From Ginglymostoma cirratum (lineage: Eukaryota), in contig JAHRHZ010000274.1 in NCBI GenBank assembly GCA_024137785.1, forward strand, positions 18,452,813 through 18,516,812: 64,000 nucleotides of DNA, in the 5' to 3' direction. Under the pieces are notes generated by a model. The model ran no database searches. It was not told where the DNA came from and worked only from the letters and a program-made list of their open reading frames with translations. Within the stretch, counting starts at the first letter, position 1. Every line of letters begins with the position of its first letter. The translations under genes were made by a program, and so were the position numbers. Positions 1 through 64,000 of this stretch are shown here, piece by piece.

Positions 1-1029
1 TTATATTTGCCTACAAAACAGATTCAGTTGTGTAGAGTTCAGCATAATGCAATACTTTTTTGGCAATTCTGTTTTTTCTTCTAAAGCATTGGTTGTGAGA
101 GTTCCATTCACTGTACACTCCTATTATTATTATACTATTACTGTTTTACTTAAAAATAAGTGATAAGTTAGAACCTGAATACGGTTCTTCCAAAACCCAC
201 CTTACTTTGGTCAAAGAAATTCAATTGAATTTCACTGAAACTGGTTATGTTGATCTTGGGAATTGAGTGAATGTACCAGAAATAAACTATGAATAGGCAT
301 TGCATATAATCTAACATATAATTTTGTACAAAGTGCCCAAATCCACCCATCTGCTTGAACTGACTTTATTACCAGTGTTATAATATTTTAATGCTTTGTG
401 CTGAGTATAAAAAAATCATGTTGTCTAAGTTTCATTTTTCTATCAGCTACCTATTAGTTGGAACAAAGTAATATAATTCTACATCTGGTCCATTCTTTCA
501 GAAGTTCACTGCTGTTAGAATTTGGACTTTGGAACAAAATCAGATAAAAACAAAATCAAACTATGAAATACATTTCTAAATATTGTTATGGAAGTGAAGA
601 ATTAATAGGAACTGCTTCTTTTGGCAATATAAAACAATAACTCACTCTCATGTTAAAGAAGCTCTCTGCATTACAAGTAGAGGATTGGAAAGACTTGATT
701 TGGTGAGGAAGATCAAAGGAACAGCTCTTACGATTAATTCCTCAGAGACTTTCAAGAAGAAGGAAAAAAGGAGAAAGGTGAAGTAGGTTTCAAAGAGATT
801 CCTTGGGCCAGACATTTAGTTACTGAAAGACGGCTCTCTGATGGTAAAGTTGAAGCGGTATAGAACAAGCGGAATTCAATCAGAGTGCTAAGGGTGATCA
901 AGAATTATTTGGTAAGAAATATGTATTCAGATAGGCTGAAAGTTGATGTAAAATTAAACATGAAAACACATTGATGGTTTTAGGGAGGTACAGTTGACTA
1001 TTGTCCACAGACATATGAAGCAGTGCAGG

Positions 1030-1167
1030 AGCAAATTACTGCAGATGCTGGAATCTGTACTGCAAACAAAAGATGAAGATTCATTTAGCCTCAAAACGAT
1101 AGCTTGCTTTCTCTCCATGGATGCTGTCTGACCTGCTGTGATCTCCAGCATTTTTTTGTTTTCAGTA
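1030..1167 (+). mobile_element. Degenerate Penelope-derived short element (inverted head plus tail)
   Basis: ttactgcagatgctggaatc head; decayed core gatgaagattc..cctcaaaacgat; tail gatgctgtctgacctgctgtgatctccagc, resembling the termini of the element at 61240-62745. Confidence 0.65.
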
Positions 1168-2076
1168 TGGAGGAATGCAATTGTTCGCAAATAATGTAAT
1201 AGTATGTAAATGATGAATTGGATAGGACAAAGGATGAAAACATTGATGTTCTGAATATTATCCACATCTGAATATGTAGGGCAGAACAAAACTGTATACC
1301 TTGTTACACCAAAGCACATTGGAACTTCACTGTTAATCAAATCCACCTTGTTAAAGGTATGTTGTTGGTATTCTCACAGTCTGGCAATGAACCTTCACTC
1401 AATGAGTAGAAAACACCAAAATAGCCATGTTTTGGAAATTTAACTGAATCTATATCAATGACACTTGAAGAATTAAAGAATGAGCAATGAAGCCTATGTT
1501 TAACATGGAACCTGCATGACAGATGAGGGTTATGAAGCTTTGACTGCATAGAGGGAGGTGTCAGTTTTTAATATTCCATTTGCACAGGTACTTGAAAAAT
1601 ATTTATACGATCTTAACTACAACTGTGCCAAAATAAACTTTATTTTGGGGAAAGGTAATGTCTTTGGATAACCTGAGGTGACCCGATGATAGAAACATTG
1701 CTTGCAGGTGGAAATAACCATACAGATAGCATGTTGTAATAAGTCACAGTCAATTCTGGTTGCTATTACACTCCTTATGAAAACAGCCAACAAGTTCTGT
1801 CCAGTACTTACAAACCTGCAGTCTCTCAAACTTCTGACAGTGTCGCTGGTGTATGGTTTTCTCAGCTGTTGTAATGTCTTCTCTTCCATTGTTATGGTTG
1901 CTTGTTTCTCCAATTCAAATAAATTTTTGAATCTCTCCACCCCATCAACACCCATGAAAAGATTAACTCCTGATTTCAGTACTGTTCCAGGGGTGCAGAT
2001 ATTCCTTGACAGCAGGTCAAAGTGACTCATCTTTATTTGTTCTCAGGACCGGGGTAACACTGGTATGGTCACATTT

Positions 2077-2168
2077 CTGAAGAAGGGTCCCGACCTGAAA
2101 CATCAACTTTCCTGCTCCTCTGATGCTGCCTGACCTGCTGTGTTCCTCCAGCTCCACACTGTGTTGAC
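2077..2168 (+). mobile_element. Penelope-derived short element with hammerhead-like core
   Basis: CTGAAGA-A-GGGT(cccg)ACCT-GAAA-CATC at 2077-2104. Flanked by a perfect 13-bp direct repeat tatggtcacattt (2064-2076 / 2169-2181). Confidence 0.85.
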
Positions 2169-5100
2169 TATGGTCACATTTAGTCCCTAAGTAGCTTGGT
2201 GTTTTGTCTTCCTCCTTAACCCCAGCAATGCCAATCTATTTGAAAACCCAGACAGAAAAAGATTATTTGACAGCAGAGATGTCACACCCAGGCTTGATCC
2301 TGCATTGATTTGACAGATATGCATGCACATTTCCTGGAAGGGGAAGTGGATTATGAGCTCTGGCTAATGTTTCCCTGGCTAATCCAGGGGTACTGAGGCC
2401 AAAGACAAAGTGTGCGTTGTCCCCTACTAATGTACTAACTGAGAACAGATCAGACCTTATGCTTTATAATTACAGATCATTATTAGCCAGGGTTGTTTAG
2501 TTACATAAACTGTATTGGGATCCCGAGATTAGTGCATTATCCTTGGTCCAAAGTAATCTCCTTCATCTAAAATATGATCAATAGGATCAATGTGAGCTCT
2601 TCTCTATAATTCAGAAAGGATAAATCATTCAGCCCTCTTCTAAGAGAAGCAAGTCACTACTATAATTACGTTCCTCAAAAGGGGAACCTTCTACTCTACT
2701 CCAACAAGCCTGGCTTGGAATACATCCCATCAAACTTTTATATTCTCGTAAAGTGGCAACTGAAAGGTGTAGGCAAAGCTGTGCCACATTCCTGACCTCC
2801 AGTAGAGAAAGACACTTCCCAATCTACCCCTGACTGAAACTATTAATGACTTATCACTGTTCCTTCATATGATAAGGCTTCTCTTTGAGAAATCTTAGAT
2901 GGAACACCCAATCTTCCAGCTTCAACAAGCGAATCGGCCATGGTTATGGTGCTAACATCTAACCATGAAAATCTTTGTAATTTCAAGTGAAAACAATCTC
3001 CAGATTGGAGGTTTTGAGAGATCTTGGGGTAAGAACTAGCCAACCCTTTAATGTGAAAAAGATCGAACTAAGACCTACTTTTATCCCGTGTAAGTCAAAC
3101 TATATCTGAAAGACAATTAAAAGCTATGCAAAGATATAGCTACTACTATCTCTATGCAAAGATATTGACGTGAATGAAGAAATTCAGCTGCAGATAGCAA
3201 CGATCAAAGAGAGTTAAGAGCAATTCAATGCAAAATAAAAAGGCACATTTGACGAAAAAGCACATTCTAAAGTGCAGTTCCTAATTTCTAATACAGTTGA
3301 TATTTTACACTTTGTAATATCCTGTACAAGTTACGGTACAGTTTGTAATCCTGTTGTCACGAAATAGGGCGTTCACCCACATTCACTCTCGCGTACTAGA
3401 GCAGATGCTGGAAAAGCATTGAGTCCAGTATGCTGGTGACTCGCAAGAAGGTGGTTAAATAGAGTATATTGGTAAACAGTTACTTGACAATCTGAGTCCT
3501 TATTTACAGTGAAATAAAATGGATGACGAGATTTGTTAGAGTGCGGCTTAGCGTTGGCCTGGTTAAAGCCTGCCAAGTGAAAACGATTAAACAAAATCTT
3601 CCCGGTCGCTGTGTAATGAATGCTGGAGGACTAAGTGAAATGAGTCTGTTTACACTCCATGCAGGTCGCAGCGGACAGCATCAGACTGCCTTGGAAGGTG
3701 CTCTTAATTGCACAATTTGACAGTCTTGCCAAGTTGGAACACAAAGAGGTGACGCAGAGTGTCAAGCCGGTGCAGTAGGGGGAGCTGTTGTGACACTGAG
3801 ATAGAAATATAGAGCTGGAGCAGGGAGAGGGATAGTTATTGAACAATGTACAGTAATTGGGAACCTGAAGATGCCTGATACCACTTCAAGGGGCAAACAT
3901 TCCATTTCCCAGTACTGTCGTCTACATTTTGTCTTGGAAAACAAAACTTTTCTAAAATTAAATAATTAATTGATCAACATTATATGTTTTTCCATATCAA
4001 AAACTCTTTAAATATACAAGGAATGTGACTTTCATTGTTTTAAAATGACCGAGACACGTTACCATCTAATTTTTACGATTTGTTTACCAATTTAAGCAGC
4101 AATTACTGTGGAATGTGTAAAGATATGTTGAATTAAACATTCTGGAAATTGATTTTGAATCACGCCGTGTTTCCATATCAATGTCATTGTGAACGGAACA
4201 GAATAACAGCAGTGTTATAACCTTGCACGTTTTATATCGTTTTGTACTGATAAAGATTAAAATCATTCAAACAGATTTAATCGAAACCAAAGACCCAATG
4301 TCTATAATAAATATCGAAATAATTTCAGCATTTCTTCAGCAGTTTAAGTCATGCGTGCCCCTAAGAAAATCAAGTTCTTATCTGATACCATTCGTGCTAA
4401 GGATTAATTCAATTTATCTTTCTGAAGGTTAGAATTGAAATCGAATGTTGATAATCGGAATCTTACTGTCACTGAGTAAGGATTTCACAAAACGTTCGCT
4501 GCCTACATTCGCAATCTCTCAATCCGAAAAGTTAAGAAAGAAAGAAATGAAAAGATTGATGAAACCTCAGACACGTTTGCTGTGGATTCGCGTTTTACTG
4601 AGAGTCTTTGGTTGAGACTCCTCAAGAAAAGAACGAACGAAATTTACTTTCTAAAAACCAAATGAGTTGTTTTGGGATATCGGCGAATTCTAACCAGAAG
4701 CCGCGACAGAAATTATAGAGTGAGGGATTCGTTCGGGGGTCCTGTTGAAGATTTAAATGTTAACTTTTTTTTGTTATCAGTTCGATCTGAACATACACAA
4801 TCTGTACGTGTCAATTCGCTGAATACTTGTAGAAATATAAGAAAGAATAACATACCTCAAAATATTATGGGCAATACCGAAAGGTGCGCCGAATATTGCG
4901 TTTGGTATTTAGTCAATTATTGTTTTGAGGTAAATTTTGTACAGATTTCCTAAAGAGAGATGACGCCACTTCTTTAATTAAACTGGGGTGAGATCGCTGG
5001 GTCCACTAACCCCGCCCCCACCCCTCCCCGACCTTCCCTCTCGCCATCTGGAAATGCACTGACACTTCATTTTTTTAAATTGTGAAATTCGAAAGCCAAG

Positions 5101-7279
5101 TTTAACTCAAGACTACATTTTCATTCTTAAAACCACATGTCTCTCTACAAAAGCTATCTAATAAATAAAATTTCACAGAACAACTAGTCCAAAGGAGGCG
5201 AAGAAGGTTACCGTCTCTTTCGCACGCGTCTAAACATTGAAGGAGACTTTCACCTGGAATCAGTCTGCCCTGACTTTAAAAGCAATGTCAGTTTTCTACT
5301 GCCAATCCGCCCATTGGTCCAACTTCAAGACAAGGGAATTGATTGAAGTAAAACTAAAAACTAACATTCAATTCTGATATCTGCACAATGGGTTTTTTTT
5401 GAATGTTTAACCACAGACAGGTCTACAAACAAAAACACGCGGAAATGGCCTCAAGCTTTGGGGGTTGTAATTACTAATCGATTTCAATTGTAGTGCTCCC
5501 CTTTCTAACCACAGTAATTGGTCGCTGCTCTCTGGAATTTCAGATTCTGCCTCCTATCCTTAACACAATCTGTTGGAATATCAAATATCTCATCTGGAAG
5601 TACAGTAGGAGAACCGACTAATTTTGATGGAAACTGCAAGATTGTTTCGTTGCTGCAAAGATGCTGGTTTCTTTGCAGCCGAAATGTGCTGGAGTATTTT
5701 GAATATGCAATTATTACCGACCTGCTGTCCTTGTGTGAACGGCGCATGTGAACTGATTACAATCCAGAGATTTGGAGATTGAGGCATAGCTATGGTTATA
5801 CTCGCAGCAATCAGGGCTTTGGAAAATTAAAAATTAAAAGACAGTCAAGACACGAACAGTCAGCGCCGCTTAATAGAGACAATTCCTTTACATGAGACAT
5901 TTGGTTAGGCTCTAATTGATTGCCAGTGGATTTCGATCAAGCGTTTCCTAATATAGACGATATGATAAATGCTGGTGTCCCAGTTAACCAGTTTGGCTCA
6001 TGCCTCTAGAAGGGCGGGTTTGAGAAGTCTAGCGTGCGTAAGCTCGTCGGGACTGCCATGACATTCTCCTTTTAAACAGGGACAATTCAGAATTCTTGTT
6101 TCTTTAATTAAATTCTGACTTTTGGCATTCCGCTTGATACAATAATAGAGATTGCTAAAAGCAAGGCTCGGACCATACACAGCAACGCGCGAAGCTACTT
6201 ATTTGCCAGAACACCATTTTGTTGCAGGTGCCATCTTTTAAACAAACGCGTTATTTTAACATGTGGAAATGGAAGGATTCTGCTGTGGTTTTAGTGGATT
6301 AGATATTCCATCCTACAGCAGCAACTAGGCATTAATTAATGATGTTTAGCTTGAACATCTCTGAATAATGTCAAAATTTAATATCTATGCGTTGTAATGT
6401 TTGGGATGTAGAGCGTTCTGTGGGATTGCGGGATTACAATGTTATTTCGGGAATTCGAAATCCAGCCGTTGAATGTCATTTCATAAAATCGTACTTTATT
6501 GTCTTTACATGGTCGACCATAAAGAATCATATTTGAAATTCTGATGCTGCACTTTGCACGGATGGACAGGTGCGCTGTGAAAAGCAGCTGAGCAGAAAGT
6601 AGCAGCCACCTTGGGCAGCTTTAAAGGATTTGAGCTTTGCGGGAGCTGCAGGGACAATAATTTATGTACGTACACTTTCTGATTAATGTTGCTGAGCATT
6701 TTTAAGTGATGATCTTGAAAGGAAAATGTTGTCCTCAGTGTTTTAAGTTGCAAAGTGAAACATTGGCGAACGATATGATCAGGGTTCATGATTTTGTTTT
6801 TAAATTTCCTTTGCCATTCTACAGGCAGCCAGAAGTGTACTGATGATCATATAAAAAGGCGAGATTCTCACTCAAGAGGCCGCTTAGCGCCATTACTAAT
6901 GAAAATAGAATGAATCTGAATAGTGCTAATATTATGGGGTCAGAAATCCAAACGGGAACGCGGTCAAAATGCATTTTAACGGCAGAAATCGCCCCCACTC
7001 GCTTCCATCAGGGTTAGCCAGTGGACTTGGATGATTGGCCATTTCGGAGCGCTGGGATGTTTTTTGCCTCAGTCCTTTCCTCTATAAGTTTGACCCACTG
7101 GTCTCTCACTTCGCCCCACTTCAGACCTTGTTATCTCAGATATATCTGAGCTTTTCACTTCACCTCGCCTACTACAACAAAGAAAACTCTCCCGGGCAAT
7201 GCTAATGATGTGATCTTTGATCACCTTCACACAGCTTTCTCGGTTCTGGTTAACAAAACGGGGTTAGGTGCATGAGTTT

Positions 7280-7423
7280 GTATCAGAGATAAAAGGTACT
7301 GCAGATGCTGGAGAATCCGAGATAAACCCTTCTGATGAAGGGTTTAGGCCCGAAACGTCAAGTTTTCCTGCTCCTATGATGCTGCTTGACCTGCTGTGTT
7401 CATCCAGCCCCATGCTTGTTATC
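7280..7423 (+). mobile_element. Penelope-derived short element with intact hammerhead-like core
   Basis: CTGATGA-A-GGGT(ttag)GCCC-GAAA-CGTC at 7332-7359. 15-bp direct repeat taggtgcatgagttt (7265-7279 / 7424-7438). Confidence 0.88.
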
Positions 7424-9258
7424 TAGGTGCATGAGTTTAATCGTTTCATCGCAGCTTAATGTAAAACACTCCGCTTTCCTATCTCTTGGAATTTGAGAGA
7501 AACACCTTCGGTTTTTATTACGAACGGTAGCCAATTAAATCTTGTTTCTTTCATATTTATAATGCGGGTTATGAATAACATTGCGATCATTCGACATTAT
7601 TCCATTATTATTGTTGGAATCACAATATTAAACCTTTAGGTGTTTTCACTTAAATGGAATTATGGTCATAATAGTTCCTGGGTGTTATCAGCAATCCAGT
7701 TTAGCTTCGTGTTACACAGATGTTATTATCTTTTAAACTATTGTTTAAACGCAAGATCCGATTTTTTATCCCAAATTTATGTCAAACAATATCAAAATAT
7801 GCAATGCCAATCCATCATATTTTGCACTGTGCGCAAATGCCGCGCTCTTAAACTAACAAACACAAAGTCTAACATGGTCGCAAGCCTGTTTAAATTCTAA
7901 ACTTGTCAAATCACGTATTTTGCTTTGTTAATGATTAAGTATTTGAGTATTATCAGCAGCAGCATTATAATTTAGTCACCTCCCCAAATAACTTAATCAC
8001 GAACTAATGTCCGCAGCAGTTCTACTGTTTCAAATCAAGAACAATCTTCACCAAAGTGACCTCTCGCAGTAAAACGGTCTCGCTTCTGTCTTTCACTTCT
8101 CCAATTTATTGCAAAAACAACGAATTCCCATTTCGGCTGCGGTACTGGAAAGATCAGAACGGCTGGCTACCATGTACAAAAGACTCTGGGCGGAAAACAA
8201 CACAGACTGCGTGGTTTGTGTGTGTGTGTATGTGTGTGTAAGCGCCTGTCTGTCTTCCTTGCTTTCTCTCACCCTCTGTGGTACACAGAATCCCTTCTGA
8301 AATGGTCATTTTATCTGTTCTCTTGTTGTTACTCTTTAACTTTCGTTCCGGACCAACCCGACTTCCAACAGACTGCCTCCGAATTCAACAACGAGATAAA
8401 AACGAGATAAGAAGGACTGGCAGCAGCGACCTTTGTAACTAATTCCAAGGCTCCCTCAGCAGCAGCCTGATAAGAGGCGAACGAACCTCAGTCATTCATT
8501 GAGAATTTCAATACCTTTTCCTTCAAGCAAGCTACATCTAGCAACCCTCCCGCTCAGGGCCTGGTCAGAATACACTCTACTTTTTGTTTGGTTTTACCAG
8601 AAGCAGCTCGATCTAATTGCACCATTGCAATTCTGAATGATATCTAACGAAAAAAAAACCCCGGATAATTGACAAAGCATCCCGCGAAACCTTAAGCGGC
8701 GCCTAAAATGTAAAAGAAAATTATTTCAGTCGATTCAAAGTTAGAAAGTGATTCACAATGTGTGGGAGATCGATATGCAAAGTAGATGTTTCTCAGAGAT
8801 ATGCAAATTCCTTTATTTATATCGTTTAAATGGTCAGGACTGCAGCTTTATAGTTTTATTTTGTTAGATTTCGCTTTCCGAAAGAAACCGTTGTATTTTG
8901 GAGGTGTTTTAGCTGATTCTATCACCCCATCCTGTTACAAATGGCAGTTAGGTTGCCAAAACACATTGATTTCCCCTCTTTTTAAATACAGCTGGAACTT
9001 CGTCAATCGTAAGAGAGCAATCAAACAAAAATCTTCCTTTTTTGCTGATTTTTTTTGCTGTAAGCGTTGTTGTGGCAACCGAAACTCAACTGGGACGCTT
9101 TGGCCCTTTGGCGGAACTATCCATCTGGCAGCTTCTACGGAAATGCTTCATGGCCCGTTTTCTCAATGTGTAGTGCGGCCTATTTTCAGTTTAACCAAAG
9201 CTGTGGTTGCCGGCATTACTTCAACTGGCCGTCCAGTTTCGGCGTTCCCCAGCCCACG

Positions 9259-9660
9259 CACACACAGAGAGAAACACACAAACTAACACACAGAGGAACA
9301 CAGACACACAGAAACACACAAACACACAGACACACACACAGAAACACACAAACTAACACACACAAACACACAGACACACATAGAAACACAAACTAACACA
9401 GAGGAACACAGACACAGTCTGGCGCATACACAAACACACACAAGGCTAACACAGACTAACACACAGACACAGACTAACATACACCACACAGACTAACACA
9501 CATATACACTAATCCACACAGGCTAACACAGACAGCGACTAACGGAAAGACACAGACTAATACACACATAGACTAAACCACTCAGACTAACACACACAAA
9601 CTAACACAGACTAGCATACACACAAACACACGCACAGACTCAGAGACTAACACACACAGA
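9259..9660. repeat. Compound CA-rich repeat with recurring ACTAAC(ACAC) units
   Basis: ~400 bp of cacacagactaacacac-type units. Confidence 0.9.
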
Positions 9661-12600
9661 ATCAGCATCACCGAAGATCGCGCGTGGAGCATGAGTCGAT
9701 CTGGCCACAGAAGTTATGGAGCTGCAGCCAGCAGCAGGTTCGATTTCGTTAATTGGAACAATGGGGATGTGTGGGAGAGAAAACTTCACTGCACTGACTA
9801 CCGATCGGTCTTGGGGAAAGGCTCAGTCGCGGAGATCGTAGAGCACAAGGCTTTTGATCACATTTGCGAGTAGAATGTGCCTCTCAGTGGTATTGGCAGG
9901 TTTGCTGTGTGATCAATATTGACTGGGTTCAAACTGCACACAACCAGCTCTCGTTGCTCTCTCTCTCTCTCCCTCCCATCCACCCTCTCCCAAATTTTCT
10001 CTGCCTTACTGCCGCAATCATGTCATAAAACACACGGCGTTTCCCACTTCCCCCAAAGAAACAATTCATTTTTAACGCTAAAATCGGCCTAAACTATGTA
10101 ATGCTAATCGATAATTTCACGTTGAAAGATAGCTCATTATTTCCAGTGTGGTGCGCGATGAGGCTGTATGGATGAGTGCCTGTGTGCCTGATTTATTTAG
10201 TATGTACCTATCTGATAAATAATAGATGCATCTTTTTATGAAAGATTTACAGTCTTGCACATTTGTCAAGCATGCATTTCATTTGAGAAAAAAAATCTGG
10301 GAGAGACTAGGCAGGAGCAAATGCAAGAATTATAGTCTGCAATACATATTCCCATAAACATAGGAATGAACGTGGTGTAAACCCTGGTGTATGATGCTAC
10401 GTATTGGATCGAGTTGATGGGGAGTGACTTTTTTGCGGCATTCCATGAGTCCAACAACACCGAACATGACGAGCGAAAATAAATTGTAGCAATCCTTAAA
10501 CAACCTTTAATAAAGGAAGGCTCCACACGACACACATACTGCCCAAATCAAAACCCTCAGAGATCTTGTTGCGTTTGTTTATAAATGATCTGCTCGCCAG
10601 TCGTGCAGGCAAAGTAGTCCCAGGCGCGAATAGGGCGTTAGAATCCCTTTCAATAATTGATCCTTAATCCACAATCTACAGACACAAGAGAAGAAGGTGG
10701 AGTGGAAAGGGTTAGATCCAATGCAAGCGCCAGCTCAGCGTCCAGCAGTCATGTTTATTGATCGTATATTTACCGGTACAATCACATCAGCTTCATTTAT
10801 ACAGCAGCATCAGCCGCCTTGTGGTATGCCCTGCCAGTGAGATCTGTACAACCTGCAGGGGTGGGGGGTTCAATAATCGGGCGGGTGAAAATGTAGCCCA
10901 TCACCTTACCATCTCAAACAAACAAAAAAGTTCTTCTGAGTGCATCTTTAGTCCCATTAGAATCCATTTGGAGGGTTACTCTCTACAGCCCATCATTTTA
11001 AACCTCCGCATTGTGTTATCCATCAGATTTGATGTGTGGCTACGTCTTGTTAATGAAGATAACATATTTGTAAAGATGCAGTCTGAGCCAGCCATGTAGT
11101 AAAGATGCTGCTAATCCATAACCATTCGCCTCTGCTGTGAACCGGTCTACACCCGCTGCAATGGGTACATTTTATGTTCTCTAGGAATCCAGAGCGTTGC
11201 ATTCAAGTTACCTCAAATACCAGAAACCTGAACTTTGGGAGAAACTCTGAAGTACTGAGCAATGATGGCATTTACAATCGTTCTGATACATGTGGGTCGT
11301 TCAAATACACGGTTGTATTAGTATTAAACAGAACAGATTCGAGCTCGTGTGAGGAGAACATGTCTGGTCATTTTAAACCAGTGCTCTGACATAATTTGAA
11401 TTGAATCTGCGACGGATTCTCACAGCATTTTCTTTTCCTTTACAACCTGAATGAAATCGCGGCGCTAAACCCATCAATCCCATCGCCAAGGTGTCCCAAT
11501 CATTGCTGCCAAACATGCAAATGGCGGTGGTATCTACAACATCTGAAACCACCCCTGTACGTTCACTTGTGATTTTTCTTTTCTGCAGCCTCACCATATA
11601 CAGCATTATCTGGCAGTGTACTGCCGTTTCAAAATATTTGAACAACCCTAAAAATCGATTTCTTTGACTGTGATGAATTCCGAATTGTAATTCGAAGCTA
11701 TTGATTTTGTGGTTTCAAACGCGAACAATTCTGTCTCCCTTACTCCTAGTAAAGAATCCTGTCTCTTTCTCCTTTTCATATTTATATCTCAATCTCACTA
11801 ATGCGACACTGCGCTGGGATTTCCAAACCTCCCTTGTCACCAGAAATTATTCTATGACAAGGAATAAGTTCAACAAAACTCCCAAATATTTGTAAATTCC
11901 AAAGACCTTGCGAATGACAAGATTCTCGGTGCTGACATAGTGATAACAAAGAAACCTAAAGCCTAAATGTCCAGAAAGAAAAATGTTACATTACAACGCC
12001 GTCCAGGAATTGAAGATATACTGGCAGCTATGCACACCACAGATGTGAGTATAGTGGTCAGGCTGGATTATGGCACTGAAGATTTATTGTCATTTAATGG
12101 GAGATCTCAAAATGTTATTTTAGACTTGCCAAGTTCCACCAGTGCTGCACTGGCCAATAATCACAATCTTTAATGTTATATTATTTCAAATAAAATATAA
12201 CATTAAACATTATATATATGTATATAGCCGCCCAGAAGTAGATTTTATATTGTCAAAAACTTCATTTAAAACGTTTCCATCTCATTCCTTTATGTGTTAC
12301 TAAATCTAAGAGCACTTGTCTCTATTGCGCTAATTTGACCCAACTCTTCCATACCACATTTTGGAACAGAAATAAAACACAAACGCTCGATTGAGTTTAA
12401 CAACAGAGACACTTAAAAAGCCAATTCAGGATAGTTTAAATCTTTATTTATCAGACTCTTGTAAAACCAATGCAATCTGCATTACATTAACTGCTTTCCA
12501 ATAGCGCATTGACTGTAACTAAAAGATGCCTCCATTCGCACCTAATTAAGGGGCAGGTAAATTGTGGGACACGTGGCACCGCATGGATTATGCACCTGAG

Positions 12601-13364
12601 GTCGGTTATGTCCCGAAGATGCTCCGCACCTGTACTTTACAAGAGGACATGGCTGAATGAGGCGGAGAGGGTCCCAGAGATGGTGGGTGCACCAGTACAT
12701 TATCACAACGATCACGCTAGGTGGCCCACAACTCATTTTAAAAACCTATTAAGTCATGCACGTCAGGCAGTTACAGAAATGGATAATACACGGTACAAAC
12801 ACGATCGAATAGAAATGAGGGTTTTCATATAAACTGCACAGAGCTGCTACCCATCAATGAGATGCACCTCAGTTCAATCCACATCTGCGGTGCTACCTTC
12901 ATTTCGCGAGCGAAATACAATGCAACCACTATTTCCAAAAGGAAAACACAGGTAGAATAATGGACACAATGCCTTTCCCTTCAGTATGAACAATCTAGTC
13001 TGCTGGAAAGAAATTTGCTGTTTACTCATCGATACAAATAATCTAACCAGCAGAACAACCTACCGCCCCCCTACTCCTTCCCAATGTAAAATGTATGGAA
13101 GAGAACGGGAGATTGACTGCAGATTGTTTTGTATATGTGTGCGATAGTAGTTATGTATGGACCAGGCAGCGGGACATTCAGCTATATTAGGTGAATCTGT
13201 TTCTGTCCCAGAATAACGAATACCGTGTTTACATAAGTTAAACCAGGGAAAGTGTAGGAGAAAATGACATTAATGGGAAAACCCTGGGGATCCTGTCAGA
13301 AAACAGGGAGTGTGAGCGGAATAGCGAACACTGTGAAAGCTCTGTGCGCGCGAATGTAATGCAC

Positions 13365-13403
13365 AAACACACACACACGCACACACACACACACACACAC
13401 ACA
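13365..13403. repeat. (CA)n microsatellite
   Basis: Directly visible. Confidence 0.9.
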
Positions 13404-13662
13404 ATGTCAAACACCGAGACAAAGAAATACAAAGCGATAAATAAAAGAATGGGAAATATTACTGTACGAAGATGGTGAAGCACGCTTTGAATAACCGCTT
13501 TCCGTTTAAATGAAGGGAAATCATTCAGCAACCCGCCCGAAGTTTTCAGTATCTGTTATGGTTAACTTTGCATTATGAATAGATTTGTATATTACATTTT
13601 TTTTTGAAAAAAGCGGCACGTGTAAAAAAGAGCACTGAATCTCGGTGCATTCTCCTTCCTAC

Positions 13663-14698
13663 CTGCAAGCCTTAGAGCTGACATCCTTTGGAATTCCGGC
13701 TCCTGAAGCCACTTCCACATCCTCCTGAATGTCTCCCGGCCGGATTTGAGCTTGCTCCAGGGTTTGGGGTTCCTCAGCAGGTCCGAGAGGGTCCCTTGTG
13801 ACCTGCACAGGATGCGCTGGGCGAAAATGGCCTGCGGGATGCTGTAGCGCTTCAGCTCGGCGGTGATCCGCTGGGCCACTTCCTTGGTGTTGATCTCCTC
13901 GACCTGGTTGGAGCCGCCGCTTTGCGAGGCGGACACCGACGGCTGGCGGTCGCGCTCGGAGGAGAGCAGGGAGCCGTTGGCCTGGCCGTGGTGGTGACCG
14001 TGATGGTGCATGCCGTTGAGATGGGCCATCATGCCGGCTCCGGGAGCCGCCAGTCCCCGGGCCAGGTGCTCTTCTCCCCGGGACAGCATGGCAGCGTGGG
14101 ACTCGAACCCGCTGGGGGACAGGATCTTCTCGTTGGCCATGTGCCCGCCGTAAGGGGTGAGGGGCTGCTGAGAGTTGTGCAAAGTGCCCAGTCCGTTGGA
14201 GAGAGGGGATAGCGGTTGCCCCATGCTCGCCATGTCCTTGTGGTAGGGGCTGTAGAGATTGCCCATGGAAGGTAACCCCCTCTCGTCCCTCATGAGGGTG
14301 AAGCTGCCGCTGACATTGCCGGGCAGCCTCTGGTGTGGGGGGTGATGGTGATGGTGGTGGTGATGGTGGTGAGGGTGAGGGTGGTGGAATTTCTCAGACA
14401 CGGTGGAGATGGGCGGCAGGTGCTGCAGAGGGGTCAGCGTGGTGTAGGTACTGCTCAAACTCATCCCGGGCGGACTCTCACACGACATGCTCATGGCCGG
14501 GTGCAGGGGGCCTGACAGGCTCGGATCCGACCGGTACTCTCCCCCTTCCAGGATAGAAGCCATGCTGGACACCATGGCAGGCCGGCCGTGAGGCGCCAGG
14601 CTCCGGTGAGACGCCTGGCGATTGTGGGAACTGTTCATCAGGTCGCTGGCTTGGCTGGCGCCGTGGATATTCCCGAGGTTTTCCATTGTAAGCTCCAT
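13663..14698 (-). CDS. ONECUT3: ONECUT3-like transcription factor, coding exon 1 (N-terminus, TP box, poly-His, CUT domain)
   Basis: Translation MELTMENLG...TYTTLTPLQHLPP...HHHHHHHHHH...GSFTLMRDER...EEINTKEVAQRITAELKRYSIPQAIFAQRILCRSQGTLSDLLRNPKPWSKLKSGRETFRRMWKWLQEPEFQRMSALRLA. ATG at 14698 in strong context (agcATGG). Exon ends CTT GCA G|GTAGGA, a phase-1 donor at 13662, the usual ONECUT intron position. MEL start, LQHLPP and RITAE..QRILCRS fit paralog 3 as I recall it; ONECUT1/2 have QRVLCRS. Confidence 0.93.
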
Positions 14699-14886
14699 GC
14701 TCGCTGGGTTGGAGAGAGAGGTGAGGAAAAAGGAGGCATCAATCCCTAGCCATCCGCTCGGTCGAGCTCTGTCTGTGTATGTGTGTGGGTGTGTGTAGGT
14801 GTGTGTGTGTGTGTGTGTGGGAGGGGGTGGGGGGGATGTAGCGATCAGTGCTGCTGCTGTTGCTCTCTCTCGGATCGTTTGTGTGC

Positions 14887-14922
<36 letters not shown>

Positions 14923-15200
14923 GACTGATGCGCTGCTCCCTGGGCTGCCGGTTTAACCGCTTGCAGATTGGGGCAGAGACAGAGGGAGACAGACTCTCAG
15001 TGCGCACACTCTCACAGCCGAGTTTGACGTCAGCACTCCCACATCTTATTACTGAATTTCCGGAGGGTTTCTTTTCCTCTGTTTCTTTCCACCCTCCCTC
15101 CCTCCCCCATCACTCCTGCCCAATGCATTCCCCATTCGAAAGCCGGAAAGTTTCAGGCCGAACAATGCACGAGTGCAATTAGCGAAGAATGAACCTCGCT
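14699..15200 (-). promoter_or_regulatory. Putative 5' UTR and proximal promoter of ONECUT3
   Basis: GC/CpG-rich sequence upstream of the ATG. Perfect CRE palindrome TGACGTCA 15025-15032, CCAAT 15120-15124, ETS-like CCGGAA ~15143. TSS not determinable. Confidence 0.55.
14771..14925. repeat. (GT)n, G-run, (GTCT)n and (CT)n microsatellites in the 5' leader
   Basis: Directly visible simple repeats. Confidence 0.9.
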
Positions 15201-15863
15201 ACAATCGCAGCCTCTCACTTCAACACTGACGGTTCAGCTTCACATCCCAGCCCCAGCACAGGCAGCTAGTATCCGGCTGCCTTGCACGCGTTATCTCACT
15301 GACAAGGCTTTCTTTCACTGCAGATAAGGAAGGTGTCACCTTCCAACACCCACAGGTCGAAATCTCGGGATCAGACACGACCCTCGAGGCCCATCTCAAA
15401 ACATGGAGGATCATTTTGTTCACTGGGACGGTTGCTTCAATGTTTTAGGCAGTTCAGACATCAATAGTCGTTGTCCGGGCAATTAAATTCCGTTCTTTAA
15501 AATGAGTAGACCTCTCAGGATCCAGTTTCACTGGATCACAGTCATAGAAAGTTTATGGCGGGGCTGAAAGAGGCCATTTGGCCCATCAGGGTCGGCGCAG
15601 GGCCTGAGACAGTCACCCGAATCCAACTTCCCCATTTTCAGGGCCGAGACTTTGAGGGTCAAAATTGTGACAGTTGACTTTTTTTTGATATGGAACAAGT
15701 TTGACACTTCCACCAATGTTTCCGTTCATAACATACACTACAATATTTTGAATCTTTGCAACAGTGTAAAATTCAGAGCGACACATTTTGAGTTGCGGTG
15801 TCTTAAAGGAGACAGGCTTTTAGGCCTGAAAGACACTTCTGGACGAGTTGACACATTTTACAA

Positions 15864-15990
15864 TAAAACAACTGTGGATGCTGTAAATCTGAGACAAGAA
15901 CCGAAATTGCTGGAGAAACTCAGCAGGTCTAGCAGCACCCGTTGAGAGAAATCAGAGTTTTTGTTTCGAGTCCACTGACCCTTCCTCAGA
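15864..15990 (-). mobile_element. Penelope-derived short element with hammerhead-like core, ~1.2 kb upstream of the ONECUT3 ATG
   Basis: Minus strand CTGAGGA-A-GGGTC(agtg)GACTC-GAAAC at 15989-15963. 13-bp direct repeat acacattttacaa (15851-15863 / 15991-16003). Confidence 0.85.
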
Positions 15991-16505
15991 ACACATTTTA
16001 CAAAGTGCCCTGCCTGTGTTTGGGAAGAATTGTCCTTCATTTCAGCTTTTACACTTTCCTCAAATCTTCAGCCGAGAGATACCAGTGCGGTTACTTGGTG
16101 TACAGTGGTCGTGATCTGAAGACACCTCGATTGTTTGTCAACACTCGGGGCTTTATTTGCTGAAACCCTGCCGCTATCCTGATCAATAGGTCCAATATGG
16201 AACACTCACAGCTGCTTTGCCACAGAAATGCAGACACGACGCGCACTCGAAATTGTCATCGAATTAGTTATGCCCTAACAGCGCTGGGAAACATTTCCAA
16301 AGCCCAAGTTGTCAGCTGCATTGGAGCAGTTCTGTTGAGAGAGATTGCGCTCGTTAGACTCGGCAGGTCTTCGGGTTCACCCGGGGACGCAGTCACACGG
16401 AAATAAACGATGCGCCTTGAGAAATTCACATCTGTTTGAACTCGGGAGGAAGTAAACACGGCGCTGAATTTGGAACCGGGTTTGGAGGGATAAAGGGCAG
16501 CATTT

Positions 16506-16545
16506 ATGTGTGTGTGTGGGTGTGTGTGTGTGCGCCTGCACACAC
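16506..16545. repeat. (TG)n microsatellite
   Basis: Directly visible. Confidence 0.8.
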
Positions 16546-19500
16546 TGCCTTTATTGTCCATTCAACCGGAAATGCCGCTTTCTCCACGAAAACCTGACCA
16601 TTTTTTGGCCGAATGATGACTCCTGGCTTTAAGTGCCATTGGTAAACGCCGAATGATGAAACTCCGGGCTGACGTGAGAAAGACAAATTCTGACCTGTAG
16701 TTGGGGTGGGGGTGAAAGCCTTTGGGGAGTCAGAGCAGTAACCAGTGGTAACAACATGAAAGTGTTGTATTAAGGGACTTGCAGAGGATTTGCAACATAA
16801 AGACATACAAAAACCCAGCTGAGAGCGCTTTGATCTGGAATATACTGAGGTCGAAGATTTTGAAAAAAAAACTCCACAAATCGAGCTGCGATTTAGTGAA
16901 CATCGCCGCCAGTAAATCCGAAGGCCGCACGTTTTCATAGCGGGAATGTACCCCGGACCATTCCTCACAATATATACAATAGGCTAAAATAACCGAGAAT
17001 AATCTCGCTTCCTCTCGGGTATAGAATATTCTGAATGACCTGTCGGCTGTACCTACAATTCACCTGTTTCTCTTTGGAGCCCGGTGCTATATTCACCCTG
17101 CATTCAGCTACCGTCCCCTCAACATCAACAAAAAACAAAGTTTACAGAAAGTTTGACGTTTCTGTGTTTTCTGTTTGAAAGATGGGCTGCTTTGAGTGTT
17201 TAACGGTTACAGACTGCGGCGTAAACATCTTGTTTTCCTGATCTAAGAACTGAGAACTTTACAACCGAGAGAGACGCGGCGGGTCAGACTGCGGCTCCTT
17301 TTCACTTCTGCTAAACTGGCTCGCTTCAGCTTCCTGATCTGCTGACGCTGAAATATATTAGCTCCATTGCAACTTGTTCATTTCTCTTAAACCGGCAACA
17401 CAGTACCATTATTACTAGGGCAATATGAACGTTTATTTTCACAAAACCCTCTATCATTTCCAAAACTACCGATTTCTACGTCGTCACAATAAATGTTGCT
17501 CAATTAAGTACAAATTCAGGATAACATTGATTATCTGGGAAGAATATTATTGTTGTTGTTTACTTGTGACGACAGTAAAGCTGATAGTCTTTTCCCGCCA
17601 CTTGATTTAGTTGAAAGCCAGTTTATTTCTTCGGCACTCCATTAGTAATTAACAAAATATAATTTAGAAGGTAGAATGCTCGCTTCATTCTAGCAGGGAT
17701 CTGCAACACCTCATTGCTTCGTCCAAATCAATAAAATATCATTAGCCAAAGCGCAGCCAAATGTGCTGAAAATCAGAAAGGAAAGGATTTTTGGTTTTAT
17801 TTAAAAATGGTCATTTCCCATTACTGAAGCAAGTTAGGAAAACTGAATTCGAAAGGATGGTGCAACTTTTAACATTAACATTATATTACGTGTCACTGAT
17901 TCACATAGTGGATTTCATTAACATGATGATGCTACTGAAAGGCGCTAGTCAGGCCCCTTTCAAAGGATTACAACCGTAGCCCGGCCTTTAGTTGAAAAAT
18001 GCTCGCCACCACTTAATTAATTCAACTGTAATCATTAATGACGCCAGCACTGCCCTCCAATCTGCCGAATAACTGGAATGTTCCAAAATAAAGCTAACAT
18101 TTTAAAAAAAGAACTTCTTCCCGATTAACTCTGTCGTGGATTTATTTAGGACATTAATCCCGCACACCAATTGTAGATATGATTTCTGTAAACTCCGATT
18201 GATGTGGTTTTTAACATGTACTTAAAAATGCTAATAGTTGCAATTGTTGCTTCAAAGCTACATATAATAACTACTCTTTATTTATCCCTGTTGAAGTGAC
18301 CAGAGCCCTGAGAGAAACAGTTTGGGGTGTGCAGCTTTTTTTCTATCTCCTAACCATCTGGCAGCTGCTCTGGCCCTGCCAAGTATTGATCCACTTCTTT
18401 CTGCCTGTTCGCCCTAGCTCGGGTTAATTCTTATCCACCTCTTCTCCAGCAAATTCACCTCGGAATTATCTGTGAGGGAAGAAAATAAAAGAGCTGCTTC
18501 ATTATTCCTTACCAAAATAACGCACAAGAACTTGCCCCCCTCCTTCTACTCCCCCCGCCGGTAAGTAAACAGGTGTTTCCACCGGCTGTCGGTACAATCC
18601 GTAGAAGCTCCATTTACGTTTGTTGGCTTGCCCGCTGTGCTGTGTCTAATGCAGGGAGATTCAGAGCAATTCCGCACCCAAAAAGCGTTCCATCTTCGGC
18701 TCAGAGATCCAGTCGCTACATAATCAGTCAAAACAAGTAGGGGACTAGTCTTGCCGTTTTAACGAAGGACTGTGAGCATGATTATATCGCTCACTGTTCA
18801 CAGGGCACTGAAAGAACAGATATTGGGGAATGGAAAACTGCACAATAAAAATCCCTAACAAAGAAACAGAAATCAAACTCTTTTTCGAATGGAGCACACA
18901 GCTAATATGTATCTCTACTTTTATCACAGATACCTTCTGCTATCATCTTATGCAGCATTGTAGTTACAGAGATTAATTAGCTGTCATTAAATTCTCATTG
19001 GCATTGGTTGTTATTTTCTTGAAGGCTAGAGAAAAAAATAAGTTTTGTTACGCATTATTGTATTCGAAAGTGAATTTCCCTGAAATCGTTTGTCAGTCGT
19101 ACGCAGCTCTCAAGTCCCAGTCGCGTTGCTGATTTTATAAACAGCTGGGAAAGTAAGTGTAGTTTGCTTCCAATAACATGATGTACAGCACCCACCCACC
19201 CAAAGAGACGTCTTAACCCGGCGGATTGTTTAGGTGCTCTTAACAGCAAGTATTAACAAAAACAAAGAGTCGAAGACAAATATTTGCAAGTTAGAATCAC
19301 CGTGCAGGGTTCTTTCCAAATGCAAATTACAATTGACTTTCCATAAGAATATGAATAGGGTTTAATTAATTTATACGGCCTAAAGATACAACAGTTTTGA
19401 GGTTGTGATTAGTAAACGCAGTTAAGAAGTACTGAAAGTACATTATATCGTCTCCAAATGTCGAAAGTGGTAAAGATATATCGCCCTCGCTGCTTCCACC

Positions 19501-22500
19501 TGGCCTGGTAGCGCCGGGTATGGAAAGGGAGTTTTGATAGGAAAGAAAATTAGAGAACATTTGTATGTGTTTGCTTAACAGGCTAAATGGGCCACAGGTG
19601 TGGCATCGTTTTTCTTTATATAGCAAACAATTTAAATAATTTATAATCTCAATTTAAATGTATTGTATAAGAAGTTATGATAGACTGCACTTTTAGATAC
19701 AGATGCTATTTGGTTTTACAATCAGCTTCTTCGCTCTCTGTTAATTTGCGCTTTGGCCGACATGGAAGGAACGTTCCAGTTTTCAACAATGTTTCACTTA
19801 ATTTGAAACGTTTTGGGCTAATTTAAAGTCACTCTGTTAAAGAAAATCCAGAAATTAATGAGGGTTCATCTTCAGTTAAAGGGCAGTTCAAATTACACCA
19901 CAGCATTTCAGCCGGGAAACTGTGTTGAGTTCGTTTCTTTTACTAAATCACATCCAGAACATTATATCTGTTGAGAGCACAGTTTTTCACTTTGCATTTT
20001 AAAGATGGAGTATCTTAACAGTGGGTGATTTAAGTAACGAATGTCCCTTCCAGTATCGATCTTCTCGCATTTAAATGGTTCTTCCAGAAAACACGAGGCA
20101 ACAGTAGTCAGGAAAATGCTTGTGTGACTAATAACACCAGATAAATGTCAGCTTCTTCCATCCAGGAGGCTATAGCAAGCCAGACCAGTTAAAACTAAAA
20201 TCATAAAAGAGCGCATGTGCTAGAACACATGACAATGAAGCATGTTTGAAAAAAAAGACAAATAAAAGTTCACCGACAATTAAAAGCGTTTCCGGCTGTA
20301 GTAACAGTCAAAAGATTGTTTTAACGTCGTAGGGAAAACGCTCTGTCTCAATGTCGAATGAAAACTCTTAAGCAATAGTCTTCGAAACAAACGCTGAACG
20401 GAGAGTGGGGTGGGGGGGTGGTGGGGAAGGTGGCATCCTCGGGTCATGTGTCTGTAGTAATATTAACACTCCATGTTTTGACTAAAGTACAATTTTCATG
20501 CCAAGAGCTGAGAAATTCAGTATTTGCCTGGCTAGCAAAGCCAGTCATTTTTCAACTGCTACTACACTGCAAAAAAGAACTCCATGAAGATACAATACTT
20601 CTTGAATGTACCTGCCATGCCTTGTTGTTAAAAACTCTACACTATGTCGGAAGTGCTTTGTGACTTGATGAAGTAGCCATTTCTGCTAGCAACTGTGCCG
20701 CGTGGTTTAATATCGACAGATCGCCTATTGACTTTGCACTGGACTTGCCTTGCCAACTGTTTTCCCTCCCCTCTGATTCTATGAATGTTGCAAGAAATAT
20801 TCCTCAGGTGGACTCATATTTAATCAAATTTGCAGCTGCAGAATTTCTGGGAAATATTGAGCTGATGTGCCTTAATGTGGGCGCCTCTCGGATGTTAAGG
20901 TTTGGCAAGGAAAATAGAATTGAGTTCCGGGACTCAAATCAGTCAGGCCGTCCAAGGGGAGGGACGATTGCTTTGGTATTCCACGTACTTGACAAACAAG
21001 GTGCTTGCAATTAAACATCACCACTTATTTATTTACGGAGACCTTCAAGAATTAATCAGGAATTTAGCAAACATTGTAATATAGGTGAGACATATTTGAA
21101 TACTAATTAAGCCAGAGTTACTGAAAATCCTTACGAATAGATTCTCTAATGTGTTAACATATTCAATACACAAATCACAAACTCAATTCCCTTGAAGAAC
21201 GAGCTGACAGCATCAAACTGTTAAAGTAAACTCTTAAAATCAGGATGAATATTTTTCCAAATGAGTATAATTTTAGTGGCAGGGTTCAGTTTATCTCCAT
21301 GCATTATCCTTCAGGAAGAAAACAAATAATCAACGTAGTTACTGTTATTTGGTACAAAATGGATTTATGTCATAAATTACATTGCGATTGTGTTGTAGGG
21401 CGAGTTGTTCTATTCTGCTGAATTGCAGTTGCATTTTACAAATCAATTCCATTTATGTTAAACCGCTTAAAGGTTTAACAGCGAGTGAAATGTTCTCAAA
21501 ACTTAGCGGTTAGCATTAGAAACTATTAGACCAGCAACTCAAAAGCACGAGTTTAGTTAATAGGTACACACATTGTAACGCCAGGTTCAATTCCATACTT
21601 ATCATGTCTAGAAATTAAGCACTTCTAAAGTAAGCAAGAATGTAGATAATAATGACTACATATGTAGCCTGCATCCCTGGTTTATTTAAAATTAACATTC
21701 AAACAATAGTCTGGAATATTGCCAATTGCTACATTGTAAAGAGCCGACCGTACGCCTTTTTCAATGTATTTAACGACTTTGCATTTGACTAAAATAGGAT
21801 TTATTGATTTTACATACAAAGCTTTAGGCTGCATTTTTTCACGCTGTTCTTTTTTTGTTAAAGAAAATCAGGGTTTATTGGTTATTCCTTGGAAAGCTGT
21901 GGCCATCAAAACCACGACAAGAAAGCTGTTCAAACATTAATCCGATTTCCGACAGGTCGTCACGAAAATCCTGTAAGCATATTAAAAAAAATACATAGAT
22001 GGTAAACTCAGCACCCTAACTTTCATACCAATAGCGGAACACTCTTTTCAAATTATTTAAATAGAAATACTCAATACATTGACTTGAAGTCTCTGCGACA
22101 ACAAATGACTAGCTAAATGTGTAATTGATCTGAATCCAGCAATGCCGAATAAATCTCTTAAAAAAACTGGTTAACAGTGAGGTGAATTTACATTCCAGCC
22201 TAATGCACTGAGAATTATTAGATATCAGCTTATTAAACTTTCTAATTCAGCAAAAACATTCTGAAAACAGTTCCATTCAGATTCTTATGACTTCAAGGCT
22301 CGAAGTCCTCATCTACAAAATACATTTGACTCTGACTGTCTCAATAATCGTCATTATACACAGCCCCGATTTTTTTAAAAAGATGTGGTGTTTAATACAA
22401 CAGAAAATTGTACAAAACTCCACGTTCACCGGGAGATTTTCAAACGGAACTTCATATAGGACGTTTCTCGGATTTACAAAATCCTCATTGTTAGATAAAC

Positions 22501-24611
22501 TGTAATGAGGACTAGAAGATTTGATTGATTAAATTATAAACGGATAGAGATGGTGGATCCTAACTGTAAAGCGGGACAGGATTTTTACTATGTTACTTGC
22601 AAGTAATCAAAGTCCAAACTTCTCAAAACATTTGTTTGTAACATTCAGCCTTACCTGTATATTTACAGAATACCCGTCGCGTGACTACGAGAGAGCATTC
22701 GTTTTAGTTTGGGCAATGACTATTTTAATGTAAGGAGGACATTAGAATATTTTTGTGAACATGACCTCCACAATTATGCTCTACAGTTGCTGGCGGCGCT
22801 GAAAGGCTACCTACACCTCCCTGTCTATCGAGTAGTTTTGGCTGGACAAAACGTAGTTTCTGCTTTTCAACTAAAATAAAAAACAAAACAGATTAAATGC
22901 AACCAGAGAGGTTTGCAGTTTTTTTTACATTGCAACCCAAATATGCAGCGAATGTACTTATTCGGCAGGATTTTAAATTTGGGGACCTGTTAAATCAACA
23001 TCTGTGAAAATGTTCAAGGACGCAGAGAAACTCTTGACCCGGGAACTGTAAAATTTATATAAAAATACATACTAACTGGAGAGAATGATTCACCGATCAA
23101 ACACGTCTAGGCCACTTTTACATGTGTAGGCACTTTTCCCCTCAAATGAAAGTATTAACACTGCCTGCAGCCTCGAATTTCACTGGCTTTGAATGAGGAA
23201 CATAACATTGGCCAAATAATATAAATCCCTATCGGGTTATAGTCCTGTTTACGCAGTGTCTATGCGAACATGGGTTTAAAAATTCAACGTCATTATTACT
23301 TTCTCTGCCCAAACGAAGGAGATTTTAACGGAGAACGATGTAGTCCCACAAGAATACTGCACCCTTCGCAACATAACTTCAAAGACGTGCAAAACTAATG
23401 AGAGATAAAATTTATCTGACCTCATCTACTTAGCAATTCTTTTAATAAATTATTAATAAAATAAACCCAAGGGGCGTGTTTAACTGATACTCTAACATCA
23501 AATTTTTGCAATATTCTTCAAATGGCGTTGCACATGTTTTCTTAACGAATGTCCATGTTTGTAAGACCGCGCTAGGGAAGGGACATAGACGAAACAGGAT
23601 ATTCGTTACAGTAAAAAAGTAGAGTTACAGGCAGAAAACTATAAGTTAAAAAAAGTCGATATAATGCAGAAATACAGTTATTGTTTAGCTTCTGCAATGC
23701 AATCGGCAAGACCTTTCAGAGGCTAATGGAGCTATTAACATTTTGTTTTTTTAAACCTATTTCTTCCCATTTTTAACTTCCTTGTGAAAATTAGCTTTCT
23801 CTTTGCAGGATTCTCACATTCGGAGAAGTTATTGAATTTCTTACATAACTGTGAAAGGCGAGTTGTTCTACTCTTTCATTCCACGTATTTAATCCCACTT
23901 CAATAGATGTCTGAAGGGAAAATGTGTTGTATTAATTAATAGACATGTAAAAACAGTGTCCAATTTTAATGGCCTAGCACTCGCAACTCTACTTCCTGAC
24001 GTAAACTTCAAGCTTCTTGACACACATGAAGAACCTTCGGGGGAAAAGAAGCTACTCTTGATTTCAACTCATTTTGAATTATTGATATTTGGAACAAAGT
24101 TTAATGTCAATTAATCAACTTTCACCGGCTACATTCCAGGAATATTCTCAAGATAACCCCAGCCGCTTTCTTTTACATTAACAAAAATCTGGAATATTAT
24201 TATGTAACGTAATCGTTAATTGTCTATGCTTTGGTAAAATGATTGAATCTATTGTACTAATACAAATGCAGTAAGATGTAACGCTTCCTATTGGCAAATA
24301 ATTGGTAAAATATGAACTATTTAATTAGTTTTGCAGTTACTGTCTCACATGTATCCTGTCCATAAACTGCGCCCATAAAATCCACCTGTTACATACTCAG
24401 TAGTGCGGGTCCTATCGGCAATTGAGAATTACGTTCAAGTAGAAATTTTGTTCCTGAAGCTTGACGCTGCGCTTCGAGCACTCCCGGATGAAAACGGTTT
24501 CATTAAACAGCGTGCCAGTGGTTCATGACAATCAACTGGGACTTTGCAACCTTCTGAGGCCATTCACAGTTCCGGGAGTAACAAGGAAAATTGGAACCGC
24601 AGATTACCAAT

Positions 24612-24704
24612 TTCTGATGAAGGGTTTAGGCCCGAAACGTCGAGTTTTCCTGCTCCTATGATGCTGCTTGACCTGCTGTGTTCATCCAGCCCCATGCTTG
24701 TAAT
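24612..24704 (+). mobile_element. Penelope-derived short element with intact hammerhead-like core
   Basis: CTGATGA-A-GGGT(ttag)GCCC-GAAA-CGTC at 24614-24641; almost identical to the copy at 7332-7423. Confidence 0.85.
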
Positions 24705-25739
24705 CCCCCCAACATCTTCGGCAATTGCGTCAAATATGATGGAATTCAAGGTCATATTTCAGTTATAAGTTTAACAGTCGTAACTATCACAACTATTACA
24801 ACCTGATAAATAAATGCACACAATAACTGATTTGCAAACTATCGTCAAATAAGTATAGTGAGAAAAGAGCGAGAGAGAAATGGATCAAACTGCCACTTAG
24901 AAATTAAAGAGTTTGGGGGTATGTGAGGAGTCAGAACAAATTTACCTGGGAAAAAGCAAGTGAAATGCATTCTACCATAAAGTTCTAGAGCTCCACAGAT
25001 GGCAATACCTGCTCTGGCAGACAGCGCAAAGCTGATTAAGGAGAAAGATGTGAACCATGTACTTTGCATTATGTGAATTTCATCTTTGCAAAGCTGCGCC
25101 CATTAGAATGAATGATTTCTTGTATTGTGTTCGGAAAACCTGCCTGAATATATTTTGCGATTTGGGCAACACGGAAAAAACCAGAAATCTGTGACTGGTC
25201 TCTTTTCATCAGACCCACCCAATCTTTACATTATCCAACGGCATTAAGATGGTGCTGCCGTTTGCAATTTATTGATTTTTTTTAAAGGGCCGGGGAAAAC
25301 GTTCGAAGATTTAGTTGGGAATGGTGCAAATACTGATGAATCCTCCCTAACTCTCATGTTCATATCAAGGACATTGTTGTATTTTACAGGAAGGCGGAGA
25401 AGAGGCGGAACCAGCTGCGTTGCTCTTGCCCGGGGCTGCATGCTCACGGGGGGCTGAATGGCTTCCATTTGTGTTGTAACTGCTCAATGAATCTAAGGAC
25501 TTATGTCCCGAGATGACTGCAGTGCAGCAATGAATGGCTCAGTTCTCCCCATGAATCTCTCTCGGTGCAAGTGGTAACTTTACAAATTGTGTATTTCACA
25601 ACTACGCAACTAACATCTTCAGGTCAACATGGACCAGTCGGGTGTGATTTTACACTTAGTACATTTCGAGAACGTGTAAACGCAGGCCATCGACATCCAA
25701 AAGGTCTCACCATGCAGCACTGCAACACACTCACATATG

Positions 25740-25903
25740 AAAACAAAATCCACACAGAACTGCTGGCGTTAGAAATCAGAAACAAAATCATAAATTGCTG
25801 GAAAAGAAATACAGTTCTGTGTCGAGAAAGCAAAGCTTTCGAGTCCAGTGATCCTTCTTCAGACCTGCTGCGTTCTTTTTCCTCCCAGCCATTTCTGTTT
25901 TTG
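25740..25903 (-). mobile_element. Rearranged Penelope-derived short element
   Basis: Minus strand CTGAAGA-A-GGATC(actg)GACTC-GAAA-GCTT at 25862-25833, with terminal-repeat fragments on both sides. Confidence 0.7.
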
Positions 25904-25934
25904 ACACTCATACAAACACTGGGCAGCGTATGTC

Positions 25935-26205
25935 TACAGTGTGGACCATTCGACCCGCTGAGCTTCCCTACAGACCCACCCCTCTACATTTGCCATGGCT
26001 AAACCACCTAATCTGCACATCCCTGGACTTTATGGGCAATTTAGCATGGCCAATCCGCCTAACCTGCATATCTTTGTGACCGTGGGAGGACAGACACGAG
26101 GAGAATGTGCAAACTCCACACAGACAGTCGCCCGAGGGTGGAATCGAACCTGAGTCCCTGTTGCTGTGAGGGAGCAGTGTTAACCACTGAGCCACCGTGC
26201 CGCCC
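25935..26205 (-). mobile_element. tRNA-derived SINE (HE1/V-SINE-like)
   Basis: Minus-strand head gggcggcacggtggctcagtggttaacac...caggttcgattcc (A/B boxes), then tgtgtggagtttgcacattctc and gattggccatgctaaattgccc core. Confidence 0.85.
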
Positions 26206-27309
26206 TAAAAAAAACAGAATTAAGTCAATCCCGCCAATTCGATCATCGCCACAATGTATGCAAGTGATTTAGAAATTCTTTCCAGCAGATGAAAGTCACT
26301 GTCCTTCCCCGAATGATTCTACTGGTTTGCAACAGGTCTAGAGATCTAAGGGAACAGTTTTAAGACAGCAGGGCTGATGACATGACAGATTATAGGCAGG
26401 TGACGTGGCGGGGATTTCTCCCCGTTTCAAGACAGTTGCAAAATTAGTAACCTGATTTTTCAAAGTGCTCAAGTGGTACACACACCAAACTCAAATGTGA
26501 CACCAGAACTCAGCACTTTGTGTTTTTATTTCAGATTTCCAGTATTCGCATTTTGTTGTTTTCTTCTTCTTGTAAACCAAGGCAGTTATAAAAATATTCA
26601 CCTCGGTCAAACGTATCACACTTGTTAGAGAGAAAAGAAAACAATATTTTCATGATGAAATGACCAGGTAAATTCAGATAATACCGGAGCAATAATTGGC
26701 GCTATTAAGACTGGATTCATGCAGTCTAACTATAGATTTTGGATAACAGAAGGCAAACTGCAGTAGATGGAAGATTTTTGTCTTGGCTGTGTGCATATCT
26801 GCAGAATTTCAGGCTGCTCTAACATTGATAAGGAACACTGTCAATCAGGGAGTCTACGTCTCTCTGGCTGTTACAGGGGGACGGATGTGACTCCTGGTAA
26901 CTTTCGAATCACAGGACAGCAAATGGAAATCTAGCCCGCTGTCGAACCAAGTTGTACAAAAAGGGCCGGTTGTCACTGTCAGGCAAGTTTTCCATCTGAT
27001 CTAAATGTAATTGTTTAGAGAATAAGGTGTCTTTCTTCTCTAATCTGGATATCTAATTAGGCAGTGACAACCCTGAGCATGCCAGTAACTGGATTTATAC
27101 AGTGAGCTAGCTTTCTTCACAGCATCCTAGCCAGGCAGGAAACCTGCAGTGTCAACCTGCTTCCACTGACGAGATAGTTCAGGTGTATTTTTCTGTGCTC
27201 GCTGGCGCGCTACCCATGATCTCATTGTAGGCATACAAATCAAAGAAAGTCGTTGCATTTGTATAGCTCCGTTTAGAACCATAGGTTCAATGAGCTTTAC
27301 AATGCAAGG

Positions 27310-27585
27310 CCCGTCAGGTGGATATCAAAGATCCCCGACACTAATTCAAAGAGAAGGGCAATTATCCCCGATGTCCTAACCAATACTGACGGCTCACAGA
27401 ACAAAATTAAAACAATGTTTCTGGTAAACCTTTCTTTGATGGATTTGGGAGCTTGCTGCAAGCAAATGGGCTGCTGAGTTTCCTATTCTTTACAACAACT
27501 TGAAAATAATCTATTGACTGAAAAGCAGTATTGGGACATCCTGGAGCCCTGTAAGGTGCTATAGAAATGCAAGATTTTCCTTTTA
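27310..27585 (+). mobile_element. Old Deu-domain SINE (SacSINE1/AmnSINE1-like) relic
   Basis: caggtggatatcaaagatccc...gggagcttgctgcaagcaaatgggctgc...ttgggacatcctgg...aaggtgctatagaaatgcaag resembles the Deu domain and tail as I recall the consensus. Confidence 0.6.
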
Positions 27586-27659
27586 CTGCCACTTGGAAGT
27601 GTAGTCATTGATGTGGCGCAGTAAATGGCTTTAGAAACTTCAAGACTGACACAAACAGG

Positions 27660-27900
27660 AAAGAGATGAATGACCAAATGTATCTGCTGTTTTAATGGTG
27701 TAGTTTGAGGGATAAATCTTTGGTTTAACACACCAGGTGAATTCACCACACATCTTTGAAATAGTGACAGAGAGTTTCAGTTCTACCTGAGAATGTTGTT
27801 TCATTTTAAAATCTCATGTGAAAGATGGCAACTCATTGAGGATTATTTGCTTATATCACTGGAGTGGTCTTGAACTAACAACCTCCTCCTTAGTGGTGAG
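27660..27900 (-). mobile_element. Old Deu-domain SINE relic, opposite orientation
   Basis: aatgaccaaatgtatctg...ttgagggataaatc...tctttgaaatagtg...acctgaga...tctcatgtgaaagatggca is the reverse complement of the same family. Confidence 0.5.
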
Positions 27901-29027
27901 CCTTTTACTATCAAACTATTGCTAATAATTATGCAGGATGAGCCTGATAATTACTTTGCAAACCTATGGCATTGTATATATTACAATGAGACAGTTTTTA
28001 TGTTGTCATGTAACTGTAACCTCTAAAATTAACTATGAAAATTGTAAAATCAAGCCTTACAAAGACCCAAACTTAATTAGTTCTTGCATGAGAATCTCCA
28101 GCGAGCAGCTAAGCCTGACAGATCATTAGGTATAATTTTTTTGTCTGTGTGGAGATAATTGATCTCAGCTGACATAGTTGTTTGTTGCAAAATAATTGAT
28201 TTTAGCATTTCTGAGCTAGGATGGAGAAATTGGCCAAATATTGAACTCTAGCTGTTACCATCAGCCTCTGCTGGAACAACACTTCAGGGTGGCAGGTAAG
28301 AAGAGGGTTGGTGCAATATATTTATATTATTGATCATTCTGTTTTTCACCGGCAAACATTTTTGACTGATTTTTAAAATTTGTTCATGGATTAGGGGCAT
28401 TGCCAAGATTTGTTACCCATCTCTAATTGAAAGGTTGTGGTGAGCCATCTTCTTGAACTGCTGGAGTTCCACAATTTTGCTTCTGTAGCATTTTAGGAAC
28501 TGCGATATATTTCCAATTCCATGTGAGACCTAAAGGGGAATTTGGTATTTCCAAGCCTCTGCTGTGCTTGTTCTTCGAGAACCATAGAAAATAGGAACAG
28601 GAGTGGGTCATTCAGCCCTTTGAACTTGCTCTGTGATTTAGTACAGTCAAGGCTGATTGTCCAATTCAGTATCTGAGGATCATATGGGCAAGGTTGGTGA
28701 ATGGGAAAGAGGTTCATTAGTTAGGACTGCAGGAACATAAAGCAATTCCTGAATTGACACAAGCAACACCATTGTAATTTGAGAGATTCTTTTTCATTGC
28801 ACCAAGTGTCTACTGAGAATTTCAATTGGTGAGAGATAGTCAATTTGGTTGCTAATGATGAATCTGTCTGGAAGGATGTGTGAAACATTGATTCTCAACT
28901 TCTCAGGGTTAATTTAGCATAGAAAGAGGGAAATCCATTGGAAGAGAAAGCAAAGCTTTGAACCAAAACACAGTTTCTGGTATGCAGCTGGATGAAACAA
29001 ACATTGAAACAGAAGGTTAAGGTTTAC

Positions 29028-29374
29028 AATTCATAGAATCGCTACCATGTGGAAGCAGGCTGTTTAGTTCATTGAATCCACACTGACCCTCCAAAGAGCC
29101 TCCCACCCACCAACCTGTTTCCTGTAAGGCTGCATTTCCTATTCTTAATCATTGTAGCCTGCACACCCTTGGACACTATGGACAATTTAGCATGGCCAAT
29201 CCACCTAACCTGCACATCTTTGGACTGTGGAAGGAAACCACAGCACTTGGGTGAAACCCATGCAGACATGGGGAGAATGTACAAACTCCACACAGACGAT
29301 TACCCAATGCTTGAACTGAACTTGGGTCCCTGGTGCTGGGAGGCAACATTGCTAACCATTGAGCCACCATGCCA
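29028..29374 (-). mobile_element. tRNA-derived SINE (HE1/V-SINE-like)
   Basis: Same head and core as 25935-26205, with a CR1-like tail (catagaatc). Confidence 0.85.
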
Positions 29375-30569
29375 TCTCAAAGTTGAAAGCTGACTTTCAA
29401 AGAAAAGAAAACCAAAAATTAAGTCTGGAGATGAAAAGGGACAAGACATGTTGTTTGTTCTCCTTGAAAAATAATGCAAAATAACAATGAGTTTGCGATA
29501 AGCAAGGATTTGCCTTAATTTTTACTCCATACATTCACTGGTTTCTGTGAATAAAAAGCTTATCAATACAGAAACCCCTCATTTAGAGAAGTATAAAAAG
29601 ACACAGTATCAAATTTAGATCATAAGGGGCTCCTTTTGTTAATTCCCCATATTATGCCATTCCATAATAGGCTGAACATTACAGGTACATTATCACAGTA
29701 GGACAATCAACCCGTTCATGAGAATGACCAGTACTGCTAATCCCAAATAAAATCTGAGATGGATTTCACCAAAGCATTAGGAAAGCTTGGTTGTGATGCT
29801 GTCCATAATTCATTTCCTTGTAATACTGACTGTTAAGCCTTGTAGGTAATCTTGGTAAGTGAAGAATATCAGATGTTTAAGGAACATTACACCTAAGTTA
29901 CAGCGTTATCAGGGAAGGGAGAAGGTTGAAGGAAATAAATAGTTCTTAATGGTGACTTTTAAGATTCTACCAGGAGGACAGAACTCGTCACTTCAGATCT
30001 TCAGTTTGCAGTAGTTTCACTTTAGGAAAATATTTTAGCTGAAAATTCTGGGTCTACAGTTGGGGAATCTCTGATATTGTTAAGTGTTGAAATTGCTATA
30101 AAAAAGGTTGAGGGAATGAGAAGGTTTTAGTCACCCTATATTTTGATAATTGTCTTCATCCTCCTGTTGGCATAATACAGTTCAAAGTAGCTTTAACAAC
30201 AGGGTGGTGAGCACCCTGCTAGATGAGGGATGAAGTAACAAATAAGATTCAACTCACTCTGGTGATTTGTACTCTTGACTTCAGATTAGATTAATTAGAA
30301 ATTGAAAACATGAGTTGTTTATAAGATTTTCTAATTAGGAAGTTATTGAAAATAATAAAATGAAAATCATTCAGAGGCAAAAATCTTTGTTAACCTGAAG
30401 CAGAATTTTTCAGATTGATACTGCATTGACTAGCCTACATTACATATGGCAATAAAACACTGATTATGTTGTAACTAATGATGGGTTTTGATACTGTAAT
30501 GGTTGATGGAGTTTTCTTTGTAATACCACTGCAAAATTAATATATATGTACAATATATAATGGGGAAAA

Positions 30570-30808
30570 GTACTTGCATCTAGATAGTGCCTGTAATGCG
30601 GGAAATACACAACCAATTTACACGCAGCAAACTCCCATAAGCTATAACATGAAGATAACCAGACAATTGGCTTTTGTGGTGTTGATTAAGAGATAAATAT
30701 TGATCAATGCATCAAGAATAACTCAGGAAGAGTTATTAAAACAATAGATCTTGCATGTCCGTTTGAAAGAGCAGACAGGACCTCATCTTAATATGTAATT
30801 TGCAAGAG
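30570..30808 (-). mobile_element. Old Deu-domain SINE relic
   Basis: cttgcatctagatagtgcc...ccaatttacacgcagcaaactccca...ataaccagacaa...gataaatattg. Confidence 0.55.
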
Positions 30809-31030
30809 GGGAAATTTAGGAGAATTTGTTTTATACAGTGAGTTGTTTTGATCTGAAAAGTTTTGCCTGGCAGATTTGCAGATACAAATTCAATGATAAC
30901 TTTGAAAAGAGCATTGAAAAGGATAAACATTGCAATGCTATCAGCAAAAAGCAGGAGAGTAAGTGTCATTATTTTGTAGTTCTAAAGAGTTAGTAAGGGA
31001 CAAATGGATCAAATGGCTTCTTTCTTTTCT
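30809..31030 (+). mobile_element. CR1-type LINE 3' end relic
   Basis: aggagaatttgttttatacagtgagttgtt...gatcaaatggcttctttc, similar to the better-preserved CR1 3' end at 38267-38836. Confidence 0.5.
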
Positions 31031-31489
31031 GTATCATTCTTTTATAAACTGGTTGCCAGATGAAAGTTTTTGCCCAGAAAGCTAAAATTAGCTGTCAATC
31101 AAAAGCTATCATCAGTGTATTTATCAAACTAAAGTGGATAGTGCAACAATTACAATGAACAAAGAATATCTTTGGCATTCTGCACAAATTCATTGTGTGT
31201 ATACACAATGCAGTCATCCAATTCCAATGCTGTCAATTTCTTTTCTGCACAACTATTACATCCTTTGAGAAGCGTGACTGTAAATGTCTGTCTTTTCTGA
31301 TACATATCGATTCCGCGTTGTTCCATAGTGCACCAGGTTAGGGACACATATTTAAGATGGAAATTGTACATTAAAAATATACGAAATGCAGGTGGTGTAG
31401 TTGTAATGACTTCCCTTCCCAAAATATCTGAAACTTTAACTTGTCTTTTCTGCTTTTGGATAGTGATGGTTGTGCTATGTACATATAAA

Positions 31490-31750
31490 ATTGGAAGAGA
31501 GGCTTTTAGGAATAAAGCCAAGTCGGATTTTTCCACAAAGATAGTGGAATTCAGGAAGCTTCTCTCCAATAAGTTGTGGAAGCTGAGTCAATTTAAATTT
31601 TCAAGACTGCGATCAATAGGTAACAGCATGGAAGGCTATAGGAGAAAGGTGAATAAGTGGAGTTGGAATGCACAGCAGCCATGATCTCAATGAAATCTTG
31701 GAACAGTTTTGAGGGGTTCAGTGGCTTGCTCCTGTTGCTAAGTTCTGGTT
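31490..31750 (+). mobile_element. CR1-type LINE 3' end relic
   Basis: ttttccacaaagatagtggaattcaggaagc...cagccatgatctcaatgaa...gaggggttcagtggcttgctcctgtt. Confidence 0.55.
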
Positions 31751-32365
31751 CTGGTTTAGATACATAAAATTTGCATATTAAAAAATCTACGCTATACAAG
31801 TGGCCAATGTTATAGATTGGGCAAGTATTCTGGGAAAGTAATTTGCGTACAGTAATTTGAATAATTTGCTTACTTCAGAAGAAAATATTTTTTTCTTTCC
31901 TGGAGAGGAATAAGAATAATATGAGTTTTATAAAAATGTAGCAAGTATAATCTATATAAGTTTTGTATTTGTTGAATCAATGACACTCAGCTAATGTGGA
32001 ATTTCATCCTAGATATATAAACATAGAACTCTCTATCTTGGAATTAGAATTTAATGTTTCTGAAAATTCCTGTAGTGGCTGTTTCGAGTAAGGATTCTTA
32101 GGACTCTTTTTAAAAATGAACAATAAGCTGCAGGTAAAGTCATGCTTTGATAGGTGTTTGTGTTATGTTGAATACACCAGTGTAAAATTTCTTTAGCTAC
32201 GCTAAATTAAGAAAGAATATTATCTGAACACTTTTCAAAAAATGCATCAGCTGTTCTTCCTTTATGTTGTAAGTTAAAAACTGTGTTAACATTTCTTAAA
32301 TGTTACTGTAAAGAAATGTAAACAAGAACAGAAGCATTAGGAAGTGAACTGTATTTGACACATTT

Positions 32366-32461
32366 CTGAAGAAGGGTCTAGGCCCGAAACGTCAGCCTTC
32401 CTGCTCCTCTGATACTGCTTGGCCTGCTCTGTTCATCCAGCTCTACACTTGTTATCTCTTA
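32366..32461 (+). mobile_element. Penelope-derived short element with intact hammerhead-like core
   Basis: CTGAAGA-A-GGGT(ctag)GCCC-GAAA-CGTC at 32366-32393. 8-bp direct repeat acacattt (32358-32365 / 32462-32469). Confidence 0.85.
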
Positions 32462-32521
32462 ACACATTTGTGATTTGCTTTGTCCTTGTTATCTCTTAAC
32501 ACATTTGTGATTTGCTTTGTC
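32448..32521. repeat. Perfect 37-bp tandem duplication
   Basis: cttgttatctcttaacacatttgtgatttgctttgtc x2 (32448-32484, 32485-32521). Confidence 0.95.
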
Positions 32522-35500
32522 ATCTTTTAAAGCTGAGTACTAAATTGGGTGCTATGAATGTTCAGCTCCTGGCTTCCATGTCCTCACTTTATTGCTGCTT
32601 AATTATGATTAAGTTATTGAATAATTGAATAAATCTAAATTCTTGTTGAAAATTTCTGTATGCATTTTTTTTTATTGATACTCATTAAACTGCAGCAGGA
32701 TTTTGAAAACTAGACCAGTTAAATTAAGTACACAGTTGGGAAATGTAGAAGGCAGTGTAACCTCTTTTCACCCTAACACAAATACACATCAATATTTTAA
32801 ACTATCCACATAGAATAGTACAGAAGTCACTCACCTATATGACAGGTATGCTTGCCATCAGTACAAACCAGTGTATTTTCTTAACTGCATTAGACATAAT
32901 CTGTAAGCTTTTAAGTTCTGCTGACTTCATCTTTTTATCTCAGTTTTAAAATATATATAAATACTACCTTGGATATTAAGGACATGATGATTTTTGATAG
33001 CAATGATTAATAAAGTCCATTTAAATCATATTCTTGTCAACCATTCAGTATCATTTTGTTTTTTTTATATAACATATTGTAAAAGTGCAACTTGACATAA
33101 ACATGCAGAATACGCGTACTTGTTTCCTCATAAAATAGACATAATGTAAACAATTTCTGAATTATAATTCAGAATCATAAGAATATTCAGCTCTTATCCC
33201 CAAATCTGTTTTGTTGTATGTAACTGATTTGCTGCATTGAAAATAGATAGGATCCAGAATCTGAAATAGTTATTGACCTTTTATCTTACCCACAATTCTA
33301 ATTACAGTGCTGTCCTTTAAGCACTTATCTTTATTACCAGGTCGACTCAAATGATTATTGCTAAATTATGTGCCATACAAGCTTAGCTGTGAAATATCAC
33401 AGGTTTTCTCCTTTACTCAGCTTCTCTCTTTGGTTTCATTTTGCCTCGAGTAGCACTGAAATAGATCCCTCAGAACAATGAACTTTGAAATGTAGAAAGT
33501 GGCAGATAAATTGTATTCTTCTGCTAAAAGATATTTCCAAATTAATTTTTATGGGAGCAAACAAATGTACTTTGGATTAATAGAATGACAGTTCACCTTG
33601 TAAATCATATTATATTAACTTTCAGATCTTGACTGAGAACTGTGGGGAAAGTGAGTCTTCCAGAATTCCTCTGATTGCAGCATACATTAGTCAGAAGCCT
33701 GAAGCAGGTTGCCTACTTTACTTGGCTGGCAAATGGGGCATGGGATGTGGGCGAAAAAATATCAAGAGGCTGGAGCAAAACAAACCAAAGATCAAAGCAT
33801 GTTAAAAGCAAAACAATTAGACATTTTTCTCAGGGTGACGTTGGTGGGAAAGGGAAATGGAAATTAAATCATTATCCCAGAAAAAGAAGGAAAAAAAAAC
33901 GAATTATCTAATTGAAACGAAAAGCAGCTTTGCCAAGATTGGTCTTCACATTTCAGAGGAGGTGCTACAAATACATAAAGCCAAAGCCTTCTTTCAATTT
34001 CTATTTGAGTTGTGGGAATTCTACCGTGGATATTTTTGTGCCACATTTAGCCACTTGCAGATTCAGGTTGATAACTAAGTTGCATTTAAGGTCCAATCTT
34101 CTCAGCGTTAAAATAATATTCTATTTCTCTATTTTTAATGGATTTTTAAATTAATAAATATATAAATATTTATATATAAACATGTAAGTGTTTATCTGTC
34201 AGTGTGTAGTTAACGGTTGAGTTTTTCTACCTTTTTGCAGTGATTATATTTTGATGGCAATTAAGTTGTTGTAAAGCACTTTGTAAGGTCACAAGGTCAT
34301 AAATGATGCGACATAAATGTAATTTCTTTGTCTCTCTTTTATCTTTCACTTTCCTTTTTTTCCAAATTATCTGTCAAAGCTTACTTAAAAAGTATTATGG
34401 GAGTTGAAGGTCTTTAAGGATCTCCAGGAATATTTCACATCAGTTGCATGTCTCATTTTGATTTTTCTTTTTACATTTATTGGTGCTCTTACTTATAGTT
34501 CACCAACGGGATCTGGTTATGTGGAGTATTACAGCCCAAGGGCAAAGAAAATCTATTGTCACTTATTAAAACAAATCTTTGTTATTTCTGAACATGTTCT
34601 ACTAATTCCTGTGTAGACCAATAATACTGTGTAGAGGCTTCCTCAGCTCATAATCCAAGCATTGTGTGTGAAAACACGTGCTTGAAATGTATATATAGGA
34701 CATGGTTTGAATTCACCAATTGTTTCATGATGAAACATATACTGAAATATAAGGTGTTTTATTTGTTAATGGTTCATTACTTTTTTGGCAATCATTAGCT
34801 TTTCAAATGAATGACATCTGATAAAAGATTTCAAACACAGTCCAACATCTCTGGCATTGCTGAATATTCTTAACTGTTTTTTAAACCACATCCAATTTGT
34901 ATGGATTGAGTCCTTCCTTTTTCAGCTGAAGCTGCAGTTTAGCTTAAAAAAACTTGTAATCTTACAATATCCTCTAGGAAAATGCTTCCAATGTTTTACA
35001 AAACTATGCAAACAGCCATGGGAGCTTCTTGATAATGTTTTAGGATTTGGTAAAGGCAAAGTCTCAAGGAAGTGGTCTCCACCTTCTCGTGAGAACTAAG
35101 AAATGAGAAATAAGGCCTGCAAAACATTAGCCATTGGCTGCATTGTTGACCTTTATGGACCTTATTGTATGGAATGTTTTCTTAACTTTTCTCCAATGAG
35201 GCATTAGTGTCAAGCACATTAGTTAATCAATATCATCAGAGAAGCAAAAGTTCATATCCTGATGTCGCAAACAGCTCTTCAGTGCTGAGTGTATAAGTGA
35301 AGGATGAAACTAAGGCAGGCTCCTGGTTGGGAACTGAACTCAAAATCAATTCACCACACTTAATTTAGCTGTGTTGTGAGGTTGCATTAAATAGCATGTG
35401 GAGGCAAAGATACATTTTTATAATCTGAGTTTGCATTGAAATCTTTTCTTGCTTGTATGTGCTTGTACACTGCATGTAAAATCAAGGAGCTAAATTTGCA

Positions 35501-36939
35501 AATATTTGCAAATAATACGGTGTGTGCATATGGACGATGTTACTGACCAAATGAAATTTTATACACAGATGATTAAACCTCAACCAGTCCCTCCTTGTTA
35601 TTTTCTTCTTCTCTGCTTCTGTTACTGTTCATTGATGCCATTGACAATTTCAGCATTACTATGGAGTTCAGCATGGCCCTGCTGTTATTGATCGTTGCCA
35701 TGGAAATTGTGAGCAGCCAATTGGAAAATGTACTAACGCGTATACTTAATGAATCTGCAGGATCATTGTTTGTGATGAAAAAGAGATACTGTGAAAAGCT
35801 CAATTTCAGCCTCACATTGCAACTAATGTATATCTTATAAGGGAAGCTCTGCATCGTTTTCTTTTTAAAACGTAATCAATTTTCCCACTTCAGATCTACA
35901 ATGCACCAAGAAAAAGAAACCCTCTTCACAAACATACATCACAGGCCTGTAATACAGTCTGTCCCTCTGGATTTAAAAACAAAATCATATGTTTGTTATC
36001 ATCGGGGCGATTGACATCAAGATCTGAAAACTGAACATTTTACTATTTTGTGCAGAGTTTTTTTTACTGATATCTTCTCATTGCATTGGAACAAAACAGG
36101 CGGGAGAGCAGCAAATAGCAGAGACCCAGCTGTATTAGAATCACACTCACTTTGAGATCAGAGCATTTTCTGATAGCATTTTGGTCACCAGGAGAGGAAC
36201 CTGACTGCTTTTGAGTAATTTTATGGAAGTGACGAAGTAACAATATGTTATATTTCATTTTCTTCCATTTCCAATTCACTTACATCCACTCAGATCTCCC
36301 TTTCTGTCTCTGGTAGTCCCTTGATATGAGAATGCTGCTTGCTCATGGCAAGAACCTGCAGCTGGAGTCTTTTAATATGGGGAGGCTACCACGTGGTTCT
36401 GGCTGACCAGGAAACTGTCCTGCTCTTATTGTCTGCATAGGGTTTACAGGTTGATAATCAACCTATTTAGCCATGTATTCCACACTTCTTTGGTCATATT
36501 CTCATCTACGTAAAATAGACAATTAAAATGAACAGGCAATGTTGACAAAAAGCACAACTGAAATTGAAAATCCTCACTGATATAGTTTAAAGTTTTATAG
36601 ACTCTTTATTTCTTTATTAATTTTGGTGATTCCACCTTTTATTATCATCATCCACCACATAACTGTTCCAATGTTATTTCAGTTGCAGTACAATGGATTT
36701 CTTGTGGAGATTCTTTTGTTTTTGCTTTTCAGGGAAGATACTAAACACAGGGTCATAGTGATGATTATACAGCAGGGAAAGAGTGCTGCAACTACCTAAT
36801 GATTCTCTGAAAACAATTTATACAGACAGACACACTTCAGCCTATTTGAGGAACAAAAAGAGACTCTGCTTTATAGACAAAGCAACTACTTAGTCCTCCC
36901 ATATGCTCTTAACCCAGTCTACTAGCCACCTCCGTCACA

Positions 36940-37340
36940 GATACTGCACTGTTAGTCATTGTAGAGGTTCCTACTGCCCTGAAATTCTATGCCATGAGGT
37001 AATCCCAGGCAGTCACTGGGGACATCGCTCACATCAGCCCATCAGTTGTAGACAGATCTATTAAGCAAGTCACCGATGAATTGTTTGCTTAAGTAATGTA
37101 ATTACCTCTCAATGGACAACTGGCAGCAACATAACATGGCACTCCTGATGGCAGGATTCCCTAAAGCATAAGAAGTCACACTCATGAAATAGTACAGGCT
37201 TCCTTCAAAATCCCATGACCTAAATTACCAGAAACAGATTACAACAGGTCGCTCTTTCATGATCGACAATCTGATAACATGCAAGTTAATGATTGCTTCC
37301 TTTGGAGTTTTCATGATGTTTTATTCTAAAAGCAATCAAC
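36940..37340 (+). mobile_element. PIF/Harbinger transposase relic
   Basis: Manual translation TALKFYAMR*SQAVTGDIAHISPSVVDRSIKQVTDELF, then AGFP and a decayed PGSxHD-like segment; these are HARBI1-family motifs. Confidence 0.7.
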
Positions 37341-37344
37341 TATT

Positions 37345-37713
37345 AAGATGTAACTAGTAGAATGGCACAAGGATCAGTCCTAGGGCCTCAATTATTTACA
37401 ATCTATACTAATGACTTATTGGATAAGGCGAGCGTAATGTATTCACATTTGCTGATGATACAAAAGTAGCTTGGAGAGCCTCTTGTGAGCAGGATATAAG
37501 AAATCTTCAAGGGGATATAGGTAGGTTGAGTGAGTGGGCAAAAGTTGGCAGGAGGATTTCAATGTATGAAAGTGTGAGGTCATGCACTTTGGTAGGTAGA
37601 ATCAAATGACGTACCACTATTTAAATGGAGAGAAAATCCAAAGAAGTGCAACACAAAGGGATCTGGGTTGTCTTGTGCATAAAATAGAAAAGGTTAACGT
37701 GTAGGTGCAGCAA
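37345..37713 (+). mobile_element. CR1 LINE RT fragment (left half of a split element)
   Basis: DVTS..QGSVLGPQLFTIYTNDL and FADDTK motifs; ends caggtgcagcaa-like and resumes at 41538. Confidence 0.8.
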
Positions 37714-40700
37714 GATGAAGACCAAGACAAAGACGGTGCCAGAGCATGGCGAATCTTTGCGAGCTGTCTACTGTAGATCTTATTCCTACATATCTTATAA
37801 TCATTCTGCTCTTCTAGACCTCAATTCTAAGTCTATCAGAATTACTAACAATGTTCTCTTAAATCTACTTTCAGGTTTGAAGATTATCCGACCAACAAGG
37901 CCCAATTACCGACACTCGAACAATGCTGGAAGCAAGCCCAAAGGGATCAGAGGCCTTTCAGCTTCTTGCAAGCCTGATCTGCCCGTGGAAACCCAGAACT
38001 GAGGCCTGACCAGTGTGAGAAGAGGACCCGACCCCACGGTGACCTGACATCGAAGAAGCTTGACCAGAACGACTGCAAGACTCTGAGAGTGCTCATGAAT
38101 GTGACTAGTGCCCAGGTCACCATTGGACACACCTACGTACCTTACTGATCCTGGAACCTCAAGCCCAGAAGGATCAGGGGACTTCTAGCCGCCTGCAGGC
38201 CTGACCTCTCTGGAACCAAGGTGCGACCAGCGTGGGAGCAACACCTGGCCCCGTGGTGACCCAACAGTGAGGATGTTGGTGAGACCACTTTTGGAATACT
38301 GTGTACAGTTCTGGTCACCCTTCTATAGGAAGGATATTATTAAATTGGAACGGTTCGGAGAAGATTTCCCAGGATGTTGCTGGGACTGGAGGGTTGGAGT
38401 TATAAGGAGAGGCTGGGTAGGCTGGGACTTCTTTCACTGGAGTGTAGGAGGTTGAGGGGTGACCTTATGGAGGTTTAGAAAATCATTAAGGTAATAGATA
38501 AGGTGAACAGCAAAGGTCTTTGCCATGATGTGAGGAGTTCAAAACTAGGGGCCATATTTTTAAATTGAGAGGAGAAGGATTTAAAGGGAACCTGAGGGGC
38601 AACTTTTCTTTTAAACAGAGAATGGTTTGTATGTGGAATGAACTGCCAGAGGAAGTGGTGAATGCAGGTACAGGTACAACATTTTAAAGACATTTGGACA
38701 GGCACATGAATAGGAAACCTTTCGAGCGATAAGCGCCAAACACAGGTAAACGGGATCAGTTTAGTTTGGGAAACTTGGTCGGCTTAGATGAGTTGGACTG
38801 AAGAATCTGTTTCCATGCTGTATGACTCTGTGACTCTCTCACCTTCCAAAGGGAATTGAGAAACTGGTGTATTCTCAGTTTATAGAGACATGGCTCGCTC
38901 CTGGACCAACTGACTGTGCCTTACAACCTGAGGGTTTCCTTGTTCACCAAATGGACTGCACAGCATTCTCAGGCAAGGCTTGGGGTGGTATGGTATGCTT
39001 CCTGATCAACACCTCCTGGTGCTCAGACATGGCAACCTTGGTGAGCTACTACTTGCCATACCTATAATATCTTACAGGGAAGTGCTGTCCCTACTACTTG
39101 CCACGTGGGTTGACCTCTACTATCCTGACAGGGGTCTACATCCTACCCCATGCGGAAATGAAGAATGGTCTGGATGAAGTATTCAATGCTACAAACAGTT
39201 TTGAGATGGAATACCCCGAGGCCTAGTTCATCATAGCTGTGACTTCAACCAGGTCAACCTCAAGCATGTGCTACCAAAGTACCGGCAATATGTCTTCTGT
39301 CCCACCAGAAGTCTGAACATCCTTGACCTTTGCTACCTAACCATGAATGATGCCTACTCTTCCAACCCTGTCAATATTTTTGAAAATCAGATCACAACAC
39401 TGTGCTCCTCCTCCCAGTTTACAAGCAGAAATTGAAGCGTGAGGATCCAATACAGAAATTACTGTAACATTGGTTTGAAGAAACAGAAGGGCTTCTATGG
39501 GACTGCTTAGGATTGGTGGACTGGTCCACATTCAAGAATTTAGCAGCCAATCTAAATGAGTATGCCATTACTGTTACAGACTTCATTAGTAAGTGTGTAG
39601 AAGACTGTGTGCTGAAGAAGTTAATCTGAATGCTCCCCAACTGGAAACTATGGATGAACCGGGAAATCCACTCCCTACTGAAATCCAGATCTGTGGTGTT
39701 CAAGTCGGGTGCCCCTGGCCTATACAAGAAATCCAAGAGCGACCCTTGCAAGGCCATAAGAGACACCAAAAGGCAATACCAAACCAAGCTCGAGACCCAG
39801 ATACCCGTCATTTGTGGCAAGGCTTACATGACATAACGGGCTACAAAGCGAAGTCAAACTGAATCGTGGACAACAGTACATCCCTACCTGATGAGTTCAA
39901 TGCAATCTACACTTGCTTTGAACTGAAGATCATTGAAACGATATCACCTACCCTAATAGCCTCTGATGTACCTGCACCCATGGTCACTGTTGCAGATGTC
40001 AGATTGTCCTTCTTGAGAGAGAACCAATAGAAAGCTACTGGCTCGGATGGAGATCCCAGCCGTGCAATCAGATCCTGCAGAGACCAGCTAGTGGGAGTAT
40101 TCACTGACATCTTTAACCTCTCCTTACTACGATTTGAGATTCCCACATGCTTCAAGAAGACCACGATCATCCTGGTTTCAAAGAAAGGACATGTAGCGTG
40201 CCTCAATGACCACTGCCTGACAGCTCTGAACTCCATAAATATGAAGTGCTTTGAGAGGTTAGCCATGGCTCATATCAACTCCAGTCAATCACATTGTCTT
40301 TATCCTTTGCAATTCACCCACTGGTGTAACAGGTCCCCAGCAGACAGCATCTCCCAGCCCTGCACTCATCCCTGGAACATTTGGATAAAAAGAATACCTA
40401 TGTCAGACTCCTACTTATTGACTACAGATCTGGTTTCAACACCACAATTCCAAACAAACACATCGCCAAACGCAGAGACCTAGGTCTCAGCTCCCCCATC
40501 TGCAACTGGATCCTTGCCTTCCTGACCCATTGACTGCAATATGTAAGAATATGTAAAAACATCACCTCCACAATAATCTTCAACACCAGTGCCCCACAAG
40601 GCTGCATACTCAGCCCCCTACTGTACTCCTTATACACTCTCAACTGCGTAGACAAATTCCACCTCAACTCCATTTACATGTTTGCTAATGCCATCACCAT

Positions 40701-41537
40701 TATAGGTCAGGTCTCAATCAACGACAAGATAGAGTACAAGAAAGAGATTGAGTACTCAGTGGCATGGTGTAAAGACAACAATCTCTCCCTCAACATCAGC
40801 AAAACGAAGAAGTTGGTCATTGACTTTAGGAAGCAGAGTGCAGGGCACATCCCTATCTGCATCAATGGTGCTGAGGTGGAGATGGTCTAGAGTGTCAAGT
40901 TCCTGGGAGTGATGATCACTAACAATCTGTCCTGGGCCACCAATGTCATTGCAATGGTTAAGAAAACATAACAACGCCTCTACTTCCTCAGGAAGCTAAG
41001 GAAATTCAGCATGTCCACAAAGGCTCTTACCAATTTTTATTGATACATCATAGACAGCACCCTATCTGGATGCATCACAGTGTGGTCTGGCAACTGGACT
41101 TTTCAAGACCGCAAGAAACTACAGAGAGTTGTGAACACAGCCCAGTCAACTATGTAAACCAGCCTTCCATCATTGACTCCATCTATACTTCCTGCTGCCT
41201 CAGGAAAGCAACCAACATAATCACAGACTCGTCCTACTCCAGTTATTCTGTCATCCTCTTCCATTGGGCAGAAGATATAAAGTTTGTATAGACATACAAA
41301 CAGATTCAAGAACATGTTCTTCCCCATTGTTATCGGAATCTTGAATGGACCTCTCAAATGTTAATGTTGATCCATCTCTCTGCACCTTCCCTGCAGCCAT
41401 TACAATCTATTCTGCATTCTGTTCTGCTACCCTGATGCACTTTGTATTGTGCCATCTGCCTGTACAGCACACAAAACAACACATTGCACTGTATCTCAGT
41501 TCATACGACAACAATAAATCAAATCAAACCAAATCAC
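37714..41537 (+). mobile_element. Near full-length decayed Rex1/Babar-type LINE
   Basis: 5' aagacggtgcc and YNHSALLDL; APE motifs FIETWL, GGMVCFLINTSWC, VYIxP, DFNQ; RT motifs VFTDIFNLSL, MKCFERL, PQGCILSPLLYSLYT, NNLSLNISKTKKLVIDFRK; 3' tail aataaatcaaatcaaaccaaatca. Many stops and frameshifts. Confidence 0.85.
38267..38836 (+). mobile_element. 5'-truncated CR1 LINE inserted inside the Rex1 element
   Basis: LVRPLLEYCVQFWSPFYRKDIIKLER; 3' tail ctgtttccatgctgtatgactctgtgactct. Confidence 0.85.
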
Positions 41538-41738
41538 GTAATTAGAAAGGAAATAACATTTTGGCTTTTATTGCTAGGGGATTGGAGTTTAAAAATAGGG
41601 AAGTCTTATTCCAACTGTACGGAGAATTGGTGAGCTGCACCTGGAGAACTGAGCACGGTTTTGGTGTCTGAAATTAAAAAAAGGATACCCTGACATTAGA
41701 TTCAGTTGAAAGAGATTTACTAGGCTAATTCTTGGGAT
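41538..41738 (+). mobile_element. CR1 LINE fragment (right half of split element)
   Basis: gtaattagaaagg...ttggcttttattgctagggg...gagtttaaaaatagggaagtc continues the CR1 RT sequence broken at 37713. Confidence 0.75.
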
Positions 41739-41739
41739 G

Positions 41740-41960
41740 AAGGAAGCAGAAATTGCTGGGAGAAACCCAACAGGTCTGGCAGCACCCTTGGAGACAGAAA
41801 TAGAGTTAATGTTTCAAGTCTGATATAAACATTTTTCAGAATTGAAAGGAGATGGAACAAAATGATTTTTATGCTGTTGACAGAGGTCGAGGAGGAGCAA
41901 GTGGAACAGACTGTGAGGATGCCCAGAGCAACAGACAAAAGAGATGCTAATGGTGGTATA
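41740..41960 (-). mobile_element. Penelope-like 3' terminal fragment with decayed hammerhead core
   Basis: gcagaaattgctgggagaaacccaacaggtctggcagcac...agagttaatgtttcaagtc...ttcagaa, homologous to the reverse complement of ~62480-62745. Confidence 0.7.
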
Positions 41961-42329
41961 GGAGAGCTATCCCACCGTTAGAATCTGAGTTTTCGAGCAG
42001 GCATGTACAGGCATGACCTCTGCCACATCTCAGTGAGAGATTGCATTGCATCTTCTATGACATAAGTCGTGATCACCATAAAGACAAAGGCCCAGAAGGC
42101 CACATAGTGAATATCTGGTATCATTGGAGACCTATGCACCATCCCTAATACCACATTAGTATATGGTATTGACGTTATTTATGTTAATTAGTATTGATGA
42201 TGCCCCTATGTATCCAACCAGGTGCACTTCTGTCAAGGGGAAACCAGGCAGTGACATGTTGTATTGAAAAGGTAGAGAGTTGCAGCCTGATATACTTCAT
42301 CAAGTCATTCTGAGGGCTACCCAGGCTAC

Positions 42330-43480
42330 CTGGAATTTTTAGGCTCTTGTAGTAGTACAGGAAAGCATTATAAGCCTTACAAACCTTGACCCATTCTGGC
42401 CAGGGGCTGGCAAAGGACTCTTCCTTGCACTAAACACCACCACTCGCACAGCCATCATAAGCCATGCACCCTGATTATAGTGGCCTACTCCCACCATAGA
42501 TGCATTGGGGTTGCACCTCACCACAGCATACAGAAATGTTTCCAAAAGCTCACTTTGATACAATAATGTTGTATTAGTGTTTACATCATGGGTGTCATGG
42601 AAGGACAGTCAAAGTCACAATTAAGTGTTGTTCTGTATTAATTTGAGTGAGCTCCTTCCTGGTGTTGTTCATTTCATCCTCTGGAGAAGTGGCATTATGA
42701 TCTTGCTTGTAAATGTGATATATTGGAGTGTAAGGTCAACATGAACACTTTACTGTAAGAAAATGTGCTATCCAGGGGCAGACAGCAATGCTGAAGAATG
42801 AATGGCATTATTGGAAGCAGATCAGCATGCATTATCCCCTAGCCTTACATATGTGAATTACCATAGCTGAGGGATTGGATCCTGCCTGATGCTGTGGATA
42901 CTCTTCCATTTCTTACTTGGCTTTTACAATACCTTCATCAAATGTTGCTTGCGATGCCTTTTCTTCCTCTGGGCTTATGTCATCACCCCTCTGCATGAAG
43001 GGTCTAGGCCCGAAACGTCAAGCTTTCCTGCTCCGATGATGCTGCTTGGCCTGCTGTGTTCATCCAGCTCCACACCTTGTTATCTTGCATGATGAACTTG
43101 TTGAGTGCACATGATACCACCACTACTTGTGATACTCTCTCTGGATCATAGTGCAGAGCACTTTCAGAGCAGCTAAGATAACAGAGGTGCATCTTCAGAA
43201 GATCAGTCTTTTACTCTGCGGTGACCATTTGTGCAGTCTATTGCAGAGAGCTGACCATGGCTGTGAAGTCAATTTGCCCTTTCAGTCTATGTCCTCATTT
43301 GTCCTGAATCTTATGTACTCTCTACCTCCCTTGTACATTCAAGAACTCCTTAATGTAACACCGAAAGGCTGCTTAGCAGATACCATAAATATCAGCTGAA
43401 ACCCCTCGGAAGAGCCAGATGCATAGAAATTCCAAGCTGATGGGATGCCCAACACATTCCCATGGACACACATAATTCTA
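42330..43480 (-). mobile_element. PIF/Harbinger transposase relic
   Basis: Minus-strand segments read NFYASGS..ADIYGI..IKE (~43340-43440) and WLM....AYNA..TTRA (~42340-42470). Confidence 0.6.
42991..43085 (+). mobile_element. Penelope-derived short element with hammerhead-like core
   Basis: (ctgc)ATGA-A-GGGT(ctag)GCCC-GAAA-CGTC. 7-bp direct repeat tgcatga (42992-42998 / 43086-43092). Confidence 0.85.
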
Positions 43481-44029
43481 CATTTGTGAGTGGCAGTCTG
43501 CGTTTGTCTACCTTGAGAGATGCGGTCTCTTCAGGCGCTGCATTGCTCATATTTGCAATGTGTCATTCTGGTCCTGTAGACTGAATTGAGAACCTGAATC
43601 TACCTGTCCTTTGCTGTCTGGTCCCCTCTGTTTGTGCAGTTTCCTGTTGCTGGTGTGAGGCAGTGTCCGTTGCTTGCTGCGTTGGTGTTCATCAGCGTCA
43701 CACATCCCCTGCAGTTCCTGATGATGATGAAGGAAAGGGTGGATCTTTCCCGAGCTGCCACTACCTCTGCCCTTGCAGCAAGCCTCTAACTGGCTTCCCC
43801 TTAGGGACACAGATGTGATGCCACTTTAAGGGATGGTCCTTCTGTACCTCTGGTGTGTGCTGCCCCTATAAAATTATGGACTCAGTATCTCTGGGTTCAG
43901 AATTTCCTGCTTGAGCCTCTGTCCGAGAGTGTTGGCTCAGTTTTTACATAAAGAAAACATCTCTAATCCATTGCCTGTGAATCAGTCTCTTGAAAATCAA
44001 AGGAACTGTCACACTGAGTTAGGGAATAG

Positions 44030-44640
44030 AGGAGCATTGGTTGTAGGAGCGGGACTAAGTCATTCATAATTTTGAGCCTGCTCTGCAATTCTGTCTGATC
44101 GTGGTTGATCTGGCTGTTGTCTCAACCCCACCTTCCTGTCTTCCCCCACTGGCCCTTGACTCCCTTGTCTATCAAAAATAACCTGGCTTAAATAAATTCA
44201 ATGGTGCAGCCTCCATTATTTTCTGAGGGAGAGAATTCCACAGAATAAAAAACACCTAAGAGAAAAACGTTCATCTCATCTCTGTCTTAAATGGGAGACA
44301 CCTTATTCTGAAACTGTGTCCCCTCTTCAAGAAAAAAAATATTCTCCAAGTATCCATCCTCTCAAGTCCCCTCAGGACCTTCCAGACTTCAACAATATCA
44401 CCTCTCATTATTCAAATATGCAGTGGTACACAGCCAGTCTGTTCAATCTATCCTCATAGGATAAGCACGAATTATCTTAGAAGTGAGTCGAATGTATATT
44501 CTCTGCACTGCTTCTAATGCAATTATATCCTTTCCAAACAAAGATACTAAAATTGTGTATGGTACTCCTTGTGTGGTATTGCTAAATTCCATCCTCCTGG
44601 TTCCAAACACCAATATTCTATTTGTTTTATTGATTAGCAA
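44030..44640 (-). mobile_element. CR1-type LINE 3' relic
   Basis: ataggagca...gagcctgctctgcaatt...gagaattccacaga...ctcatctctgtcttaaatgggagac; minus-strand ORF FGKDIIALEAVQR. Confidence 0.7.
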
Positions 44641-44659
44641 GTTATGATAATAGATGATC

Positions 44660-44996
44660 ATATCATAGAATTCCTACAGTGTGGGAAGAGGCCATTCATT
44701 TCATTGAGTCCACACCAACCCTCTGAAGAGCATTCCACCCAGTCCCAACCCAACACCCTATCCCCATAACCCCACATATTATCATGGCTAATCCACTCCC
44801 GGGACAATTTAGCATGTCCAATCCACCTCATTTGCACATCGTTGGACTGTGGGAGGAAACCAGAGCACCTGGAGGAAACCCATGCAGACATGGTGAGAAA
44901 GTGCAAACTCCACATAGACAGTCGCCTGAGGCTGGAATCAACCTGGGTCCTTGGCACTGTGAGGTAGCAGTGCTAACCACTGAACCACCTTGCCGC
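44660..44996 (-). mobile_element. tRNA-derived SINE (HE1/V-SINE-like)
   Basis: Same head, core and tail as 25935-26205 and 29028-29374. Confidence 0.85.
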
Positions 44997-45149
44997 TCCA
45001 TTTGATCTCAGGATCCAAAGCAAAGAGAAACAATAATTAATTGTGGAAGAAGAATGCAAAGAAAGCAAAAGTCACACAGTGCTGTTTCTGGCCAAATCTT
45101 CCAGAAAAAAAAATTGACAACTTTGAATGGAGTGACTGCTAGGCTGTTT

Positions 45150-45440
45150 GAGAGGGGCAGTTAAGAGTGAATGACATTGCTGTGCATTGGGAGTCACATA
45201 TTGGCCAGACCAAGTAAGAATGCCAGATTTCCTTCCTGAAAGTACATCAACAAACCAAATAGGTTTTAAAGAAAATCAGCTATACTGTCATTGTGACTGT
45301 TACTGAAGTTAGCTTTCAATACCAGTTTTTTAAAAAAACAGAATTATTTAATTTAAGTTCCGTGGTGGGATTTGCAACTTTCCCAAGGGCATTAAGTCTG
45401 GCACTCCGGATCATTATTTCTGTGAAGTTGAAACCACATT
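45150..45440 (-). mobile_element. Second tRNA-derived SINE family, decayed copy
   Basis: gggcagttaagagt...ggagtcacatattggccagacc...tttccttcctgaa...gtgggatttg; homologous to 53000-53422. Confidence 0.65.
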
Positions 45441-45934
45441 GTTGTCTGGTCTGTAAAAGAATTAATAGAAATATCAGGTTATTAATTCATTAATTTAATT
45501 ATACTTTAAGTTATTTAACAAACTATAAATATTTGCTGAGTATTTTTCATCCTCCACAATTCTTCCACCACAGCGAAAAAAATAAAATTTGGACAAAGCT
45601 GGCTTTGTTTCATATTGTCCACTCTGTGCTAAACTGAGAAGAAAATATACTTCCTAAACAATCTTAAAATCTGTGAATTATTATAGATAATTTAGTATCA
45701 ATGCTAAATTCACTTACTCATCACTCCTGCATAAACTTTAACCATAATTAAGACATATGAAGAATGGATTTATTTTTATTTTAAATATTCATTCAGCTGA
45801 CAGTGTATTGTACAGCAATGACTCTAGTGTACCCTAACGATTGTCCCAATTTACGAAGGAAGCCTTTCAATGTGTTTCAGTTGTTTAAATCAAATGCATT
45901 AATCAAATTGATTTACAACATGGTAGAACCATTG

Positions 45935-46066
45935 TTTCTGAGAAATGGTCACTAGACCTGAAACGTTAATTCTGATTTCTCTCCACAGATGCTGCCAAGC
46001 CTGCTGAGCTTTTCCAGCAATTTCTGTTTTTGTTTCTAATTTCCAGCATCTTTCAGGTTTTATTTA
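45935..46066 (+). mobile_element. Penelope-derived short element with hammerhead-like core
   Basis: CTGAGAA-A-TGGTC(acta)GACCT-GAAA-CGTT at 45938-45967. 12-bp direct repeat with one mismatch, gtagaaccattg / gtagagccattg (45923-45934 / 46067-46078). Confidence 0.82.
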
Positions 46067-48199
46067 GTAGAGCCATTGGACTAGATATTCAAAGGGCTGT
46101 AGCTTTGTGGAGTCAGAGCCCTGTGTATCAGGGAAATACAGGATCATAGCACCGGAAGTTGCCTCAGGATCTCAGTGCTACTGGAACAGTTTTTAATTTT
46201 CAAAGCACTGTTGGGTGTGGCACATGTGGGAGAAAGGAAGAGGATGGAGCAGGTAGCATGACCATCATCGACTAATGGCACCTTAGGAGCCTGTCTGTTC
46301 AAGATTCCAATTTTTAATATTTTCTGGGACAAAAGTCTGATGTGCCCCTTTGAATTCATGACAGGGCTTAAGTAAATGTCTTTGTTTTGTGCTTTATTCC
46401 GTTCTGTCAGGCTGACTGGTTCTGAAATGAACACTAATCTTGTCATCCGTAACTGCTTTCTACTGTATTCAATCTCTTGGTCTCTTTGGAGAGACAGGAA
46501 TAAACAGACGTGGCTGTTCCCCATCCCTGCCGCTGGTATCAGTTGGGAAGCTCATACCTTCTGATGGCATATTCCACTCTAATTGGGTGCCTATCTCACC
46601 CTGTGACCAATTAAGCTATTGCCATTCAAATACTGCATCACAAGGGTTGAAGTTTCAGATGCTGTTTTAGACCCGGAACTCACCTGGATGTTCGATTGTC
46701 AACCCTCCTTCAAAATTCAGCTCATGGAGTCACAATGGAACAGAAGGAATCCCTTTTCAACAGAAACATGAGGAACCAGTGCCAAACTGTGGTCATTGGA
46801 GATTGTTACTTTCAGCATAGTTTTGGAAGTCTTTATGTACTGAGTGTGAGGAGCTTCAGGAGTGACCCTTTGCAAAGGTTGGAAAGATACATCATTCGCA
46901 GTGTCATGTATTTCTCCCAAAATTCCTTGTTCAGAGTTAGAGATGAAACTATCACTATAAACGTCTGAATGGTGACATTGTAGCATATTACTGAGAAGAT
47001 AATGGGAATGGCACCTGTGCAAATGTTTTTATTATCAGTTTGTGGCTGGCTCTACAATGTCTTTTTGATTTATATACTTAGTTGAAACCATAATTGTAGG
47101 AATCTTTAATATGTCCAAACTTTGGCATGCACGTTCTTTGATTTAGCATCAATTTGGAATGAAACAAATTAAATTAAATTGGGTTGTAATGGTTACTGTC
47201 TAATACCTATTACTACAAGAAAACTGATCAGGGTTCTGCTTTGAAAAGCTGCTGGTGCTCATAATGAAACCGTTACACCATATTTAAAGTGAGTCCTATG
47301 GGCTTAGTTAACCCTGTTCCAGTTTCCATGACTCCTTTCTCAAATCTCACCAGTTGTTTTAATTTCAACATATCAATGCTGAAGGAGCAATATTCCTGAG
47401 ATGGGTGCTATATTCAAGAGACAATTTTATTTGCTACAGATGAAGCTCTATTTTACTTAGCTTGCATATTGATTTTTTTTGCTGTTTGTGGAAAGTTTAT
47501 CAGGATATTTATTGCTTTGTTCAGTCAGTTCCACAGGAAGTGCTGTTTTACATTGAAGGCTTGGACCATATTTTCATAGAATTGGGAAGACTGCGTGTAT
47601 CTTTAAAAATTAGTGGGCAAGACATGGATGCAGAAGTCCTGTCCCCATTTTCAACAGAACCAAAGCCAAGGGAAGGGGGCAGGGCATGAATTACACAGGA
47701 CCAAAACCCAATTGCAACAGGACAATTTGAGTGTTGTGCTGAGTTCAAACAGAATCCATTTTGTGTGGTTCGAAGGCCTTACCCTGCAGTATAGGAGTCA
47801 AGAATTGATGCAGGAAATAGAAATGCTCTTGAAATATAAAGTCTCTATGGGCATCATGATCTGAAATTTTGTTAAACTTCCTACTCTTTAAGAATTCAAA
47901 AATAAGTTGAAGGTATCATTGAGAATTAAAAATAAGTCCTTTGCTGGATTGGCTTGATTGACAAACCATCTGGTGTAGGTTAGGAAAAAAGTGATCATTT
48001 AGTTGTGCAATTCAATGAAGACTATCTCCCCAAGGGGTTTGTTGTGGGGAATAGAAGGGCTTGTAAAGGCTAACAGTGTTTGAAACAACTGGGAGAAAAT
48101 GCTAGAGAAGCATGGTGAATATGCTAACCAGCTCATCTCAACATCCACCTGCGCCAGTGACCACCTACAATTTGCTTCTGGGAGTGGTCAGCACCTGGC

Positions 48200-49075
48200 T
48201 ATCATGAAGAGATACACCAACTGCTATGTGCAGACCAGACCCCACTTCCAAAAGAACAACACTGTTTGTATCAGGCAAAGTGATCTCTGCCTTGAACCTT
48301 TTGCCATCGAATATTTTCAGGAAGCAAATAAGTGACCTTTGCCACTTTAGTCAAGTAGTTGCTCCCCATAACATCAAGAAAGTGATTGATGCTATTAATT
48401 GCTTGTTGAAATCGCTCATCTAGCTATACTGTTCAAGGGCACTTAGGGATGGGAAATTAATGGTAGCCTTGCTTGCCAGTGATACCCAAATCCATGAAAA
48501 AAAGAAAATATTCAGTCGGGCTGCACAATGCATTTACTTTGCAATGGAATCAAAGAAACAGCAAAAAGTAAAGGGAGAGCTATGGACTGGCACAGTTCCC
48601 ACAGGTGCAAGAAATAATTGATAGCATGTGTATTGAACACAGCCCCATATGACAACCTGTTCAATTTAATGAATAGAAAAGCCTTCTATTTCTTTAATAT
48701 GCAGCTATTTAGACATGCCAATTGCCTTATCCTGCATGTGTATCCAGGAAATCGGGATTCTATCATGAAGTGGTTCAGTGCATAATAATCCATCATATCA
48801 CCACTTATGATAATGGAGCCATGTATCAGGATGCTTGATTGGTGATCAGAGTTGCCCCACATGGGGTACAATGCTAGCAAGCTTTGTGCAGGTAGAAGGA
48901 ACAACATATATAATGACGCTTGCAATAATATGAGAAGTATTACAGGCAAAACTACAGGCTTTCAGAAGTTTCATTTTTAATGCTTGGATAAATCTGGTGG
49001 AGCAGCTACATGACACTGTCAAAAATCATTACAGTTTGTTGTGAGCCATGTAAAATTGCAATGATGAAAGGCTTG
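48200..49075 (+). mobile_element. PIF/Harbinger transposase relic
   Basis: KVISALNL..DLCHFSQ..IKKVIDA; FPQVQEIIDS; NRKAFYFFNMQL; YPG; CLDKSGGA; KIITVCC. These are HARBI1/DDE motifs in correct order, with frameshifts. Confidence 0.8.
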
Positions 49076-50292
49076 CTGCTTCTGAAAGCTGAATGTGAGA
49101 TTAATGAAAATAGAGGAGCTGGACTGAGAAGCACCTTCATCACCATAACATAAGGAGGCTGCACAGGAAGGGAGGGATGTGAATGAGTCAGCTACAGCAA
49201 AAAGAGCACAACTGTGTCATAGGGTTTTCAATGTATCGAAGTTAACACTGCAAATAAAATTACCACCTCTCCTTACTATTGGAACATATATACAGTCTAC
49301 AATACATATAGAATACGTTCAAACTCTATCCCTGCATTGATGCAACGAGTTCTTGATATCAAAGGTTTCCACTGATTTCCTGATATAATAGCCACCTCAC
49401 ATTCCCTCTGCCAGCATCTCTGCTAAACGTTGCCAGTATAAACTGATAACTCACTGAAATCAAACAAATTTACAGAACAATAATCAACCAAAGAAAGGCC
49501 AGTTCCTTCTTTGCCAAATGCAGCTACATAGGCAGAGTCAAAGATACACCCTTTCAGAAATTTGGCAACGCGATATTTTGAAACTGATAAAACATTTCTA
49601 GATCTAGTTTGAAAACCTTCTGTTGCCATGCTTGCAATCTTTCACAGCACCCTCTTCTAATCTGTGGATTCTTTGCAGAGGTGTCCCTCTCATGTGTACG
49701 GTGTGCCTGCAAAATCCAGCTCTGTAGTGCTGACAGTTTTGCTGCTGCTTTGATTGTCGATTTGTATCCATGCCATTTCTGCCCTCTTCCAGCACAGGCA
49801 ACTCTGATCACAAAGTTAGTTCGGGTATTAGTGGGGTCGGGGGATTGTGTTGCCATTCGGTATCTACTGCTGATTTGACACAAGCGGAACCATTTTCTGC
49901 CTCACTACTCTGATGAACGTCCTCTCTTAAGCACACGCAGCTGATCACCTGCTCAGCATTGGACCTATTTAGAGGATTATCGTCAACTTGAGGCTCAATC
50001 ACCCGTTACTTTCTATTGGCTCTATTTGGAGGTGCTGCTGGAGGCAATGGTGATGCACATTGGTTGCTATTGGAAGGCCTCTGGGCGCACCAATTGCTCC
50101 CAATGGTGGGTGCCATGGTGGCAGTTTCTCTTGGACTGCAGCATGAGAAGGAGATGGCACAGAGACAGCAAAGAAGAGAAACTGCATTCAGAGGGAGGAG
50201 GGGACAAAAGGCTCTCAGAAGGAGGCCTTGTCCACCCAGTGTTTCTTAGGAGAGCTTTAATTACTTCTTCTTAAGCCAGGAACAGTGTATTT

Positions 50293-50690
50293 TGATTTGA
50301 TTTGATTTGATTTATTATTGTCACTTGTACTTAAGTACAGTGAAAAGTTTTGTTATGCGTGCAGTACAGGCAGATCATAACATGCAAAGACCATAGGATG
50401 ATTGAGCAAAGCAGGGAATACAAAGTTATGGTTGCAAAGAAGGTGTACAAAAAGCAAGATCAACATTAGATTTGAAATTTGAGAGGTCCATTCAGAAGTC
50501 TAATAACAGTGAAGACAAAGCTGTTCTTGAATTTGTCAGCGCATATGTTTATAATTTTGTATATTCTGCCTGACGGAAGAGTTTGGAATCGATTATAACC
50601 AGGGTGGGAAGGATCTTTGATGTTGGCTGCCTTTCGGAGGCATCAAAAAGTGCAGATGGAGTCAATGGATGGAAGGTTGGCTTGCAGGAT
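50293..50690 (-). mobile_element. Rex1-type LINE 3' end
   Basis: (GATTT)n tail and tttattattgtcac...gtacaggcagat match the reverse complement of the 3' end at ~41150-41537. Confidence 0.75.
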
Positions 50691-51102
50691 TGTTTGCTAT
50701 GATGGTACTCGTGGAAATCTGTCAATCTGAAACTGGACTTGCGACCTCATAGTAGGACAAACGTAGCACTGCAAGAAACAGTGAATGTGACCGGGGCCTT
50801 CAACATTTACCCATCAGGATCCTTCCACACTGAAATAGGTTATGTAGCTACTAACTCCCAGTTTACTACCTACTGCTGTATCCGAGAAGCGTCAGAGACT
50901 CCAAATATCAGGTAGAAAGACTTCTTAGTCTGCCTGAAGGGAGAAGCAGTCATAGCATGAATGTGACTTTGTCAGGATAGCATGGTTTAGGGTGCAATCG
51001 ACTGGACCCGTATGGCTTTGTGGGTGCCACTTCACAATGCTAAGATACACTGGAACTGCAAATGTTATGTTTTGCTTATTGTGCAGTTGGTGCACAACCA
51101 TG

Positions 51103-51368
51103 CCTCTGATGCTGCCTGGCCTACTGTGTTCCTCCAGCTCCACACTGTGTTTCCTCATACCCAGATGAATGCCCACAATCCTGACAGTAGAACTATCACT
51201 ATCCGACCTACCTTCCCCAGTCCCACCCCTCCTCTCTCTATTTATTTCCCAGATCCATTCTCCCTTCCTTATTTCTAAAGCAGGGCCCCGACCTGAAACA
51301 CCAACTTTCCTGCTCCTCTGGTGGTTCCTGGCCTGCTGTGTTCCTCCAGCTCTACACCGTGTTATCTG
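51103..51368 (+). mobile_element. Two Penelope-derived terminal-repeat fragments, the second with a decayed hammerhead core
   Basis: cctctgatgctgcctggcctactgtgttcctccagc (51103-51150); ctaaagcagggccccgacctgaaacacc...cctgctgtgttcctccagc (51275-51368). Confidence 0.75.
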
Positions 51369-51894
51369 TGACAAATTCATCTTGTGCTGGTCCACTGGGC
51401 CCCATGTCAAACCAGAGAGTGGTTGTTGAGGTGGCGTGCCACTCTGTTTACTAGAATTCTCCGCTTGGGACTGCATCAATGCACCAATTATGCTGCCCGT
51501 GCCAGCAACTTGAGCTAAACAATTCCAATTGACAGCCAACAAGGCCATAGGTATCAGCAAAATCAAATCATTTAAAAAGAGTACGTTGGGAAAAAGAAAG
51601 AATGCTGCATAAATATTAGTGTGAAGGGAGAAGGTGAAATATTCAGACAAAAATCTTTTAAACATTATTTTAAAAGTTAGGTTTAGAAATCTAGCAACCA
51701 ATATTGATGGTGCCATTTCGCGATTCTCTACAAATTTAGAATTATTTTCTAAGCACCCAATTCTGTTATTCCACAATAGTTTTTCTACAAATTGCCATTA
51801 TAAACTCAATTATATCTGAATGAAAAACGTGAACATTTTTAATGGGGATTTCTACCAGTGATGTGAGAGTGGATCACCACATTTACTGGAAGGA

Positions 51895-52622
51895 GGGAGT
51901 TTAAGCCTTGAGGTGGGAGGGTTGGTGTGGCAGCAGGAAGTGCACTACATAGATTATGCTGGAGCAGTGAGTGACAGGGCACAGTCTGCGCCACTGCATG
52001 CTGCATTCGAAGCAGCTGTGGGAGGGGGTGCAGGTAGAGACTGTCGGACATCTCCTGCTGGAATGTGTCTTTGCAAAAGAAGTCTGGAGAGAGATGCAAT
52101 GGTTTTTGTCAAGATTCATCCCGAGGAGCTCCATGATGCAGGACTCTGTGCTCTTTGGTCTATTCCCTGGGATGCAAACCAAGACAAACATCGACTACAC
52201 GTGAAGGACCATCAGCTCAGTGAAAGACACTCTTTGGTCTGCTCGAAACTTGTTGGTCTTCCAGAACCAGCAGTTGACCCCAACCGAGTGTAGCAGGCTG
52301 GCACATTCCAAGGTCCAGGACTATGTACTGAGGGAACGTGCAGTTACTGCCAAGGTGCAGTGGGGAAAGACCACTGGGAAAGTCTGAGGTCTTCCTGCTG
52401 AAGTTAAATGGGGGTCCATTCAGACCCTTCTGGTGCCTCAAATGCATGTACGTATAGTTTGGTTCAAATAAGAGATACCTTTGGTCTGTTTGGATAGAGT
52501 CGAACCCCAATGTTTGTTTCTTTATTTGATATGTTACTGTGCAGAACTGAACTGCGTTTGTGACTCTATATATACATATAATATTTTTATAAATAAAGTA
52601 TATTATTGAAATTTTAAAAAAG
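51895..52622 (+). mobile_element. Tx1/L1-clade LINE 3' end
   Basis: C-terminal zinc-knuckle region ETVGHLLLECVFAKEVW; aataaa and A-rich tail at 52592-52621. Confidence 0.7.
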
Positions 52623-52999
52623 TGCAGAACTTCAGCATTTCCATATTAATTAGCTCATGTGTTAATTTCCAAAATTGTGATCACCTTCAGAGAGATAATA
52701 ATAACAAATGTGACAGTTTGCCATCAAATCTCTCCCCTCCCCCCACCACCCCACAGAAAATCTGAGATATTGAGTTTTTCTATTGTGTGGGACATCTTGT
52801 GTCTGTCGGCCTGTTGGAGAAAGAGGAATAGGTATGAGGATGCATAATATTGTTTTAGAAATAAGTGTGCAAGCCCAGAGAAAAAAAATTGAAATGAAAA
52901 TTATTTTATCCAGTTCTCCATCGCAGTCAATGCAGAGCAGCTGCATAAATGGCCAAACACTGGAAAGGGGAGAAGGTTGGGACATGTTTTAAATTTTTT

Positions 53000-53422
53000 T
53001 TTTCTTTATTCATTCACAGGATGAGGGTGCCATTGGTGAGGCAGTATTTATTGCCCATCCATAATTGCCCTGAGGGCAGTTAAGAGTCAAAGAGTAACCT
53101 CATTTACAGGCTGACAGTATCATTCACTAGGCCAGTGTTTATTGCCCATCCCAGAAGGTGGTTAAGAACGAACCACATTGCTTTGGGTCTGGAGTCATAT
53201 GTAGGCCAGACCTGGTAAGGCCGGCAGTTTCCTTCCCTAAAGGGCATTAGTGAACTTGATGGGATTTTCCCCCCAACAATTGACAATGATTTCATGGTCA
53301 TCATGAGACTTTAATTCCAGATTTTTTCCCTGCTGTGGCAAGATTTGAACCTGAGTCCCCAAAATATTTCCTGGATCTCTGGAGTAACAGTCCAGTGATA
53401 ATACTACTAGGCCATTGCCCCC
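53000..53422 (-). mobile_element. tRNA-derived SINE with LINE-shared 3' tail
   Basis: Minus-strand head ggggcaatggcctagtag...caggttcaaatc (A/B boxes). The tail resembles the 3' end of the LINE at 58770. Confidence 0.75.
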
Positions 53423-54959
53423 TGTCCCCCTTCATATAATTAATGAAAGAATCTGTGTATCTCCTGCACAGCTCTAGAATGCTGTTAATGTTTATTTTTA
53501 TTTTATCTTTATAAAAGTACCTGTGCTTTTATTACAGAAACAAAATTCCACCTGGTCTCGCGCAAAACAGCACACTGTGACAAAGTCCTGAAGTTTAAAA
53601 GAAAACACAATGGATTAGTGTATTGATTCCTTTTTGATGGAGGGAGGGGTATGTGGTTCTGCGCATGTGGAGACTGACCAACTGACCACAGAGGCACAGA
53701 GGAAACTCTATACAGAAACTATCACTGCCCAAAGACCCACAGTTGCCAGGCAACCAGCAGGCTGCAGAGATGATTTTTAGATTGCAGTTGCCTCTGATCA
53801 ATTCTGCTACATGGGTGAAACTGACCAGCCAAATCTCCATTACTCCCTGTGGTATCGATCAAGTGCTTTTATAGGCATTCAATGTGGCCTAATAAGCTTC
53901 AAGTAAACAGGACCAAGGTTTTACTATTAGCCAAACAGTCAAACATCAACCCAGTGTATCTCTGCTAAACTGCAGTTAAGCTTGTTTTAAAAAGAACTAT
54001 CACATTTATTGATAGATTTGGTAACTGTAGATGTGATTGGGTGAAGAGCCCCACCCTAATGAGAATTCGGATTGCTTGCACTCCACAGGCATTGGCTATT
54101 TGTCAATAAGAGCCCTATTTTCTCCTATTGCATGCTAGCTGCACTCTTGGGGGCTGCAGGTTCCATATGGTTTCATGCACTCCTTTGCCTTTCACTTAAG
54201 TTTAACCCTTTCATGTGCATAGAACTGCATTTATCCTACCTGTTGTTCTGACTGCAAGCTGAGTGACTGCAATAAACATGTTAATTTCATGGGCATTGAT
54301 AATTAAGGATAATGAAAGTGATATTTCAGAATAGTAAAAATAGACGACAGGAATTAAATAGGATATGTCCTCTCAGCGATAAGAACACTCCTACAACTGA
54401 CTGGATAACTCATAAATGGAAGCAATGTCTGTTATGATTTGTATTAACAGCTGAAGGTAAAATTTAATTGTGGTGTGTGTTTCATGCCTGTCTATATTGC
54501 TTTGTTTCAGATAAGAAAATCAGAGAATGCTGCTAGATATATACCCTTCTCACTACCAGTGAGTAACATTGGAAGAAATCTATTTTGCTTAAACTGGTAT
54601 TTGTCTGCATGGATCCCATAAGCTGATTATACTACACATGTGAACAACCCTATTACTGCAGAACTGTTAAAAAGATGAGCAACACCATTAAAAAAAATCT
54701 GTAGCTTGGCGCACTGAATTTCCTGTTTACATCTAAGTGTGGAATTCTCCCATTTGCAGTTAAAGTACTTGTTCAAGTGAGGTTCATGGTGCCTGATCTA
54801 ACATGCTCAGAGCAACTTTTGTTATGCAATCTTCCCTCTTCACGTCAGTCATTCTGTAACTGGGCTCCTGCCGCCATATTTAAAGCACAGTTGCACAGCA
54901 CTTTGGATGCTACAAGCCATGAGCTGCCTCTCACACTGCTGCTCGATAGTTATAGCCCA

Positions 54960-55560
54960 GAGAAAAGGAAATCTCAGACCCCAAGATACTGGTGAATGGG
55001 ATGGTGGAACAGTCTGCCATCTTTTTTCAGCTGTCTGCCACAGGAGGCCAAGCCACTAGACTTTGCAAGTTTAGACATAAATTGCAACGTAGGTCAGTGC
55101 TATGTCCTCATTGAAATGGGATGCCCAGACATGTAGAAAGAAGCTCAGTGATCTTCTGGCCTCATCAGGGTAAGTGCCACCATCCTGTCTCTGCTACCTA
55201 GCAGTCAATGGGCCACCACTCATTTTAACTTTGCGATTGTATACTCCCTCTCATGATGGATAAAATTGTAGTAGTACATGAATTCATGTCCACTCAATGG
55301 CTCTCATTTACCCCATCCTCCCAACTACTAACCCTTTCCTGCCCACTGTGCTTTCTGCTCACTCTCTGTTGACTCCACACACCCTTCCTGGTAATGTACC
55401 ACCATTAACCACACCTTCATCCAGTTCCATTAGATTCAATCCCTTCCTTACCTCATTGCAGATACAATTGTTGCACAACTCGACCAGGAGAATCAGACCT
55501 GGCAGCAGTCATTAGGCTCCTCACTCTGCATGAGGGGAAGATTTTTGACTTCACTAGACA
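54960..55560 (+). mobile_element. Harbinger accessory Myb/SANT-like gene relic (spliced)
   Basis: ILVNGMVEQ...IAT*VSAMSS..WDAQTCRKKLSDLL then donor AGG|GTAAGT (~55170); candidate acceptor cctcattgcag| at ~55461. Confidence 0.55.
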
Positions 55561-57894
55561 AGAGCATGATGGTTCACATGGGATAAAGAGATCTGAATGG
55601 TCAACCAGCTCAATAGGATTCATTGTGCTGTGCTCAGCTGCTCTCCCTTTAAACTAGTACAAACAGATTCTTAATCAGAACAGATCTTATCCTTCTTAGA
55701 CAACTAATTTTCTCTCTTCTCTTATGCAGAAACAAGTTGTAACCAGCTAACACCCTCTAAGAGGCCAGTGATGGAAAATCTCTACCTATGAGGCACCCAC
55801 ATAGGAGGAACCAGCAAGCCTTTCACCTGTACACCCCCACCAGCTCCGACATGGTCATCTTGGTTGGTATTCTCTCTAGATTAGATTCAGGAGCACAATC
55901 TGGTTAACAGCATTACTGACACGTCTTTGCAGATGGTCAAGGAAGAAATGCCTCAGGTCTCTGGCACTCAGAGGGTTGCTGGAGTTCAGGCACCTGCTCA
56001 GCCCCAGGCAGAAGAGAACCCCATGGTGTTAGTTGTCAATGAATTTGTGAAAATTCACAGACAGGCACAGGAACAGTAGGTATATTTGTCAGATGCACTT
56101 GGTGAATTGGGTTGAAGGATGGAGTAGTTCACCAATGCTATCAGTAAAAGGCTGGTTCTGGCATATGCGTGCCTCCATTGACGACTGCCAAGAGAACCAG
56201 GTTCAGCACTCTCAGTATCTGCCAGATCAATGCATGGATATGCACTGCACTACTCTGGACATGGGTGCATCATTGGCAAGGCAAAAGAGGATAAAGGACC
56301 TTCATCTCACTCTAGATGCCCCTTCCAATCAGAGAGACAGGTTTTGCCAAAAAACATCCATGTGGAGGATGAGCCACTTGATGCCCCAGACGTTTCTTCT
56401 CAGGATAATCCAGAGATGCTCAGTTCCTCCACCTCGCACTGCCTGTAACTGCAAAGCCTGCAGATGGTCAAGCCACAGAGGGTGAGCTGGTAATTTGTGT
56501 AGGAGCCCCTCAGTGGGCCATGGTCAACTACGCACAAATGCACCAGGGGATGACTGCCCAAGTCCTCCAGGAAAATAGGGCCAAACACAAATCACAATAC
56601 CCTCCATTGCAATGCTGAAGCTGGGACTACTCTTGGATGTAATGGAAGACAGAGAAAGAAACAAATGTATTGAGGGCATTTAGGTGGTATGGGCGAAACA
56701 TCATTGTAAATAACCTTTCACTTTTGTAAATATGTCTTCATATTTCACTATTAAAATGTCAGTTGTACAGTAATTTTCACTGTCAGACTTGGTTAATTTC
56801 ATCCTTGAGCCACCTTTTCAGACATCCCTAGGATTCAAGAAGTTGTAATAGCTAAATGTTACTTATCTCTATCATGTAACCAACTCCTTGACTGCAGATA
56901 GCATTGAATGTCAGGCATCCTTGAACCAAAATGTTGAAGACTGTAGCCAAGGTGCTGCACCTTATTATGGAAAACACTGAGGTTAAATGCAAGGTGCAGT
57001 GATTGTGCTTAGGTCCCAGCAGATTACATCATTCCACAAATACACCCATCTTGGGAATGAGAGTGAGGAATCAGAATGACTACATACATCTTTGGAGAGA
57101 AAGCCTGATTTGATCTATCAACTTCTCAAGGCAGTGCATCCCTTCTGCCTTTTAAGGCTGAGAGGTGTATAACAGGCTGTTCAAATGTTCACTCTTCTTC
57201 ACAATGCATTGTTCTGTTGCGAATAGCTGCACAAGTGCTGCCTCTCACAGCGTCAATGCTGTCCTAGGGGATTCTCAAGTGTTTCAGGGCAACTTAGCAG
57301 TCTGTATGCAATCAGAAATGCTGAAGGCTGACCAATGATGGAAGGTTCAATAGGAGTTTCCTCAGGATTCCTCTCAACTTCCTGACTGTCACCAGTGACT
57401 TCACTGCACAATATTTGGCTATGATAAGCTGATTGAAACCTCAAGCTACCTAATCATAGTGTGATATTAGTTCACTATCCGACTGACTGCTGCTTTCCCC
57501 CCAGTGATCAGTAGGGAATGCAAAGTGCAAATAATTGAAAGTAGGATCACCTCAAAATATTGAGTGTACAATAAGATAGATAACGAGACATTTATTCAGC
57601 AACAAAAAAGTCAAGGACTGCAAAAATAACCAGGTCCACAAGACGTTTACATTAAGTGACAACTGCTTGCTGGATTACTAATGGAATGTTAAAAAAATTA
57701 ACTGGAGTACAACCAAAGTTCATTCATCCTGCAAGCAGATTTCAATGGGATTATTTCTTGGGCTTAATGGTTCATTGCTTGGTAATGCTGTCATGAACTA
57801 TTTTTCTGCTTAATGTCCTGATCTTCATCTTTCTTCTCAGAAGAGTGTTGTCAAACCCACATTTTAGCTACATTTGGAACACTCTCTTTTATTG

Positions 57895-58125
57895 GCTCCA
57901 GTTGTGAAGAGCACAGGGTGCCATGATGATGGAGTACGCTATGTCTGTGCTGTTCAGCAGAGTCCTGCCAGCATAGTCCAGGAATCAAATCTCGTCTGAA
58001 GGAGGTCTATAGCCTGTTCCACTAGGGCCCTGATGGAAGCATAAGCAGCATTGTATCATCATTCTGTGTCAGTCTGAGGGATTCGTTGAGATTTCATGAG
58101 CCATCCCTATTTGGCCCAAGGGCCT
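57895..58125 (-). mobile_element. PIF/Harbinger transposase C-terminal relic
   Basis: Minus strand reads WLMK..PQTDTE..YNAAYASIRALVEQAIDLLQTRF..LDYAG..IIMAPCALHN. Confidence 0.8.
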
Positions 58126-58769
58126 TGGAAGGAAGCAGGAAACTCTGAGTTTGCTACTATCTATGTGCCACAACAACATCCAGGATATCTAATGCTGACC
58201 TCCAGAATTTGGCATGGGTGGTCACATATAAGTGAAAGTCTTTTTTTAATTGTTTTGCAAAATGTAATTAAAGAGGTGAAAATTGTATTGTAATTAAAAG
58301 TTCAACTATTTAAGTTGGAGTGTCTGAAAACATTTGAATGTTTAATTTTCACTGCTGAATTAAGCAGTAGATCTGGTTCTGCTCAAACCCCAAAGACCAA
58401 AGCAAACCAAAGAATCAACTTGGAAACAAACTATTTCAAAGATGTTAGTTGTTGAGGTCTGTTCAATCCATATTTTTAAAGTTTTTTCTCATAAGCAACA
58501 TCACAGAGAGATAATCTTGTAACCATAAGCTTGAGGAGATGCAATGGTATTGCTGCTGTCATTCATAAGAAACCTGTATTGATTGGAGTGATCATGAAAG
58601 AAGCGCAACAGCACAATGCCAGTGTCAAACTGTGATGTGTTGCCACTTTCAGCTCTGCACTTGCGATGAACTTTCACATCAATTCAGAGTACAGATTTAG
58701 CCATATCAAAAATGTGATCATTTTAAAGGCTGTCTCATATCGACTAAATTGGGTAAAGATTTTTAAAAA

Positions 58770-60660
58770 TACTTTCACAGGATGTGGGTGTCACTGGCTT
58801 GGCCAGTGTCCCTAATTCTCTTTGGGAAGATGTAGGTGAGCCCCCTTCTGAAATGGCTGCAGCACCTTCTGGTGTAGATACAATGACAGTGCTGTTAGGA
58901 AGAGAGTACCAGCATTTTGACCCAGGCGACAATGTAGAAGAAGCAATATATTTTCAAGGTCAGGATGGAGGGTGACTTACAGGTGGTAGTTGAGATGTAT
59001 CTGCTTCTCGTGTTCTTCTAAGTGGTAGATGTTAAGGGCTGGATGGACTCTTAATAAGTTGCAGTAGTGTTTCTGTCTCACTGTACCTCAGCGGTGGAGG
59101 TAGTGGATGTTGAAGGTGGTGGATGGGGTGCTATTTGAGTGGGCTTCTTTGTTCTGGATCTGGGATCCTCAGCTTCTTGAGTATCATTGGAACTGCATTC
59201 ATCCAGGCAAGCGGAGAATGTTCTATCAAACTCTTGACTTGTGCCTTGTGCTTCAGGAGATGAAGTACTCAACACTGTGTTTCCCAAACCCCAACATAGT
59301 CCTTTAGCAAAATATTTACATGGCTGGTACTGTTAAGTTTCTGGTCACTAGTAACCCTTCAGGATGTTGAGAGTGGGGGATTCACTGAGGGCATTACCAT
59401 TGAATGTTAAAAGGGGAGATAGTTAGATTATCTCTTTTTGGAAATAAATTGCCTGGTACATGCGTGGTGTGAATTTTTCTTTCCACTAACAGCACAAGCC
59501 TGAAACTTATCCAGAAGTTGTTGCATACAGGCATGGAACATTCCAGTATCTGAAGTGTTATTGAATGGTGCTGAATATTGTGCACTCTTGAGTGGATATC
59601 CCCATTTCTCACCGTATGATGGAGGGAATGTCATTGCTAATACACCTGGACAGGCCTAGGACATTTGCCCAAGGAACTCCTGCAGAAATGCCTGAGTCTG
59701 AGGTGATTGACCTCCAACAACTATAGGCATTCTCCTTTGTACCAGGTACAAAACAGTAGAGAGTATCTCCCTCATTTCCATTACCTCCAGTTTTGCATGG
59801 GTTCCTTGATGCCATACTTGGTCAAGTATTTTCTTGATATCAATGGGAAACACTCGCAACTCACCTCTGGAATTCAGCTCTTTTGTTAATATTTGGACTA
59901 AGGCTATCATGATGTCTAACGCTGATTGGGTCTAGCTGGCAAACTGAGTGTCATTCAGCAAGTTATTGCTGTATTGATAGCACTGTTAAAGATACCTTCC
60001 ATCACTTTGCTGATGATGGGGCAGCAATTGGACAAGTTGGACTTGTCCTCCTTTTTGGGTAAAGATGTGCCTGGGACAATTTTCTACATTGTTGGGTCGA
60101 TGCCAGGGTCAAAACTCTTCTGGAACAACTTGGCTAGATTATACCTAGATCTGGAGCATGAGTCTTGGGAGCTACTGCTGGAATGCTGTGAGGCCCCTTT
60201 GCAATATCCAGTGCATTGACTGTTTCTTGCTTTCCAGCACTGAATTGGTTGTAGATCAGCTTCTGCATTCTTGGTGAGCTGTGGGGATGATAGAAAAAGG
60301 CGAGGTAGATCACTCAATCTACTGAAGGTGTTTGCAAGTTCTTTAGTCTTTTTTCTGATACTGATGGGCCTGACTTCCTGTCATTTGTAGAGCCTGCCCT
60401 TCTGGTTAGTTCTTCTATTGTTCACATGCCAGCTATGACTGGATGTCATAGGTTTGCAGAGCTTTGATCTGATACATTGGTTGTATGATTGCTAAACCCT
60501 GTCTATTGCCTTCTGCTCCTGCTATTTAGTGTGGAAGTAGTCCTGCATTGTAGCTTCATCAACTTGACAGCTCATTTTTGGGTATACCTGTTACTACTCC
60601 TAGCATGCACACTTGCAGACTTCATTGAACTTAGGCTGATCCTTGGGCTTGCTGGTAATG
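58770..60660 (-). mobile_element. Decayed non-LTR retrotransposon (CR1/L2-group-like)
   Basis: RT fragments DIKKILDQVWHQG, ISAGVP..VLG, LAKLFQKSFDPGI. Confidence 0.75.
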
Positions 60661-61239
60661 TCTCTTCACTTTGGTAGCAAGTCTCTTTCCATAAAAGTCA
60701 TTAGCAAACCAGTTATCTTTTTAACCACAATCTGACAGTCCCAGCTACCTCCTTATTTCTAGATTCTGAAACAAATTTCCAATATTCCAACTGTCATGGA
60801 TCCCCTCTGGATTCAGGGCCTTCATTTTCTGAAGGTTCAGTCACATAACCATTATACTGCTGTGTCCAAGTTAAAGGAGGTTGACACATAAGAATAGAAT
60901 CTCATGCTGTATGTCTTCAATTCACTTTGCCAGGCTCTTTTGAGGCAGATCCCAGTAATTCAGCATATAACTTGGCTGTTTCCCAGCTTGTGACAAACTC
61001 AGCATCTCAACAAACTCACACGCTGTTGGTTCAGAAGCATGTGTCCCTGGATTGTGAATTGAGTTCCAGGTTTGTTTCTTGTTTCAACCAAATTTGTGTA
61101 CCGATAATAAGGTTTTCCACTTCTCACCTGGTCAGATGAAGACAGTTGAGGACAGAAATTCATTTTAGTTTGAAGCACAAGACAGACAGCATCAAATCAT
61201 CAGCTCACTTTATATTCTGCCAATTTTCTTTTCCATTGG

Positions 61240-62745
61240 AGTAAAAACCGGAAGAACTGTGGATGCTGTAAATCAGGAACAAAAACAGAAGTTGCTGGAA
61301 AAGCTCAGCAGGTCTGGCGGCATCTGTGGAAAAGAAAATCAGAGTTAACATTTCAGGTCTGGTGACCCTGGAAAAGTTTATCGATTTTGCTTCCAATTTC
61401 CACCCTGCCCTCACTTTCACCTGGTCTATCTCTGACTCCACCCTTCCCTTCGTCAACATCTCTGTTTCCATTTCTGGGGATAGACTGGCCATTAATATCC
61501 ATTACAAACCCACTGATTCCCACAGCTACCTTGGGCTATACATCCTCGACCCTGATTCCTGTAAAGACTCCATCCCATTCTGTCAGTTCCTCTGTCTCCG
61601 TCGTATATGTTCAGATGAGGCCAACTTCGACAAGGGAGCCTCCGAAATGTCCACCTTTTTCCTCAACCGAGGATTCCCCAGCACCGTTGTTGACAGGGCC
61701 CTCAACTGGGCCTGACCCTTCTCCCGCACTTCCACCCTCACCCCCTGTCTTCCCTCCTGCAACAGCAATAGGGTTTTCCTTGTCCTTATCTACCATCCCA
61801 CCAGCATCCACGTCCAGAAGATCATCAGATGCCATTTCCCCCACCTCCAGCGAGGTACCACGACTAGACACATATTCCCCTCCCCTCCCTTGTCCGCCTT
61901 CCGCAGGGACCGTTCCCTCCGGGACACGCTGGTCCACACTTCCTTCACCCCCAACAACAACCACGGCCCTACATCACCTTCCCCTGTAACCGGTGAAGGT
62001 ACAACACCTGCCCTTTTACCCCCTCCCTCCCCAGTACCCAAGGGCCAAACATACCTTCCAGGTGAAGCAACACTTCACCTGCACTTCCCAGAATCTAGTC
62101 TACTGCATTCGCTGCTCACAGTGTGGTCTTCTCTATGTTGGGGAAACAAAGCGTAGACTTGGTGACCGCTTCGCAGAACATCTACGTTCTGCTCGCAAAA
62201 AAGACCCTGAGCTGCCTGTTGCCTACTACTTCAACACAGCACCCTGTTCCCTGGCCTACATCTCTGTCTCTGGCTTGCTGTAGTGTTCTAGTGAAGCTCA
62301 ACTCAAGCTAAAGGAACAACATCTCATTTTCCGCTTGGGGATCCTGCAGCCCTCCAGACTCAGTATCAAGTTCAATAATTTTAGGGCCTAAACTTTCCCA
62401 TGTCCTAGCCCCCTAACCCAAAGACCAGGCCTAGTTATCATGTCGCCTGCCATTACACACCACCTATTGTTAGTCACTAACAATCCCCATTAACAACTAT
62501 TCACCCTCCTAGCCAGATCGTTGTCAACTCCTTTGTCTATCCAACTGCTCTTCTGTCTTTTTAGGCTGTATCCTATTGTTTACTCCCTGCCCCACTACCG
62601 TGACTATTTCCTGCATATAAACTGATGTTTTTCCAGCTACCATCAGTTCTGAGGAAGGGTCACCGGACCTGAGATGTTAACTTTGATTTTTTTCTTCCCA
62701 GATCTTGCCAGACCTGCTGAGCTTTTCCAGCAACTTCTGTTTTTG
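61240..62745 (+). mobile_element. 5'-truncated Penelope-like element (RT C-terminus plus GIY-YIG endonuclease) with inverted terminal repeat
   Basis: NFHPALTFT..LPF..HYKPTDSHSYL..SIPFCQFLCLRRICS..FLNRGFP; FTCTSQNLVYCIRCSQCGLLYVGETKRRLGDRFAEH. ~61276-61369 is the reverse complement of ~62656-62748. 14-bp direct repeat ttcttttccattgg (61226-61239 / 62746-62759). Stops and frameshifts present. Confidence 0.92.
62642..62687 (+). ncRNA. Type I minimal hammerhead ribozyme motif in the Penelope 3' terminal repeat (mutated copy)
   Basis: Stem I AUC-AGUU / AACU-uu-GAU; CUGAGGA-A; stem II GGGUC(ACCG)GACCU; GAgA-UGUU. GAAA is intact in the inverted copy at ~61352-61355. Confidence 0.65.
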
Positions 62746-63889
62746 TTCTTTTCCATTGGCTTCAATTGAGTAATTTGTCAATGATAGCCATCTGTCATTG
62801 AGAGTAGCAAATGCTGATATAGACTGCTGTCCAGGAAATGTGGCCACAACTACTTAGTATTTAATGGTGCTCAAAACTTGCATATGGTTCTGGTTTTGTC
62901 CCTTCCACTACATAATATACACGTAAGGAGTCTGTGCTTAATGTCACCGTGTTTAGCATTGTTTCTCTTCAATTTCATTTAGTTACTGGGATGGAAATTC
63001 CTTTGAGTGTTATGAAATTCATTCTAACATTGTGTACTGCAGCAACTTCTCTGATTTGACTTGTACATTTAGAAGGTACCTCCCTTCCTCTTAGACATGA
63101 GGCCACTCCCAGACTTGCAGTGTCTTCTGATACTGCAGCATTGCCTAAGATCTGCAGCAAGACCCCACTTCACCTCTAGCCCCAAATCCTGCTGGAGCTG
63201 CCATCCATCACTCCCGCCATGATGTAACCTTTGTCTTCAGGCATCCTCCAAGAGGCTGTATAGGCCACCACTACTTCTAGGACCTACCTGGGACACAAGG
63301 GAGCTGCTGTGACTGAGCTCAGCAGCTCCCCGCTCATCCATCAGGTGTCAACCACAATAGCAGGGCCCCTTGTAACCATAGTCAGTGGATCAGTGCGGGA
63401 GATCTGCTAAACTCCTTCCAAAACAGAGCAGCCATATTCTTCGGCTGGTAGCTCAAACAAAGCCCAACAATCCTCTGTATTACTCCAACAGCTGCACACC
63501 ATATTCTGCTGCAGGAACCCCACAGCCCAACACTGCAAGCAGTTAGAAGCCCAATGAGCAAATGCAGGCCAACAAAAACCCCAGCAAGTAGCCCCTTCCC
63601 CAGTTCCACTGTTGGATTGTCCACAGTGGGAGGTACTTTAAGTAAAATATTAGTTATTTTCATTTTAACCTTAATTTATTTAGCAGTAATTTCAATTTAG
63701 GAACTTCGTCATTTGAAGTATGCATATCAACTTAGAAGGGGCAAGTGTAATATTTTAATCTTTTTTCTGCTATGAGCCCTATGGAACTTAACCCCAGTTT
63801 TGACATTGATTCAATGCTTTAACACTGGGATCAATACTTCACTTAAAGTCTTTTCACTTGAAGTTGTGATTTTCAGGATTGTAATGCCA

Positions 63890-64000
63890 ACTTAATTGAG
63901 GATACCCTACGGAGCAAAAAGCTGGCAAATGGGACTAGATTAATGTAGAATATCTGGTCAGCATGGTTGAGTTGGACTGAAGGGTCTGTTTCTGTGTTGT
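63890..64000 (+). mobile_element. CR1-type 3' tail
   Basis: ggcaaatgggactagatt...ggtcagcatggttgagttggactgaagggtctgtttc matches ~38745-38820. Confidence 0.75.

Follow-up and report, generated by a model that had tools for sequence, protein, structure and literature searches.

Short hammerhead-bearing repeats of a shark genome as terminal modules of Penelope-like elements

Repeat copies in the window

The window analysed here comprises 64,000 nt of the Ginglymostoma cirratum genome (GCA_024137785.1, contig JAHRHZ010000274.1) and contains 17 BLAST-defined pieces of the repeat family, with homology far above chance; a repeat analysis of the window returned families D3-D5, D10 and D13 and the inverted pairs I1, I2 and I4. 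The repeated unit is the terminal module (pLTR) of Penelope-like elements (PLEs), 95-135 bp long and made up of a minimal type I hammerhead, about 65 nt and an optional tail of 33-35 nt. Its copies fall into two main subfamily groups, A and B, as a preliminary description had also recognised. The copies are as follows.

1076..1164, plus strand: old decayed B-type unit, inverted tail-like piece upstream
2074..2168, plus: A3 pLTR stub whose start is the hammerhead edge; core 2077 reads GAAA-CA-UC, ACGU palindrome lost; exact 13-bp target duplication (2064-2076 / 2169-2181)
7280..7423, plus: A2 stub (7330-7423) with an inverted tail piece before it (7280 to about 7325); whole motif kept (core 7332), predicted cut after 7359; exact 15-bp target duplication (7265-7279 / 7424-7438)
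15864..15992, minus: subfamily B stub with tail, UH lost (core 15989); exact 13-bp target duplication (15851-15863 / 15991-16003)
24611..24705, plus: A2 stub that keeps the motif whole (cut predicted after 24641); flanks without a clear target duplication
25745..25903, minus: old B-type stub with an internal deletion, left edge approximate; partial opposite arm at 25857-25903 (plus); weak 9-bp duplication
26511..26545, plus: B-type 3' fragment without hammerhead
32363..32458, plus: A1 stub that keeps the core whole (cut predicted after 32393), with only 2 pairs in stem I; 11-bp duplication with 1 mismatch (32355 / 32459)
41744..41821, minus: decayed B-type unit without the 5' half of the hammerhead
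42990..43085, plus: A2 stub with a 1-nt insertion inside the CUGANGA box, which reads CUGCAUGA (core 42991)
45935..46066, plus: subfamily B stub with tail, G8 lost (core 45938); 12-bp duplication with 1 mismatch (45923 / 46067)
51103..51367, plus: A3 fragment (51103-51157) and a decayed A3 copy retaining about 80 nt of element 3' UTR
61240..61369, minus: inverted arm of subfamily B (inverted pair I2) that has the tail and is the 5' partner of the next copy
61368..62747, plus: 5'-truncated subfamily B PLE of 1.4 kb, with RT-thumb remnant (61368-61946), GIY-YIG remnant (62038-62385), 3' UTR and pLTR unit from 62646 (core 62649 reads GAGA-UG-UU); an exact 14-bp target duplication encloses both arms (61226-61239 / 62746-62759)

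The core coordinates and stem II loops of the preliminary description agree with the sequence; it had overlooked the minus-strand arm at 61255-61369 and the pieces at 51103 and 26511. The full core that it took to be shared (CUGANGA, A, stem II, GAAA, CG, UH) is present at 7332, 24614 and 32366 and incomplete in the other six of its nine named copies. At 25832-25839, AAAGCUUU had been read as a palindromic helix III; the alignment places a 5-nt deletion after GAAA, and the palindrome there is therefore probably accidental. Core 62649, listed as a short insert, is the 3' end of the 1.4-kb coding copy, whose coding remnant gives 54-57% identity in tblastn (E 2e-93) and a Pfam GIY-YIG score of 26 bits against a cutoff of 22.6. 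Target duplications of 13-15 bp accompany the copies. The bare 7-mer CTGA.GA occurs 50 times in the window, and Rfam hammerhead models gave zero matches there at E<=1.

Abundance, hammerhead motif and parent element

In 806,048 readable bases sampled we counted 251 units, or one per 3.2 kb. The repeats are thus dense, as first proposed, at a value above the suggested one per 6 kb or so, and the genome-wide estimate of about 1.36 million units (bootstrap 1.18-1.55 million) bears out the expectation of a very large family. The repeats are real, yet they do not form an independent ribozyme family.

The subfamily majorities match the PLE minimal type I hammerhead core with its extra base and palindromic 15.2-16.2 region, so that the original reading of a PLE-type motif with palindromic helix III stands. 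Across 119 pattern-matching copies, the extra base before stem II is A in 117, the CG loop is kept in 78 and shows CA/TG decay in 37, and the second pair of stem II is G-C in 107 and A-U in 4. Core, stem II and ACGU are kept together in 48 of the 251 sampled units, and at least three helix I pairs are found in 33 of these 48 otherwise intact copies. Helix I has 4 bp in B (AGUU/AACU), A4 (AGUC/GACU) and A2a (one G-U); in A1 and A3 it has 2 bp and then a mismatch, and the pairing probability of stem I was at most 0.02 in both A copies folded. The A subfamilies have a weak or broken stem I, and hammerhead catalysis is a prediction. Covariation is modest, with two-sided change at one of eight RNAalifold pairs among 14 natural copies and none at the rest. 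Whole 136-nt units folded with z-scores of -1.2 to +1.6, giving no unusual stability, and the minimum from cofolding two 44-mers was without a helix III dimer.

The short inserts are almost certainly terminal modules of PLEs. On the same strand, some 190-280 nt upstream of a unit, lie the ends of open reading frames that span 525-748 codons and contain RT and GIY-YIG motifs. Pfam RVT_1 and GIY-YIG matched in all four that were scanned, with L113 above both curated cutoffs and the remaining three below the RT cutoff. Coding copy L113 has a 3' end nearly identical to the window copies 7332 and 24614. The same module lies at both element ends: of 30 body-start loci, at least 28 have the tail immediately before the body, and a start at -6..-4 is seen for 6 of 18 scoreable 5' pLTRs (positions are relative to CUGA). 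The linker that joins RT to EN has the CX2-5CxxC form (CNRRKCYTC in L112 and L113), a zinc-finger feature of Neptune that is common to Nematis too, according to the available text of PMC8557442. Further hallmarks of an EN+ PLE are seen: optional tail, inverted 5' arm and target duplication. Exact flanking matches of 12 nt or more (mode 14) occurred in 18 of 129 rows (one row repeated) and in none of 387 shuffled pairs. The A-subfamily 3' ends (41 at +90..94 and 63 at +125 or beyond, of 151) define two end points 33-35 nt apart, which is the PLE tail. Pairs among the 251 units are head-to-head in 35 cases and tail-to-tail in one.

We had therefore to set aside the earlier view of tiny non-autonomous units spreading as such, since the unit ends RT + GIY-YIG reading frames and starts full-length elements. 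Nor did a separate short-unit family emerge: short and long copies are equally related, at 0.083 vs 0.085 in A and 0.181 vs 0.179 in B, they are separated by no diagnostic column at p<0.002 (70 vs 74 A units, 40 vs 11 B), and no short-only lineage appears in 146 A and 52 B units, a test that is weak for B with its 11 long copies. More likely than self-spreading is that the RT and GIY-YIG endonuclease of the element itself produced the inserts. As an overall explanation, we consider it probable that they are separately landed end modules of two related autonomous PLE families.

The shared 5' edge and its origin

Many copies begin at one place. Out of 223 5' junctions, 56 lie at -6..-2 before CUGA, 30 of them at -3, with 13 in -100..-7 and 107 in -1..+60. 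Edge junctions occur in both groups (A, 25 of 123; B, 31 of 100) despite unlike upstream sequences. Simulated junction calling (14 true and 16 called of 300) shows no aligner artefact, and the same 5' step is seen in RNA reads and in the contigs of a second organism. Being unstranded, the RNA-seq data are unable to show starts, strand or cleavage; 86-95% of placed reads continue into flanking DNA, no molecule-end pile-up is reported, and the yield was 399 partial reads in one run and none in two others. Two candidate origins were rejected. A splice acceptor, modelled on a D. virilis intron described in the accessible part of PMC4209133, would need a signal that B has (AG at -4/-3) and A lacks, and no common upstream exon is seen. 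Unrepresented upstream sequence as the cause of the pile-up is contradicted by the flanks, none of 48 being at least 80% pyrimidine, and among the 40 of 99 pairs listed the flank similarities are inverted arms.

An initiator-like YYANWYY (consensus from PMC5287107) with A at -4 is found in 8 of 8 reference copies; the motif is degenerate, with 2-6 further matches within 200 nt, and bases -4..-1 double as the 5' strand of stem I. Among solo copies that have a non-templated base, a G stands before the start in 15 of 22; at internal junctions the figure is 14 of 62. In held-out loci the count was 2 of 7, so that the excess did not replicate in this small set (pooled 17 of 29, Fisher p 0.002, for a test that was defined after looking, permits T-run slippage and omits 19 of 59 solo copies). 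The extra G, as a cap signal, is suggestive.

These features led us to a run-off proposal. Element RNA would begin at the initiator-like site 4-5 nt before CUGA and would thus carry the module at both its ends. The enzyme would nick the target and prime internally at one of two tail points; internal priming, extension from both strands and use of uncut RNA as substrate are described for an anole element in vitro in the available text of PMC11167929. Priming on the downstream module would yield ordinary 5'-truncated copies, and priming on the upstream module would run off at the RNA 5' end after 95-135 nt, giving the sharp short class. Where both nicks were primed, head-to-head pairs would result. 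The hammerhead would be carried along uncut, most genomic copies having decayed since. We give this combination of RNA start and upstream priming an even chance. Its fuller form, in which a strong-stop-like PLE product integrates after 5' pLTR priming and run-off at the capped end, with the initiator overlapping stem I, we advance tentatively. Against run-off stand the modal junction at -3 rather than -4, T at -4 in many copies, a templated C at -5 in 18 of 40, and the 107 junctions inside the unit, which are assignable to neither template.

A rather unlikely alternative is that the edge stems from DNA-level or structural processing and not from an RNA start, the GIY-YIG enzyme trimming at an ATT/AGTT site or the RT stalling or switching template at the base of stem I. 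The edge reads CATTT in A and CAGTT in B, the anole enzyme favours a 5'-ATT-3' site near the ORF-pLTR junction (available sections of PMC11167929), a cut after A would fit the mode at -3, and several junctions (2077, 32366) share microhomology with the target. A structural block, however, would be expected at the 3' side of the hammerhead, and just 5 of 223 junctions lie at the cleavage site (+26..+31); trimming, for its part, does not predict a G before the start.

It is improbable that the short units propagate by themselves, as SINE-like elements or monomeric retrozymes with an internal promoter and an RT-priming signal, transcribed on their own and copied in trans by the PLE enzyme. Such units would accord with the 174 of 223 junctions at -10 or later and with the base at -4, which is T in 12 of the 25 short B copies that have the start motif (0 among the long B copies listed). 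As far as the accessible texts go, internal priming needs no defined RNA 3' end (PMC11167929), and non-autonomous PLE derivatives are on record (PMC8557442; bioRxiv 10.64898/2026.07.22.740005). Against them count the missing short-only lineage and the arrangement of the copies: no head-to-tail tandem array with hammerheads occurs among the 251 sampled units or in the window, and the 14 same-strand neighbours within 400 nt are irregularly spaced and often differ in subfamily.

Still less probable is a template defined by hammerhead self-cleavage and circularisation, as in non-LTR retrozymes, a model put forward in PMC4209133 and demonstrated for retrozymes in PMC7229834, to judge from the parts available. 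Subfamilies share a conserved core that shows some compensatory change, but copies span the cleavage site, tandem arrays are absent, stem I barely pairs in the two folded A copies, and self-cleavage is reported as dispensable for the anole element in vitro (PMC11167929, in part). The RNA reads stem from more than a million genomic copies, to which back-joints expected of circular RNA are not assignable. Recombination between the two pLTRs of full-length insertions, proposed with deletion as a source of solo pLTRs in a rotifer (PMC3846280, available text) and in line with the edge shared by full-length copies, is the least credible origin, since the repeats are merely 130 bp, 1 of 220 sampled units runs on into the body, and edge-starting copies (56) equal upstream-starting ones (53) in number although, going by the truncation rate, only about 0.3% of the long class should reach full length, too few to supply the solos.

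Known relatives and significance

The repeats carry the known minimal hammerhead motif of their parent PLE and are thus ordinary in kind; the class is known, hammerheads in truncated PLE ends having been described in 2014 (Cervera and De la Pena, PMC4209133). The available text of that paper gives metazoan PLEs the same CUGANGA and extra base before stem II, the same short helix I and palindromic 15.2-16.2 region, and the same mostly single motifs of truncated PLEs with nearby opposite-strand pairs. Its counts of about 4,000 for coelacanth and 9,000 for Xenopus come from a strict descriptor; the shark estimate is about 1.36 million units, with core, stem II and ACGU kept in 48 of 251. That text names no sharks and describes no 5'-edge pile-up.

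Neptune-type EN+ PLEs, in the accessible portions of PMC8557442 and PMC3846280, share the single ORF with RT and C-terminal GIY-YIG, the CX4CxxC linker and DKG motif, 5' truncation, partial tandems, the inverted 5' arm, the 30-40 bp tail and target duplications, a likeness of features; no reference protein with a clade label was among the hits. The shark differs in duplication length, which centres on 14 bp where the rotifer examples have 8-10 bp, and in copies that are mostly module-sized. In Poseidon of Anolis carolinensis (PAc; Frangieh et al. 2024, PMC11167929, as available), the hammerhead likewise sits where pLTR and body join, the tail is defined by two internal RT start points, and both strands are extended; PAc belongs to another clade, no run-off class is described for it in that text, and its ORF begins within the hammerhead. 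The shark has instead a short in-frame reading frame that opens about 48 nt past C3 and ends with the tail. Non-LTR retrozymes, also present in a chondrichthyan, are PLE-related short non-coding units with a type I hammerhead; as portrayed in the available parts of PMC7229834 and bioRxiv 10.64898/2026.07.22.740005, they form tandem repeats, have canonical hammerheads and are expressed as circles. Shark units, unlike these, lie dispersed, singly or head-to-head, and are identical to coding PLE ends. A literature search in which subscription papers were thinly covered found no report of shark PLE hammerheads or of a run-off class.

What goes beyond the known class is that a quarter of the copies share a sharp 5' start, probably the point from which the copied RNA extends. 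The value of these repeats lies in a very large fossil record of PLE insertion that bears on mechanism and hammerhead use, questions raised in the available text of PMC8557442 and PMC11167929: the cleavage site does not set the limits of the copies, and the edge that many share gives a direct and cheap prediction of where element RNA begins. Hammerhead counts in shark genomes mostly tally dead PLE stubs. If the strong-stop-like reading is true, some 300,000 shark insertions would record the transcription start of the element, uncut RNA would be the template in vivo, and the job of the hammerhead would be to take off a capped leader some 32 nt long, not to bound the copied unit.

Abundance and parent element of the units

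The sequences at the positions named in the preliminary description are indeed related, with 17 pieces recovered in 64 kb by BLAST using seeds from the window. The case for a family rests on this homology and not on the core word, since CTGA.GA alone occurs 50 times in the window. The window also contains several other features:

13592-15109 (-): CUT domain (Pfam E 1.5e-33) and His runs within a long open frame, presumably exon 1 of a ONECUT-type gene
25984-26201, 29130-29373 and 44802-44937: dispersed repeats with no relation to the hammerhead unit, probably SINE and LINE pieces
41171-41536 with 50293-50667, and 38735-38821 with 63914-64000: further dispersed repeats, probably of the same kinds
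38319-38366 (+): weak match to the U6 snRNA 5' half (E 0.05, under the gathering score), possibly an old pseudogene

The suggestion that the family is very large was upheld. We sampled large contigs at round coordinates, taking 132 stretches of 10 kb each and dropping 48 that were all N; the sample is not strictly random, as later stretches were placed close to earlier readable ones. It held 251 units in 806,048 bases, or one per 3.2 kb, which in a host genome of 4.36 Gb corresponds to ~1.36 million units (bootstrap 1.18-1.55 million), the insertion events being fewer because some units are paired arms. At least 71,232 of the sampled bases (8.8%) belong to the Penelope-like element (PLE) families.

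Upstream of the subfamily A unit, many genomic matches carry a 3' UTR rich in pyrimidines as well as sequence coding for GIY-YIG, and the GIY-YIG protein piece gave 121,037 first-look candidates. Of 20 loci picked for their long open frames, 13 had one that was free of N and contained RT (YxDD) as well as GIY-YIG motifs; in 12 of these the unit followed on the same strand. Pfam found RVT_1 and GIY-YIG in all four ORFs scanned. The ORF linker holds CX4CxxC, a feature of Neptune and Nematis according to passages of PMC8557442, and we infer that the parent element is Neptune on the basis of the host rather than an RT tree. The best protein relatives of the ORF, which point to a carpet shark as the probable host, are those of whale shark (93%), zebra shark (88%) and a bamboo shark (79%).

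The window copies 7332 and 24614 are nearly identical to the end of L113, a coding copy elsewhere in the genome. A second PLE family, whose ORF is ~67% identical, ends in the subfamily B unit; in the window, a B element of 1.4 kb that retains remnants of the RT thumb and of GIY-YIG has the 62649 copy as its end, and this element and its inverted arm (61240-61369) are together enclosed by a 14-bp duplication without mismatches. When the beginning of the element body was used as query, the module stood directly before it at 28 or more of 30 loci; this module is the pLTR. The shark units belong to an already known class, the PLE terminal hammerhead modules. At the pLTR-body junction of nearly all 30 loci (L197, L202-L230), a short reading frame begins within the unit and shares the frame of the main ORF, a single TGA where the tail ends lying between the two. 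At another locus, L178 (oriented 424-590), a longer copy carries within its body a short pLTR copy of its own family, with a short duplication.

Insertion hallmarks and state of the hammerhead motif

When 12 window sites were tested, exact duplications of 13-15 bp were seen around four, duplications of 11-12 bp with one mismatch around two others, and no clear duplication around the remaining six. In the sample, an exact flanking match of at least 12 nt was found in 18 of 129 rows (mode 14; one row repeated) versus 0 of 387 shuffled pairs. With C3 of CUGA numbered 0, the 3' ends of A units cluster at +90..94 (41/151) and at +125 or later (63/151; the reference ends at +128), the difference being the 30-40 bp PLE tail, and only 1 of 220 units runs on into the body. 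Pairs among the 251 units are head-to-head in 35 cases and tail-to-tail in one. Target duplications, the tail and head-to-head arms are all described for PLEs in parts of PMC8557442, PMC3846280 and PMC11167929. A perfect 37-bp tandem duplication at 32448-32521 repeats the target duplication of the 32366 insert along with the junction at its 3' end.

The units carry a predicted hammerhead motif, and self-cleavage is putative. Of the nine copies proposed to share this motif, 7332, 24614 and 32366 alone have it whole; the other six have lost the palindrome, the UH or a core base, or contain an indel. At 25832, where AAAGCUUU had been read as the helix III palindrome, the alignment shows a 5-nt deletion instead. 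An Rfam scan of the window returned no hammerhead at E<=1. The core, extra A and stem II are kept in the subfamily majorities, with a G-C to A-U change in an old B group. In stem I the subfamilies differ, AGUU/AACU in one form and AGUC/GACU in another. Stem covariation is thin (one of eight pairs in 14 copies), the counts among 119 copies being 107 G-C to 4 A-U at one pair and 105 U-A to 1 C-G at another. In A1 and A3, pairing in stem I breaks off after the second pair. The core is covered by 130 of the 251 sampled units; core and stem II are both retained in 62, ACGU in addition in 48, and three stem I pairs as well in 33. In PMC4209133, min-HHR dimers had weak activity and monomers had none, and the anole motif cleaved only in the presence of protein (PMC11167929).

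The 5' edge and the origin of short copies

After removal of 28 units adjoining N or a locus end, 5' junctions were placed for 223 units. A sharp edge lies at -6..-2 (56 junctions, 30 of them at -3), with 107 at -1..+60, 13 at -100..-7, 40 further upstream and 7 past +60. The peak is common to both subfamilies (A 25/123, B 31/100), was not produced by simulation through the same aligner, and coincides with a roughly fivefold drop in depth both of RNA reads and of a second organism's contigs. It is also the start of full-length copies in 6 of 18 cases. RNA-seq located no RNA start. All eight reference copies match YYANWYY with A at -4, the initiator consensus given in PMC5287107, and variation stays within this consensus even where stem I breaks, although the motif is degenerate and the same bases form stem I.

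The start motif is readable in 40 of the 59 solo edge copies, where the base before the start is the templated C in 18, G in 15, A in 4 and T in 3; at internal junctions G makes up 14 of 62 non-C bases. In L1, an additional G is the mark of capped full-length insertions (PMC11702581), and here it may hint at copying of the RNA cap, a hint only because a held-out set gave G in just 2/7 (pooled 17/29). Of the 25 short B copies in which the start motif is present, 12, such as 15992-15996 (-), have T at -4 in place of the templated A, which may reflect non-templated addition, a misread cap-adjacent base or an unseen master.

The most likely scheme is a two-ended RNA, internal priming and, for the short class, run-off. 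The element RNA would carry the module at both ends, and RT would prime internally at one or other tail point, as demonstrated for the anole element (PMC11167929). Priming at the upstream module would run off at the RNA start and yield the 95-135 bp class, priming at the downstream module would give ordinary truncated copies, and priming from both nicks would give head-to-head pairs. A literature search found no account of such a run-off class, most subscription papers lying outside its reach.

A real rival to run-off as the source of the peak is that the endonuclease trims, or the template is switched, at the edge. Less favoured are templates bounded by hammerhead cleavage, as copies run across the predicted cut (+27/+28 in A, +29/+30 in B) and only 5 of 223 junctions fall at +26..+31, and recombination, for which the expected full-length share of long-class copies is only ~0.3%. 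Nor do we favour self-propagation of the short copies, which the earlier proposal took to spread as tiny non-autonomous units, because they are as closely related to long copies as to one another and tandem arrays are absent among the 251 units.

B units (for example 45960-45995) contain GTTAAC, a pyrimidine run and CAG/ATG, resembling a branch point and 3' splice site; A units are without the AG of this stretch. The hundreds of thousands of B copies could supply cryptic acceptors in introns.
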